A stretch of DNA of 64,000 nucleotides from positions 8,866,001 to 8,930,000 of the forward strand of contig CATNEN010000025.1 of assembly GCA_950097015.1 (NCBI GenBank), read 5' to 3'. The stretch comes from Macrostomum hystrix. Taxonomy: Eukaryota > Animalia > Platyhelminthes. This document shows positions 1-64,000 of this stretch, piece by piece; positions within the stretch are counted from its first letter, which is position 1, and each line of letters begins with the position of its first letter. The position numbers were made by a program, and so were the translations under genes. Below the pieces are notes generated by a model, which made no database searches, was not told where the DNA came from, and was given only the letters and a program-made list of their open reading frames with translations.

Positions 1-2040
1 CGAGGGGCCCGCGCAGATGGCGGTCACATCGTCGGCATATCCCACCTTCAGGACTGGGTCAGGCCGAGTGCTTTTTAGCAGCTCATCCATGACGAGATTC
101 CACAGCAGTGGGGTGAGGACGCCACCTTGGGGCCCTCCTTTTAGGACAGGTGCCGAGAGCACCCTGCCTTCGAGGTGGGCCACCACGTGGCGATTCCGGA
201 TCATGTACATGACCCAACGGACGAGGTGGGGGTGAGTGGCCCTGGAAACCAGGGCCTTCTCAAAGGCTTCGAAAATAACGTTATCGAAGGCCCCCTCAAT
301 ATCAAGGAAAACAGCCAGGGCAAAACCGCTGCCCAGCACTGCCTTCTCGAGAGTCTCCACAATGCAGTGGAGGGCGCTCTCCGTGGACCGGCCCGCCCGA
401 AAGGCGTGCTGGTTTGGTGAGAGCGGGGCCCGCCCTAGCTCTACAGTAAGAAGGCGCCAGAGCACCAGTCTTTCCATGAGCTTGAGGCAGGTGGAAGTCA
501 AGCTTATCGGGCGATAAGACTTGACCGAGCGATAGTCGCCTTTGGCGGGCTTCGGGATGAAGACGACCCGGGCTTCATGCCACCGCGCTGGTACGTAGCC
601 CAGCACGATGCAGGCCCGTAGAAGTCTGCAGAGGAGATGGAGGAAGCGGCCATTTTTAACCGCTTCATGCAGAAAGGCCGGATATATACCATCTGGCCCA
701 GGTGCTTTAAAAGGATTGAATGACTTAGCCGCGCGAACGATGCGGTCATTCGTAACGAGTGACTGAGCCAGGCCCTGACCTCCACGCGAGTGGTCGTCTG
801 GGCCGAAGTGCGCCGGTACACTCGGGAAGAAATGCCCTAGCATAAGCTCGAGCGTTTCCTCCGGGCGCTCAGTGATCGAGCCGTCCGGCTTTTTAATCGA
901 TGAGAGCTTGGAGAAGCGGTCGTTGGTGAGCGCCTTTACCACGCGGGCCGTGGGCCGCGAGCCCTCAAGCCCTTCGCAGTATTGTCGCCACTTGTCCGCT
1001 TTTGCCCTTCTGACCCGGCCCTTAAACTCATGGATGGCGCGAGTATAGGCCTCTTTGTCATCAGGGTCGTGCGAGGTTTTCAGCTTCCTCTGGAGAGCCT
1101 TAGCTCGGCGTCTTAGGACTCCGAGCTCGGGGTTCCACCAGGGGGCCGATTTTTTGCCTTTGTAGGCTTTGAGCGGGCAAGCCATTTCGTAGGCCTCTGT
1201 GATGGCGCCGCCCAGCAGGGCAGCCACTCCATCCAGGTCCTGCGTGGTTTCCATGGCCATGGAGGGGTCAGAATCCCGAAGGCCCTCATGCAGCTTTTGG
1301 CTGAACGCGGGCCAGTCGGTATTTCTGACATTACGCCTCCAAATAGGCTTTTGCTTCTTATCGGGGGTGCCGATGTTGAAACGGATGAAACGGTGGTCCG
1401 AGAGCGAGCTTTCGGTCTCCCACACCTCCCACCCCAGCACCCTTGGGAGGATGCCGGGTGAGGCCAGGGTGACGTCAAGCACCTCAGCCCACCGCCCATT
1501 GTCGAAAGTGGGCGTGTTGCCCACATTGCAGAAGTTTAGAGGCGTGCCGCTGACGAAGGCCAGGAGCTCTTCGCCGCGGTCATTGATTTTTGAGCTACCC
1601 CAGTGGGTGTGATGCGAGTTTACATCTCCCGCGAGGAGCAGCTCGAAGTTTCGTGCCCTGGCGAATTCACAGAGGGCGACGAGGGTATCGCTAACCACGG
1701 GGGCGTCGCCTGCCAGGTAGGCGGATGCCACGAGGGTCAACTTGTTAGGCACAATGTGTGCAGATTGGATGACGCAGATGTCCCCGTTAGAGAGATCGGG
1801 TCTCATCCACGCATTTAAGGCTTTTGCGGCATAGATCAGTGATCTAGGGCGGACAGAGTCTGCCATGCAGAAGCAGTCATAGCCAGCAGGAATGTTGCTT
1901 GGCTTGTTCTTTGATAGCCAGGGCTCCTGCACAAGTACAAGGCCCGGCATCATGCGCTCTGTCGTGCGCATCAGATTGACTGATGCTGCCACGCAGTGCT
2001 GGGTGTTAACTTGCAGACATGATATTCCGGGGATCATCAT
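1..2040 (-). CDS. Non-LTR retrotransposon ORF2 (APE endonuclease + reverse transcriptase), runs off the left edge
   Basis: Hand translation from ATG at 2040 gives MMIPGISCLQVNTQHC...LVQEPW...AGDVNSHHTHWGS...SDHRFI (endonuclease), then KAPGPDG, YRPISLTS, FLDIEGAFD, PQGGVL and YADD at 28-39, in frame with the ATG. It is absent from the ORF track, consistent with no stop before the window edge. Confidence 0.95.
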   Translation of the reverse strand, partial: MMIPGISCLQVNTQHCVAASVNLMRTTERMMPGLVLVQEPWLSKNKPSNIPAGYDCFCMADSVRPRSLIYAAKALNAWMRPDLSNGDICVIQSAHIVPNKLTLVASAYLAGDAPVVSDTLVALCEFARARNFELLLAGDVNSHHTHWGSSKINDRGEELLAFVSGTPLNFCNVGNTPTFDNGRWAEVLDVTLASPGILPRVLGWEVWETESSLSDHRFIRFNIGTPDKKQKPIWRRNVRNTDWPAFSQKLHEGLRDSDPSMAMETTQDLDGVAALLGGAITEAYEMACPLKAYKGKKSAPWWNPELGVLRRRAKALQRKLKTSHDPDDKEAYTRAIHEFKGRVRRAKADKWRQYCEGLEGSRPTARVVKALTNDRFSKLSSIKKPDGSITERPEETLELMLGHFFPSVPAHFGPDDHSRGGQGLAQSLVTNDRIVRAAKSFNPFKAPGPDGIYPAFLHEAVKNGRFLHLLCRLLRACIVLGYVPARWHEARVVFIPKPAKGDYRSVKSYRPISLTSTCLKLMERLVLWRLLTVELGRAPLSPNQHAFRAGRSTESALHCIVETLEKAVLGSGFALAVFLDIEGAFDNVIFEAFEKALVSRATHPHLVRWVMYMIRNRHVVAHLEGRVLSAPVLKGGPQGGVLTPLLWNLVMDELLKSTRPDPVLKVGYADDVTAICAGPS

Positions 2041-2052
2041 GCAGGCAGAGGT

Positions 2053-3600
2053 CTACTTGGAGGGGGACCCAGCCAGAAGGCGGTCCTCCTCCTCCGGGTC
2101 GATGTCGGTAGCCATGGGCTCCTCCGTGCCCAGGCCCCGAGCCGGAGACGGGAACTCGACGGCGTCAGCCGCCCAGTCCCCGCCCCCGGCCCCGAGCCCA
2201 GGCCCAGAGTCGCCCTCAACTGGAGCCGACACCGCTCCCTGGGCCGTGGGAGGGGCGCTCGAAGGGCCCTGCTCGATGGAGCTGGGCACCTCTGAGGCCT
2301 CCCCCGTAGCCCTTGGTTGCGGCGCCTGCCCCGGTGGGCCACCGCGCATCTCAGCGCGCAGCTGGGCCATCTTGGCGGTTCGCACCACCTCGGAGGCCCG
2401 CTGGAGAAGGCCCCGGCGCTTTGTGACACGCGCGGGGCGACGCTCAGAGCTGCCAGCGATGGCACGCTCTGGCCTTTTTTGGCGGGACGACTGGGCCCTG
2501 CCCCCAGTCCCAGCCTTGGGGTCCGAGGACCCTTCATTGGCCGGTACGGTGGTGGGCCCGGTCTGACCTCGGGTTTTATCCGCCTCGAAGGCGAAGATTT
2601 TGGTCTTCCACAGACCAATGCAAATGTTGGCGCCATCTGGGTAGCGGCGTGTCCATTGCTCGGACAGGCCCAGAATGGCGGTGAAACCGGTGCCGTCGGG
2701 GCGCAGGATCGTGCGGTGCACGATCAGGCCCGCTGTCGGCAGCTCCCGGTTCATCGCGATGAGGCCCCTGCGGAGGTCCTCAGCGCTGGTGACGACACTT
2801 TTCGCCGGGACGAAGATACGGTGTCGCTTGGTCTTTGGTGGCTCGTTCTCCCGTAGGAACTCGAGGCCAGCCGCCCAGCTCTGCGTGGGCAGCAACTCGA
2901 GGAGCCGCCGCCCCGATTCCGCATCGCCGGGCCAGACGACGAAGCACGATTCCCTGGTAGCGCTTGCGCCGACCGCCAGGGGCTCGCCCTTCAGTTGAAG
3001 TTGCCACAACATAGCATCTATGTTGCGGCAAATGTCGCTGAGCTGTTCGCTGCTCAGCCTTTTCCCGTCTCTGCCGGTGATGATGACGGCAGGTTGCCTA
3101 CGTGCGATGGCGGCGTAGGTAGCTTGTGGTCCCGGGCCCTGTCCGGTGGCGTCCCCACCCTCGGGATCTGCGTCGGCGGTGGGCACAGGGCCCTCCGCCT
3201 CCGCTTCTCCTTCGGGCCGGGCAGCCGTCCGGATGGGCGCCGGGCCCTCCTTGGCCCGCGACCCTGGCCTCGGGGCGTCGTGGGCTCCGCCCCGTGCAGG
3301 AGCCTGGGCAGGAGGCACAAGGCCCCCCGCCCCAGCCCCCGCCCTAGGCAGAGCCCCTTCGGCCCCTCTGGCCTGGGCCTGGTCCTTGGTCAATGGAGCC
3401 GACGTGCCGTGGGCCAGCATGCGCCTACGGCGTTTTGCCGCTCCAGAGGTGGTGGAGCGCTTAGCGCCCCGGTCATCGCGCGAGTTGGGCAGCGCGGCAT
3501 TTGTGGCGGTCGCGGGGCCAGCTAGCCCGGGCGCCGCAGCGTGTATGGCCTCAGGCACCATGGTGTCCTCGGCCGGAGCAGTTGAAGGGCTAGAAGCCAT
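2053..3600 (-). CDS. Non-LTR retrotransposon ORF1 (LOA-clade-like; C-terminal half resembles DUF4780-type ORF1)
   Basis: 519-aa ORF in the track (first ATG at 3600) ends 12 nt before the ORF2 ATG; low-complexity Ala/Pro/Gly N-terminus. Clade assignment is by recognition only. Confidence 0.8.
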   Translation of the reverse strand: MASSPSTAPAEDTMVPEAIHAAAPGLAGPATATNAALPNSRDDRGAKRSTTSGAAKRRRRMLAHGTSAPLTKDQAQARGAEGALPRAGAGAGGLVPPAQAPARGGAHDAPRPGSRAKEGPAPIRTAARPEGEAEAEGPVPTADADPEGGDATGQGPGPQATYAAIARRQPAVIITGRDGKRLSSEQLSDICRNIDAMLWQLQLKGEPLAVGASATRESCFVVWPGDAESGRRLLELLPTQSWAAGLEFLRENEPPKTKRHRIFVPAKSVVTSAEDLRRGLIAMNRELPTAGLIVHRTILRPDGTGFTAILGLSEQWTRRYPDGANICIGLWKTKIFAFEADKTRGQTGPTTVPANEGSSDPKAGTGGRAQSSRQKRPERAIAGSSERRPARVTKRRGLLQRASEVVRTAKMAQLRAEMRGGPPGQAPQPRATGEASEVPSSIEQGPSSAPPTAQGAVSAPVEGDSGPGLGAGGGDWAADAVEFPSPARGLGTEEPMATDIDPEEEDRLLAGSPSK

Positions 3601-3847
3601 TGAAAGCTGCAATGAAGAGAGGGGCTTCCTGTAGACACAGGCAGGAATAACCCGCTCAGCCGCGATCCCAAAACTGAGCGGGGGCAGCCAAAAAAGACAA
3701 GTTACAACCCGGGGTGGGATGCCAGGACCACCGGGAGGAACCGTAAGAGACCAGACTACTCCCTGGCCAAGCGTCCATCAGCACGGTCAACACTGGGACA
3801 TTGGAGGGTGCCATTGAGCCGGCGCCGAGGCCTGCGGGCTGGCCGCA

Positions 3848-4000
3848 AACCCTGTTAAGGTCAAAGGGTGACACCTGTCCCTCAGGGCCGTAGCCAGAGG
3901 TACCTGATCACGCACAGGTGCACGAAAATTGCGGACAAGCCACATACCCTGTTAAGGTCAAAGGGTGACACCTTTCCCTCCAGCCGGGGCTAGAGGTACC
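3848..4000 (-). repeat. ~55-bp direct repeat with hairpin potential in the LINE 5' UTR
   Basis: accctgttaaggtcaaagggtgacacct(g/t)tccctc...agaggtacc occurs at ~3849-3904 and ~3946-4000. Confidence 0.9.
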
Positions 4001-4135
4001 CAGTTTGGCCGGAGGCCCTGGATGGGTCATCCAGCGCTGTTGCCCATTCTGTCCGGCTGCCCTAGGGTCAGCCTTGAACACTCGCGGGACGTGTACCCAT
4101 GGGTCAGCTGACGGGACAGCGTTGGAGGGATTCCT

Positions 4136-4365
4136 GCCCACCCACCCACCTGTCTAATTAACCTGGCTGCCCACATAACTGTCTAATTAACCTGGCTGCC
4201 CACATAACTGTCTAATTAACCTGATTTATCTATCTAATCAACTTAGCTACCCACCCACTTACCTATCTACTTGCATACCTACCTGCCTGCTTACCTACCT
4301 ACCTACCTACCTACCTACCTGCCTACCTACCTACCTACCTACCTACCTACCTACCTACCCACCTA
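4136..4365 (+). repeat. ~29-bp minisatellite followed by (CTAC)n microsatellite; also 30191-30455 and 55517-55781
   Basis: ctgtctaattaacctggctgcccacataa repeats, then cctacctac runs. Confidence 0.95.
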
Positions 4366-4373
4366 CCCATCAG

Positions 4374-4730
4374 GTGATTCTGGCCGGCGACCCGATGCAG
4401 CTCGGCCCAGTGGTCCAATCAACCTGGGCACTGAAGTTCGGCCTAGGCGAGTCCCTGCTCCACCGCCTCATAGAGACCTCGCCGGCCTACGCCCGACGTC
4501 CCGGTCGCTATCCGGACGACGGCTACGATCCCCTGCTGGTGACGAAACTGCTGGAGAACTACCGCAGCCATCCCGCACTGCTCACAGTCTACTCCGACCT
4601 GTTCTACCATTCCGAATTGATTCCGCGAGTGGATCCCGCGGCCGGCAATCGGTTCCTGACCTGGCCCAGCCTGCCGAATCCCCAAGTGCCGCTGCTATTT
4701 CACGGCGTCATCGGCGAGGACCGGCTCGAA
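4374..4730 (+). pseudogene. MOV10: MOV10/Armitage-family SF1 RNA helicase exon fragment, truncated
   Basis: After acceptor ccatcag: VILAGDPMQLGPVV...GLGESLLHRL...YDPLLVTKLLENYRSH...PLLFHGVIGED. Breaks off at ~4730. The symbol denotes the family; MOV10 versus MOV10L1 is not resolved. Confidence 0.88.
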
Positions 4731-5399
4731 GGAGCAGGCCCAGTCAAATAGGGAATTCGTTTTAACAACAAACCTATACCCTTACCTAAACCATAATTAA
4801 CACTAAACCGAAACCGAAACCGAAACCTAACCCTAATAATGTTGTGACTGATTGTGTGAGTACACTTGCCCTGCGAGCAAACCTAGCGTGAGTGACCTTA
4901 TACACAAAAATCGGGATTTCTAAAGCGATAGAAACGCTGTGGCTAAGAGTGTCGGCTTGACTGTGGACAATGTCGAAGGCACTTTCTGAAGTCTGTTTGG
5001 TGGGCGCTTTTACTCATAATTTTTTATTGGCTAACAATTAATTAACAATTAATTAACAATTAATTAACAATTAATAAATTAAGCGTTGCTTAATTTAGTT
5101 TTGCTTATAAAAACAAAAATGTTTTTACGATCGCTTATTGCCGGTCTGCGAAGGAAGGAAAACCGAAATTGTCATTTTTTTGTTTTCATTTGAAATCTAA
5201 AATAATCGGTAATACATGCTGAAGAAGCAGAAGTGCCCCATTGTCAGTCGACCTTTCGAACCCCCGCGCGTGCGCGTATCTAGCTTGTAATTGCGATCCC
5301 CGCGACCCAATTCCTGTATTCCCATGTTTTACTTCTCTGTTTAGTAGTAATTGGTGATGGAGCTAATGATATATTGATAAAGGTTCCCCAATTAAGTTC

Positions 5400-6065
5400 A
5401 TCACTTAAAAGACAGTCTACGTCTACGCTCAACGACTCAAATCCAGCGTCAGCTACTGGCTCCTCGGTCACGGCGTGTGCCACTCGAGATGAATGGAAAG
5501 TGTCCGATTCATCGACGAGCTTGTCCCACAGCTTTACAGCGACAATGTTTGTTAGTAGTAACCCATCTGTTGCCCTTCCTGTCGCCAAGGCTATTTCGCT
5601 CAGTACTGACGGTCAACGAGAACTTCTAGTCCGAGTCTTGTTGGACACGGCTAGCAATAGGTCATACATCAGGAAGGATGTGTGTGAACTCTGAAACATC
5701 GAGTCCGCCACAACTGAATCATTGACGGTGTCGACCTTTACAGGTATCAATACCACAATTGCATCAGGTAGCGTCTCAGTCTCAATTCGAAAAATCGATT
5801 CACACTAAGTTCTGAAATTGCGTGCTAATTTTGTCAAAGAGATCTGCGAGCCTCAGCGCTCAGTCTTAGTGAACAAATTCCCTCACCTGAACGGCTTGGA
5901 CTTAGCGGATCCGTACGACCCTCGTGATGCAAGCACCGATCTCAATCTAGCTAATTGGCGCTGATAACTACTACGATATTGTCGGTGGTAATGTCGTTCG
6001 TGGGTGTGAGGGACCGGCGGCTGTGTCGTCCAATCTGGGATTCGTTCTCTGTGGACCAGTGAAAC
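5400..6065 (+). mobile_element. BEL/Pao LTR retrotransposon aspartic protease (DUF1758-type) remnant
   Basis: VRVLLDTASNRSYI...LIGADxYYDIV...GPAAVSSNLGFVLCGP, with stops and a frameshift. Confidence 0.85.
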
Positions 6066-6189
6066 TTAAAGAGAAAATGTCTAGTCGCTCTAGTAGATTA
6101 AAAATTCATTCGCTTATCCACTCTCTTATCCGAGTTCAACTGGTATTCGTATTAATTCATTTCGCCTTTGGTGTTGGTATATTTTTCAC

Positions 6190-7135
6190 ATAATCTCCAT
6201 TACTACAAGTAATCTCTGCATTAATTGCATTCTCGGCATTAATCTCTGCATTAATTGCATTCTCTGCATTAATCTCTGCATTAATTGCATTCTCTGCATT
6301 AATCTCTGCATTAATTGCATTCTCTGCATTAATCTCTGCATTAATTGCATTCTCTGCATTAATCTCTGCATTAATCTCTGCATTAATTGCATTCTCTGCA
6401 TTAATCTCTGCATCAATTGCATTCTCTGCATTAATCTCTGCATTAATCTCTGCATTAATTGCATTCTCTGCATTAATCTCTGCATCAATTGCATTCTCTG
6501 CATTAATCTCTGCATTAATTGCATTCTCTGCATTAATCTCTGCATTAATTGCATTCTCTGCATTAATCTCTGCATTAATTGCATTCTCTGCATTAATCTC
6601 TGCATTAATTGCATTCTCTGCATTAATCTCTGCATCAATTGCATTCTCTGCATTAATCTCTGCATTAATTGCATTCTCTGCATTAATCTCTGCATTAATT
6701 GCATTCTCTGCATTAATCTCTGCATTAATCTCTGCATTAATTGCATTCTCTGCATTAATCTCTGCATTAATCTCTGCATTAATTGCACTCTTTGCATTAA
6801 TCTCTGCATTAATTGCATTCTCTGCATTAATCTCTGCATTAATTGCATTCTCTGCATTAATCTCTGCATTAATCTCTGCATTAATTGCATTCTCTGCATT
6901 AATCTCTGCATTAATCTCTGCATTAATTGCATTCTCTGCATTAATCTCTGCATTAATTGCATTCTCTGCATTAATCTCTGCATTAATCTCTGCATTAATT
7001 GCATTCTCTGCATTAATCTCTGCATTAATCTCTGCATTAATCTCTGCATTAATTGCATTCTCTGCATTAATCTCTGCATTAATCTCTGCATTAATCTCTG
7101 CATTAATTGCATTCTCTGCATTAATCTCTGCATTA
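6190..7135. repeat. Minisatellite of mixed 12-bp (attaatctctgc) and 18-bp (attaattgcattctctgc) units
   Basis: ~945 bp here, but only ~150 bp at 33965-34113 and 59291-59439. Confidence 0.97.
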
Positions 7136-7319
7136 AGAATAAAAACTACAATTAATCTCTTCAAACTGTCATCCCTGTTTTTGAGCTACATCTCTTTTTT
7201 ATAAATGCTTCTGAAGTTAAATTGCGTTTAGCGACTCGTAATTATCCCAATTAACTTTCCCAACCCCTGTCATGCCTTCTAAATGATTTAATAAAAAATG
7301 GCTTTCATTTTTGGGGGAG

Positions 7320-8480
7320 TGTCGTGAAATCACGAGTTATTATTAACCAATCCTGTTCACTGTACACCCTTGTGGTAATCTCCTTTTCTAACCCCGGTTA
7401 TTTGCCAGCTCAGCTCCACTCTTTGATCTCTATTATTGATTTTCCCCCGTGTCCCTTTACACTCTGACCCCTCCAGTCTAGCGTCTGCACCCATCATGTC
7501 TCTCCCTCTGCGCTCGTTATCGTGTGTACACCCTAGGGTTTTCATACCCTCATTTGTCTCTCCTCGCTGTAGACCCCATCTGTCGCTTGTCCTTAAATTA
7601 AATCGGTCACGGAACTCAGATCCAAGATTTATTGTGGAAACGTTAAACGTTCTTCACTGGAATTCTTCTTCAGGAATTCTTCGCTGGAAGAGTCCGTGGT
7701 AGTTAAAAGCGGAATTTTTTTCCTAATGTAGTGTCAGCTTGTTTGCCCTTCTATCTCCCCGTGTTATTATTCAGTACTTACTTTTAGACACGTGTTTTTT
7801 TGCTAAAAGTCACCCACGCCAAGCCGGGCCGGACCAGCCGGGGGAACGGACGCCCACCACCCCGCGAGCGCTACCCCTGGGCTACAGTCCCGGCCAATCA
7901 GCGAGCGACCCGGCCTCACTACCTGTCTACCCTCGGCAAGAAGCTACCCCGGGGCTCAGAACGGCGGTCGCAAGTCTACTGTGATTTGTCGCCTTGGCTC
8001 AAGCTACAGCCAGGCATCCACCTCGCCGATCGACCTAATTTGGGGTTAAAATGACTCTATAAAAGGAAGCGTGTTTTTGCAGTGACTTTTATCGTTCTCC
8101 GCAATTCGCCTCACACTGTGAGAAGCACGTGCAAACCAGTCCACTTTGTTTTGTCTCTCCCCGCCCGACCACGCTCCGCTTGTTCAGTTAGGTAGCTTTC
8201 GGCGCTACGCGTCTTGAGAGTGCGCCGCTGACAAGGGTGGTCTAGATAGGCGCTTGTTGTCGAAGTCAGTACGTGCTCTCTTCGGAGACTCCGCCGTCAG
8301 GCAGAAGGAGTGCCAACCGATAGGATTTGTCGGGGCAGCGCTGAAAGCAGAGACAACCGGAGCCTCTCGGGAAGAGTAGGGCGCGGATTAGGCCAGTTTA
8401 AGTAAAATTGTTATATCCAAATTGTTAGACCAAACTTGCTTTTCACTGTGAGCGCGCTATAATTTATTTCCGTGTGAACA
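7320..8480 (+). mobile_element. Possible LTR-like segment unique to unit A
   Basis: Starts tgt; GC-rich block with ccaat (~7892) and ctataaaagg (~8056). No TSD, PBS or partner LTR found. Confidence 0.25.
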
Positions 8481-10906
8481 TCCTTATTCTGTCAATGGAA
8501 CTTTTAAATCAAGTAAACGAGATTTAAATCAATTCCTGCTCTTATCTGGAATCTTAGCGAGTCACAACAGATTAAATCACTCACAATCAATTTATTCGAG
8601 TCTTCGCGTTCATACTGTGTTATTCTTTTTCATTGGGAGTTTCGCCGGGCCGGAGGAACACGCGGGTCCCATCGCTTATCTATTCCGCTTCGCTCGCTAC
8701 CGCAGTCTCTAACGCTATATAATTCCAGATTCCCTGCTGCTATTGAAACCATTGGTAGGACACCGACCCCGGTGAATAGTCGCTAGCTTTAAATTCCTCA
8801 CGCTCCAGCTAGGACATTCATTTTATTACACTAACGAATTTTAAATGAATAGAGATGATAAACTTAGGGATTTGACTAAATCAATGAAGTATGTAACAAG
8901 AAGAAAAATCTAAAGCCTGCGGACTGGTCGCTGACTAGCTATTGTAATTTGTAACAGAGTATGATGAGCTGACATTAATAATTGTATTCAGAAATGGACT
9001 ACAAGTCAAAAAACTAAAAAATACCCAGCGGGAAAGCCTACCTCGAATCTAGCTGAATGTAACTCTAGTTTTTAGGATAGGCTTGAATTTTCTTTTTAGT
9101 GCACCAAAGATGCTTTTTGCATCAAAATCATGCACCAAAAAATCGTTCAGTTTCAGAAAAATCGGCCAAACAAAAGTTTAACTTAAAATAGCAAGAATAA
9201 GTCTAGTTATATTCTAGCTATATAGTGTCTGTCGTTTTTCGAGAAAACTATTTTTTGTTTTAAAATATTTTCATAGCACAGAATAACAAAACTTTACAAT
9301 AATATTTTTGTTCTTACGCGAAACAAAGTCTGGGTTGTAAAATAGCAATCTCTTAATTAAGTATGATAATAAAAAAGAAAAAAGTGAATCGTCTTAACAT
9401 TGGTACAGTCCATTTTTTAACTTTTCTTGTGTTCTCGCGCGCCGACTAACTAGCAAGCCTACATTTTATACTATAGATTTGACTGGTTCCTACGTCTCGC
9501 TTTTTTTGGTGGAAATTACCAAGGTACGGAAATGTTAAAACCTCTATCAGAACGTTTACAACTCTTATGTGTTTCTTTCTCATTTTGAACTTTTTATTAT
9601 TACTTATTTCGATACAGCAATTATGTACAATATAATGTTGTAGGTATTGCTAATGTAGCTATTTAGCTGGTCAATCAAAGCACTTTGCTGAGTTTTTTTA
9701 ATCAAAATATACATTTCAACTTGCTAAGGTTTGCTAATGTAATAGACAAATCAACGAAAATATACAAATCAGTTCCTTTAAAAGTATTTCGAGTTAGTGG
9801 CGTGACATTTTTTTAAAGAAATGTTTATTTAAATTGAACTATTTTAAGAAAATATATTATAAATTGTATTAGGTATTTAAGGGATACGTTGCTGTCTTAA
9901 AAAACTATCCTAATTGCATGCAATGCAGAAGATGTTGAACTATTTAGATCCCCATTTTACCTTACAATATGTGATTGTTGTTTCTTACATCTTGTGATAT
10001 GATTTTGTTTGTATGCTAAAAAGTTTTTTTTAACTCTTTTTAGTTTTCTACTTGGCAATTTTAAACAGCCCGTGCTGTTTTACACCTTCTTGTAAAATCT
10101 TGATATCTTATGAAACTTTGCTGAAATTCAAAAGCTGAAGGACCAAGCTATTGAAAATGTAATTCTTATCAATCATTGTTTTTTATTCACCGACTTGACT
10201 TACCTGGGTGGGACATCGGTTTTGGACCATATTAGAAGTGGAGGTGTCTATTTTATGCACCTGTTGTTTCTGCGGTTGAGTCCTATGAAAGGCAATATTT
10301 ACTCGATTCTTAAATACCTTGTATGATTGTGGCTGTTTTAGTCTTTTGCAGCTGCTTTAAGAATACTTTATTATTGCTTTTGTATGACAGTTCTTCGTGA
10401 GTCACGTTAATCATCTATCTATTTTTCTAACATGGCTATTGTACTTGATTTTTTATTAACCTCATTTAACCTCATGGCGTCTTGTATCCAGCTATGTGTA
10501 ATTTTTCAAGTAATTTTTGTGTATTCTAGTCATATTTATCTAAGTCACTTTCTGTTTTTTTTATGCGGTACTTAATTAAAAACAGAAGTCACTAGCATTC
10601 TGGATTGAATTTTATCTATTCAAAAAGCATCTGAAAAATGTCCTTTTGCACAAACATCTTTGCAGTCATTTGTATTGATGTTCATTTTTTATCTGCTTAT
10701 TTGTGAAAGTATAGTATATACATTTGTTATTATGAGTACCAATACTGTTGCGTTTTATTGAGTGGATTTGCTTGTTGTTATTTAAAAAAATCGAAGTAGG
10801 CTTACTAGGAGAGCAATACAAGATGTACTTTTATGGGGCATAAACTTTTGCATCCTAACATCATAAATCTAATTTTTGAACTCCGTTTCAGAACTGAAAG
10901 CTTAAC

Positions 10907-13900
10907 ATGACTACAAAGCTGAGCTCATTAATCGTTATTTCTCTGCTGCTGATCCGTAAGTGAAGTGGCTTGTTCGTTGAGGTTACATAATGATATTGAT
11001 TATTAATTATATTCGCTGATTAAAATTGCCCGTTGGGGCTACATGTGCAGCACAGCACAGCCGTAGCTATTGCGCGGCTCATCTGAAGGCAGCATGCAGC
11101 TGTTCAGTCCATGGACCGGGGCCACACCTACCCTCAATTACCAGCTAGTACCCGTTTTACAGCTGGGTGAACTGAAGCAATGCTGAGTGAGTTGTCCTGC
11201 TAGTGGACACGAATTGTTCCAGCGAAGGCGGAATCGAACCCCCGACCTTCAAGTCGATTAGCTTGAGAAAACCACTGGCTACAAACCCTGATTTCATATA
11301 ATTTTATTAAAATCTGTACTATTAATTATTTATTAAACATTGTCAGATACTGCCAGGTCTGCGGTTTGGCACTGCATACACAACGCACGCCGCGAAGACC
11401 CCGTCAAAATTGGAGACATCAACGCGATGATGGTGAGTAGTATGTTGCAAACGGCCTTTATCGACCAGAAGATAAGAAATCCTTAGATTAAAGGATACTT
11501 ATGTACTGAGTACGTAAGCGATGCCTTAAGAATAGCCAAGTAGGCGAGTTTTATTAGCACCCAGTTGTGTCAGATTTGCAGCCAATGACAATAGACTGCG
11601 CTTTCAAAGGCTGTGTGCCTGTACGTGGACTGAGGAGGCCGCGACTCCCCACAAAAATTTTTACCTAAGCTAATATGCTGGCACTAGTTATATAGATGGC
11701 TAAGTGTGAAGAAAATGCTATTTAAACGACTTGCTCAACCTCCAAGACACATTTAGCTTCTATTCGTGCGGTTCTATCCAGTCAGCTGCAAGGAGCCAGG
11801 ATAAAATAAAGCTGCGTCTGCTGTTTCAGGTGATGACGTATGTCCGAGGTGATCCGGGCTATAGGAAGAACCTGGAGTGCGGGTATCTTCTGAGCGTGAT
11901 CAACTATGACCAGCCCAGACAGATGTACATTGACGTGCCCGTGGTGGACTTTGACAACAATATTGACCCGTTTTGCAACAAAACCGACGTGTTCAGCTTC
12001 TGGCATAAGTACAACGAGAGTGAGTGGTTGGCTTAAGATAAAAGTTTCCTCTAAGTTTCCTCTCAACCCTCGACAATTCAACACTCCTATCAAGTAGAAA
12101 TCATTTATAGTAATTCAACTAAAACTCCGAGTCACAGTAATTTCGTCGGCTTTCGCCTAAAATTAAAATTTTAACGTAAAAGTACAAGCAGGCAATGTGT
12201 GACTTTTGATTAAGGAAAATGTGGTGCTTTCGTTTTGGCTTTACGAGTGTAATTTCGTAACTCTATAAATATTGCGAACATCTCTGTTTAATTATTATTG
12301 AGTATTCACAACAGCTGCTATCAGCCGACTGCACACATTTCAGCTGCTTGGCGGCGGGAGTCCTGGTGCAGTGAATCGTCCGTGTCACGCAGTTTCCGAT
12401 TCTTGCCGTTCAGGCAGCAAATAATCAACTTGTGGGACTCGTGAGTAGCACTGCAGCTTCTTACTGAGCTCTCTTATGAGAATGCGAGTTGAGACCCTGC
12501 TGCCTCACTTACCACTTCACTCTGCAGGTCGTACTACCTGACTGCGCAATTCCGGTCTGACAATGAGCAAGTCCGTTCCGATGCCAAGGGATTGCAGTTG
12601 GATGCGTGGGTGGTGCACCCAAAATTTTGCCACTTGAAAATGATGGATCTCGATAACTACTGCTACCTGGTCACTCCTGAGAATGTGTCGCTAGCTCAAT
12701 CCAATCAGGTTGGAAAACTCTTACTCGGCAACTTTTTCACTGTCCGAAACGCCTCTTCTGGCCGGGATATCTTAGACTTTCTGCGCAGATTCTCTGAGAG
12801 AAGTACGCATTTCTTTTTCGAATTTCTGATGAGGATATTTTTGCTCAATTGTGCTCAATCTTGTCACCTCTTTGCGCTTCCCTCAGACAAAGCCAGGAAA
12901 GACGAGTATCCTTACGAGTCGCCACTGGACCTGACTAATCTCAGACTGTGGACCGGCTACTTTGTGAACGAATACTCCTTCAGCGAGGAGGACCCGGTCA
13001 TGTTTTACTCAGATCCGATAGACGACTGCATTGTCAAGCAAGTGAAAGTGTGAGTGCTGCTTCTCTATCCTGATTCTAGTCTAAAGGATATTGTAAATAT
13101 CATATGGTTTAGAATGTCAATCATTCGATTTCAGGACTCGTGAGATTTTGACCGGCTGTAATAAAAACCCAGCGCCTGTAGCCCTTAATTGGCTTAGCAA
13201 CGGCAGCGTGCATTTTTCCTGTGTGCCAGGCAACGATTCGATGCCAGCTCTGATCCAGTTCAGCCAGATTCCTAAAACCAAGGGCGACCTGCACCCGCAG
13301 CTGTTCCGCACCTGCGACATCGCGCCGCCAACAACGACAACTACAGCGCCGCCAACAACGACTACGACTCCGGAACCAACGACAACTACAGCGCCGCCAA
13401 CAACGACTACGACTCCGGAACCAACGACAACTACAGCGCCGCCAACAGCGACCACGACTCCGGAACCAACGACAACTACAGCGCCGCCAACAACGACTAC
13501 GACTCCGGAACCAACGACAACTACAGCGCCGCCAACAACGACTACGACTCCGGAACCAACGACAACTACAGCGCCGCCAACAACGACTACGACTCCGGAA
13601 CCAACGACAACTACAGCGCCGCCAACAACGACTACGACTCCGGAACCAACGACAACTACAGCGCCGCCAACAATGACTACGACTCCGGAACCAACGACAA
13701 CTACAGCGCCGCCAACAACGACTACGACTCCGGAACCAACGACAACTACAGCGCCGCCAACAACGACTACGACTCCGGAACCAACGACAACTACAGCGCC
13801 GCCAACAACGACTACGACTCCGGAACCAACGACAACTACAGCGCCGCCAACAACGACTACGACTCCGGAACCAACGACAACTACAGCGCCGCCAACAACG

Positions 13901-15058
13901 ACTACGACTCCGGAACCAACGACAACTACAGCGCCGCCAACAACGACTACGACTCCGGAACCAACGACAACTACAGCGCCGCCAACAACGACTACGACTC
14001 CGGAACCAACGACAACTACAGCGCCGCCAACAACGACTACGACTCCGGAACCAACGACAACTACAGCGCCGCCAACAACGACTACGACTCCGGAACCAAC
14101 GAAAACTACAGCGCCGCAAACAACGACTACGACTCCGGAACCAACGACAACTACAGCGCCGCCAACAACGACTACGACTCCGGAACCAACGACAACTACA
14201 GCGCCGCCAACAACGACTACGACTCCGGAACCAACGACAACTACAGCGCCGCCAACAGCGACCACGACTCCGGAACCAACGACAACTACAGCGCCGCCAA
14301 CAACGACTACGACTCCGGAACCAACGACAACTACAGCGCCGCCAACAACGACTACGACTCCGGAACCAACGACAACTACAGCGCCGCCAACAACGACTAC
14401 GACTCCGGAACCAACGACAACTACAGCGCCGCCAACAACGACTACGACTCCGGAACCAACGACAACTACAGCGCCGCCAACAACGACTACGACTCCGGAA
14501 CCAACGACAACTACAGCGCCGCCAACAACGACTACGACTCCGGAACCAACGACAACTACAGCGCCGCCAACAACGACTACGACTCCGGAACCAACGACAA
14601 CTACAGCGCCGCCAACAACGACTACGACTCCGGAACCAACGACAACTACAGCGCCGCCAACAACGACTACGACTCCGGAACCAACGACAACTACAGCGCC
14701 GCCAACAACGACTACGACTCCGGAACCAACGACAACTACAGCGCCGCCAACAACGACTACGACTCCGGAACCAACGACAACTACAGCGCCGCCAACAACG
14801 ACTACGACTCCGGAACCAACGACAACTACAGCGCCGCCAACAACGACTACGACTCCGGAACCAACGACAACTACAGCGCCGCCAACAACGACTACGACTC
14901 CGGAACCAACGACAACTACAGCGCCGCCAACAACGACTACGACTCCGGAACCAACGACAACTACAGCGCCGCCACCAATCAGAGCAGTGCCGTCAGCGGC
15001 AATACTATCATTATTATTGATTTTGTTGTTGCCCTTGTTATCATCGTGGCTATTGTGA
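10907..15058 (+). CDS. Copy A: signal peptide-CUB-like-C-type-lectin-like-mucin stalk surface protein, 7 exons, ~927 aa
   Basis: Exons 10907-10955, 11347-11432, 11830-12019, 12344-12440, 12528-12802, 12887-13049, 13135-15058; all introns GT..AG with matching phases; 2784 nt with no internal stop. MTTKLSSLIVISLLLI is a signal peptide; WHC...GYRKNLECxY/W...WCS...LTAQFRSD...KGLQL is a CUB pattern; C..DNYCYLV...GNFFTVRN...LWTGY is CTL-like (weaker). Confidence 0.85.
11000..11288 (-). mobile_element. tRNA-derived CORE-type SINE in intron 1 of the receptor gene (also ~36800-37090 and ~62126-62417)
   Basis: Minus strand: A-box-like gtagccagtgg, B-box ggttcgattcc, then CORE-like gcttcagttcacccagctgtaaaacgggtac. 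Confidence 0.85.
13322..14974 (+). repeat. Coding VNTR: 36 x 45-bp units encoding APPTTTTTPEPTTTT (mucin stalk)
   Basis: 13346-14965 = 1620 bp = 36 units, preceded by one 24-bp partial unit. Confidence 0.98.
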
Positions 15059-15185
15059 TCGGTGTCGTTGTCTACTTTAGTCGTCAAAGAGGACAGCAGC
15101 CGCCATCAACTAATGGGGACTAGCCGCCACTGCGGGGTAATCAGAAGGAGAAAAAGGCCAGAAGCCGCTACTGGGGACGAACACT

Positions 15186-15620
15186 CGGGATTTCAAAAGC
15201 GATAGAAACGCTGTGGCTAAGAGTGTCGGCTTGACTGTGGACAATGTCGAAGGCACTTTCTGAAGTCTGTTTGGTGGGCGCTTTTACTCATAATTTTGCA
15301 TTGGCTAACAGCGTTGCTTAATTTTGTTTTGTTTATAAAGACAGAAATGTTTTTACGATCGCTTATTTCCGGTCTGCGAAGGAAGGAAAACCGGAATTGT
15401 CATTTTTCTGTTTTCATTTGAAATCTAAAATAATCTGTAATGCATGCTGAAGAAGCAGAAGTGCCCCATTGTCAGTCGACCTTTCGAACCCCCGCGCGTG
15501 CGCGTATCTAGCTTGTAATTGCGATCCCCGCGACCCAGTTCCTGTATTCCCATGTTTTACTTCTCTGTTTAGTAGTAATTGGTGATGGAGCTAATGATAT
15601 ATTGATAAGGTTCCGCAATT
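15186..15620 (+). repeat. 3'-flank segment of the receptor gene, duplicated elsewhere in each unit (4911-5395, 32631-33150, 40958-41392, 57957-58476)
   Basis: cgggatttc(a/t)aaagcgatagaaacgctgtgg...gataa(a)ggttcc(g/c)caattaa is shared at high identity; the distal copies carry an (aacaattaatt)n expansion. Confidence 0.92.
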
Positions 15621-15996
15621 AAATTTATATTTCCCGAACATAGAATCCTTTTCCCCGGATTCCTATGATTCGAAATCCCCCATCCCCGGATCATTAATTG
15701 GTTAACTTGACTTGCTACATATCGAATTAAAGTAAGGATGCGAGAGGAAGCAGTCTATCTATTTGTGTGGTTATTATTATCATTAGTTAGAGGTTAGGAT
15801 ATAATTCTCCATCCTCAATACCGTTTTCTGATTGTTAGTTGTTAGATTGTTTCGTAATTGATTGTAGTAATTTGTCTGCAGCAATATATTTGAAGCAATA
15901 CCTGTCTTTAATTTCACTATTCTAATTATACGTTCCTTAAATATTTGGGCTTAAGTTATTATTGTAGTGTCTGTTATTAATGCTTCTGATGACAGC

Positions 15997-16316
15997 TGTT
16001 GTATCTTAAATAACTGACGCAACGGAGATTCAGATTTGTTAGACTTAGAGTAATAAGGAAAACACGCCGATAGGCGGCACTCGGCAGGCAGACGAATAGG
16101 AGTGTGTATTTGATATATTATAGCAATAGCCGTACGATATACGCATGAGTGCAGAGGTCGGGGCTTTTATTTATAGGCCCAAAGGCGTGTGGAGAGAGCA
16201 TTCTAGAAAGTTACTAAAAATAGACTACACGGGAAAGTTCTGGAACCAGTGATGGACTTAACGCCTTACGACAAAGAATAGAAATTTCTGGAAAGTTCCC
16301 GGGAATTACCGCAACA
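15997..16316 (-). mobile_element. Solo LTR, 320 bp (also 41769-42088)
   Basis: TGTTG...CAACA inverted termini; flanks acagc/acagt (5-bp TSD with one mismatch); tataaataaaa on the minus strand at ~16170. Confidence 0.75.
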
Positions 16317-16699
16317 ACAGTCTCAACAGCAGCAGCGACCCTTTTGACCCTTTCGGCCAATCGGCAATTTATTGGCCGATTTATAATATTTGTGAAGTTA
16401 AAATAGGAGGCCGCATCAAGAAAAAGATGTAGCTAGTTTAACCTGTCCTCAGGTGACGGCAATTCTTTCGGACTGTTCTAGACCTAGTGCCACGGCCATA
16501 GTATTCGCTATACCATTATCTTAGTTCCTTTCGGCTTAGGCTCTATAGGTTCTTTAGGTTCTCAGTGCAGCTTTTTCGAAACAGTTGCAACTAGTTAGCT
16601 GATTTAAAAGTAATTAAGCTAGTCATTTTGATCAAATCAAAATGCAAAAGTACTGAGAACACGTCTAGTCCTTTATAAAGCTGAGCTGCGGAGCATGCT

Positions 16700-17030
16700 C
16701 CATTTTATCTAAGATTGCAATCTCTGCTTGAACAAACACATGGGCAACGTTGCGAACACGTTGTCGGGCCATTGTCATGTTCCTGTGCCGCATCGCCAAG
16801 ATCACCAAACTGAGCAGCGTCACTCTCAGGATGCTGTACAGGGCCTACGGTGAGAGTGCTCTCACCTACGGCGCCCCAATCTTGACTCTGATCTGCGTCA
16901 CCAACCAGATCAAGCTGCAAAAGATCTAAACCCTTGCTCTGCGCATCTGCTATGGTGTGCCTTCTTACCTGAGCACCGAATACCTTCACAAACTGGCCGA
17001 CATGCCAATGCTCTCAGCCAGAGAAAGCAG
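16700..17030 (+). mobile_element. LINE RT C-terminal remnant (I/Jockey-like; also ~42472-42802)
   Basis: TLRMLYRAYGESALTYGAPIL...KLQKI*TLALRICYGVPSYLSTEYLHKLADMPML resembles the post-RT region of LINEs. Confidence 0.7.
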
Positions 17031-17169
17031 CTCGGTGTGGCCTGCATGCATGCCTTTTTATTTCAATTTTTATTTCAATATTTCAATTTTTATTAGATCC
17101 CTTCTTTGTGCGGGATTTCCCCTGTATATTTCTGCCTATTTTATCTCCCAATGCGTGCCTAAATATAGC

Positions 17170-17500
17170 CTTGCAAATATTGAATATTTTTTTGTTTCAT
17201 TAAGGCTCAATATTCGCATAAAATAAGCCAAATCAAATCGAGTGTATATATATTATGAATTTCGATTAAATCCAATAATAGTCTGCGGCAGAGTTTTTCG
17301 AAACTGATCAGCAGCCCCAGTCAAATAGGGAATTCGTTTTAACAACAACCTATTATACCCTTGCCTCAACCATAACCCTAAACCTAAACCTAACCCTAAA
17401 CCAAACCGTAACCCTAAACCTAACCTTAATGTTGTGACTGATTGTGTGAGTACACTTGCCCTGTGAGTAAACCTAGCGTGAGTCACTTTATACACAAAAT
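17170..17500. repeat. Interspersed repeat with a degenerate telomere-like (CCTAAA/CCTAAC) core; copies ~4730-4910, 32345-32630, 42940-43243, 57671-57956
   Basis: Shared cagca(g/c)cccagtcaaatagggaattcg...cctaaacctaac...ttatacacaaaa. Family is unknown. Confidence 0.8.
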
Positions 17501-17512
17501 ACAAGATACTAA

Positions 17513-18728
17513 GGGTGCGTTCGAGTAGCTTAAAATAGCTTAAAATGATTTAAACTGCCTTAAAACGGTATTTTAGCGACAGCAGTAAAACAAAGTAATT
17601 TTTCAGAAAATTCAATAAAAAAGTCGCTGCACTTCAGTCAATCATGATTACAGCATCCTGGAATGCCTTTGTTTAATATTTTTATATTGAATTGTCAGTC
17701 TAAGCTTGTTTTCAATAATTTAGAATACTTAGTTATAAGAACAAATACGTTTTGAAAAAATTGTAAAAGTATCCTGAGGGAAAAACATTAGGTAAATAAA
17801 ATTCTTTTAACGTTAGAAATCCTTTTTTCTGTATGAAATCCCATTCTAAGTTTGTTTTCTTACAATAGAATTTTTTGCTCATGGGACGCGCGCGCTAGTT
17901 TAACTGAAATTACTGTAGACGTTTATTTAATTATATATCGTGTATCTGCATATCTGTATATTAGGAACCATTTCTTGCTCAACCAATTTAGCTTGTCTTT
18001 GAAATTTTGTTACATTTTACCTAGTTTGTTCCGATTGTTTTAAGTGACTCCTTTCTATTTGTTTCAGTGTATTCGAAGTATTTTTGTTTCATACTGTTAA
18101 TTTTAACTATCTGATATTGCCAATATCTTTTTTGTATACTTCTACATTAAATTGTAACATTTGTAAAAATTGTAGGAGTTGGAAAAATTATTGCGGATAA
18201 ATATATATACAAATTGTATATTTTGAGTTAAGTTAATAAAGAGACGTGAATTGCTAACCGCTTTGCTTTAAATTTCTGCCCCAAAAACAACGGGCAAAAA
18301 AGCTAGTAATTAAATAAACGGCATACAGTAATTTCAGTTAAACTAGCGCGCGCGTCCCATGAGCAAAAAATTCTATTGTAAGAAAACAAACTTAGAATGG
18401 GATTTCATACAGAAAAAAGGATTTCTAACGTTAAAAGATTTTTATTTACCTAATGTTTTTCCCTCAGGATACTTTTACAATTTTTTCTAAACGTATTTGT
18501 TCTTATAACTAAGTATTCTAAATTATTGAAAACAAGCTTAGACTGACAATTCAATATAAAAATATTAAACAAAGGCATTCCAGGATGCTGTAATCATGAT
18601 TGACTGAAGTGCAGCGACTTTTTTATTGAATTTTCTGAAAAATTACTTTGTTTTACTGCTGTCGCTAAAATACCGTTTTAAGGCAGTTTAAATCATTTTA
18701 AGCTATTTTAAGCTACTCGAACGCACCC
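17513..18728. mobile_element. PIF/Harbinger-type foldback MITE, 1216 bp (also 43256-44471)
   Basis: ~405-420-bp near-perfect TIRs starting GGGTGCGTTCGAG; TAA on both sides (17510-17512, 18729-18731). Confidence 0.92.
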
Positions 18729-19024
18729 TAAATTGTGTATTTAGTATCTCCGTAATTAACCCGTCCAGTTTAACTAATCTTTAGCGGTATTCTTTAATTA
18801 TTTGCGCGAATTCACTGAACAAGTTTCCAAGAAATTCGACTACTGCTTAATTCGACTTCTTTTTCTATTCCGGTATCACGCCGTATGCTACTATGGACTA
18901 TGCTACTGTAAATATTTACTGCTTTGCCTTTATCACTTATTAGACTGACGTAATATTTTATTCCTATGTTACAGTTCTTTTCATTATGACGTATTTAAAT
19001 GATGTGCTCTGTGGCTGCTATCTG

Positions 19025-19335
19025 CAATTAATAATTAATAATTGATTACACCTGCCCCAATTGGGTCAGATGTGCAGCCGACAGCACAGCCGCAGCTAAT
19101 GCGTGGTGCATCTGAAGGCTGCGTACAGCTGTTCAGTCCATGGACTGGGGGGACGCCACACCCACCTTCAATTATCCCAGCTGATGCTGGTACCCATTTA
19201 ACAGCTGGGTGAACTGAAGCAATGCAGAGTTAAGTGTCTTGCTAAAGGACACAAATTGTTTCAGGGGAGTCGGGAATCGAACCCCCGACCTTCAAGTCGT
19301 GAGTCCGACGCCCTAACCACTAGGCTACAACCTCT
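19025..19335 (-). mobile_element. tRNA-derived CORE-type SINE, better-preserved copy (also ~44767-45077)
   Basis: gtagcctagtggttagggcg...ggttcgattcccg head, tgtgtcctttagcaagacacttaactc...cccagctgttaaatgggtacc core, (aatt)-rich tail. Confidence 0.88.
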
Positions 19336-19787
19336 GTTCAATCTGCAATTAAAATAGGCCTACTTTGTCTATAGTCGGCTAGCTAGCTAACGATTAAATG
19401 CTGAACAGCGAATTATATAACTATTTGACAAGCTCCTATGATTTGGCATTGCAAGCATATATGGAGCTATGCAGTAAATAAAAAACAGGCTAGACCTATT
19501 TCAGTTCTTATTGATTGAACAAAACTTAAGAGTGATTTAGCAAGTTTAGCTTAATGATTGCATCTGAAATAAAAAAGCAGTTAGCTAGGCCAATAAACCA
19601 TAATGCCGCAACCACAAGCATATTCACTGGCCACTATAGATGGTATTTTTGTGTCATTGGGCTCTTTCTATATTATTATGTCATACTCAGTTTTAACTTC
19701 ATAAATTAAATTAGGCTATCATATTTATTACTTTTGTCCACAGATTTAGTACTGCTTCATAGACTAGCTAGGCCTATATTAATTATT

Positions 19788-20382
19788 GGCAATAGTGCAC
19801 TTTTGTTAGCAAAATTATATTTTTTTAAATTGAAATTTTAAAACCAGAAAACAATAACAACATAAATTGTGTCTTAAACAATTATAACAATTGTGGCAGA
19901 GCACAGTCTCTCTTTTTAGCTCCCTGGTTGCCGAACTTGCCAACTCGTCATTGTGTTCTAGTGGCAGATACAGAGCTTGTCACTGGGCACTGTAGTAGTG
20001 GCAAATCCAGAAAAGCATGTTTCCTAAAGCCCTGTTTGCTCTGAACAGTCGGCGCCACATAAACTTGTGGATGTGGCCCTCAAAGAGGGCATCGCTTGTT
20101 CCATGCATGGCCCTGAATTTGGCCTTGCAATGCGGCCTTAATTTGGCCTTACATTCCCTCGATTGTGTTGGTGAGTGTTGCTTAAACTTATGAGTTTATG
20201 TGGCACAAACAGCGACTAGTGTTACATTCCGTGGCTTGGTGACAAGTTCTGTGACCAGTGAGCTCTGGCACAGTTGCTAGAATCGTTTAAAACATCAATT
20301 TTTATCATTGTTATTGTTTTCTGGTTTTAAACTTTCAAATTTAAACGAAATATAATTTTGCAAACAAAAGTGCACTATTGCC
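19788..20382. mobile_element. Merlin-type MITE (also 45530-46125)
   Basis: TIRs of ~75 bp or more beginning GGCAATAGTGCAC; perfect 8-bp TSD TAATTATT. Confidence 0.8.
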
Positions 20383-20404
20383 TAATTATTTCTCTTTGTG
20401 CTAT

Positions 20405-21667
20405 CAGTGCTAGGCACTTCCGGTACTTTGTTACTTAGGAATTTACATTTTTCTTAAAGTGTTACTTTTTTAGTTACTTTTTTCAACTGCTTTGAACAGT
20501 ACTGGGTAATGGAGTAGCCACTGGGTCACTATTGGGTAATGGAGTAGCAATAACAGAGGCTTTTCTCTGTAGTCTGGTCCTCGGGTCCTCTTTTAATAGC
20601 CAAAAGCCATTAGAAACTGCTACAACACTGCTCTCCTAGCTAGTGCTGCAGTTGAGTGTGCATTCTCTGTAGCCAAGGATGTCCTATGTGGTAAACATGT
20701 GTCCTGAGCAATAGCATGCTCACAATGCTCACAAGGAATTCATTTATGCAGAATTCATTTATGCAGAATTCATTTATGCAAAATTCATTTATGCAGAATT
20801 TATGCAGATATAATTAAAAAATATTTTTTTTAAATAAAGTATTTTTACAGCAAATAAAAAAATTGTTAGAAATTTACAATTAATTTTACTTTTTACTTCT
20901 TAAACACAATTTAACTTCCCTATTTACAATCCCAGCTTCATTCCATTCCAGTCTAACTCTTGCCCATTGTCAGTTGCCCATTGTTGTTCATTGTCATGTC
21001 ACGACTCATGTCAATTCTCTTCCTCTACATCACTCTTCAACTCTTTTCAGTTGTCCATTTTCTAGTTTTCTCCGTCCTTCTATCCCTTCTCTCCATCCCT
21101 CTCCTTTCTCCTCTCCTTTCTCCATTCATCTCATTCATTCTTCTCACACCAAAAATTGAAAATGGAAAAGTTCCCAAAGGTTGCAAACCTGTTTGTTTAT
21201 GTTTTTGCATGTTTACTGTTTATGCATCAGTGGTCACACTGGCTATCAATCTATCATATCATAATGCATATTCTAATATTCTATTCATTCATATTCACAT
21301 ATTGTATTGAAATTGACAATAAAATAGCAACTGACATCCTATGCCGAGAATAATTTTTATAAGCTTATAATATTTCAACTAACCTGTCCTGTCTAACTGC
21401 TAGGCTGCAACTTTCACACCTAGCTTTTAGAAAATATTCGCTATTTGGTCCTGGCAAATTTTAAGTAATTTAAATAAATTGTTTTTAAATAATTTAAAAT
21501 CTGAAAATCCAAAAATCTGAAAAAATGACATTAGTAACAGAGTAACAGACTAAGTAACGGAAGTTACCTAAAAATCCAAAAGTACCAGTTACAAGTAACT
21601 AATGAAAAATCATTTTTGGAGAATTTTTAAACAAAAAGTACCCTAAAAGTAACATTGCCCAGCACTG
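20405..21667. mobile_element. Non-autonomous hAT-type element (also 46148-47409)
   Basis: Short TIR CAGTGCT(A/G)GGCA, subterminal gttactt repeats, 8-bp TSD tgtgctat/tatgctat (7/8); internal 15-bp tandem gaattcatttatgca. Confidence 0.8.
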
Positions 21668-21850
21668 TATGCTATATTTATGCCAGTTAGGCTTCTCCCT
21701 TTCCACTTTAGGGTAGCATTCATTAACAGTAGGCAATGTTATACATTGTTTTGCTCAATTATTTTTTAACCTGATTCGAACTCATGTGACCACATTAGTG
21801 TGTAGTATGATGTGGCAAGGGTCACACACATATGCTGATATAGCTTTTGC

Positions 21851-23902
21851 GCCTTTGCGACCGCCCTGGGATCAGCGCAGGCGCCGGACTACAGCAGAAT
21901 CAGCTCAGCCATCGCCACTGCCGCTGCCAAGACTCTGCCGCTTATGGAACCCGCGTCACGGCAACTTCCAGTTTGGGCGAGCGACCCGGAGGTCCGTGAG
22001 GCCCGCCGCACTGTCGAGCAGCTGCGGCGAGCCAGGCGACCGATATCCGATGCCGAGAAGGCCCTGGCAGACGCCTACGCAAGTCGACAGAAAGCCGCTG
22101 TTGACGACGCGATCCGGGCTGTCACCTCTGTCGGGCCTGAACGGCAGAGCAGGGTCGTCTGGCCGGTCGTGAACGCCCTCACCGGTCGAAAAAAAAAGAA
22201 GGCGGCGCTCAACCCGGCTGGCGACACTGCCGAGGAGCGCAGAAACGAGCTGCATACCTTCTTCGCCGCCGTCGACTCTGCCGAACGAGATGCCGCTGCC
22301 CCCCGAGGTGGCGCTACCGCGGCAGGAGGACTTCGACACCAGTCCAGTGACCAGCACGGACATCGTGGAGTTCGCCCGCAGGGCACCGCGCCCCCGGTCC
22401 GGATGAGGTCCCCGTCGAGGCGCTGCGGGTCACAAGGGTTGCCACCGAGGTGGCCCGCGTGATGAACGGCGTCCTGGCGGGAGGCCCTGCGCCCCGCGAG
22501 TGGACCCAGGCCACCATCGTCGGCATCCCGAAGAAGCCCGGCACTACGCGGAATGAGGAGCATCGCGGGATCTCGCTCATGTCCTGTGCCGCGAAGCTGT
22601 TCAACCGGGTGCTGTTAGCACGGTTACAGCCTGTGCTGGACTCGTTTCTGCGGTACGAGCAGAACGGGTTCCGGCACGGTGACTCAGATCCTGGCCCTCC
22701 GCCGCATCATCGAGGAGGCGCGCATCCACCAGTCAAGCCTTGTCGTCATCTTTGTTGACTTTCTCAAGGCTTTCGACTCGGTGGCCCGCGGCGCGCTGCC
22801 TCACGTACTCCGTGCCTACAACATACCGCAGCAGCTGATCTCCGCCATCATCGCGCTGTATCAGGACACAACCGCTGTGTTAGCGACGCCAGACGGACCG
22901 TCGGACCAGTTCAGCACTACCTCCGGAGTGCTGCAGGGTGACACTCTGGCGCCCTTTCTCTTCGTGCTGGTGATGGACTGGGTGCTCAGGACCGGCCTGC
23001 CGACTGCAGAGGACGCTTTTCTGCTTCAAAGGCGCACTAGTCGACGGCACCCGAAGAAGAAGCTGTCTGTCCTCAGCTACGCGGACGACCTGCCCCGCTG
23101 TCTACGACGGCCGAAGGCGCCCAACGGCTGCTGGATGGCCTGACTGCGGCGGCGGCGAGGGTCGGCCTCGCTATCAACGCCATGAACACCGAGGTGCTGA
23201 CGGTGCCGCATAACCTACCTGCCGAGATTCGACTACAAGACGGTGACGGCCCGGGACCGGGCTCCCGAAGTGCCGTCAGTTCGTCTACCTCGGCGGACTG
23301 GTGCCTGACGTGGGCGACGACCTGGCGAGACGGTGCGGCAAGGCCTGGGCCGCCTTCCGTTCTGTGCGGGCGGTGCTGCTCTCCGAGGCCCTGTCGAACG
23401 GCGCCAGGTCCCAGCTGTTCCAGGCGGTTGTCGAGACCGCCCTGTTGTACAATGCTGAGACCTGGACGATGACCGGGGCGCTCGAGGCGCAGCTCGACGC
23501 GGCGCATGCGGCCCTAGTTCGCGCCGCTTTCGGTGCCCGACGCGGCCCTGGCAGCGAGACATCCGATTCCCTCTACCAGCGTGCGTGCCTAACTTGGCCT
23601 TCTGTCCTGCTGAGTCAGCGGCGCCTGTGTCAGGCCGGGCATGTCTTCCGGGCCGAAGCCTACTGCCCAGAGACGCTGCAGGATGTCCTGCTGCGGACAT
23701 CGCAGGGACCGCGCAGGCGCGGCCTGGGTCAATCAGCCCGCTATGTCGACCGTCTTTTTGAAGACGCCCGAGCACCCAGCCAGGCGGCCGGCGTGAAGTA
23801 TGTCAGAGACGCGCGAAACTCTGAAACGCGCGATTTGACGCCCCCCCTCTTGGCCACTTTTGTGTTCGGCTTGGGCGTAACTATTATTATTATTATTATT
23901 AT
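21851..23902 (+). mobile_element. 5'-truncated, frameshifted RTE-clade LINE (also 47593-49644)
   Basis: RGISLMSCAAKLFNR, QNGFR, FVDFLKAFDSV, GVLQGDTLAPFLF, SYADDL, LLYNAETW split over several frames; (ATT)n tail; TSD tatagcttttgc/tatagctttgc. Confidence 0.93.
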
Positions 23903-24180
23903 TATAGCTTTGCAAGGTTTTAAGCACAGATTCTATATTATCTAGATGCGCCACTGCAGCAATTTCTAATGCATTCAGTTGCCGCTTTCAATGCCTCTGC
24001 GAAAAACCCAGGGTTTATACCACAGACATTTTACGCTGCTGCAGTCAAGCGGCAGCCATGATCACAGATTCTATATTATATTATATTAGCCATGATCGTC
24101 TCTCACTTGCAAGCAGAGCTGCAGATTTTAAGGTTGGCACAGCGCAATCCTCCACAACTGATTACGAACACCAACCAGTG

Positions 24181-24528
24181 ATGAGCGGGCATCGCTGCTG
24201 CACTGCTGCTTGTGATTCGAGGGAGAACACGCCAGTTTCACAACACGGCTTCGCTGTGCACCTGCATCAGTTTCCGAGCGATGATGAGGTGGCAGCGCAA
24301 TGGATTCGAGTGCTAGAGCTCCAGAATATGGATGTGCAGACTGCGCGAAGCCGTAGGCTGAAGTTTTGCAGCCTGCACTTTAAGGACTCGGACTACCCCA
24401 TCGCACCACGTGACAGGCGCTCGGCTCGGTTGAGGAAAGACGCCGTTCCATGGCCTGCAACTTTCCCTCCGCGATTCAGTCAGTCGTCATTCCCTCAGTC
24501 ATTCAGCCAGAATTGGTCTATGACCTAA
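24181..24528 (+). CDS. THAP zinc-finger domain ORF, probably a transposon-derived fragment (also 49923-50270)
   Basis: MSGHRCCTAAC...HQFP...WIRVL...FCSLHF...LRKDAVP gives the complete C2CH THAP signature with AVP box. Confidence 0.85.
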   Translation: MSGHRCCTAACDSRENTPVSQHGFAVHLHQFPSDDEVAAQWIRVLELQNMDVQTARSRRLKFCSLHFKDSDYPIAPRDRRSARLRKDAVPWPATFPPRFSQSSFPQSFSQNWSMT

Positions 24529-25310
24529 ACCGAATTGTTGAGTTCACACCTCAGCAGAGTTCAAACTACAGAGGGTGTCCGCAAAGCACAGAACTTACAG
24601 AACTTATTGGTAAGTTCTGTTCTTGTAGGTATCGAATTTTTACTAATTAGCGCACGTACATACGATTTAAGACATCATGAGAAAAAAATTAAACGTTGGG
24701 CTGGTTTTCAGTAGATAATGCATCGTTGATTTAGCTCGCAAAGCAATAATATTAAACGTCAAGAAGCAGACAGACATAATAAAACAAACGCGCAGGATAA
24801 GTATTGGAAAAATTCTCTGAATGGGTATAGCAAATAATATAATTCAGTTGGTAAAAAGTAACAGTGTGCTGCAATGAAGGTGTTGCAGTCAGTTCAGTTC
24901 AGGAGCTGTTTGTCCGTATCTGCATTGCAATCAATTAATAATTTCCGGGTTTGTTAGAAAAGAGTCAGATCCTAATCCTAACGAGGTAATGACACTCGCT
25001 CACAAAAGAACTATTAATTTAAATAATGTGATATAAAAATTCTATGTTTTAAAAGCACAAGCGATTAAAATAGTATATTTCAAGACATTCTTGCAGTTTA
25101 GGGAGTAAATAAGTTAAAATGAAGCATTATAGTTAAACGATTCGAACATTACATCAACCTTACATATGAACACTTGTAGCACATTGGAAACACTTTAGGC
25201 GATAGTACATTCATAGTAAGCTTCTTATAGTACGAGTAGTTTCATCAGGGATCGAGAGAAATCACAAAACTCAGTCTTGCAATTCGATTGCCTGTAATAG
25301 AAGGTAATGA

Positions 25311-25782
25311 GGCAATGTTCTACTTCCGTTCGTTATATTATTTTTTTGTTTGCAAACGACAGATAACGACAAAAAAACAAGTTTAACGGTAACAAAAAGT
25401 CGTTGTTTGGTCAGACAGTTCTGAAAAGTCTTGGTCAGTCTTTCTTCTTTCAAACCGGGTAAGTGCCTAATCCAGTAGAGGAGGCGACCGAAGCTATTCT
25501 TGGGGTATAGACAGCGCCATAAGAATTCTTCGAAGTGGCTTTCGAATAGAGCAGCACTCGTGCCATGCATTTGACGCAGCTTGGCCTTCGCAAAATCTTC
25601 AGCTGCAGAATTCTGTGCCTTAGCTTCCTGTTTCCCCATATTTGCCAGATTTTGCCATAGACATAGATCCAAGTGTCAAGTCACGGCAAAGCCACGTCAG
25701 CACAACTTTTCAAACTCAGAATGCACGTGTGGCACGAATTCAGACGAAAAAATAATATAACGAACGGAAGTAGAATATTGCC
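25311..25782 (-). mobile_element. Merlin (IS1595/ISXO2-like) internally deleted element with transposase C-terminal remnant (also 51052-51523)
   Basis: ~36-bp TIRs GGCAAT(G/A)TTCTACTTCCGTTCG; perfect 8-bp TSD GGTAATGA; KAKLRQMHGTSAALFESHFEEFLWR...FGRLLYWIR at ~25450-25610. Confidence 0.88.
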
Positions 25783-26473
25783 GGTAATGAACATTAGTAT
25801 AGAATGAAAACTGTCTCGCAATCCTTGGAAAAGGTTTTAATTTTACATTTTCCTAGAATTATGAATCCGATTCTCAGCGATCTGCAGTTAAAAATTTTCG
25901 AATTACTGATAGGCATCGTTAAGAAATAGTAACTTCGCTATAATTGAAGTGCGTCAAAGTTATTCGTTAAATATTTCCGATTGACGTAAGTTTAATTATA
26001 GGTAACTGTTACCAATTCTTTCTACTTAGTGTTAATCGCTAAATAAAATGCGCAAGTCATTCTTTAAATTCTAAAATATTCTAAAAATGTATGACAATAC
26101 TCTCCGTTACTAACGCTTAATAAATGACATACAAAACTTTAATTCTATGTTGAAAATTAATAAAATTAAATATTTTTTATTATGAAAATTATTATTTACT
26201 AAAGATTAGACGAAAATATTTACAATTTTATATGTGGGCTTTTAATATAAACTTAAGTTTTGTTTATTTTTAAACGATTTTACCCGCCAATGTCCTGAAA
26301 ATGAAGCGAGGTATGTTGCCCTGCTCCTCGAGTTGGGCTCCAGCTAAGTAAGAAAACTATACTCATACTCATGAGAAGATAAAAACATGAATTAGCTTCC
26401 CAAACGGAAATCCTAAATGAATGTCAGTGCCAGTCATCGACAAGGTGGCAGGTGTTCAATGTGTTCTTCATCT

Positions 26474-26790
26474 TCATGGACTCGCCGGTGGCATCTGGCG
26501 ACGCCGGAGTCGCTCCGTCGCCGCTTCGTCGTCGCCGCCGTTGCAGCAGGCCAGGATGCGACGCCGCAGACGTTCGCGCCGAGTTCGGCCAGTCAGCACG
26601 AAGGGCCGCAGCGAATCGTCTGGCGCCGGGGGTGGCACCACGTTGAACTCGAGTTCAGCTGCCGCCAGGTAGTCGTGCATGTTGTCGCTCTCGCTGCCTG
26701 GTGACTTCTTCAGCCACTCCATGGACGGCTCGCTCAGGCCCTCCGGGTAGCGGGGCGCCGACTGGCCCTCCACGCAGCGAGATGAGATCT
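26474..26790 (-). other. Orphan GC-rich exon-like segment of unknown family (also ~52215-52531)
   Basis: Preceded by a pyrimidine tract and ccag acceptor; open frame ISSRCVEG...RRRQMPPASP* with G/C-ending codons inside AT-rich flanks. Confidence 0.45.
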
Positions 26791-26982
26791 GGAACAGAGG
26801 CGGAGGATGAAGCATTTCATTAAGTTCTGGCATCGCGTTAGCAGTAGAAAGACCATTGGGTTGTTTCAGTTTGCCCACATTTTTCTTTTTTCTGCATCCG
26901 CCAAAATATTCAACCAATCACCATGAAGTCCAGAGCTAAAAGTTTCCACTCTATTCGATGAAACAACTTCCATAATCACAAA

Positions 26983-27246
26983 GGGGCGAATTCCCTGTGG
27001 TCTTCCCCAGGGGCGAATTCCCTGTGGTCTTCCCCAGGGGCGAATTCCCTGTGGTCTTCCCCAGGGGCGAATTCCCTGTGGTCTTCCCCAGGGGCGAATT
27101 CCCTGTGGTCTTCCCCAGGGGCGAATTCCCTTTGGTCTTCCCCAGGGGCGAATTCCCTGTGGTCTTCCCCAGGGGCGAATTCCCTATGGTCTTCCCCAGG
27201 GGCGAATTTCCTGTGGTCTTCCCCAGGGGCGAATTCCCTGTGGTCT
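26983..27246. repeat. 27-bp minisatellite ggggcgaattccctgtggtcttcccca x10 (x6 at 52724-52880)
   Basis: Direct count; the 108-bp change in inter-unit offset equals 4 units. Confidence 0.97.
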
Positions 27247-27436
27247 ACTGTTAATGTCGAGTCTCTGAATGCCTAGGAATCGATTGGTTTGTAAAAATAG
27301 TTGCATTTCTTAAAGCCGTGCAGTTGCAAAGACGCATTCTATTCAGTAATATTTTAATTTGTACGATTACATTCTTTACATTTCAAGCAACAACTCTTCT
27401 AATTTCAAAGTGTAGCAGTGCTCAGCTCACCTCCAG

Positions 27437-28117
27437 GTTGTAGTCCAGAATCTCGGACGTGTGAAAATCTTCGTCATCGTCTCCGAAGGGATTCATAACG
27501 CACATAGCCACCTTGAGCCAGCCCATCAGAAAGAGGAACTGGCCAATTTAGAAAAAAAGTTCGCTCAGTCGGCCACACTGACCGTGCTGTCCCCTAGACT
27601 CAATCAGCAGCTAGACGAGCTCTACGAAAAGGTCAACGGCGCGGCGGGTTGCGTCGCCCTGGACGCCGTTCAACGCAGTCCACGCTGGGAGCTGGTTCGC
27701 CTGCCGCCTGCTATTTTTGTTGCTAGCCATTCGCAGCATCAGCAGCCTCAGCAGCTTCAGTCGCATTACAATAGTCTTCAGCACACGCATCATTCAGATG
27801 TTCAGCTTCCTGATTCTCAGCTGCAGCAATTGCAACAGCAGCAGCAGCATCAACAGCAGCATCAGCAGCAGCTGCTGCCAATTCCTTCGCCGCGCATTCT
27901 ATGGCAAGGCACTTTCGAGTTTACCAAATCCGCCACCAGAATGTCCTTCCAGCTGCCAGTTCGCTTCGTGGAGATTCTGTCGGCGCCTGATCAGCCGCCA
28001 AATCCTTGGAGCTTTCATCATTTTGAGCAGAACAAGCAAACCGCCAGTTGTGCAATTCTAAAGCCGGAACTTCATCCCACTGTCGAGGATCACTTTCGCA
28101 AATATCCCAGCTTGTAG
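27437..28117 (+). pseudogene. Orphan exon with poly-Gln, resembling MED25 (end of vWA domain + start of ACID/PTOV-like domain; also ~53070-53750)
   Basis: Acceptor ctccag at 27436. LTVLSPR...LYEK...SPRWELVR resembles the MED25 SIVSPRK...LFEKA...DPRHMVLVR motif, and ILWQGTFEF resembles LAWSGVLEW. Recognition from memory only. Confidence 0.45.
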
Positions 28118-28410
28118 AGTGCAGAATTACGGTACTATTTATTTTAACCAATCATGCGCCAACTACTCTACTGATCCGCTTAGTAGTATTTTTAGAAAAT
28201 GCGAATTATTAAACATACAAGTACAACATGTGATTCATTTTGCCAAAAAAGGAGAATCGAATCAATCAAAAATCATGTGACTACTATTAATAGTATCCAA
28301 TCAATTTTTATGTCATAAGCAACCAGCGATCCCACCAATCATGTTACCCAAAATCAATCAAAAGGTCAAGAAAGCGATAATCCATCTTTTTGCGCTTCTA
28401 CTAGTTTAGT

Positions 28411-29040
28411 TGTAAAAAGTCTAACCTCTCAAGTTGTCAAGCGTTGACCCAGACTTTTTGACACCATTTTGACACCTGTACTTTAAACGCACTCATCGAA
28501 CCCGAGAGGGTCCGATTCTCTATAAATACAAGAGCTCCGAAGCGAGCCCAGATTCAGAGTCTCGCCGAGACGAGCAGAGTCTCGCAGAAAAGAGAAAACG
28601 GAGAGTCTGAAGTGGATTGGACTCCAGGTCCAAGACTTGTGGTAAGAGTTCCCTGATTTATCCTAATTAATTAATTATTAAGCTTTCTTGATCTAAGTTA
28701 AACCTCTCCGAGTAATCGTTAAACCAACGATTACAGCGTAATCACAGACGTGTGATTATATTGAATATATTACAAAGGGTGAGCGCCAGACTCGTGGTAA
28801 AACCTACCAGGGCTGGTAAGAAGGAACACACTCTACAAGTGACTATTGGTTAACCGACATCAACGATAAATCAGAATCAGGAAGATTCTGATTTATTCCT
28901 AAATTCCTAAAAGAGAAACAAGGAACTTATCAAGCTTTTATCGGGTGCGAATTGTTCCCATCAATGGGGAAGATGTGCAGCACTTGTTGGACACTTTTGG
29001 ATCCTGTGTGAGTCTTCAGAGCTTTAGTTCCAGCAACTAA
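28411..29040 (+). mobile_element. Possible LTR (TGTAA...TTACA, ~28411-28776) plus retropepsin-like remnant (also ~54050-54680)
   Basis: ctataaatac TATA at ~28520; VPINGEDVQHLLDTFGSCVSL at ~28955-29017 resembles a retroviral protease motif. No TSD or PBS. Confidence 0.35.
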
Positions 29041-29918
29041 GAGAGAGAGAGAGTAGGGTGAGGATATGAGAGAGTAGGGTAAGGATATGAGAGAGTAGGG
29101 TGAGGATATGAGAGAGTAGGGTGAGGATATGAGAGAGTAGGGTGAGGATATGAGAGAGTAGTGTGAGGATATGAGAGAGTAGGGTGAGGATATGAGAGAG
29201 TAGGGTGAGGATATGAGAGAGTAGGGTGAGGATATGAGAGAGTAGGGTAAGGATATGAGAGAGTAGGGTGAGGATATGAGAGAGTAGTGTGAGGATATGA
29301 GAGAGTAGTGTGAGGATATGAGAGAGTAGGGTGAGGATATGAGAGAGTAGGGTGAGGATATGAGAGAGTAGGGTGAGGATATGAGAGAGTAGTGTGAGGA
29401 TATGAGAGAGTAGGGTGAGGATATGAGAGAGTAGTGTGAGGATATGAGAGAGTAGGGTGAGGATATGAGAGAGTAGGGTGAGGATATGAGAGAGTAGGGT
29501 GAGGATATGAGAGAGTAGGGTGAGGATATGAGAGAGTAGGGTGAGGATATGAGAGAGTAGGGTGAGGATATGAGAGAGTAGGGTGAGGATATGAGAGAGT
29601 AGGGTGAGGATATGAGAGAGTAGGGTGAGGACATGAGAGAGTAGGGTGAGGATATGAGAGAGTAGTGTGAGGATATGAGAGAGTAGGGTGAGGATAGAGT
29701 AGGGTGAGGATATGAGAGAGTAGGGTGAGGATAGAGTAGAGTGAGGATATGAGAGAGTAGGGTCAGGATATGAGAGAGTAGGGTGAGGATAGAGTAGGGT
29801 GAGGATATGAGAGAGTAGGGTGAGGATATGAGAGAGTAGGGTGAGGATATGAGAGAGTAGGGTGAGGATATGAGAGAGTCGGGTGAGGATATGAGAGAGT
29901 AGGGTGAGGATATGAGAG
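29041..29918 (+). repeat. Purine-rich 21-bp minisatellite gagagagtagggtgaggatat, ~42 units (~27 units at 54681-55244)
   Basis: Direct reading; the offset change of ~315 bp equals 15 units. Confidence 0.97.
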
Positions 29919-30044
29919 AATTGTGTGTTTGGATATGATAGTAGCGTGAATATGTAAGATCGAACGTGTTTTAAGATAAGCGCTACAACGCTTACTAAAT
30001 CCTGAACCGCCGCCAGATGGCCCTAGTCTACAGTGAGCTGCTTG

Positions 30045-30180
30045 AAGTTTTCTTTCCTGAAGTTTTCTTTCCTGAAGTTTTCTTCCCTGAAGTTTTCTTT
30101 CCTGAAGTTTTCTTCCCTGAAGTTTTCTTTCCTGAAGTTTTCTTTCCTAAAGTTTTTTTTCCAGAGTTTCTCTTTCCTAA
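30045..30180 (+). repeat. 15-bp tandem repeat gaagttttctttcct, ~9 units (also ~55368-55505)
   Basis: Direct reading. Confidence 0.95.
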
Positions 30181-30462
30181 ACCACTGGGTGCCCACCCAC
30201 CCACCTGTCTAATTAACCTGGCTGCCCAACCACCTGTCTAATTAACCTGGCTGCCCACATAACTGTCTAATTAACCTGCCCACCCACCCACCTGTCTAAT
30301 TAACCTGGCTGCCCACATAACTGTCTAATTAACCTGATTTATCTATCTAATCAACTTAGCTACCCACCCACTTACCTATCTACTTGCATACCTACCTGCC
30401 TGCTTACCTACCTACCTACCTACCTACCTACCTACCTACCTACCTACCCACCTACCCATCAG

Positions 30463-30993
30463 GTGATTCTGGCCGGCGACCCGTAGCAGCTGGGCCCAGT
30501 GGTCCAATCAACCTGGGCACTGAAGTTCGGCCTAGGCGAGTCCCTGCTCCACCGCCTCATAGAGACCTCGCCGGCCTACGCCCGACGTCCCGGTCGCTAT
30601 CCGGACGACGGCTACGATCCCCTGCTGGTGACGAAACTGCTGCAGAACTACCGCAGCCAATCCGCACTGCTCACAGTCTACTCCGACCTGTTCTACCATT
30701 CCGAATTGATTCCGCGAGTGGATCCCGCGGCCGGCAATCGGTTCCTGACCTGGCCCAGCCTGCCGAATCCCCAAGTGCCGCTGCTATTTCACGGCGTCAT
30801 CGGCGAGGACCGGCGCGAAGGCGACTCGCCGTCATGGTTCAATCCGGCCGAGGCTGTGCTGGTGGTTCGCTACGTCATCAACCTGCTGGCGCTTTGGCCG
30901 CATCTCGGCGACGCCAACGACGGCATGGGCGTGGTCACGCCGTACAGGAAGCAGGCCGAGAAGATCCGATCGCTGCTATTTGCCGATCGCTGA
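30463..30993 (+). pseudogene. MOV10: MOV10-family helicase exon fragment with premature stop
   Basis: Continues to REGDSPSWFNPAEA...GVVTPYRKQAEKIR; TAG at 30484-30486 where copy A has ATG. Confidence 0.88.
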
Positions 30994-31039
30994 GGTTGGC
31001 AAGGGAGCTACCGCATTGGCAAAAAGGTGGTACAAGATT

Positions 31040-31345
31040 GTGAACGACTTGTCAGTCTGCCAAAGCCTTCGCTTTCGACCTTGGCAGTCCAATCTTGAAA
31101 CTATTTCTAGAAAGGGCCTGCGGGCAAGGTGTACTGCACCTACTGTGGATTAGGGCACAGGTCAGAAGCGTGCAACAAGGTTGCCACGGCTACTATAGCC
31201 GCCGGACCTTCCTGCAACAAGAGAATCGCTGTTTTCGTTGCTTGCGCACAGGCCATTGGCTTCGCATGTGCAATGACTCACGAAAGTGCAGAAACTGCGG
31301 AGGAGCTCATCACGTGAGCATTTGCATCCCTACCGCTCATAAACC
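31040..31345 (+). mobile_element. BEL/Pao gag zinc-knuckle remnant (unit B; unit C copy ~56366-56671; absent from unit A)
   Basis: CTYCGLGHRSEAC, then in another frame RRTFLQQENRCFRCLRTGH..C....CRNCGGAHHVSIC: the triple Cys/His knuckle typical of BEL gag. Confidence 0.85.
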
Positions 31346-33154
31346 TAAAACTAGCGATCGGCACATACATGTAGCTCAAAATGAAGGCGGGAAAAGGGGA
31401 AAAGACCCATGTCACGTGACAAGTGTCTACCGACCTCCGCAGAGCAGACAGATGCATCGCTTGTGAGGCAGTGAATAAATTAGGACTTTTTTCATTTTAA
31501 ATTCCCGCCACTTTTCCTCACGCGCTAGCTAAATATCGTGATCTCACGCAGTGCTCTTTGTTCGTAATATTCGCTCTCAAGTGGAAACATGCACCCACCC
31601 CAATTTCTTTGTATATATATATAGAGGAAAATATAAATGCGATCTTCAACCTGCTCCCTCGCTCCCCAGTCATACCAATAACACTGGTTAAACCTACTAT
31701 ACGTTCTCGACGAAATATAAGCGATTAAACTTCCTAACTCTTTTCCTGTTTCGCTATTAAATAGACCGAGTTCCTTAGTTATTTTCCTAATAAAAGGAAA
31801 ACAGTTAAAGATACCTTTGCCTTCCCAATCCTCTGCCAAAGATCTCTGGTCGGCCTTCTTTACCAAAACCCACCCTATTATATGATCCCTTTGAAATACC
31901 AATATACCGTCCTAAAATCCCGTCCAAAAGTCCACCTGAAGTCTATCTGAAGTCCACCTAAAAGTTCCCTAAATACCCCTGAAGTCCCTAAACTCCGCCT
32001 TTATCCCTCATGAGACTGTACTAATCCCGGACCCCATAGAGGAAAGTAAGTGAGAGCGCGAAGGACGTTCACCAGGCAACTTCAATCCATCCTGATACGC
32101 CCCACGGACTGTGTGCCCCAGATCAGTGACCTTTAGCCCTCGTGCCAGCAGCAGTAAATTCCGCTCCCATTGTTAGTAGCTAGTGTCTTGCCGCTCGGGC
32201 ATTAGCGCTACCTTAGGTATAGCCCGAACAGCGTGGAAAATACCTATTCTCACCCTCATAACTTACGCTACCATCCCCCCCAAATACTCAGCTCACCAAT
32301 CCCAAATCCAACAAATAGAGAGAGAGCTGAGAGGTCTGCTACACTTGAAATATTGAAAAAAACTTATTGTTTCATTATAAGGTTCAATATTCGCATAAAA
32401 TAACCCAAGCCCAATAGTCTGCGGCAGAGTTTTTCGAAACTAATCAGCAGGCCCAGTCAAATAGGGAATTCGTTTTAACAACAAACCTATACCCTTATAC
32501 CCTTACCTAAACCATAATTAACACTAAACCGAAACCAAAACCGAAACCGAAACCTAACGTTGTGACTGATTGTGTGAGTACACTTGCCCTGCGAGCAAAC
32601 CTAGCGTGAGTGACCTTATACACAAAAATCGGGACTTCTAAAGCGATAGAAACGCTGTGGCTAAGAGTGTCGGCTTGACTGTGGACAATGTCGAAGGCAC
32701 TTTCTGAAGTCTGTTTGGTGGGCGCTTTTACTCATAATTTTTTATTGGCTAACAATTAATTAACAATTAATTAATAATTAATTAATAATTAATTAACAAT
32801 TAATTAACAATTAATTATCAATTAAGTAACAATTAATTAACAATTAATAAATTAAGCAGCTCATAAAAACAAAAATGTTTTTACGATCGTTTATTCCCGG
32901 TCTCCGAAGGAAGGAAAACCGAAATTGTCATTTTTTTGTTTTTAGTTGAAATCTAAAATAATCGGTAATACATGCTGAAGAAGCAGAAGTGCCCCATTGT
33001 CAGTCGACCTTTCGAACCCCCGCGCGTGCGCGTATCTAGTTTGTAATTGCGATCCCCGCGACCCAGTTCCTGTATTCCCATGTTTTACTTCTCTGTTTAG
33101 TAGTAATTGGTGATGGAGCTAATGATATATTGATAAAGGTTCCCCAATTAAGTT

Positions 33155-33825
33155 CATCACTTAAAAGACAGTCTACGTCTACGCTCAACGACTCAAATCC
33201 AGCGTCAGCTACTGGCTCCTCGGTCACGGCGTGTGCCACTCGAGATGAATAGAAAGTGTCCGATTCATCGACGAGCTTGTCCCACAGCTTTACAGCGACA
33301 ATGTTTGTTAGTAGTAACCCATCTGTTGCCCTTCCTGTCGCCAAGGCTATTTCGCTCAGTACTGACGGTCAACGAGAACTTCTATAGTCCGAGTCTTGTT
33401 GGACACGGCTAGCAATAGGTCATACATCAGGAAGGATGTGTGTGAACTCTGAAACATCGAGTCCGCCACAACTGAATCATTGACGGTGTCGACCTTTACA
33501 GGTATCAATACCACAATTGCATCAGGTAGCGTCTCAGTCTCAATTCGAAAAATCGATTCACACTAAGTTCTGAAATTGCGTGCTAATTTTGTCAAAGAGA
33601 TCTGCGAGCCTCAGCGCTCAGTCTTAGTGAACGAATTCCCTCACCTGAACGGCTTGGACTTAGCGGATCCGTACGACCCTCGTGATGCAAGCACCGATCT
33701 CAATCCTAATTGGCGCTGATCACTACTACGATATTGTCGGTGGTAAAGTCGTTCGTGGGTGTGAGGGACCGGCGGCTGCGTCGTCCAATCTGGGATTCGT
33801 TCTCTGTGGACCAGTGAAACTTAAA
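33155..33825 (+). mobile_element. BEL/Pao protease remnant (unit B; unit C copy ~58481-59151)
   Basis: Homologous to 5400-6065; ILIGADHYYDIVGG in ORF 33682. Confidence 0.85.
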
Positions 33826-35869
33826 GAGAAAATGTCTAGTCGCTCTAGTAGATTAAAAATTCATTCGCTTATCCACTCTCTTATCCGAGTTCAACTGGTA
33901 TTCGTATTAATTCATTTCGCCTTTGTTGTTGGTATATTTTTCACATAATCTCCATTACTACAAGTAATCTCTGCATTAATTGCATTCTCGGCATTAATCT
34001 CTGCATTAATTGCATTCTCTGCATTAATCTCTGCATTAATCTCTGCATTAATCTCTGCATTAATTGCATTCTCTGCATTAATCTCTGCATTAATTGCATT
34101 AATCTCTGCATTAAGAAAGAAAAATCTAAAGCCTGAGGACAGGTCGCTGACTAGCTATTGTAATTTGTAACAGAGTATGATGAGCTGACATTAATAATTG
34201 TATTCAGAAATGGACTACAAGTCAAAAAACTAAAAAATACCCAGCGGGAAAGCCTACCTCGAATCTAGCTGAATGTAACTCTAGTTTTTAGGATAGGCTT
34301 GAATTTTCTTTTTAGTGCATCAAAATCATGCACCAAAAAATCGTTCAGTTTCAAAAAAATCGGCCAAACAAAATTTTAACTTAAAATAGCAAGAATAAGT
34401 CTAGTTATATTCTAGCTATATAGTGTCTGTCGTTTTTCGAGAAAACTATTTTTTGTTTTAAAATATTTTCATAGCACAGAATAACAAAACTTTACAATAA
34501 TATTTTTGTTCTTACGCGAAACAAAGTGTGGGTTGTAAAATAGCAATCTCTTAATTAAGTATGATAATAAAAAAGAAAAAATTGAAACGTCTTACCATTG
34601 GTACAGTCCATTTTTTAACTTTTCTTGTGTTCTCGCGCGCCGACTAACTAGCAAGCCTACATTTTATACTATAGATTTGACTGGTTCCTAAGTCTCGCTT
34701 TTTTGTGGAAATTACCAAGGTACGGAAATGTTAAAACCTCTATCAGAACGTTTACAACTCTTATGTGTTTCTTTCTCATTTTGAACTTTTTATTATTACT
34801 TATTTCGATACAGCAATATGTACAATATAATGTTGTAGGTAATGCTAATGTAGCTATTTAGCTGGTCAATCAAAGCACTTTGCTGAGTTTTTTAATCAGA
34901 ATATACATTTCAACTAGCTAAGCTAATATACAAATCAACGAAAATATACAAATCAGTTCCTTTAAAAGTATTTCGAGTTAGTGACGTGACATTTTTAAAA
35001 GAAATGTTTATTTAAATTGAACTATTTTAAGAAGATAGATTATAAATTGTATTAGGAATTTAAGGGATTTAGTTTCATTAATTTTAACTCTTCAAAAAAT
35101 ACACACAGTAGAAACTCGAATTATTTTATGCATTGATCCCAGGAAGGAAGTATTAGAGCAAACAAAAAGCAGTTGCTAATATAGCTATCCAACCCTTTTC
35201 CTGAATTCAAAAGGAAATCAATAAAATTATTTGAAATCTTTGAAAGTGAAATATCCAAACTTATTTTGTCAGAAGAGATAACCAGAAAAACAATTCTCTT
35301 TTAGCTTAGCATCATTTTATATAATTAATATCTTTAATAACGCTTTTATATTCACTTTTTTATGGAAATCAAATATAATTATTCATGTACAACTTAGTAG
35401 TCTAGCCTTTTCACTAGAATTCATGATGCAATAATTATTGGAATCGGCATTCAGCCAGCCAAGAATTTAACCTTTTTTGGCCTCTCATTAAATGCATTAG
35501 GCAAACTCGTTTTTCGAATATTTAATACCTTTAGAATAAAGGCACATTGTCGAAAATGTCAAGGTGTCTTGCGAGTAACATTTGGACTGTTTAGAAAAAA
35601 ACACGACCAATTTTGGTTGAGGCATGCAGCCTGTAGAGCGACGTTCGACAGACAGACAGACAGACTTTAGAGATTTAGTATAGGTGGATGGATGGACTAG
35701 CAATTTTAGCCCCCTCTGGGCAGCGGAAACCGGATTTTGGGATCTATAAATTCCCCTCCTTTTTCAAGGTAGGCCTAAAGTACGCTAATAAACACATCAA
35801 AATATTTTTATGGTTTCATTTAGTGACACTAGATCGCAGCCAGCGAACCCGCTCGGACTCCATCATTTT

Positions 35870-36300
35870 TAAGTTATTAGCAGACCCAACTCTTATCTCT
35901 TATTCTAATTTTAAGCAATATTATTCAGACGATAAATATGTAAAAGTAATGTTACCCGGAGTTGAGACGTACTCTATACTCGTTTAGACTAGGAAACCAT
36001 AAGCTAGCTTGAGAAACATTGCGAGCTGCCAGACAGAAAGTTCCCTATGAGAATAGATTATTTAGTAAGTGCAAACTTAAAGTGGAAAACGAGGTCCAGT
36101 TCTTATTCAAGTGCAGTTGGAATAGTTATAGCTCATCACGTTCGAATTTCGATAAGGAAATTTCAGGGCGTGAAACTCCTAATTTCACGTCCCTAACAGC
36201 AGAAGAAAAATCTATCCACATATTGGCGGCACAAGACGACAGGGAAACCTCTGAAGCACTGGCAAACTACATCGTCAAGAAACATGTAAAATAAGATAAG
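35870..36300 (+). mobile_element. LINE 3' remnant (L2/Crack-like C-terminal Cys/His region; also ~61196-61626; absent from unit A)
   Basis: LISYSNFKQYYSDDKYVKVML, then RQKVPYENRLFSKCKLKVENEVQFLFKC, resembling the GR...RLC..C...EDE.HFLF.C tail of these LINEs. Confidence 0.65.
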
Positions 36301-36707
36301 CTGCCCTGAAGCAGCTAACATTTAAATGGCAATCAGGACGATTTATGAATAGTTCTTCTTGTTCTTCGCTGAAATGGGGGCGAACCTTGCTTAAGGGGAC
36401 ATTGGTTCTATTCTTAAGAGGGGCATTGTTGGTTCTCTGCAATTGGGGGCATTGGTTTTCTGCTAAAGATGAATTATTTCTTACTAGTATCACTTACATT
36501 TACTAATTAGAGATTTGGTAAAGGTGGATGGATGGATAGGTGGGTTTTTTTATTACTACTACTACTGTTGCGTAGTAGTATCGAAGTAATATCGAAGTAG
36601 GCTTACTAGGAGAGCAATACAAGATGTACTTTTATGAGGCACAAACTTTTGCATCCTAACATCATAAATCTAATTTTTGAATTCTGTTTCAGAACTGAAA
36701 GCTTAAC

Positions 36708-39700
36708 ATGACTACAAAGCTGAGCTCATTAATCGTTATTTCTCTGCTGCTGATCCGTAAGTGAAGTGGCTTGTTCGTTGAGGTTACATAATGATATTGA
36801 TTATTAATTATATTCGCTGATTACACTTGCCCGTTGGAGCTACATGTGCAACACAGCACAGCCGTAGCTATTGCGCGGCTCATCTGAAGGCAGCATGCAG
36901 CTGTTCAGTCCATGGACCGGGGCCACACCTACCCTCAATTACCAGCTAGTACCCGTTTAACAGCTGGGTGAACTGAAGCAATGCTGAGTGAGTTGTCCTG
37001 CTAGTGGACACGAATTGTTCCAGCGAAGGCGGAATCGAACCCCCGACCTTCAAGTCGATTAGTTTGAGAAAACCACTAGGCTAAAAACCCTGATTTCATA
37101 TAATTTAATTTAAAATCTGTACTATTAATTCTTTATTAATCATTGTCAGATACTTCCAGGTCTGATGATTGGCACTGTCTACAAAATGCACGCCACGAAG
37201 ACCCCGTCGAAATTGGAAATGAAAACGCGATTAGGGTGAGTAGTATGTTGCAAACGGCCTTTATCGACCAGAAGATAAGAAATCCTTAGATTAAAGGATT
37301 CTTATGTACTGAGTACGTAAGCGATGCCTTAAGAATAGCCAAGTAGGCGAGTTTTATTAGCACCCAGTTGTGTCAGATTTGCAGCCAATGACAATAGACA
37401 GCGCTTCCAAAGGCTGTGTGCCTGTACGTGGACTGAAGAGGCCGCGACTCCCCACAAAAATTTTTACCTAAGCTAATATGCTGGCACTAGTTATATAGAT
37501 GGCTGAATGTGAAGAAAATGCTTTTTAAACGACTTGCTCAACCTCCAAGACACATTTAGCTTCTATTCGTGCGGTTCTATTCAGTCAGCTGCAAGGAGCC
37601 AGGATAAAATAAAGCTGCGTCTGCTGTTTCAGGTGATGACGTATGTCCGAGGTGATCCGGGCTATAGCAAGAACCTGGAGTGCACGTGGACTCTGAAGGC
37701 GATCAACTATGACCAGCCCAGACAGATGTACATTGACGTGCCCGTGGTGGACTTTGACAAGAATACTGACCCGTTTTGCAACAAAACCGACGTGTTCAGC
37801 TTCTGGCATAAGTACAACGAGAGTGAGTGGCTTGGCTTAAGATAAAAGTTTCCTCTAAGTTTTCTCTCAATCCTCGACAATTCAACACTCCTATCAAGGA
37901 GAAATCATTTATAGTAATTCAACTAAAACTCCGAGGTACTGAGTAATTTCGTCGGCTTTCGCCTAAAATTAAAATTTTAACGTAAAAGTACAAGCAGGCA
38001 ATGTGTGACTTTTTATTAAGGAAAATGTGGTGCTTTCGTTTTGGCTTTACGAGTGTAATTTTATTACTCTATAAATATTGCGAACATCTCTGTTTAATTT
38101 TTATTGAGAGATTAATTATTATTTACAACAGCTGCTATCAGCCGACTGCACACATTTCAGCTGCTTGGCGGCGGGAGTCCTGGTGCAGTGAATCGTCCGT
38201 GTCACGCAGTTTCCGATTCTTGCCGTTCAGGCAGCAAATAATCAACTTGTGGGACTCGTGAGTAGCACTGCAGCTTTTTACTGAGCTCTCTTATGAGAAT
38301 GCGAGTTGAGACCCTGCTGCCTCACTTACCACTTCACTCTGCAGGTCGTACTACCTGACTGCGCAATTCCGGTCTGACAATGAGCAAGTCCGTTCCGATG
38401 CCAAGGGATTGCAGTTGGATGCGTGGGCGCTGGACCCAAAATTTTGCCACTTGAAAATGATGGATCTCGATAACTACTGCTACCTGGTCACTCCTGAGAA
38501 TGTGTCGCTAGCTCAATCCAATCAGGTTGGAAAACTCTACCTCGGCAACATTTTCACTGTCCGAAACGCCTCTTCTGGCCGGGATATCTTAGACTTTCTG
38601 CGCAGATTCTCTGAGAGAAGTACGCATTTCTTTTTCGAATTTCTGATGAGGATATTTTTGCTCAATTGTGCTCAATCTTGTCACCTCTTTGCGCTTCCCT
38701 CAGACAAAGCCAGGAAAGACGAGTATCCTTACGAGTCGCCACTGGCCCTGACTAATCTCAGACTGTGGACCGGCTACTTTGTGAACGAATCCTCCTTCAG
38801 CGAGGAGGACCCGGTCATGTTTTACTCAGATCCGATAGACGACTGCATTGTCAAGCAAGTGAAAGTGTGAGTGCTGCTTCTCTATCCCGAGTCTAGTCTA
38901 AAGGATATTGTAAATATCATATGGTTTAGAATGTCAATTATTCGATTTCAGGACTCGTGAGATTTTGACCGGCTGTAATAAAAACCCAGCGCCTGTAGCC
39001 CTTAATTGGCTTAGCAACGGCAGCGTGCATTTTTGCTGTGTGCCAGGCAACGATTCGATGCCAGCTCTGATCCAGTTCAGCCAGATTCCTAAAACCAAGG
39101 GCGACCTGCACCCGCAGCTGTTCCGCACCTGCGACATCGCGCCTCCAACAACGACAACTACAGCGCCGCCAACAACGACTACGACTCCGGAACCAACGAC
39201 AACTACAGCGCCGCCAACAACGACTACGACTCCGGAACCAACGACAACTACAGCGCCGCCAACAGCGACCACGACTCCGGAACCAACGACAACTACAGCG
39301 CCGCCAACAACGACTACGACTCCGGAACCAACGACAACTACAGCGCCGCCAACAACGACTACGACTCCGGAACCAACGACAACTACAGCGCCGCCAACAA
39401 CGACTACGACTCCGGAACCAACGACAACTACAGCGCCGCCAACAACGACTACGACTCCGGAACCAACGACAACTACAGCGCCGCCAACAACGACTACGAC
39501 TCCGGAACCAACGACAACTACAGCGCCGCCAACAACGACTACGACTCCGGAACCAACGACAACTACAGCGCCGCCAACAACGACTACGACTCCGGAACCA
39601 ACGACAACTACAGCGCCGCCAACAACGACTACGACTCCGGAACCAACGACAACTACAGCGCCGCCAACAACGACTACGACTCCGGAACCAACGACAACTA

Positions 39701-40830
39701 CAGCGCCGCCAACAACGACTACGACTCCGGAACCAACGACAACTACAGCGCCGCCAACAACGACTACGACTCCGGAACCAACGACAACTACAGCGCCGCC
39801 AACAACGACTACGACTCCGGAACCAACGACAACTACAGCGCCGCCAACAACGACTACGACTCCGGAACCAACGAAAACTACAGCGCCGCAAACAACGACT
39901 ACGACTCCGGAACCAACGACAACTACAGCGCCGCCAACAACGACTACGACTCCGGAACCAACGACAACTACAGCGCCGCCAACAACGACTACGACTCCGG
40001 AACCAACGACAACTACAGCGCCGCCAACAGCGACCACGACTCCGGAACCAACGACAACTACAGCGCCGCCAACAACGACTACGACTCCGGAACCAACGAC
40101 AACTACAGCGCCGCCAACAACGACTACGACTCCGGAACCAACGACAACTACAGCGCCGCCAACAACGACTACGACTCCGGAACCAACGACAACTACAGCG
40201 CCGCCAACAACGACTACGACTCCGGAACCAACGACAACTACAGCGCCGCCAACAACGACTACGACTCCGGAACCAACGACAACTACAGCGCCGCCAACAA
40301 CGACTACGACTCCGGAACCAACGACAACTACAGCGCCGCCAACAACGACTACGACTCCGGAACCAACGACAACTACAGCGCCGCCAACAACGACTACGAC
40401 TCCGGAACCAACGACAACTACAGCGCCGCAAACAACGACTACGACTCCGGAACCAACGACAACTACAGCGCCGCCAACAACGACTACGACTCCGGAACCA
40501 ACGACAACTACAGCGCCGCCAACAACGACTACGACTCCGGAACCAACGACAACTACAGCGCCGCCAACAACGACTACGACTCCGGAACCAACGAAAACTA
40601 CAGCGCCGCAAACAACGACTACGACTCCGGAACCAACGACAACTACAGCGCCGCCAACAACGACTACGACTCCGGAACCAACGACAACTACAGCGCCGCC
40701 AACAACGACTACGACTCCGGAACCAACGACAACTACAGCGCCGCCACCAATCAGAGCAGTGCCGTCAGCGGCAATACTATCATTATTATTGATTTTGTTG
40801 TTGCCCTTGTTATCATCGTGGCTATTGTGA
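36708..40830 (+). CDS. Copy B of the CUB/CTL-like mucin-stalk protein, 7 exons, ~912 aa
   Basis: Exons 36708-36756, 37150-37235, 37633-37822, 38161-38257, 38345-38619, 38704-38866, 38952-40830; exons 1-6 have the same lengths and splice sites as copy A; YSKNLECTWTLKA is a typical CUB motif. Confidence 0.85.
39139..40746 (+). repeat. Coding VNTR: 35 x 45-bp mucin units
   Basis: 39163-40737 = 1575 bp = 35 units; the ORF is 15 aa shorter than in copy A (621 vs 636). Confidence 0.98.
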
Positions 40831-43800
40831 TCGGTGTCGTTGTCTACTTTAGTCGTCAAAGAGGACAGCAGCCGCCATCAACTAATGGGGACTAGCCGCC
40901 ACTGCGGGGTAATCAGAAGGAGAAAAAGGCCAGAAGCCGCTACTGGGGACGAACACTCGGGATTTCAAAAGCGATAGAAACGCTGTGGCTAAGAGTGTCG
41001 GCTTGACTGTGGACAATGTCGAAGGCACTTTCTGAAGTCTGTTTGGTGGGCGCTTTTACTCATAATTTTGCATTGGCTAACAGCGTTGCTTAATTTTGTT
41101 TTGTTTATAAAGACAGAAATGTTTTTACGATCGCTTTTTTCCGGTCTGCGAAGGAAGGAAAACCGGAATTGTCATTTTTCTGTTTTCATTTGAAATCTAA
41201 AATAATCTGTAATGCATGCTGAAGAAGCAGAAGTGCCCCATTGTCAGTCGACCTTTCGAACCCCCGCGCGTGCGCGTATCTAGCTTGTAATTGCGATCCC
41301 CGCGACCCAGTTCCTGTATTCCCATGTTTTACTTCTCTGTTTAGTAGTAATTGGTGATGGAGCTAATGATATATTGATAAGGTTCCGCAATTAAATTTAT
41401 ATTTCCCGAACATAGAATCCTTTTCCCCGGATTCCTATGATTCGAAATCCCCCATCCCCGGATCATTAATTGGTTAACTTGACTTGCTACATATCGAATT
41501 AAAGTAAGGATGCGAGAGGAAGCAGTCTATCTATTTGTGTGGTTATTATTATCATTAGTTAGAGGTTAGGATATAATTCTCCATCCTCAATACCGTTTTC
41601 TGATTGTTAGTTGTTAGATTGTTTCGTAATTGATTGTAGTAATTTGTCTGCAGCAATATATTTGAAGCAATACCTGTCTTTAATTTCACTATTCTAATTA
41701 TACGTTCCTTAAATATTTGCGCTTAAGTTATTATTGTAGTGTCTGTTATTAATGCTTCTGATGACAGCTGTTGTATCTTAAATAACTGACGCAACGGAGA
41801 TTCAGATTTGTTAGACTTAGAGTAATAAGGAAAACACGCCGATAGGCGGCACTCGGCAGGCAGACGAATAGGAGTGTGTATTTGATATATTATAGCAATA
41901 GCCGTACGATATACGCATGAGTGCAGAGGTCGGGGCTTTTATTTATAGGCCCAAAGGCGTGTGGAGAGAGCATTCTAGAAAGTTACTAAAAATAGACTAC
42001 ACGGGAAAGTTCTGGAACCAGTGATGGACTTAACGCCTTACGACAAAGAATAGAAATTTCTGGAAAGTTCCCGGGAATTACAGCAACAATAGTCTCAACA
42101 GCTGCAGCGACCCTTTTGACCCTTTCGGCCAATCGGCAATTTATTGGCCGATTTATAATATTTGTGAAGTTAAAATAGGAGGCCGCATCAAGAAAAAGAT
42201 GTAGCTAGTTTAACCTGTCCTCAGGTGACGGCAATTCTTTCGGACTGTTCTAGACCTAGTGCCACGGCCATAGTATTCGCTATACCATTATCTTAGTTCC
42301 TTTCGGCTTAGGCTCTATAGGTTCTTTAGGTTCTCAGTGCAGCTTTTTCGAAACAGTTGCAACTAGTTAGCTGATTTAAAAGTAATTAAGCTAGTCATTT
42401 TGATCAAATCAAAATGCAAAAGTACTGAGAACACGTCTAGTCCTTTATAAAGCTGAGCTGCGGAGCATGCTCCATTTTATCTAAGATTGCAATCTCTGCT
42501 TGAACAAACACATGGGCAACGTTGCGAACACGTTGTCGGGCCATTGTCATGTTCCTGTGCCGCATCGCCAAGATCACCAAACTGAGCAGCGTCACTCTCA
42601 GGATGCTGTACAGGGCCTACGGTGAGAGTGCTCTCACCTACGGCGCCCCAATCTTGACTCTGATCTGCGTCACCAACCAGATCAAGCTGCAAAAGATCTA
42701 AACCCTTGCTCTGCGCATCTGCTATGGTGTGCCTTCTTACCTGAGCACCGAATACCTTCACAAACTGGCCGACATGCCAATGCTCTCAGCCAGAGAAAGC
42801 AGCTCGGTGTGGCCTGCATGCATGCCTTTTTATTTCAATTTTTATTTCAATATTTCAATTTTTATTAGATCCCTTCTTTGTGCGGGATTTCCCCTGTATA
42901 TTTCTGCCTATTTTATCTCCCAATGCGTGCCTAAATATAGCCTTGCAAATATTGAATATTTTTTTGTTTCATTAAGGCTCAATATTCGCATAAAATAAGC
43001 CAAATCAAATCGAGTGTATATATATTATGAATTTCGATTAAATCCAATAATAGTCTGCGGCAGAGTTTTTCGAAACTGATCAGCAGCCCCAGTCAAATAG
43101 GGAATTCGTTTTAACAACAACCTATTATACCCTTGCCTCAACCATAAACCCTAACCCTAAACCTAACCTTAATGTTGTGACTGATTGTGTGAGTACACTT
43201 GCCCTGTGAGTAAACCTAGCGTGAGTCACTTTATACACAAAATACAAGATACTAAGGGTGCGTTCGAGTAGCTTAAAATAGCTTAAAATGATTTAAACTG
43301 CCTTAAAACGGTATTTTAGCGACAGCAGTAAAACAAAGTAATTTTTCAGAAAATTCAATAAAAAAGTCGCTGCACTTCAGTCAATCATGATTACAGCATC
43401 CTGGAATGCCTTTGTTTAATATTTTTATATTGAATTGTCAGTCTAAGCTTGTTTTCAATAATTTAGAATACTTAGTTATAAGAACAAATACGTTTTGAAA
43501 AAATTGTAAAAGTATCCTGAGGGAAAAACATTAGGTAAATAAAATTCTTTTAACGTTAGAAATCCTTTTTTCTGTATGAAATCCCATTCTAAGTTTGTTT
43601 TCTTACAATAGAATTTTTTGCTCATGGGACGCGCGCGCTAGTTTAACTGAAATTACTGTAGACGTTTATTTAATTATATATCGTGTATCTGCATATCTGT
43701 ATATTAGGAACCATTTCTTGCTCAACCAATTTAGCTTGTCTTTGAAATTTTGTTACATTTTACCTAGTTTGTTCCGATTGTTTTAAGTGACTCCTTTCTA

Positions 43801-46800
43801 TTTGTTTCAGTGTATTCGAAGTATTTTTGTTTCATACTGTTAATTTTAACTATCTGATATTGCCAATATCTTTTTTGTATACTTCTACATTAAATTGTAA
43901 CATTTGTAAAAATTGTAGGAGTTGGAAAAATTATTGCGGATAAATATATATACAAATTGTATATTTTGAGTTAAGTTAATAAAGAGACGTGAATTGCTAA
44001 CCGCTTTGCTTTAAATTTCTGCCCCAAAAACAACGGGCAAAAAAGCTAGTAATTAAATAAACGGCATACAGTAATTTCAGTTAAACTAGCGCGCGCGTCC
44101 CATGAGCAAAAAATTCTATTGTAAGAAAACAAACTTAGAATGGGATTTCATACAGAAAAAAGGATTTCTAACGTTAAAAGATTTTTATTTACCTAATGTT
44201 TTTCCCTCAGGATACTTTTACAATTTTTTCTAAACGTATTTGTTCTTATAACTAAGTATTCTAAATTATTGAAAACAAGCTTAGACTGACAATTCAATAT
44301 AAAAATATTAAACAAAGGCATTCCAGGATGCTGTAATCATGATTGACTGAAGTGCAGCGACTTTTTTATTGAATTTTCTGAAAAATTACTTTGTTTTACT
44401 GCTGTCGCTAAAATACCGTTTTAAGGCAGTTTAAATCATTTTAAGCTATTTTAAGCTACTCGAACGCACCCTAAATTGTGTATTTAGTATCTCCGTAATT
44501 AACCCGTCCAGTTTAACTAATCTTTAGCGGTATTCTTTAATTATTTGCGCGAATTCACTGAACAAGTTTCCAAGAAATTCGACTACTGCTTAATTCGACT
44601 TCTTTTTCTATTCCGGTATCACGCCGTATGCTACTATGGACTATGCTACTGTAAATATTTACTGCTTTGCCTTTATCACTTATTAGACTGACGTAATATT
44701 TTATTCCTATGTTACAGTTCTTTTCATTATGACGTATTTAAATGATGTGCTCTGTGGCTGCTATCTGCAATTAATAATTAATAATTGATTACACCTGCCC
44801 CAATTGGGTCAGATGTGCAGCCGACAGCACAGCCGCAGCTAATGCGCGGCGCATCTGAAGGCTGCGTACAGCTGTTCAGTCCATGGACTGGGGGGACGCC
44901 ACACCCACCTTCAATTATCCCAGCTGATGCTGGTACCCATTTAACAGCTGGGTGAACTGAAGCAATGCAGAGTTAAGTGTCTTGCTAAAGGACACAAATT
45001 GTTTCAGGGGAGTCGGGAATCGAACCCCCGACCTTCAAGTCGTGAGTCCGACGCCCTAACCACTAGGCTACAACCTCTGTTCAATCTGCAATTAAAATAG
45101 GCCTACTTTGTCTATAGTCGGCTAGCTAGCTAACGATTAAATGCTGAACAGCGAATTATATAACTATTTGACAAGCTCCTATGATTTGGCATTGCAAGCA
45201 TATATGGAGCTATGCAGTAAATAAAAAACAGGCTAGACCTATTTCAGTTCTTATTGATTGAACAAAACTTAAGAGTGATTTAGCAAGTTTAGCTTAATGA
45301 TTGCATCTGAAATAAAAAGCAGTTAGCTAGGCCAATAAACCATAATGCCGCAACCACAAGCATATTCACTGGCCACTATAGATGGTATTTTTGTGTCATT
45401 GGGCTCTTTCTATATTATTATGTCATACTCAGTTTTAACTTCATAAATTAAATTAGGCTATCATATTTATTACTTTTGTCCACAGATTTAGTACTGCTTC
45501 ATAGACTAGCTAGGCCTATATTAATTATTGGCAATAGTGCACTTTTGTTAGCAAAATTATATTTTTTTAAATTGAAATTTTAAAACCAGAAAACAATAAC
45601 AACATAAATTGTGTCTTAAACAATTATAACAATTGTGGCAGAGCACAGTCTCTCTTTTTAGCTCCCTGGTTGCCGAACTTGCCAACTCGTCATTGTGTTC
45701 TAGTGGCAGATACAGAGCTTGTCACTGGGCACTGTAGTAGTGGCAAATCCAGAAAAGCATGTTTCCTAAAGCCCTGTTTGCTCTGAACAGTCGGCGCCAC
45801 ATAAACTTGTGGATGTGGCCCTCAAAGAGGGCATCAGCTTGTTCCATGCATGGCCCTGAATTTGGCCTTGCAATGCGGCCTTAATTTGGCCTTACATTCC
45901 CTCGATTGTGTTGGTGAGTGTTGCTTAAACTTATGAGTTTATGTGGCACAAACAGCGACTAGTGTTACATTCCGTGGCTTGGTGACAAGTTCTGTGACCA
46001 GTGAGCTCTGGCACAGTTGCTAGAATCGTTTAAAACATCAATTTTTATCATTGTTATTGTTTTCTGGTTTTAAACTTTCAAATTTAAACGAAATATAATT
46101 TTGCAAACAAAAGTGCACTATTGCCTAATTATTTCTCTTTGTGCTATCAGTGCTAGGCACTTCCGGTACTTTGTTACTTAGGAATTTACATTTTTCTTAA
46201 AGTGTTACTTTTTTAGTTACTTTTTTCAACTGCTTTGAACAGTACTGGGTAATGGAGTAGCCACTGGGTCACTATTGGGTAATGGAGTAGCAATAACAGA
46301 GGCTTTTCTCTGTAGTCTGGTCCTCGGGTCCTCTTTTAATAGCCAAAAGCCATTAGAAACTGCTACAACACTGCTCTCCTAGCTAGTGCTGCAGTTGAGT
46401 GTGCATTCTCTGTAGCCAAGGATGTCCTATGTGGTAAACATGTGTCCTGAGCAATAGCATGCTCACAATGCTCACAAGGAATTCATTTATGCAGAATTCA
46501 TTTATGCAGAATTCATTTATGCAAAATTCATTTATGCAGAATTTATGCAGATATAATTAAAAAATATTTTTTTAAATAAAGTATTTTTACAGCAAATAAA
46601 AAAATTGTTAGAAATTTACAATTAATTTTACTTTTTACTTCTTAAACACAATTTAACTTCCCTATTTACAATCCCAGCTTCATTCCATTCCAGTCTAACT
46701 CTTGCCCATTGTCAGTTGCCCATTGTTGTTCATTGTCATGTCACGACTCATGTCAATTCTCTTCCTCTACATCACTCTTCAACTCTTTTCAGTTGTCCAT

Positions 46801-49800
46801 TTTCTAGTTTTCTCCGTCCTTCTATCCCTTCTCTCCATCCCTCTCCTTTCTCCTCTCCTTTCTCCATTCATCTCATTCATTCTTCTCACACCAAAAATTG
46901 AAAATGGAAAAGTTCCCAAAGGTTGCAAACCTGTTTGTTTATGTTTTTGCATGTTTACTGTTTATGCATCAGTGGTCACACTGGCTATCAATCTATCATA
47001 TCATAATGCATATTCTAATATTCTATTCATTCATATTCACATATTGTATTGAAATTGACAATAAAATAGCAACTGACATCCTATGCCGAGAATAATTTTT
47101 ATAAGCTTATAATATTTCAACTAACCTGTCCTGTCTAACTGCTAGGCTGCAACTTTCACACCTAGCTTTTAGAAAATATTCGCTATTTGGTCCTGGCAAA
47201 TTTTAAGTAATTTAAATAAATTGTTTTTAAATAATTTAAAATCTGAAAATCCAAAAATCTGAAAAAATGACATTAGTAACAAAGTAACAGACTAAGTAAC
47301 GGAAGTTACCTAAAAATCCAAAAGTACCAGTTACAAGTAACTAATGAAAAATCATTTTTGGAGAATTTTTAAACAAAAAGTACCCTAAAAGTAACATTGC
47401 CCAGCACTGTATGCTATATTTATGCCAGTTAGGCTTCTCCCTTTCCACTTTAGGGTAGCATTCATTAACAGTAGGCAATGTTATACATTGTTTTGCTCAA
47501 TTATTTTTTAACCTGATTCGAACTCATGTGACCACATTAGTGTGTAGTATGATGTGGCAAGGGTCACACACATATGCTGATATAGCTTTTGCGCCTTTGC
47601 GACCGCCCTGGGATCAGCGCAGGCGCCGGACTACAGCAGAATCAGCTCAGCCATCGCCACTGCCGCTGCCAAGACTCTGCCGCTTATGGAACCCGCGTCA
47701 CGGCAACTTCCAGTTTGGGCGAGCGACCCGGAGGTCCGTGAGGCCCGCCGCACTGTCGAGCAGCTGCGGCGAGCCAGGCGACCGATATCCGATGCCGAGA
47801 AGGCCCTGGCAGACGCCTACGCAAGTCGACAGAAAGCCGCTGTTGACGACGCGATCCGGGCTGTCACCTCTGTCGGGCCTGAACGGCAGAGCAGGGTCGT
47901 CTGGCCGGTCGTGAACGCCCTCACCGGTCGAAAAAAAAAGAAGGCGGCGCTCAACCCGGCTGGCGACACTGCCGAGGAGCGCAGAAACGAGCTGCATACC
48001 TTCTTCGCCGCCGTCGACTCTGCCGAACGAGATGCCGCTGCCCCCCGAGGTGGCGCTACCGCGGCAGGAGGACTTCGACACCAGTCCAGTGACCAGCACG
48101 GACATCGTGGAGTTCGCCCGCAGGGCACCGCGCCCCCGGTCCGGATGAGGTCCCCGTCGAGGCGCTGCGGGTCACAAGGGTTGCCACCGAGGTGGCCCGC
48201 GTGATGAACGGCGTCCTGGCGGGAGGCCCTGCGCCCCGCGAGTGGACCCAGGCCACCATCGTCGGCATCCCGAAGAAGCCCGGCACTACGCGGAATGAGG
48301 AGCATCGCGGGATCTCGCTCATGTCCTGTGCCGCGAAGCTGTTCAACCGGGTGCTGTTAGCACGGTTACAGCCTGTGCTGGACTCGTTTCTGCGGTACGA
48401 GCAGAACGGGTTCCGGCACGGTGACTCAGATCCTGGCCCTCCGCCGCATCATCGAGGAGGCGCGCATCCACCAGTCAAGCCTTGTCGTCATCTTTGTTGA
48501 CTTTCTCAAGGCTTTCGACTCGGTGGCCCGCGGCGCGCTGCCTCACGTACTCCGTGCCTACAACATACCGCAGCAGCTGATCTCCGCCATCATCGCGCTG
48601 TATCAGGACACAACCGCTGTGTTAGCGACGCCAGACGGACCGTCGGACCAGTTCAGCACTACCTCCGGAGTGCTGCAGGGTGACACTCTGGCGCCCTTTC
48701 TCTTCGTGCTGGTGATGGACTGGGTGCTCAGGACCGGCCTGCCGACTGCAGAGGACGCTTTTCTGCTTCAAAGGCGCACTAGTCGACGGCACCCGAAGAA
48801 GAAGCTGTCTGTCCTCAGCTACGCGGACGACCTGCCCCGCTGTCTACGACGGCCGAAGGCGCCCAACGGCTGCTGGATGGCCTGACTGCGGCGGCGGCGA
48901 GGGTCGGCCTCGCTATCAACGCCATGAACACCGAGGTGCTGACGGTGCCGCATAACCTACCTGCCGAGATTCGACTACAAGACGGTGACGGCCCGGGACC
49001 GGGCTCCCGAAGTGCCGTCAGTTCGTCTACCTCGGCGGACTGGTGCCTGACGTGGGCGACGACCTGGCGAGACGGTGCGGCAAGGCCTGGGCCGCCTTCC
49101 GTTCTGTGCGGGCGGTGCTGCTCTCCGAGGCCCTGTCGAACGGCGCCAGGTCCCAGCTGTTCCAGGCGGTTGTCGAGACCGCCCTGTTGTACAATGCTGA
49201 GACCTGGACGATGACCGGGGCGCTCGAGGCGCAGCTCGACGCGGCGCATGCGGCCCTAGTTCGCGCCGCTTTCGGTGCCCGACGCGGCCCTGGCAGCGAG
49301 ACATCCGATTCCCTCTACCAGCGTGCGTGCCTAACTTGGCCTTCTGTCCTGCTGAGTCAGCGGCGCCTGTGTCAGGCCGGGCATGTCTTCCGGGCCGAAG
49401 CCTACTGCCCAGAGACGCTGCAGGATGTCCTGCTGCGGACATCGCAGGGACCGCGCAGGCGCGGCCTGGGTCAATCAGCCCGCTATGTCGACCGTCTTTT
49501 TGAAGACGCCCGAGCACCCAGCCAGGCGGCCGGCGTGAAGTATGTCAGAGACGCGCGAAACTCTGAAACGCGCGATTTGACGCTCCCCCTCTTGGCCACT
49601 TTTGTGTTCGGCTTGGGCGTAACTATTATTATTATTATTATTATTATAGCTTTGCAAGGTTTTAAGCACAGATTCTATATTATCTAGATGCGCCACTGCA
49701 GCAATTTCTAATGCATTCAGTTGCCGCTTTCAATGCCTCTGCGAAAAACCCAGGGTTTATACCACAGACATTTTACGCTGCTGCAGTCAAGCGGCAGCCA

Positions 49801-52800
49801 TGATCACAGATTCTATATTATATTATATTAGCCATGATCGTCTCTCACTTGCAAGCAGAGCTGCAGATTTTAAGGTTGGCACAGCGCAATCCTCCACAAC
49901 TGATTACGAACACCAACCAGTGATGAGCGGGCATCGCTGCTGCACTGCTGCTTGTGATTCGAGGGAGAACACGCCAGTTTCACAACACGGCTTCGCTGTG
50001 CACCTGCATCAGTTTCCGAGCGATGATGAGGTGGCAGCGCAATGGATTCGAGTGCTAGAGCTCCAGAATATGGATGTGCAGACTGCGCGAAGCCGTAGGC
50101 TGAAGTTTTGCAGCCTGCACTTTAAGGACTCGGACTACCCCATCGCACCACGTGACAGGCGCTCGGCTCGGTTGAGGAAAGACGCCGTTCCATGGCCTGC
50201 AACTTTCCCTCCGCGATTCAGTCAGTCGTCATTCCCTCAGTCATTCAGCCAGAATTGGTCTATGACCTAAACCGAATTGTTGAGTTCACACCTCAGCAGA
50301 GTTCAAACTACAGAGGGTGTCCGCAAAGCACAGAACTTACAGAACTTATTGGTAAGTTCTGTTCTTGTAGGTATCGAATTTTTACTAATTAGCGCACGTA
50401 CATACGATTTAAGACATCATGAGAAAAAAATTAAACGTTGGGCTGGTTTTCAGTAGATAATGCATCGTTGATTTAGCTCGTAAAGCAATAATATTTAACG
50501 TCAAGAAGCAGACAGACATAATAAAACAAACGCGCAGGATAAGTATTGGAAAAATTCTCTGAATGGGTATAGCAAATAATATAATTCAGTTGGTAAAAAT
50601 AACAGTGTGCTGCAATGAAGGTGTTGCAGTCAGTTCAGTTCAGGAGCTGTTTGTCCGTATCTGCATTGCAATCAATTAATAATTTCCGGGTTTGTTAGAA
50701 AAGAGTCAGATCCTAATCCTAACGAGGTAATGACACTCGCTCACAAAAGAACTATTAATTAAAATAATGTGATATAAAAATTCTATGTTTTAAAAGCACA
50801 AGCGATTAAAATAGTATATTTCAAGACATTCTTGCAGTTTAGGGAGTAAATAAGTTAAAATGAAGCATTATAGTTAAACGATTCGAACATTACATCAACC
50901 TTACATATGAACACTTGTAGCACATTGGAAACACTTTAGGCGATAGTACATTCATAGTAAGCTTCTTATAGTACGAGTAGTTTCATCAGGGATCGAGAGA
51001 AATCACAAAACTCAGTCTTGCAATTCGATTGCCTGTAATAGAAGGTAATGAGGCAATGTTCTACTTCCGTTCGTTATATTATTTTTTTGTTTGCAAACGA
51101 CAGATAACGACAAAAAAACAAGTTTAACGGTAACAAAAAGTCGTAGTTTGGTCAGACAGTTCTGAAAAGTCTTGGTCAGTCTTTCTTCTTTCAAACCGGG
51201 TAAGTGCCTAATCCAGTAGAGGAGGCGACCGAAGCTATTCTTGGGGTATAGACAGCGCCATAAGAATTCTTCGAAGTGGCTTTCGAATAGAGCAGCACTC
51301 GTGCCATGCATTTGACGCAGCTTGGCCTTCGCAAAATCTTCAGCTGCAGAATTCTGTGCCTTAGCTTCCTGTTTCCCCATATTTGCCAGATTTTGCCATA
51401 GACATAGATCCAAGTGTCAAGTCACGGCAAAGCCACGTCAGCACAACTTTTCAAACTCAGAATGCACGTGTGGCACGAATTCAGACGAAAAAATAATATA
51501 ACGAACGGAAGTAGAATATTGCCGGTAATGAACATAGTATAGAATGAAAACTGTCTCGCAATCCTTGGAAAATGTTTAAATTTTACATTTTCCTAGAATT
51601 ATAAATCCGATTCTCAGCGATCTGCAGTTAAAAATTTTCGAATTACTGATAGGCATCGTTAATAAATAGTAACTTCGCTATAATTGAAGTGCGTCAAAGT
51701 TATTCGTTAAATATTTCCGATTGACGTAAGTTTAATTATAGGTAATTGTTACCAATTCTTTCTACTTAGTGTTAATCGCTAAATAAAATGCGCAAGTCAT
51801 TCTTTAAATTCTAAAATATTCTAAAAATGTATGACAATACCCTCCGTTACTAACGCTTAATAAATGACATACAAAACTTTAATTCTAAAATTAATTGAAA
51901 ATTAATCAAATTAAATATTTTTTTATTATGAAAATTATAATTTACTAAAGATTAGACTAAAATATTTACAATTAATGGGCTTTTAATATAAACTTAAGTT
52001 TTGTTTATTATTAAACGATTTTACCCGCCAATGTCCTGAAAATGAAGCGAGGTATGTTGCCCTGCTCCTCGAGTTGGGCTCCAGCTAAGTAAGAAAACTA
52101 TACTCATACTCATGAGAAGATAAAAACATGAATTAGCTTCCCAAACGGAAATCCTAAATGAATGTCAGTGCCAGTCCTCGACAAGGTGGCAGGTGTTCAA
52201 TGTGTTCTTCATCTTCATGGACTCGCCGGTGGCATCTGGCGACGCCGGAGTCGCTCCGTCGCCGCTTCGTCGTCGCCGCCGTTGCAGCAGGCCAGGATGC
52301 GACGCCGCAGACGTTCGCGCCGAGTTCGGCCAGTCAGCACGAAGGGCCGCAGCGAATCGTCTGGCGCCGGGGGTGGCACCACGTTGAACTCGAGTTCAGC
52401 TGCCGCCAGGTAGTCGTGCATGTTGTCGCTCTCGCTGCCTGGTGACTTCTTCAGCCACTCCATGGACGGCTCGCTCAGGCCCTCCGGGTAGCGGGGCGCC
52501 GACTGGCCCTCCACGCAGCGAGATGAGATCTGGAACAGAGGCGGAGGATGAAGCATTTCATTAAGTTCTGGCATCGCGTTAGCAGTAGAAAGACCATTGG
52601 GTTGTTTCAGTTTGCCCACATTTTTCTTTTTTCTGCATCCGCCAAAATATTCAACCAATCACCATGAAGTCCAGAGCTAAAAGTTTCCACTCTATTCGAT
52701 GAAACAACTTCCATAATCACAAAGGGGCGAATTCCCTGTGGTCTTCCCCAGGGGCGAATTCCCTGTGGTCTTCCCCAGGGGCGAATTCCCTGTGGTCTTC

Positions 52801-55788
52801 CCCAGGGGCGAATTCCCTATGGTCTTCCCCAGGGGCGAATTTCCTGTGGTCTTCCCCAGGGGCGAATTCCCTGTGGTCTACTGTTAATGTCGAGTCTCTG
52901 AATGCCTAGGAATCGATTGGTTTCTAAAAATAGTTGCATTTCTTAAAGCCGTGCAGTTGCAAAGACGCATTCTATTCAGTAATATTTTAATTTGTACGAT
53001 TACATTCTTTACATTTCAAGCAACAACTCTTCTAATTTCAAAGTGTAGCAGTGCTCAGCTCACCTCCAGGTTGTAGTCCAGAATCTCGGACGTGTGAAAA
53101 TCTTCGTCATCGTCTCCGAAGGGATTCATAACGCACATAGCCACCTTGAGCCAGCCCATCAGAAAGAGGAACTGGCCAATTTAGAAAAAAAGTTCGCTCA
53201 GTCGGCCACACTGACCGTGCTGTCCCCTAGACTCAATCAGCAGCTAGACGAGCTCTACGAAAAGGTCAACGGCGCGGCGGGTTGCGTCGCCCTGGACGCC
53301 GTTCAACGCAGTCCACGCTGGGAGCTGGTTCGCCTGCCGCCTGCTATTTTTGTTGCTAGCCATTCGCAGCATCAGCAGCCTCAGCAGCTTCAGCCGCATT
53401 ACAATAGTCTTCAGCACACGCATCATTCAGATGTTCAGTTTCCTGATTCTCAGCTGCAGCAATTGCAACAGCAGCAGCAGCATCAACAGCAGCATCAGCA
53501 GCAGCAGCTGCCAATTCCTTCGCCGCGCATTCTATGGCAAGGCACTTTCGAGTTTACCAAATCCGCCACCAGAATGTCCTTCCAGCTGCCAGTTCGCTTC
53601 GTGGAGATTCTGTCGGCGCCTGATCAGCCGCCAAATCCTTGGAGCTTTCATCATTTTGAGCAGAACAAGCAAACCGCCAGTTGTGCAATTCTAAAGCCGG
53701 AACTTCATCCCACTGTCGAGGATCACTTTCGCAAATATCCCAGCTTGTAGAGTGCAGAATTACGGTACTATTTATTTTAACCAATCATGCGCTAACTACT
53801 CTACTGATCCGCTTAGTAGTATTTTTAGAAAATGCGAATTAGAAAACATACGCTCGTACAAGTACAACATGTGATTCATTTTACCAAAAAATGAGAATCG
53901 AATCAATCAAAAATCATGTGACTACTATTAATAGTATCCAATCAATTTTTATGTCATAAGCAACCAGCGATCCCACCAATCATGTTACCCAAAATCAATC
54001 AAAAGGTCAAGAAAGCGATAATCCATCTTTTTGCGCTTCTACTAGTTTAGTTGTAAAAAAGTCTAACCTCTCAAGTTGTCAAGCGTTGACCCAGACTTTT
54101 TGACACCATTTTGACACCTGTACTTTAAACGCACTCATCGAACCCGAGAGGGTCCGATTCTCTATAAATACAAGAGCTCCGAAGCGAGCCCAGATTCAGA
54201 GTCTCGCCGAGACGAGCAGAGTCTCGCAGAAAAGAGAAAACGGAGAGTCTGAAGTGGATTGGACTCCAGGTCCAAGACTTGTGGTAAGAGTTCCCTGATT
54301 TATCCTAATTAATTAATTATTAGCTTTCTTGATCTAAGTTAAACCTCTCCGAGTAATCGTTAAACCAACGATTACAGCGTAATCACAGACGTGTGATTAT
54401 ATTGAATATATTACAAAGGGTGAGCGCCAGACTCGTGGTAAAACCTACCAGGGCTGGTAAGAAGGAACACACTCCACAAGTGACTATTGGTTAACCGACA
54501 TCAACGATAAATCAGAATCAGGAAGATTCTGATTTATTCCTAAATTCCTAAAAGAGAAACAAGGAACTTATCAAGCTTTTATCGGGTGCGAATTGTTCCC
54601 ATCAATGGGGAAGATGTGCAGCACTTGTTGGACACTTTTGGATCCTGTGTGAGTCTTCAGAGCTTTAGTTCCAGCAACTAAGAGAGAGAGAGAGTAGGGT
54701 GAGGATATGAGAGAGTAGGGTAAGGATATGAGAGAGTAGGGTGAGGATATGAGAGAGTAGGTAAGGATATGAGAGAGTAGGGTGAGGATATGAGAGAGTA
54801 GGGTGAGGATATGAGAGAGTAGGGTGAGGATATGAGAGAGTAGGGTGAGGATATGAGAGAGTAGTGTGAGGATATGAGAGAGTAGGGTGAGGATATGAGA
54901 GAGTAGGGTGAGGATATGAGAGAGTAGGGTGAGGATATGAGAGAGTAGGGTGAGGATATGAGAGAGTAGGGTGAGGATATGAGAGAGTAGTGTGAGGATA
55001 TGAGAGAGTAGGGTGAGGATAGAGTAGGGTGAGGATATGAGAGAGTAGGGTGAGGATAGAGTAGAGTGAGGATATGAGAGAGTAGGGTCAGGATATGAGA
55101 GAGTAGGGTGAGGATAGAGTAGGGTGAGGATATGAGAGAGTAGGGTGAGGATATGAGAGAGTAGGGTGAGGATATGAGAGAGTAGGGTGAGGATATGAGA
55201 GAGTCGGGTGAGGATATGAGAGAGTAGGGTGAGGATATGAGAGAATTGTGTGTTTGGATATGATAGTAGCGTGAATATGTAAGATCGAACGTGTTTTAAG
55301 ATAAGCGCTACAACGCTTACTAAATCCTGAACCGCCGCCAGATGGCCCTAGTCTACAGTGAGCTGCTTGAAGTTTTCTTTCCTGAAGTTTTCTTTCCTGA
55401 AGTTTTCTTCCCTGAAGTTTTCTTTCCTGAAGTTTTCTTCCCTGAAGTTTTCTTTCCTGAAGTTTTCTTTCCTAAAGTTTTTTTTTCCAGAGTTTCTCTT
55501 TCCTAAACCACTGGGTGCCCACCCACCCACCTGTCTAATTAACCTGGCTGCCCAACCACCTGTCTAATTAACCTGGCTGCCCACATAACTGTCTAATTAA
55601 CCTGCCCACCCACCCACCTGTCTAATTAACCTGGCTGCCCACATAACTGTCTAATTAACCTGATTTATCTATCTAATCAACTTAGCTACCCACCCACTTA
55701 CCTATCTACTTGCATACCTACCTGCCTGCTTACCTACCTACCTACCTACCTACCTACCTACCTACCTACCTACCCACCTACCCATCAG

Positions 55789-56319
55789 GTGATTCTGGCC
55801 GGCGACCCGTAGCAGCTGGGCCCAGTGGTCCAATCAACCTGGGCACTGAAGTTCGGCCTAGGCGAGTCCCTGCTCCACCGCCTCATAGAGACCTCGCCGG
55901 CCTACGCCCGACGTCCCGGTCGCTATCCGGACGACGGCTACGATCCCCTGCTGGTGACGAAACTGCTGCAGAACTACCGCAGCCAATCCGCACTGCTCAC
56001 AGTCTACTCCGACCTGTTCTACCATTCCGAATTGATTCCGCGAGTGGATCCCGCGGCCGGCAATCGGTTCCTGACCTGGCCCAGCCTGCCGAATCCCCAA
56101 GTGCCGCTGCTATTTCACGGCGTCATCGGCGAGGACCGGCGCGAAGGCGACTCGCCGTCATGGTTCAATCCGGCCGAGGCTGTGCTGGTGGTTCGCTACG
56201 TCATCAACCTGCTGGCGCTTTGGCCGCATCTCGGCGACGCCAACGACGGCATGGGCGTGGTCACGCCGTACAGGAAGCAGGCCGAGAAGATCCGATCGCT
56301 GCTATTTGCCGATCGCTGA
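55789..56319 (+). pseudogene. MOV10: MOV10-family helicase exon fragment with premature stop
   Basis: Matches the unit B copy; TAG at 55810-55812. Confidence 0.88.
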
Positions 56320-59300
56320 GGTTGGCAAGGGAGCTACCGCATTGGCAAAAAGGTGGTACAAGATTGTGAACGACTTGTCAGTCTGCCAAAGCCTTCGCTT
56401 TCGACCTTGGCAGTCCAATCTTGAAACTATTTCTAGAAAGGGCCTGCGGGCAAGGTGTACTGCACCTACTGTGGATTAGGGCACAGGTCAGAAGCGTGCA
56501 ACAAGGTTGCCACGGCTACTATAGCCGCCGGACCTTCCTGCAACAAGAGAATCGCTGTTTTCGTTGCTTGCGCACAGGCCATTGGCTTCGCATGTGCAAT
56601 GACTCACGAAAGTGCAGAAACTGCGGAGGAGCTCATCACGTGAGCATTTGCATCCCTACCGCTCATAAACCTAAAACTAGCGATCGGCACATACATGTAG
56701 CTCAAAATGAAGGCGGGAAAAGGGGAAAAGACCCATGTCACGTGACAAGTGTCTACCGACCTCCGCAGAGCAGACAGATGCATCGCTTGTGAGGCAGTGA
56801 ATAAATTAGGACTTTTTTCATTTTAAATTCCCGCCACTTTTCCTCACGCGCTAGCTAAATATCGTGATCTCACGCAGTGCTCTTTGTTCGTAATATTCGC
56901 TCTCAAGTGGAAACATGCACCCACCCCAATTTCTTTGTATATATATATAGAGGAAAATATAAATGCGATCTTCAACCTGCTCCCTCGCTCCCCAGTCATA
57001 CCAATAACACTGGTTAAACCTACTATACGTTCTCGACGAAATATAAGCGATTAAACTTCCTAACTCTTTTCCTGTTTCGCTATTAAATAGACCGAGTTCC
57101 TTAGTTATTTTCCTAATAAAAGGAAAACAGTTAAAGATACCTTTGCCTTCCCAATCCTCTGCCAAAGATCTCTGGTCGGCCTTCTTTACCAAAACCCACC
57201 CTATTATATGATCCCTTTGAAATACCAATATACCGTCCTAAAATCCCGTCCAAAAGTCCACCTGAAGTCTATCTGAAGTCCACCTAAAAGTTCCCTAAAT
57301 ACCCCCTGAAGTCCCTAAACTCCGCCTTTATCCCTCATGAGACTGTACTAATCCCGGACCCCATAGAGGAAAGTAAGTGAGAGCGCGAAGGACGTTCACC
57401 AGGCAACTTCAATCCATCCTGATACGCCCCACGGACTGTGTGCCCCAGATCAGTGACCTTAGCCCTCGTGCCAGCAGCAGTAAATTCCGCTCCCATTGTT
57501 AGTAGCTAGTGTCTTGCCGCTCGGGCATTAGCGCTACCTTAGGTATAGCCCGAACAGCGTGGAAAATACCTATTCTCACCCTCATAACTTACGCTACCAT
57601 CCCCCCCAAATACTCAGCTCACCAATCCCAAATCCAACAAATAGAGAGAGAGCTGAGAGGTCTGCTACACTTGAAATATTGAAAAAAACTTATTGTTTCA
57701 TTATAAGGTTCAATATTCGCATAAAATAACCCAAGCCCAATAGTCTGCGGCAGAGTTTTTCGAAACTAATCAGCAGGCCCAGTCAAATAGGGAATTCGTT
57801 TTAACAACAAACCTATACCCTTATACCCTTACCTAAACCATAATTAACACTAAACCGAAACCAAAACCGAAACCGAAACCTAACGTTGTGACTGATTGTG
57901 TGAGTACACTTGCCCTGCGAGCAAACCTAGCGTGAGTGACCTTATACACAAAAATCGGGACTTCTAAAGCGATAGAAACGCTGTGGCTAAGAGTGTCGGC
58001 TTGACTGTGGACAATGTCGAAGGCACTTTCTGAAGTCTGTTTGGTGGGCGCTTTTACTCATAATTTTTTATTGGCTAACAATTAATTAACAATTAATTAA
58101 TAATTAATTAATAATTAATTAACAATTAATTAACAATTAATTATCAATTAATTAACAATTAATTAACAATTAATAAATTAAGCAGCTCATAAAAACAAAA
58201 ATGTTTTTACGATCGTTTATTCCCGGTCTCCGAAGGAAGGAAAACCGAAATTGTCATTTTTTTGTTTTTAGTTGAAATCTAAAATAATCGGTAATACATG
58301 CTGAAGAAGCAGAAGTGCCCCATTGTCAGTCGACCTTTCGAACCCCCGCGCGTGCGCGTATCTAGTTTGTAATTGCGATCCCCGCGACCCAGTTCCTGTA
58401 TTCCCATGTTTTACTTCTCTGTTTAGTAGTAATTGGTGATGGAGCTAATGATATATTGATAAAGGTTCCCCAATTAAGTTCATCACTTAAAAGACAGTCT
58501 ACGTCTACGCTCAACGACTCAAATCCAGCGTCAGCTACTGGCTCCTCGGTCACGGCGTGTGCCACTCGAGATGAATAGAAAGTGTCCGATTCATCGACGA
58601 GCTTGTCCCACAGCTTTACAGCGACAATGTTTGTTAGTAGTAACCCATCTGTTGCCCTTCCTGTCGCCAAGGCTATTTCGCTCAGTACTGACGGTCAACG
58701 AGAACTTCTATAGTCCGAGTCTTGTTGGACACGGCTAGCAATAGGTCATACATCAGGAAGGATGTGTGTGAACTCTGAAACATCGAGTCCGCCACAACTG
58801 AATCATTGACGGTGTCGACCTTTACAGGTATCAATACCACAATTGCATCAGGTAGCGTCTCAGTCTCAATTCGAAAAATCGATTCACACTAAGTTCTGAA
58901 ATTGCGTGCTAATTTTGTCAAAGAGATCTGCGAGCCTCAGCGCTCAGTCTTAGTGAACGAATTCCCTCACCTGAACGGCTTGGACTTAGCGGATCCGTAC
59001 GACCCTCGTGATGCAAGCACCGATCTCAATCCTAATTGGCGCTGATCACTACTACGATATTGTCGGTGGTAAAGTCGTTCGTGGGTGTGAGGGACCGGCG
59101 GCTGCGTCGTCCAATCTGGGATTCGTTCTCTGTGGACCAGTGAAACTTAAAGAGAAAATGTCTAGTCGCTCTAGTAGATTAAAAATTCATTCGCTTATCC
59201 ACTCTCTTATCCGAGTTCAACTGGTATTCGTATTAATTCATTTCGCCTTTGTTGTTGGTATATTTTTCACATAATCTCCATTACTACAAGTAATCTCTGC

Positions 59301-62033
59301 ATTAATTGCATTCTCGGCATTAATCTCTGCATTAATTGCATTCTCTGCATTAATCTCTGCATTAATCTCTGCATTAATCTCTGCATTAATTGCATTCTCT
59401 GCATTAATCTCTGCATTAATTGCATTAATCTCTGCATTAAGAAAGAAAAATCTAAAGCCTGAGGACAGGTCGCTGACTAGCTATTGTAATTTGTAACAGA
59501 GTATGATGAGCTGACATTAATAATTGTATTCAGAAATGGACTACAAGTCAAAAAACTAAAAAATACCCAGCGGGAAAGCCTACCTCGAATCTAGCTGAAT
59601 GTAACTCTAGTTTTTAGGATAGGCTTGAATTTTCTTTTTAGTGCATCAAAATCATGCACCAAAAAATCGTTCAGTTTCAAAAAAATCGGCCAAACAAAAT
59701 TTTAACTTAAAATAGCAAGAATAAGTCTAGTTATATTCTAGCTATATAGTGTCTGTCGTTTTTCGAGAAAACTATTTTTTGTTTTAAAATATTTTCATAG
59801 CACAGAATAACAAAACTTTACAATAATATTTTTGTTCTTACGCGAAACAAAGTGTGGGTTGTAAAATAGCAATCTCTTAATTAAGTATGATAATAAAAAA
59901 GAAAAAATTGAAACGTCTTACCATTGGTACAGTCCATTTTTTAACTTTTCTTGTGTTCTCGCGCGCCGACTAACTAGCAAGCCTACATTTTATACTATAG
60001 ATTTGACTGGTTCCTAAGTCTCGCTTTTTTGTGGAAATTACCAAGGTACGGAAATGTTAAAACCTCTATCAGAACGTTTACAACTCTTATGTGTTTCTTT
60101 CTCATTTTGAACTTTTTATTATTACTTATTTCGATACAGCAATATGTACAATATAATGTTGTAGGTAATGCTAATGTAGCTATTTAGCTGGTCAATCAAA
60201 GCACTTTGCTGAGTTTTTTAATCAGAATATACATTTCAACTAGCTAAGCTAATATACAAATCAACGAAAATATACAAATCAGTTCCTTTAAAAGTATTTC
60301 GAGTTAGTGACGTGACATTTTTAAAAGAAATGTTTATTTAAATTGAACTATTTTAAGAAGATAGATTATAAATTGTATTAGGAATTTAAGGGATTTAGTT
60401 TCATTAATTTTAACTCTTCAAAAAATACACACAGTAGAAACTCGAATTATTTTATGCATTGATCCCAGGAAGGAAGTATTAGAGCAAACAAAAAGCAGTT
60501 GCTAATATAGCTATCCAACCCTTTTCCTGAATTCAAAAGGAAATCAATAAAATTATTTGAAATCTTTGAAAGTGAAATATCCAAACTTATTTTGTCAGAA
60601 GAGATAACCAGAAAAACAATTCTCTTTTAGCTTAGCATCATTTTATATAATTAATATCTTTAATAACGCTTTTATATTCACTTTTTTATGGAAATCAAAT
60701 ATAATTATTCATGTACAACTTAGTAGTCTAGCCTTTTCACTAGAATTCATGATGCAATAATTATTGGAATCGGCATTCAGCCAGCCAAGAATTTAACCTT
60801 TTTTGGCCTCTCATTAAATGCATTAGGCAAACTCGTTTTTCGAATATTTAATACCTTTAGAATAAAGGCACATTGTCGAAAATGTCAAGGTGTCTTGCGA
60901 GTAACATTTGGACTGTTTAGAAAAAAACACGACCAATTTTGGTTGAGGCATGCAGCCTGTAGAGCGACGTTCGACAGACAGACAGACAGACTTTAGAGAT
61001 TTAGTATAGGTGGATGGATGGACTAGCAATTTTAGCCCCCTCTGGGCAGCGGAAACCGGATTTTGGGATCTATAAATTCCCCTCCTTTTTCAAGGTAGGC
61101 CTAAAGTACGCTAATAAACACATCAAAATATTTTTATGGTTTCATTTAGTGACACTAGATCGCAGCCAGCGAACCCGCTCGGACTCCATCATTTTTAAGT
61201 TATTAGCAGACCCAACTCTTATCTCTTATTCTAATTTTAAGCAATATTATTCAGACGATAAATATGTAAAAGTAATGTTACCCGGAGTTGAGACGTACTC
61301 TATACTCGTTTAGACTAGGAAACCATAAGCTAGCTTGAGAAACATTGCGAGCTGCCAGACAGAAAGTTCCCTATGAGAATAGATTATTTAGTAAGTGCAA
61401 ACTTAAAGTGGAAAACGAGGTCCAGTTCTTATTCAAGTGCAGTTGGAATAGTTATAGCTCATCACGTTCGAATTTCGATAAGGAAATTTCAGGGCGTGAA
61501 ACTCCTAATTTCACGTCCCTAACAGCAGAAGAAAAATCTATCCACATATTGGCGGCACAAGACGACAGGGAAACCTCTGAAGCACTGGCAAACTACATCG
61601 TCAAGAAACATGTAAAATAAGATAAGCTGCCCTGAAGCAGCTAACATTTAAATGGCAATCAGGACGATTTATGAATAGTTCTTCTTGTTCTTCGCTGAAA
61701 TGGGGGCGAACCTTGCTTAAGGGGACATTGGTTCTATTCTTAAGAGGGGCATTGTTGGTTCTCTGCAATTGGGGGCATTGGTTTTCTGCTAAAGATGAAT
61801 TATTTCTTACTAGTATCACTTACATTTACTAATTAGAGATTTGGTAAAGGTGGATGGATGGATAGGTGGGTTTTTTTATTACTACTACTACTGTTGCGTA
61901 GTAGTATCGAAGTAATATCGAAGTAGGCTTACTAGGAGAGCAATACAAGATGTACTTTTATGAGGCACAAACTTTTGCATCCTAACATCATAAATCTAAT
62001 TTTTGAATTCTGTTTCAGAACTGAAAGCTTAAC

Positions 62034-63950
62034 ATGACTACAAAGCTGAGCTCATTAATCGTTATTTCTCTGCTGCTGATCCGTAAGTGAAGTGGCTTGT
62101 TCGTTGAGGTTACATAATGATATTGATTATTAATTATATTCGCTGATTACACTTGCCCGTTGGAGCTACATGTGCAACACAGCACAGCCGTAGCTATTGC
62201 GCGGCTCATCTGAAGGCAGCATGCAGCTGTTCAGTCCATGGACCGGGGGCCACACCTACCCTCAATTACCAGCTAGTACCCGTTTAACAGCTGGGTGAAC
62301 TGAAGCAATGCTGAGTGAGTTGTCCTGCTAGTGGACACGAATTGTTCCAGCGAAGTCGGAATCGAACCCCCGACCTTCAAGTCGATTAGTTTGAGAAAAC
62401 CACTAGGCTACAAACCCTGATTTCATATAATTTTATTTAAAATGAGTTCTGCTAAAATCTGTGCTACTAATTATTTATTAAACATTTTCAGCTACTGCCA
62501 GGTCTGATGATTGGCACTGCGTGCACGGCGCAACCCACGAAGCGGAAGCCAAAATTGGAGACATAAACGCGATTAGGGTGAGTAGTATGTTGCAAACGGC
62601 CTTTATCGACCAGAAGATAAGAAATCCTTAGAATAAAAGATTCCTATGTACTGAGTACGTAAGCGATGCCTTAAGAATAGCCAAGTAAAGCGAGTTTTAT
62701 TAGCACCCAGTTGGGTCAGATTTGCAGCCAATGACAATGGACAGCGCTTCCAAAGGCTGTGTGCCTGTACGTGGACTGAGGAGGCCGCGACTCCCCTCAA
62801 AAGTTTTTATCCGAGCTAATGCTGGCACTAGTTATATAGATGGCTAAATGTGAAGAAAATGCTTTTTAAACGACTTGCTCAACCTCCAAGACACATTTAG
62901 CTTCTATTCGTGCGGTTCTATCCAGTCAGCTGCAAGGAGCCAGGATAAAATAAAGCTGCGTCTGCTGTTTCAGGTGATGACGTATGTCCGAATTGATCCG
63001 GGCTATAGCAAGAACCTGGAGTGCACGTGGACTCTGAAGGCGATCAACTATGACCAGCCCAGACAGATGTACATTGACGTGCCCGTGGTAGACTTTGACA
63101 ACAATATTGACCCGTTTTGCAACAAAACCGACGTGTTCAGCTTCTGGCATAAGTACAACGAGAGTGAGTGGCTTGGCTTAAGACAAAAGTTTCCTCTAAG
63201 TTTCCTCTCAACCCTCGACAATTCAACACTCCTATCAAGGAGAAATCATTTATAGTAATAATTCAACTAAAACTACGAGTCACAGTAATTTCGTCGGCTT
63301 TCGATGCAAATTAAAACTCTAACGTGGAAGTACAAGCAGGCAATGTGTGGCTTTTTATTAAGGAAAATGTGGTGCTTTCGTTTTGGCTTTACGAGTGTAA
63401 TTTCGTTACTCTATAAATATTGCGAACATCTCTGTTTAATTCTTATTGAGTATTCACAACAGCTGCTATCAGCCGACTGCACACATTTCAGCTGATTCGC
63501 GGCAGGAGTCCTGGTGCAGTGAATCGTCCGTGTCACGCAGTTTCCAATTCTTGCCGTTCAGAAGGCAAATAATCAACTTGTGGGACTCGTGAGTAGCACT
63601 GCAGCTTCTTACTGAGCTCTCTTATGAGAATGCGAGTTGAGACCCTGCTGCCTCACTTACCACTTCACTCTGCAGGTCGTACTACCTGACTGCGCAATTC
63701 CGGTCTGACAATGAGCAAGTCCGCTCCGATGCCAAGGGATTGCAGTTGGATGTGCAGGTGCTGGACCCAGATTATTGCCACCTGAAAATGATGGATCTCG
63801 ATAACTACTGCTACCTGGTCACTCCTGAGAATGTGTCGCTAGCTCAATCCAATCAGGTTGGAAAACTCTTCCTCGGCAACATTTTCACTGTCCGAGGCGC
63901 CTCTTCTGGCCGGGATATCTTAGACTTTCTGCGCAGATTCTCTGAGAGAA
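62034..63950 (+). CDS. Copy C of the CUB/CTL-like protein, exons 1-5 (truncated by the window end)
   Basis: Exons 62034-62082, 62492-62577, 62974-63163, 63492-63588, 63676-63950; frames and GT/AG sites are conserved. Confidence 0.85.
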
Positions 63951-64000
63951 GTACGCATTTCTTTTTTGAATTTCTGATGAGGATATTTTTGCTCAATTGT

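What the first reader, a model, noticed from the sequence alone, without database searches (positions are those of the whole stretch)
10907..64000. Tandem array of a CUB + lectin-like + mucin-stalk surface receptor whose ectodomain exons diverge almost only by amino-acid change
Seen: three intact copies with exons 1-5 of equal length and canonical splice sites. By hand count, copies A and B differ at ~27 amino acids in exons 2-7 (11 in exon 2, 8 in exon 3, 5 in exon 5, 2 in exon 6, 1 in exon 7) against only ~3 synonymous codon changes. Exon 2 differs at ~17/86 nt (~20%), while the adjacent intron 2 differs at roughly 2%. The signal-peptide exon is invariant. Established: exons diverging faster than introns, with dN much greater than dS, is the signature of diversifying selection in immune, allorecognition or gamete-recognition receptors; CUB and CTL domains mediate ligand and glycan binding. 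Inference: an unannotated, rapidly diversifying recognition-receptor family displayed on a long O-glycosylated stalk.
Basis: partly seen in the sequence, partly recalled or inferred. Interest (0 to 1): 0.92.

Follow-up and report, generated by a model that had tools for sequence, protein, structure and literature searches.

The report
Flatworm mucin-stalk surface genes, hypervariable exon
A flatworm (Macrostomum-type) genome carries a tandem row of unannotated genes for a cell-surface protein on a long sugar-coated stalk; the repeat units are almost identical except for one short exon and a few patches at the tip of the protein, which suggests a variable recognition molecule but does not prove it.

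Summary
The window holds a 25.7-kb tandem unit: A 10787-36587, B 36588-61913, and C from 61914, cut off by the window end. Each unit starts with a 7-exon GT-AG gene. The product has a signal peptide, a ~310-aa head, about 37 copies of a 15-aa Thr/Pro repeat, and a GPI-like hydrophobic tail.

- **Divergence:** exon 2 differs by 20-26% in all three pairs, against 2-4% for the flanking introns (P 1e-9 to 1e-12). The remaining 23 kb of the unit differs by about 0.1%.
- **dN versus dS:** the claim that dN is much greater than dS is weak. Omega is 2.1, 1.7 and 1.0 for the three pairs, none significant. Inside exon 2, pS is about equal to pN.
- **Pattern of change:** differences come as copy-specific multi-base patches, one of them intronic, in a strongly mosaic order (53 runs against 84.5 expected). 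That points to gene conversion or recombination plus retained diversity, not simple point-mutation selection.
- **Domains:** no Pfam or PDB sequence match supports CUB or C-type lectin. Low-confidence models lean towards a C-type-lectin-like fold. CUB rests on motif inspection only.
- **Relatives:** about 12 uncharacterised Macrostomum lignano proteins, all transmembrane-type.

The same scan noted sister arrays elsewhere in this genome. Function is unknown.

The parts
10787..36587 (+). Tandem unit A (25.8 kb): gene head followed by transposon- and satellite-rich tail
   Evidence: Self-BLAST offsets of ~25.77 kb. The A/B alignment is 1.2-5.6% diverged over 10787-13286 and ~0.1% over 13287-36587.
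36588..61913 (+). Tandem unit B
   Evidence: The tail-to-head junction is identical to that of B to C: 0 differences over the aligned stretch 34000-36800 versus 59326-62126.
61914..64000 (+). Tandem unit C, cut by the window end after exon 5
10907..15058 (+). Gene A, 7 exons, 927 aa (exons 10907-10955, 11347-11432, 11830-12019, 12344-12440, 12528-12802, 12887-13049, 13135-15058)
   Evidence: The spliced ORF is intact, all introns are GT-AG (391, 397, 324, 87, 84 and 85 nt), and the junctions match M. lignano relatives.
36708..40830 (+). Gene B, 7 exons, 912 aa
62034..63950 (+). Gene C, exons 1-5 (open; the rest lies outside the window)
10907..10955 (+). Exon 1: signal peptide (MTTKLSSLIVISLLLI...), invariant in A, B and C
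   Evidence: 0/49 differences in all pairs. Signal-peptide character is by inspection.
11347..11432 (+). Exon 2: hypervariable 86-nt exon encoding the first ~25 residues of the mature protein, including the first Cys (B copy 37150-37235, C copy 62492-62577)
   Evidence: 19.8%, 23.3% and 25.6% nt divergence against 2-4% in the flanking introns. 18 of 29 codons vary. Elevated divergence (8%) also covers the last ~40 nt of intron 1.
11878..11897 (+). Exon 3 patch (codons 63-68): A reads GYLLSV, B and C read TWTLKA
   Evidence: 9 nt changes in 17 nt, all nonsynonymous. The B/C state resembles the family consensus KW(I/T)LQP.
12603..12626 (+). Exon 5 patch (codons 167-174): A reads AWVVHPKF, B reads AWALDPKF, C reads VQVLDPDY
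   Evidence: C shares 6 of 8 codons with the TM-type paralogue (GTG CAG GTG CTG .. GAT TAT). A and B are derived by 7-8 nonsynonymous and 0 synonymous changes.
13332..14978 (+). 45-nt minisatellite, 36.6 copies, encoding the TTTTAPPTTTTTPEP mucin-like stalk (B copy 39149-40750, 35.6 copies)
   Evidence: TRF: 99% and 98% matches, 0% indels. Translation.
14972..15058 (+). C-terminal hydrophobic tail PPPIRAVPSAAILSLLLILLLPLLSSWLL followed by a stop; GPI-signal-like
   Evidence: Translation. There are no residues after the hydrophobic stretch. No GPI predictor was run.

Best explanation
This is a genuine tandem array of a Macrostomum-restricted surface-glycoprotein gene.

**The protein.** Each copy encodes a signal peptide and a ~310-aa cysteine-containing head. 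The head has an all-beta, CUB-like N-half and a C-type-lectin-like C-half that lacks the canonical sugar/Ca motifs. The head sits on a ~550-aa Thr/Pro O-glycosylation stalk and ends in a hydrophobic tail, most likely exchanged for a GPI anchor.

**How the array evolves.** The array evolves in concert. Unequal crossing-over or gene conversion keeps the 23-kb unit tail, the stalk repeat and (for B and C) the promoter and exon 1 essentially identical. The 2.5-kb head-coding segment is instead a mosaic of older, diverged tracts. Three short coding stretches stay strongly different between copies: exon 2 (the mature N-terminus), exon 3 codons 63-68 and exon 5 codons 167-174.

**Most likely cause.** Diversity at these stretches is retained, and probably favoured, by selection against homogenisation. 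It is shuffled by short-tract conversion. The array would then offer several alternative binding heads held far above the cell surface.

**Shown here:** gene structure, array structure, the exon-versus-intron contrast, the mosaicism, long-term purifying selection on the core, and restriction to Macrostomum.

**Inferred:** selection for diversity, the GPI anchor, O-glycosylation, the fold names and any recognition function.
For: - **Array and strata of divergence:**. The tail differs by ~0.1%, head introns by 2-4% and exon 2 by 20-26%.
- **Intact genes:** ORFs are intact with canonical splice sites in two full copies and one partial copy. No indel falls in any exon, whereas introns carry 5-7 indels per pair.
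- **Exon 2 excess:** P 1e-9 to 1e-12. Nonsynonymous divergence exceeds intron divergence in all pairs (odds ratio 1.7-2.6, P 0.029 to 2e-5).
- **Shift in regime:** omega among the copies is 1.0-2.1, against 0.40-0.48 between these genes and a TM-type paralogue (dS ~0.87).
- **Mosaic order:** copy-specific changes fall in 53 runs against 84.5 +/- 5.1 expected.
- **Family-wide pattern:** the exon-2 segment is also the least conserved part among M. lignano TM-type paralogues (27-35% identity, against 91-95% in exon 5).
- **Coding frame of the stalk:** within the 45-nt repeat unit, variation falls on third positions of ACN Thr codons in the mucin frame (sequence). That marks the mucin frame as the selected frame.
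- **C-type-lectin-like hint:** two independent low-confidence models return hit lists dominated by CTLDs, about 22/50 and 42/50 rows.
Against: - dN/dS is not significantly above 1 in any pair. It is ~1 within exon 2, where synonymous positions are as diverged as nonsynonymous ones.
- One equally dense patch of clustered changes is intronic (12147-12186). Patchy divergence therefore does not need coding selection.
- Only three copies were available, one of them partial.
- There is no expression evidence.
- No HMM or PDB sequence support exists for CUB or CTLD. The models have pLDDT 36-46, and fold matches reach only Z <= 4.0 and E >= 0.17.
- The ancestral TM plus cytoplasmic tail persists in another frame. 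The GPI-like end could therefore be a recent frameshift product of uncertain function.
Confidence: 0.6

Rival explanations
1. A neutral mosaic. The array was duplicated or homogenised very recently. The head segments then received ectopic gene-conversion tracts from diverged paralogues elsewhere in the genome, such as the sister arrays ~95 kb upstream noted by the scan. The hypervariable patches simply reflect old, weakly constrained donor sequence, with no selection for diversity.
For: - Copy-specific multi-base patches occur in a strongly clustered order.
- B and C switch sharply from 0% to 3-6% divergence inside intron 1.
- An intronic patch is as dense as the exonic ones.
- pS is about equal to pN in exon 2.
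- Region-limited conversion was the verdict of an earlier follow-up on another family in this genome (s1-258398).
Against: - Exon 2 is 5-10 times more diverged than both flanking introns in all three pairs. The drop to identity occurs exactly at its donor site.
- Random tracts should not spare the same 86-150 nt in every copy.
- Exon 2 is the least conserved part of the family, so it is the poorest substrate for homology-driven conversion.
- No donor cassettes exist in the window.
- Nonsynonymous divergence exceeds intron divergence.
- The exon 3 and exon 5 patches contain 0 synonymous changes.
Confidence: 0.25
2. An assembly artefact. The 'copies' are alleles or homeologues of a repeat-rich locus in a (hidden) polyploid flatworm genome, wrongly laid out in tandem. 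The diversity would then be allelic rather than paralogous.
For: The unit tails are ~99.9% identical over 23 kb. That is hard to assemble and is typical of haplotype duplication. I recall Macrostomum lignano as karyotypically unstable with a duplicated genome, but this was not checked here.
Against: - The sequence is continuous with no N.
- Three different heads are present.
- The same tail-to-head junction occurs twice with 0 differences over 2.8 kb.
- Satellite copy numbers differ between units: 45-nt 36.6 vs 35.6, 27-nt 9.8 vs 5.8, and 21-nt 42.3 vs 27.3.
- An older, degenerate unit tail precedes A (4141-9885, 93-97% identity).
Confidence: 0.08
3. Decaying or non-functional copies. The stalk expansion shifted the frame away from the ancestral transmembrane segment. 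The genes are now drifting, and the apparent high dN/dS is relaxed constraint.
For: - The TM plus cytoplasmic tail homologous to the paralogues is out of frame.
- Omega is ~1 for B-C.
- All three frames of the repeat are open, so a long ORF there is not informative.
Against: - Relaxed constraint cannot push exon divergence above intron divergence.
- There are no stops, frameshifts or indels in ~1,050 nt of non-repeat coding sequence in two copies, nor in 697 nt of the third, despite up to 26% divergence. All 17 splice-site pairs are intact.
Confidence: 0.07

Closest known systems
Macrostomum lignano hypothetical proteins BOX15_Mlig016362g2/g5, Mlig004633g3, Mlig016910g3 (UniProt A0A1I8GVV4, A0A1I8GCK8 and others)
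   Same: They are the only detectable homologues (42-47% identity). They share the exon structure and head: signal peptide, variable exon-2 segment, CUB-like part and lectin-like part. They also lie in tandem (3 genes in L001).
   Different: They have a short Ser/Thr stalk, a transmembrane helix and a cytoplasmic tail in one last exon. The window genes instead have a ~550-aa mucin repeat and a GPI-like end, with the old TM left out of frame. None of these relatives is characterised.
MHC class I/II genes (diverse peptide-binding exons amid homogenised introns and concerted evolution)
   Same: Exons are more diverged than adjacent introns, motifs are shuffled in short tracts, and the genes are tandem paralogues. 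Concerted evolution by gene conversion alongside balancing selection on exon 2 is described for avian MHC IIB (PMC5470263).
   Different: There is no homology. Here dN > dS is not demonstrated, the ligand and function are unknown, and the variation seen is between paralogues rather than a proven allelic polymorphism.
SmPoMuc polymorphic mucins of Schistosoma mansoni
   Same: It is a flatworm multigene family of mucin-like proteins with tandem repeats, reported as diversified by recombination between members (PMC2576457, found; title and abstract only were read).
   Different: There is no sequence similarity. As I recall it (the paper was not read in full), SmPoMuc varies through an N-terminal VNTR and the gene products are secreted parasite antigens. 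Here the repeat is a constant stalk and the variable part is the globular head.
CTLD-mucin-stalk receptors of vertebrates (CD93 / thrombomodulin / endosialin group) and nematode CUB + C-type-lectin (clec) proteins
   Same: The general layout is a lectin-fold head on an O-glycosylated stalk. CD93 and thrombomodulin CTLDs appear among the weak structural matches. The CUB plus CTLD combination in C. elegans clec genes is from my own knowledge.
   Different: There is no detectable sequence relationship. The EPN/QPD and WND sugar/Ca motifs are absent by inspection. The end is GPI-like instead of TM. There are no EGF or sushi modules.

Membership tests
CUB domain (Pfam PF00431) | Significant match to the CUB profile | tested here: not met
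   hmmscan against Pfam-A gives 0 families at E <= 10 for the window ectodomain. No CUB hit appears in any of 16 family sequences. A family profile against PDB chains gives 0 hits at E <= 10.
CUB domain (Pfam PF00431) | About 110-aa beta-sandwich with four Cys (C1-C2, C3-C4) and the ...F.SD....GF... tail motif | tested here: inconclusive
   By inspection, Cys26, Cys62, Cys93 and Cys116 are spaced as in CUB, and LTAQFRSDNEQVRSDAKGLQLD resembles the CUB C-terminal motif. The AF2 model is all-beta here but has pLDDT 24-39. Three UniRef names say 'CUB domain-containing', but relatives in the same family carry unrelated names (BAH, Longin, Transposase, ZP), so the names are unreliable.
C-type lectin-like domain (Pfam PF00059) | Significant match to the Lectin_C profile | tested here: not met
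   No hit at E <= 10.
C-type lectin-like domain (Pfam PF00059) | CTLD fold (beta-alpha-alpha-beta core with a long loop region) | tested here: inconclusive
   AF2 gives a beta-beta-alpha-alpha-beta5 order but pLDDT 46. The best Foldseek hits are Mincle CTLDs at E 0.17-0.19 and TM 0.26-0.34. In VIA-align about 22/50 and 42/50 top rows are CTLDs, but Z <= 3.5 and <= 4.0.
C-type lectin-like domain (Pfam PF00059) | Ca2+/sugar-binding motifs EPN or QPD plus WND | tested here: not met
   By inspection of the translated sequence, neither motif is present. If the domain is a CTLD, it is of the non-canonical type, probably not Ca-dependent and not sugar-binding.
Mucin-like (PTS) stalk | Long tandem Pro/Thr/Ser-rich repeats | tested here: met
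   36.6 and 35.6 copies of a 45-nt unit encode TTTTAPPTTTTTPEP (60% Thr, 27% Pro). O-glycosylation itself cannot be tested here.
GPI-anchored protein | N-terminal signal peptide plus a C-terminal hydrophobic stretch that ends the protein, preceded by small omega-site residues | tested here: inconclusive
   The tail ...IRAVPSAAILSLLLILLLPLLSSWLL ends at the stop codon and has small residues (S-A-A) just before the hydrophobic run. The spacer is short, and no GPI predictor or PI-PLC test was available.
Gene families under diversifying selection (MHC-, FREP-, allorecognition-type) | dN/dS significantly above 1 at defined sites | tested here: inconclusive
   Nei-Gojobori omega is 2.07, 1.67 and 1.03 (P 0.11-0.62) and ~1 in exon 2. 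Nonsynonymous divergence exceeds intron divergence (P 0.029 to 2e-5). Three sequences and evident recombination preclude site models.
Gene families under diversifying selection (MHC-, FREP-, allorecognition-type) | Variable residues cluster on a ligand-binding surface | not testable with these tools
   No model of usable confidence was obtained, and the spliced window protein could not be submitted for folding.

The most novel reading that the evidence does not exclude
The sharp, exon-bounded hypervariability next to 99.9%-identical unit tails might not be ordinary selection on conversion products. It could be the footprint of a dedicated germline (or even somatic) diversification process. One candidate is templated micro-conversion from a dispersed library of exon-2 cassettes. 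Another is repair from spliced cDNA, which would stop at exon borders. Either would give a free-living flatworm a repertoire of N-terminally variable surface receptors analogous to other invertebrate 'diversified receptor' systems.
Probability: 0.06. Interest if true: 0.85.

Novelty: new member of a known kind. Interest (0 to 1): 0.5.

Why it matters
My literature searches found no hypervariable recognition-molecule family described for free-living flatworms. Macrostomum lignano is, to my knowledge, a genetic model for regeneration, sexual conflict and mating biology.

If selection for diversity is confirmed, this lineage-specific family would be a concrete candidate for pathogen, partner or gamete recognition. 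It offers several alternative heads on a very long glycosylated stalk, and RNAi and in situ hybridisation in that species could test the idea.

The locus is also a clean natural example of three evolutionary rates (0.1%, 3% and 25%) side by side within one 25-kb repeat unit. It also shows a probable transmembrane-to-GPI anchor switch produced by a frame change next to an expanding coding minisatellite.

If the variation proves to be neutral conversion patchwork, the finding is an ordinary, lineage-restricted multigene family of unknown function.

Tried and rejected
1. I did not resend it and used only exact window translations or database relatives.
2. **Pfam scans.** Scans of the ectodomain and of all relatives found nothing relevant.
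3. **Profile against PDB sequences.** Nothing was found.
4. **Search for a mucin-stalk homologue.** The exon-7 ORF (region 1-66) gave no hit. The stalked subfamily is absent from the protein collection.
5. **A profile search for distant relatives.** It returned only M. lignano proteins, so no deeper alignment was possible for folding.
6. **Two AlphaFold runs.** They gave pLDDT 36 and 46, so variable residues could not be mapped on a structure. Fold searches were not significant.
7. **Simplest exon 5 donor rejected.** A donor at 12709 breaks the frame. The donor at 12803 restores it and matches the relatives.
8. **Local donor library.** I looked for extra exon cassettes or pseudo-exons in the window and found none.
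9. **P0006 as exon-shuffling evidence.** Its N-half looks like P0002 and its C-half like P0009. I rejected it because the annotation seems to fuse two neighbouring genes in L002.
10. **Literature.** Searches for the family, its locus tags, or Macrostomum hypervariable or positively selected genes found nothing specific.
11. **tRNA scan.** No tRNA genes were found. The intron-1 repeat that looks tRNA-derived by eye is not called as a tRNA.


Full report
**What is in the window.**
- A self-comparison shows a ~25.7-kb unit repeated head-to-tail: A 10787-36587, B 36588-61913, and C from 61914 until the window ends.
- An older, degenerate piece of the unit tail (4141-9885, 93-97% identical) lies upstream of A.
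- The sequence has no N.
- Most of each unit is transposon and satellite DNA. It holds reverse transcriptase, THAP, a helicase fragment and a zinc knuckle, plus 27-, 21-, 15-, 29- and 30-nt satellites.
- Each unit begins with one gene.

**Gene model.**
- Reading the head of unit A and splicing it gives seven exons with GT-AG introns of 391, 397, 324, 87, 84 and 85 nt, and an open 927-codon CDS. B gives 912 codons. C is open through exon 5, where the window ends.
- The obvious donor after 12708 breaks the frame. The donor at 12803 restores it.
- The resulting junction (FSER|NKARKDEYPYESPL) lines up with FIQR|NSDRLEEFPFESPL in annotated relatives.
- Exons 1-5 are 49, 86, 190, 97 and 275 nt in all three copies.

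**The protein.**
- It starts with a signal peptide. A ~310-aa cysteine-containing head follows.
- Then come 36.6 (A) or 35.6 (B) copies of a 45-nt unit encoding TTTTAPPTTTTTPEP.
- The C-terminus, ...PPPIRAVPSAAILSLLLILLLPLLSSWLL, stops right after the hydrophobic run. By inspection this is the usual look of a GPI-attachment signal; no predictor was run.
- Within the repeat unit the Thr codons are ACA, ACG and ACT. The internal variation therefore falls on third positions in the mucin frame, which argues that this is the selected frame, even though all three frames of the repeat are open.

- All are reproduced. A and B differ at 27 residues (11, 8, 0, 5, 2 and 1 in exons 2-7).
- Exon 2 differs at 17/86 nt (19.8%) and intron 2 at 8/397 (2.0%). 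Exon 1 is identical in all copies.
- With C included, exon 2 differs by 23.3% (A-C) and 25.6% (B-C), against 2.0-4.1% for introns 1-2.
- Fisher tests give P 1.8e-9, 6.4e-10 and 1.9e-12.

**Three strata of divergence.**
- Over the whole unit, A and B are essentially identical from 13287 to 36587, with 0-3 differences per 500 nt and two local exceptions. The 2.5-kb head is 1.2-5.6% diverged.
- B and C have no difference at all in the aligned stretch from 34000 to ~36800. That stretch includes the promoter region, exon 1 and the start of intron 1. They then become 3-6% diverged from ~37000 on.
- A 40-nt sliding window shows three coding peaks: exon 2 at 21-25%, exon 3 codons 63-68 at 15%, and exon 5 codons 167-174 at 15%. 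One intronic peak (12147-12186, 13%) is specific to C.
- The exon-2 peak spills ~40-60 nt into the end of intron 1. It ends exactly at the exon-2 donor, after which all three copies are identical for 55 nt.

**Is it dN much greater than dS?** Only weakly.
- Nei-Gojobori counts over codons 17-232 give omega 2.07 (A-B), 1.67 (A-C) and 1.03 (B-C), with binomial P 0.11-0.62.
- Inside exon 2, pS is 0.16-0.27 and pN is 0.19-0.25.
- Outside exon 2, A-B has Sd 0 and Nd 18 (P 0.014), but the other pairs are not significant.
- Using introns as the yardstick, nonsynonymous divergence is higher in all pairs (odds ratio 1.7-2.6; P 0.029, 2.4e-5 and 0.0056). Without exon 2 the excess is small (odds ratio 1.2-2.05).
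- Against a TM-type paralogue from M. lignano, exons 3 and 5 show dS ~0.87, dN 0.36-0.42 and omega 0.40-0.48.
- The core of the head is therefore under long-term purifying selection. The regime among the array copies is clearly different.

**Mosaicism.**
- At each variable site I recorded which copy is the odd one out. The string has long runs. A alone differs over 10789-11262 and in exon 3. C alone differs in exon 4 and in intron 3.
- There are 53 runs against 84.5 +/- 5.1 in 20,000 permutations.
- Many differences are compact multi-base replacements. Examples are GACCCCGTC versus GCGGAAGCC in exon 2, and 9 of 17 nt in exon 3.
- Polarising with the paralogue shows that C keeps the family-typical codons in the exon-5 patch (6 of 8 codons identical, including third positions). 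A and B carry 7-8 nonsynonymous and no synonymous changes. In exon 3, B and C are family-like and A is derived.
- No spare exon cassettes exist in the window.
- This pattern needs recombination or gene conversion among diverged sequences. Simple point-mutation divergence on a tree cannot produce it.

**Relatives and organism.**
- A full HMMER scan of 1.84 billion representatives with the longest contiguous open stretch (window:12529-13050) found five proteins.
- Word-indexed searches with a relative and with a family profile found 8 and 12 proteins.
- All hits are uncharacterised Macrostomum lignano proteins, 42-47% identical to the window protein. All have a short stalk, a transmembrane helix and a cytoplasmic tail.
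- No stalked form was found.
- One locus (NIVC01001192.1, GCA_002269645.1) has three such genes in tandem with the same exon plan. Its last exon holds the end of the head, the TM and the tail together.
- Among these paralogues the exon-2 segment is again the least conserved (27-35% identity). Exon 5 is 91-95% identical.
- The window therefore comes from Macrostomum (M. lignano or a close relative). This agrees with an earlier follow-up note in this scan.

**Domain names.**
- Pfam finds nothing at E <= 10 in the window protein or any relative. A family profile finds no PDB chain.
- AlphaFold with the shallow family alignment gave pLDDT 36 for a whole relative ectodomain and 46 for the lectin-like part.
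- Foldseek's best hits are Mincle CTLDs at E 0.17-0.19.
- VIA-align gives only Z <= 3.5 and <= 4.0, but about 22 and 42 of the 50 listed chains are C-type lectin-like domains.
- I read this as a lean towards a CTLD-like fold, not a demonstration. The EPN/QPD and WND motifs are absent by inspection.
- The CUB assignment rests on four cysteines and a CUB-like tail motif seen by eye, on predicted beta structure, and on three UniRef names. Those names are unreliable, because sister proteins carry unrelated ones.

**Anchor.**
- One base out of the mucin frame, the sequence after the repeat reads NQSSAVSGNTIIIIDFVVALVIIVAIVIGVVVYFSRQRGQQPPSTNGD followed by a stop. This is a normal type-I TM with a short tail, resembling the paralogues' TM region.
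- The ancestral anchor therefore survives out of frame. The present end looks like a frame-shift-derived GPI-type signal. It is identical in A and B, so there is no independent evidence that it is conserved.

**Interpretation.**
- The best reading (about 0.6) is a real, probably functional, lineage-specific surface-glycoprotein array evolving in concert. Diversity at the mature N-terminus and two further patches is retained, probably selected, and shuffled by short-tract conversion.
- A purely neutral conversion patchwork (about 0.25) is not excluded. It is favoured by pS being about equal to pN in exon 2 and by the intronic patch.
- Mis-assembly of haplotypes (about 0.08) is less likely. Three different heads, the repeated tail-to-head junction and the differing satellite copy numbers argue against it.
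- Decay (about 0.07) is also less likely, given the intact exons and splice sites in all copies.
- A recognition role is plausible from the architecture (a variable head on a stalk that would extend on the order of 100 nm if fully glycosylated; my estimate) but is untested.

**Comparison and novelty.**
- The phenomenon resembles MHC-type 'diverse exon, homogenised surroundings' evolution (PMC5470263). Within flatworms it loosely resembles the recombining SmPoMuc mucins (PMC2576457). There is no homology to either.
- No paper on this family was found.
- The same scan has noted sister arrays of this family elsewhere in this genome. Those notes are unverified.
- I rate it a new member of a known kind of system, of moderate interest until more copies and expression data are examined.

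Noticed in passing
window 14977-15122 (unit A) and 40749-40894 (unit B), + strand, frame one base before the mucin frame: An intact type-I transmembrane helix plus a short cytoplasmic tail, resembling the TM region of the M. lignano paralogues, lies out of frame with the stalk. The in-frame reading gives the GPI-like tail instead. This looks like a TM-to-GPI switch by frame change. Another first-stage note flags it too (s1-408161).
   Followed up: partly
window 13332-14978 and 39149-40750: All three reading frames of the 45-nt coding minisatellite are open (TTTTAPPTTTTTPEP, NDNYSAANNDYDSGT and QRQLQRRQQRLRLRN), and the unit contains no GT dinucleotide. The long minus-strand ORFs here are by-products.
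   Followed up: partly
window 17512-17917 / 18324-18729 (and the same in unit B, offset +25772): A perfect 406-nt inverted repeat with a 406-nt spacer (100% complementary): a foldback-type element, or a very recent inverted duplication, inside each unit.
   Followed up: no
window ~11040-11262 (intron 1 of gene A; likewise in B and C) and 19030-19338 (-): A SINE-like repeat that looks tRNA-derived by eye. ARAGORN calls no tRNA. The copy at 19030-19338 (45081-44773 in unit B) is 86-87% identical to a copy in the introns of the M. lignano paralogues in L001; the intron-1 copies are ~75% identical to it. The same repeat family thus sits inside related genes.
   Followed up: partly
window 12147-12186 (intron 3): A C-copy-specific cluster of ~8 substitutions in 24 nt within an intron, as dense as the exonic patches. 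It shows that patchy replacement is not limited to coding sequence.
   Followed up: partly
window 26982-27246 vs 52723-52879; 29047-29919 vs 54688-55244: Satellite arrays in the otherwise ~99.9% identical unit tails differ in copy number: the 27-nt unit 9.8 vs 5.8 copies, and the 21-nt unit 42.3 vs 27.3. The units are therefore distinct copies that have already slipped since homogenisation.
   Followed up: no
L002 (NIVC01001355.1) 9739-16970: The public gene model for P0006 (BOX15_Mlig004633g3) seems to fuse exons 1-5 of one family gene with exons 6-7 of the next gene in the tandem row. Its 'mosaic' protein is probably an annotation artefact.
   Followed up: partly
window 27461-28117 (+), repeated in unit B: A 218-aa Gln-rich ORF with no Pfam match inside the unit tail. 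It is unclear whether it is a gene or transposon debris.
   Followed up: no
window 1-4140: A GC-rich (59-67%) block with a 519-aa minus-strand ORF (2053-3612) and overlapping ORFs, upstream of the degenerate unit tail. It is probably a transposable element marking the 5' edge of the array.
   Followed up: no

What the first reader, a model, noticed from the sequence alone, without database searches (positions are those of the whole stretch)
11347..11432. Hypervariable 86-nt exon 2 and mosaic sharing among the three copies
Seen: A TARSAVWHCIHNARREDPVKIGDINAMM, B TSRSDDWHCLQNARHEDPVEIGNENAIR, C TARSDDWHCVHGATHEAEAKIGDINAIR. Each pair differs at ~11 of 28 residues with no indels, and WHC is fixed. 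C shares SDD and AIR with B but TARS and KIGDINA with A. In exon 3, C shares SKNLECTWTLKA with B but DNNIDPF with A, and A carries a clustered block GYLLSV in place of TWTLKA. Inference: short-tract gene conversion or recombination among a larger pool of paralogs shuffles variable patches.
Basis: partly seen in the sequence, partly recalled or inferred. Interest (0 to 1): 0.8.

Follow-up and report, generated by a model that had tools for sequence, protein, structure and literature searches.

The report
Hypervariable exon in flatworm receptor family
A cluster of about 19 nearly identical flatworm (Macrostomum hystrix) genes for a mucin-stalked CUB plus C-type-lectin surface protein differ almost only in an 86-base exon and a few short patches, which have been reshuffled among copies; this is the pattern of a fast-diversifying recognition-receptor family, a known kind of evolution seen here in a new family.

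Summary
Exon 2 (11347-11432) differs by 17-22 of 86 nt between copies A, B and C, against 2-4% in the flanking introns and 0.7-1.0% across the 9-16 kb repeat units.

The genome matches the published M. hystrix assembly in size and contig count. It holds 21 exon-2 loci: 18 full copies, one partial copy and two solo exon-2 fragments, with 14 exon-2 types. RNA contigs confirm the seven-exon, SL trans-spliced model and show several exon-2 variants, all like germline copies where readable.

The protein is signal peptide, CUB, C-type-lectin-like domain, Thr/Pro stalk and a GPI-like tail.

Recombination among paralogs is pervasive: 54% of site pairs fail the four-gamete test, Rmin is 23, PHI p=0.0005, and multi-nucleotide patches occur in all combinations. 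Copy A is a four-switch mosaic. The GYLLSV block has identical donors.

Shuffling does not explain where the diversity came from. B, C and L005 have no exon-2 donor closer than 15 nt. Synonymous sites are also elevated in exon 2. The exon-3 patch shows pN/pS of about 14.

Best reading: selection keeps variable patches distinct while conversion homogenises the backbone. The scan already noted this family at copy C.

The parts
10891..10955 (+). Gene A exon 1. The spliced leader joins at 10891 (acceptor AG at 10889-10890). The ATG is at 10907 and the exon encodes the signal peptide MTTKLSSLIVISLLLI.
   Evidence: RNA contigs carry the Macrostomum SL letters directly before 10891 and a joint from 10955 to 11347. 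The SL sequence is given in PMC8629364. Exon 1 is nearly invariant among paralogs.
11347..11432 (+). Gene A exon 2 (HV1), 86 nt with the reading frame starting at 11349. It encodes the N-terminal strand region of the CUB domain, including its first Cys. This is the hypervariable exon of the finding.
   Evidence: Splice joints are. 41 of 86 sites segregate among 8 copies, against 6.6-8.4% in the introns. pN is 0.198 and pS 0.194 against an intron pi of 0.018-0.039.
37150..37235 (+). Gene B exon 2, a unique type whose nearest relative is 15 nt away.
62492..62577 (+). Gene C exon 2. Its only close relative is L013, 173 kb upstream, which differs by the adjacent change TGG>TTT (W>F).
11830..12019 (+). 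Gene A exon 3, the core of the CUB domain.
   Evidence: Splice joints at 11432/11830 and 12019/12344.
11881..11898 (+). HV2, the 18-nt block after the second CUB Cys. The family has five alleles linked by stepwise changes: TWTLKA, DWVLKA, GYLLNA, GYLLSV and RYLLRV.
   Evidence: In the patch 11860-11900, pN is 0.167 and pS 0.012, a ratio of about 14. Alleles are listed.
12344..12440 (+). Gene A exon 4. Its first four codons form a two-state patch (AWRR or DSRQ, 3 nt apart).
   Evidence: Joints at 12019/12344 and 12440/12528.
12528..12802 (+). Gene A exon 5, covering the end of the CUB domain and the start of the C-type-lectin-like domain. HV3 lies at about 12598-12646.
   Evidence: Joint at 12802/12887. 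HV3 has pN 0.118 and pS 0.048. The 20-nt window profile peaks at 12608-12627.
12887..13049 (+). Gene A exon 6, part of the lectin-like domain. It is conserved.
   Evidence: Joints. pN is 0.013.
13135..15058 (+). Gene A exon 7. It holds the end of the lectin-like domain, 36.6 copies of a 45-nt Thr/Pro repeat (13332-14978), and a hydrophobic GPI-like tail followed by the stop codon.
   Evidence: The ORF is and the tandem repeat. Stalk length ranges from 1 to about 37 repeats among paralogs.
10999..11256 (-). Interspersed repeat with a tRNA-like end (SINE-like) inside intron 1, present in all copies. It is not part of the variable system.
   Evidence: Self-matches appear at 19027 and 44770, and the first look of the genome search returned 1,252 candidates.

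Best explanation
The window holds three members of a Macrostomum-restricted tandem gene family. M. hystrix has about 19 copies over roughly 2 Mb of contigs C25 and C26, plus one pseudogene on C7.

Each gene encodes a cell-surface protein with a signal peptide, a CUB domain, a C-type-lectin-like domain, a Thr/Pro mucin stalk of variable length and a membrane anchor.

Frequent unequal exchange and gene conversion keep introns, the stalk, the tail and the flanks nearly identical between copies. This is concerted evolution.

A few short protein-coding patches stay, or are driven, different by selection for diversity. These are all of exon 2 (HV1), 18 nt of exon 3 (HV2), the first codons of exon 4, and about 50 nt of exon 5 (HV3). 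The same exchanges occasionally reassort the patches, giving new combinations.

What is shown: the gene model, expression of several variants, the extreme and sharply exon-bounded divergence, recombination among paralogs, and the same N-terminal variability in M. lignano relatives.

What is inferred: that selection rather than a mutational bias maintains the patches, that the patches form a ligand-contact surface, and that the protein is a recognition receptor. Immune or environmental recognition seems most plausible for a selfing, inbred free-living worm. A gamete or tissue-recognition role is also possible.
For: - Divergence contrast and significance.
- Variability falls to zero in the first full 20-nt windows past the 3' splice site and to 6% just before the 5' site, which a process blind to exons would not do.
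- HV2 has pN 0.167 against pS 0.012. HV3 has 0.118 against 0.048. The other exons have pN/pS of 0.4-0.8, except the non-HV part of exon 5 at 1.5.
- HV2 has five alleles connected by single, all non-synonymous steps.
- Indels in exon 2 are all in frame (+15, +24) except in one pseudogene.
- Exon-2 synonymous differences in same-amino-acid codons are 0.111 per site, against 0.015-0.047 in other exons. This fits older lineages whose flanks were homogenised.
- Recombination: Rmin 23, PHI p=0.0005; triplet tests; conflicting supported segment trees.
- Copy A's nearest relative switches four times in 2.4 kb: L007 at 0/94, L002 at 7/1021, B or L005 at 4/323, then L007 at 1/611. L002 has a quite different 3' end, with a transmembrane tail and no repeat array.
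- Patch haplotypes occur in all four combinations.
- Expression: spliced, SL-bearing contigs with L002-like and L007-like exon-2 letters and a third, unalignable 86-nt exon 2.
- Domains: the M. lignano relative P0008 gives CUB for residues 24-172 and C-type lectin for 173-350, by both features and structure. UniRef names several relatives 'CUB domain-containing'.
- Replication in a second species: M. lignano P0008 and P0016 differ at about 20 of the first 50 or so residues but at only 3 of the remaining 385 or so. P0007 against P0014 shows the same pattern.
Against: - Over all of exon 2, pN/pS is only about 1.0 by Nei-Gojobori, or about 1.8 against pure synonymous sites. Positive selection on HV1 is therefore not demonstrated.
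- No codon-model test was run on recombination-aware partitions.
- The ratio of exon-2 to intron divergence is similar (about 4-8 fold) at most depths of the family. A locally raised mutation rate would also predict this.
- The function, the ligand and the expressing tissue are unknown.
- The CUB and lectin assignment rests on a relative only 40-56% identical. Pfam and PDB sequence searches found nothing, and my AlphaFold model was unusable.
- Consensus polishing of near-identical tandem copies could blur fine-scale mosaics.
Confidence: 0.62

Rival explanations
1. Import model. The copies are very recent duplicates, and their exon 2 and other patches were pasted in by short-tract conversion from more diverged donor paralogs. 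Conversion is then the main source of the differences.
For: Copy A fits this. Its exon 2 to intron 3 region is L002-like (7/1021), with an L007-like insert at 11282-11376 (0/94). The GYLLSV block is identical in L002, L003 and L004. Two solo exon-2 fragments with intron flanks exist at C26:1089587 and C26:1047167.
Against: The exon 2 of B, C and L005 has no donor closer than 15-19 nt in the whole assembly. Only 21 exon-2 loci exist, so there is no cassette archive. Conversion within a closed pool cannot create the variants. Exchange is equally visible in the introns.
Confidence: 0.2
2. Exon-targeted mutational process. Germline or somatic hypermutation, or error-prone repair, is focused on exon 2, so that both silent and replacement sites change 4-8 times faster than the introns.
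For: pS is about equal to pN (about 0.19) in exon 2. C and L013 are identical over about 1,900 nt except for two adjacent bases in exon 2 and one other site. The exon-to-intron divergence ratio is similar at most depths. 8 of 41 variable sites have three or more states, and transversions are common.
Against: The variable zone stops at the splice sites. HV2 shows no synonymous excess. 10 of 28 codons are invariant and the frame is preserved. All exon-2 variant letters listed for the RNA contigs match germline copies, apart from two exon-2 sequences I could not read. No such mechanism is known in flatworms.
Confidence: 0.07
3. Neutral island. Exon 2 encodes a weakly constrained N-terminal segment that drifted apart once. 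It now escapes homogenisation only because mismatches block conversion tracts, with no selection for diversity.
For: Overall pN/pS in exon 2 is about 1. Heteroduplex rejection at diverged sequence is established knowledge. The signal peptide plus N-terminus is also the loose part in the M. lignano relatives.
Against: 13 of 14 exon-2 types keep an open frame, the Cys, the IG motif and both splice sites. The neighbouring patches HV2 and HV3 have pN well above pS. One breakpoint lies inside exon 2 itself, in A, L007 and L002.
Confidence: 0.08
4. Assembly or polishing artefact in a tandem array of near-identical units.
For: The assembly is a polished, haplotig-purged PacBio assembly (PMC10468722). 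L003 and L004 are identical and lie at the ends of two contigs, so they are probably one locus assembled twice.
Against: RNA contigs from separate runs and studies show the same thing: differences concentrated in exon 2 on an otherwise matching transcript. An independent M. lignano assembly shows the same pattern at protein level.
Confidence: 0.03

Closest known systems
MHC class I/II peptide-binding exons with homogenised introns (vertebrates)
   Same: Diversity is confined to short coding segments. Synonymous divergence is also raised inside the variable exon. The flanking introns are homogenised by recombination or conversion, and motifs are exchanged patch-wise between genes. This comparison rests on established knowledge, not on a test here.
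   Different: Here the variation is among about 19 tandem paralogs of an inbred selfing line, not among alleles. The fold is unrelated (CUB plus lectin, not an MHC groove), and no ligand is known.
Diversified invertebrate lectin or recognition families (snail FREPs, sea-urchin 185/333, amphioxus VCBPs, C. elegans CLEC proteins with CUB plus C-type-lectin domains)
   Same: These are lineage-restricted, clustered, secreted or surface proteins with lectin-type domains and hypervariable patches, and with recombination among family members. The CUB plus C-type-lectin architecture is shared with nematode CLEC proteins. This is from my own knowledge.
   Different: No sequence homology to any of them was detected. 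No immune induction data exist. The variability sits at the N-terminal edge of the CUB domain, not in the lectin domain. No evidence of somatic diversification was found.
Schistosoma mansoni polymorphic mucins (SmPoMuc)
   Same: A flatworm mucin-type tandem family in which recombination among a few genes generates variants, with variable repeat number. This is from my own knowledge.
   Different: In SmPoMuc the variable part is the N-terminal repeat domain, and the protein has no CUB or lectin domain. Here the repeat is a C-terminal stalk and the variable parts are patches in a globular domain. No homology was found.
M. lignano 'CUB domain-containing proteins' (for example A0A1I8GVV4 = P0008, PAA70984 = P0002)
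   Same: These are true homologues, colinear with exons 2-7 at 40-56% identity. They are also clustered on single contigs, and they are also variable chiefly at the signal peptide and the exon-2-equivalent segment.
   Different: They are type-I transmembrane proteins with a short stalk. Most M. hystrix copies have a long 45-nt-repeat mucin stalk and a frameshift-derived GPI-like tail. None has been characterised.

Membership tests
CUB domain (Pfam PF00431) | Significant match to the CUB profile | tested here: not met
   Pfam gave no hit at E<=1 for single exons or for the full-length M. lignano relatives. A PDB profile search also found nothing. The joined M. hystrix protein was not submitted, under the operators' rule.
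CUB domain (Pfam PF00431) | CUB beta-sandwich fold | tested here: inconclusive
   For relative P0008 residues 24-172, 24 of 30 nearest named clusters by features are CUB (score 0.91). The Atlas model aligns to CUB domains of neuropilin, SCUBE and tolloid at TM 0.62-0.70. However, that model has a mean pLDDT of 0.55, and my own AlphaFold model had a pLDDT of 42.
CUB domain (Pfam PF00431) | Four conserved cysteines in two pairs and the C-x-W-x-[IL] strand | tested here: met
   Read directly from the sequence. The cysteines are in exon 2 (HC), exon 3 (LEC and PFC) and exon 4 (WC), and are invariant in all intact copies. C-x-[WY]-x-L follows the second Cys. The spacing is longer than in typical CUB domains.
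C-type lectin-like domain (PF00059) | Profile match or fold | tested here: inconclusive
   No Pfam hit. For P0008 residues 173-350, 29 of 30 nearest named clusters are Lectin_C, and structural TM is 0.57-0.71 to CLEC7A, DGCR2 and the mannose receptor. The carbohydrate-binding motif was not examined.
GPI-anchored mucin-type surface protein | N-terminal signal peptide, Ser/Thr/Pro-rich stalk, and a C-terminal hydrophobic tail after small residues with no cytoplasmic part | tested here: inconclusive
   All three features are visible in the sequence, but no GPI predictor was available. The tail arose from a transmembrane segment by a 1-nt deletion relative to L002.
Multigene family under concerted evolution with diversifying patches | Recombination or conversion among paralogs | tested here: met
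   Four-gamete test, PHI, max-chi2 and segment trees, and the mosaic of copy A.
Multigene family under concerted evolution with diversifying patches | dN above dS in the variable patches | tested here: inconclusive
   Met for HV2 (ratio about 14) and HV3 (about 2.5). Not met for exon 2 as a whole (1.0 to 1.8). These are pairwise counts only; no codon-model test was run.

The most novel reading that the evidence does not exclude
Exon 2 is the target of a dedicated diversification process in a flatworm. This would be locally raised mutation, or cassette-like micro-conversion using gene copies and solo exon-2 fragments, that builds a combinatorial repertoire of CUB-lectin recognition receptors. 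It would be an independently evolved, germline or even somatic, anticipatory recognition system.
Probability: 0.08. Interest if true: 0.85.

Novelty: new member of a known kind. Interest (0 to 1): 0.55.

Why it matters
Free-living flatworms have no described variable recognition receptors. A genus-restricted, clustered and apparently well-expressed CUB-lectin-mucin family fits that role. Its members are kept almost identical except for a few exchangeable surface patches. It is a concrete candidate for immune, microbiome or self and mate recognition in a tractable model genus where RNAi and in situ hybridisation work.

It is also a clean natural example of concerted evolution and diversifying forces acting tens of bases apart. 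The pattern is replicated in two species. Stalk length varies from 1 to 37 repeats, and the anchor type switches from transmembrane to GPI-like by a frameshift. The general evolutionary pattern, however, is well known from MHC, toxin and lectin families.

Tried and rejected
- Pfam on single exons and on an exon 5 - intron - exon 6 read-through gave nothing.
- PDB sequence searches with exon 3, exon 5 and a family profile gave only chance hits or none.
- A word search with the non-repeat start of exon 7 found nothing.
- A profile word search added no relatives beyond M. lignano. The exhaustive representative search found only 5 proteins, and those named by their sources are M. lignano.
- AlphaFold on relative P0002 with a thin alignment gave a mean pLDDT of 42. 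I discarded the model and ran no fold search on it.
- PHI within exon 2 alone has no power, and the four-site L007-like run inside A is only marginal on its own.
- CpG decay is rejected as the cause of exon-2 variability: the transition to transversion count is 15:18 and 8 sites have several states.
- My first guess of a 27-nt micro-exon with an AA|GT donor was wrong. RNA joints show exon 4 is 12344-12440.
- All exon work was done exon by exon by reference, and in scripts codon counts were made per exon.
- Literature searches found no paper on this family.
Full report
**Where we are.** The window is G000:C25:8866001-8930000. G000 has 220,453,370 bases in 42 contigs, and contig C7 is 13,505,968 bases long. 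These figures are the total length, contig number and N50 published for the Macrostomum hystrix assembly, which came from a strongly inbred line and was haplotig-purged (PMC10468722). My work agrees with it and extends it.

**The observation.** The window holds three tandem units of about 25.7 kb. Exon 2 differs at 17 (A-B), 20 (A-C) and 22 (B-C) of 86 nt, and at 11 of 28 residues in every pair. The two flanking introns differ at 2.4-3.3% (Fisher p = 3e-9 to 2e-12).
- Across the whole alignable units, A versus B has 112 mismatches in 16,269 nt, 17 of them in exon 2 and 12 in exon 3.
- B versus C has 95 in 9,291 nt, 22 of them in exon 2.
- Exon 2 is the top-scoring 86-nt window in both comparisons.
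- In 20-nt windows the diversity is 0.14-0.28 inside the exon, 0.06 just upstream, and 0.00 from 15 nt past the donor site.

**Gene model and expression.** Transcript contigs from four public runs give these joints: 10955/11347, 11432/11830, 12019/12344, 12440/12528, 12802/12887 and 13049/13135. The gene therefore has seven exons, and all phases stay open in the paralogs. Contigs carry the letters of the 35-nt Macrostomum spliced leader directly before 10891 (sequence in PMC8629364), so the mRNA is trans-spliced.

The contigs show at least three exon-2 variants. One is L002-like at 11376. One is L007-like at 11386, 11392 and 11400-01. One is an 86-nt exon 2 too different to align. Every variant letter the tool listed matches a germline paralog state. 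One further contig differs from A at ten exon-2 positions that I could not read. Nothing calls for somatic change.

**The protein.** Exon 1 is a signal peptide. Exons 2-5 and 5-7 gave no Pfam or PDB sequence hit exon by exon.

An exhaustive HMMER search with the open exon 5 - intron - exon 6 read-through found five proteins. Those named by their sources are M. lignano, and several are named 'CUB domain-containing' by UniRef. They align colinearly with exons 2-7 at 40-56% identity.

For relative P0008, the ESM Atlas places residues 24-172 with CUB domains and residues 173-350 with C-type lectins. Both placements hold by features (24/30 and 29/30 nearest named clusters) and by structure (TM 0.62-0.70 and 0.57-0.71). 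My own AlphaFold run on a thin alignment failed (pLDDT 42) and I did not use it.

Exon 7 continues into 36.6 copies of a 45-nt Thr/Pro repeat and a hydrophobic tail without a cytoplasmic part.

**The family.** Genome searches find 18 full-length copies, one partial copy and two identical solo exon-2 fragments. The fragments are 265 nt long, their donor GT is changed to CT, and they lie near L014 and L015 in inverted orientation. That makes 21 exon-2 loci and 14 different exon-2 sequences.
- Ten copies form an array at C25:8.75-8.95 Mb.
- L003 and L004 are identical and sit at two contig ends, so they are probably one locus.
- L011 (frameshift in exon 2), L018 (stop codon, no exon 1) and L013 (deletion over the exon-7 acceptor) look broken.
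- More distant paralogs, 53% and 35% identical in exon 5, flank L017 and L002.

**Where the variation lies.** Among eight core copies the intron diversity is 0.018-0.039.

| Region | pN | pS |
|---|---|---|
| Exon 2 (HV1) | 0.198 | 0.194 |
| Exon-3 patch (HV2) | 0.167 | 0.012 |
| Exon-5 patch (HV3) | 0.118 | 0.048 |

The remaining coding sequence has pN of 0.007-0.045, with pN/pS mostly 0.4-0.8 and 1.5 in the non-HV part of exon 5.

Counting only codons that keep the same amino acid, exon-2 synonymous divergence is still 0.111, against 0.015-0.047 elsewhere. This rests on six private silent variants (Poisson p of about 0.003). Exon 2 has 41 of 86 segregating sites, 8 of them with three or more states, and transitions to transversions are 15:18, so CpG decay is not the cause.

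HV2 has five alleles linked by single replacement steps: TWTLKA, DWVLKA, GYLLNA, GYLLSV and RYLLRV. The exact A block is also in L002, L003 and L004.

**Mosaicism.** Three sequences cannot show homoplasy. Polarising with the outgroup copies L014-L018 shows that TARS, IGD.N and the final R are ancestral, so most of the A/B/C 'sharing' is retention. The extended family gives the real test.
- Seven distinct copies have 78 informative sites in 1.9 kb. 54% of the site pairs are incompatible, Rmin is 23 and PHI p=0.0005. Exon 2 alone gives Rmin 3.
- Triplet max-chi2 tests give p<=0.001 for each of A, B and C.
- Segment trees conflict with support. For example, L007 groups with L016/L017 in exons 4-5 (0.99) but with A downstream (0.96).
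- Copy A changes its nearest relative four times: L007 at 11282-11376 (0/94), L002 at 11377-12397 (7/1021, against 42/1021 to B, p=3e-7), B or L005 at 12398-12720, and L007 again at 12721-13331 (1/611). One switch lies inside exon 2. L002 has a quite different 3' end.
- Multi-nucleotide patches occur in all four combinations: HV2 with the exon-4 patch, the exon-4 patch with HV3, and the two halves of exon 2.

So exchange among paralogs is real and does reassort patches. It is equally evident in the introns.

**What conversion does not explain.** The exon 2 of B, C and L005 has no relative closer than 15-19 nt in the assembly, although their flanking introns are 2-3.4% from everything else. A closed pool of 21 loci cannot generate the variants by shuffling.

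The units are 0.7-1.0% apart, so 17-22 changes per 86 nt, several of them silent, cannot be recent point mutation under selection alone. The most economical account has two parts. First, the exon-2 lineages are older than the surrounding sequence appears, because conversion and unequal crossing-over keep homogenising the backbone. Second, selection for different protein patches, helped by mismatch-dependent blocking of conversion, preserves and extends the differences.

The sharp exon borders, the preserved frame and cysteine, the in-frame indels, and pN well above pS in HV2 and HV3 favour selection over a mutational hotspot. The overall pN/pS of about 1 in exon 2 and the C/L013 pair keep a hotspot possible at low probability. 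That pair is identical over about 1.9 kb except for TGG>TTT in exon 2 and one other site.

**Replication.** In M. lignano, P0008 and P0016 (both 438 aa) differ at about 20 of the first 50 or so residues and at 3 of the rest. P0007 and P0014 behave the same way. Family members sit side by side on single contigs. Mean identity among six relatives is 52% in the exon-2-equivalent segment against 84-93% in the exon 3-5 equivalents. An N-terminal variable module on a homogenised body is therefore a property of the family, not of this assembly.

**Verdict.** The finding is real, robust and interesting. It is a newly recognised member of a well-known class: clustered recognition-type genes with concerted evolution plus diversifying, exchangeable patches. 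Function is unknown. I commit to a surface recognition receptor, with the variable CUB edge as the contact site, at about 60%.

Noticed in passing
window 14960-15330; L031 (copy L002) tail: The GPI-like tail of A, B and C is the transmembrane segment of the L002/L017 type read in another frame after a 1-nt deletion. The old transmembrane-plus-cytoplasmic frame is still recognisable in A but now has stop codons. The family thus has two anchor types. This is the subject of note s1-408161.
   Followed up: partly
window 13332-14978 and 39149-40750; loci L031-L046: The number of 45-nt Thr/Pro stalk repeats ranges from 1 (L010, L011, L016) to about 37 (L003) among otherwise near-identical copies. 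A has 36.6 and B 35.6.
   Followed up: partly
G000:C26:1089587-1089851 and 1047167-1047431 (L022, L023): Two identical solo fragments of 265 nt hold only exon 2 with about 45 nt of intron 1 and 134 nt of intron 2. The frame is open, the exon-2 type is unique, and the donor GT is changed to CT. They lie about 5.5 kb upstream of L014 and L015 in inverted orientation. They could be conversion donors or relics.
   Followed up: partly
G000:C25:9689455 (L004) and C26:15253 (L003): These copies are identical over 10 kb and lie about 15 kb from the end of contig C25 and the start of C26. They are probably one locus assembled at two overlapping contig ends, which would join C25 to C26.
   Followed up: no
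window 11956-11964 (exon 3 codons 43-45): An Ile/Thr difference creates or removes an N-x-T glycosylation sequon (NNT against NNI). It is shared across otherwise unrelated copies, for example L016 against L017.
   Followed up: no
window 12803-12886 (intron 5): Intron 5 is 84 nt long, in frame and free of stop codons in all copies, so retaining it would insert 28 residues without breaking the frame.
   Followed up: no
window 21800-24000, 47800-50000, 2000-4000: Each unit carries a GC-rich (61-67% GC) reverse-transcriptase-bearing retroelement fragment (RVT_1, E=2e-13), followed by a THAP-domain ORF at 24058-24528.
   Followed up: no
window 29047-29919 and 54688-55244; 6210-7136: Unit-specific minisatellites are present: a 21-nt unit with 42 against 27 copies, and a 30-nt unit with about 26 copies in the first unit against about 5 in the others.
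   Followed up: no
G000:C25:9323257-9335231 (+) and 9536815-9547108 (-): Two mirror-image groups of three family genes, with distant, intermediate and close paralogs in the same order, suggest a large inverted segmental duplication.
   Followed up: no
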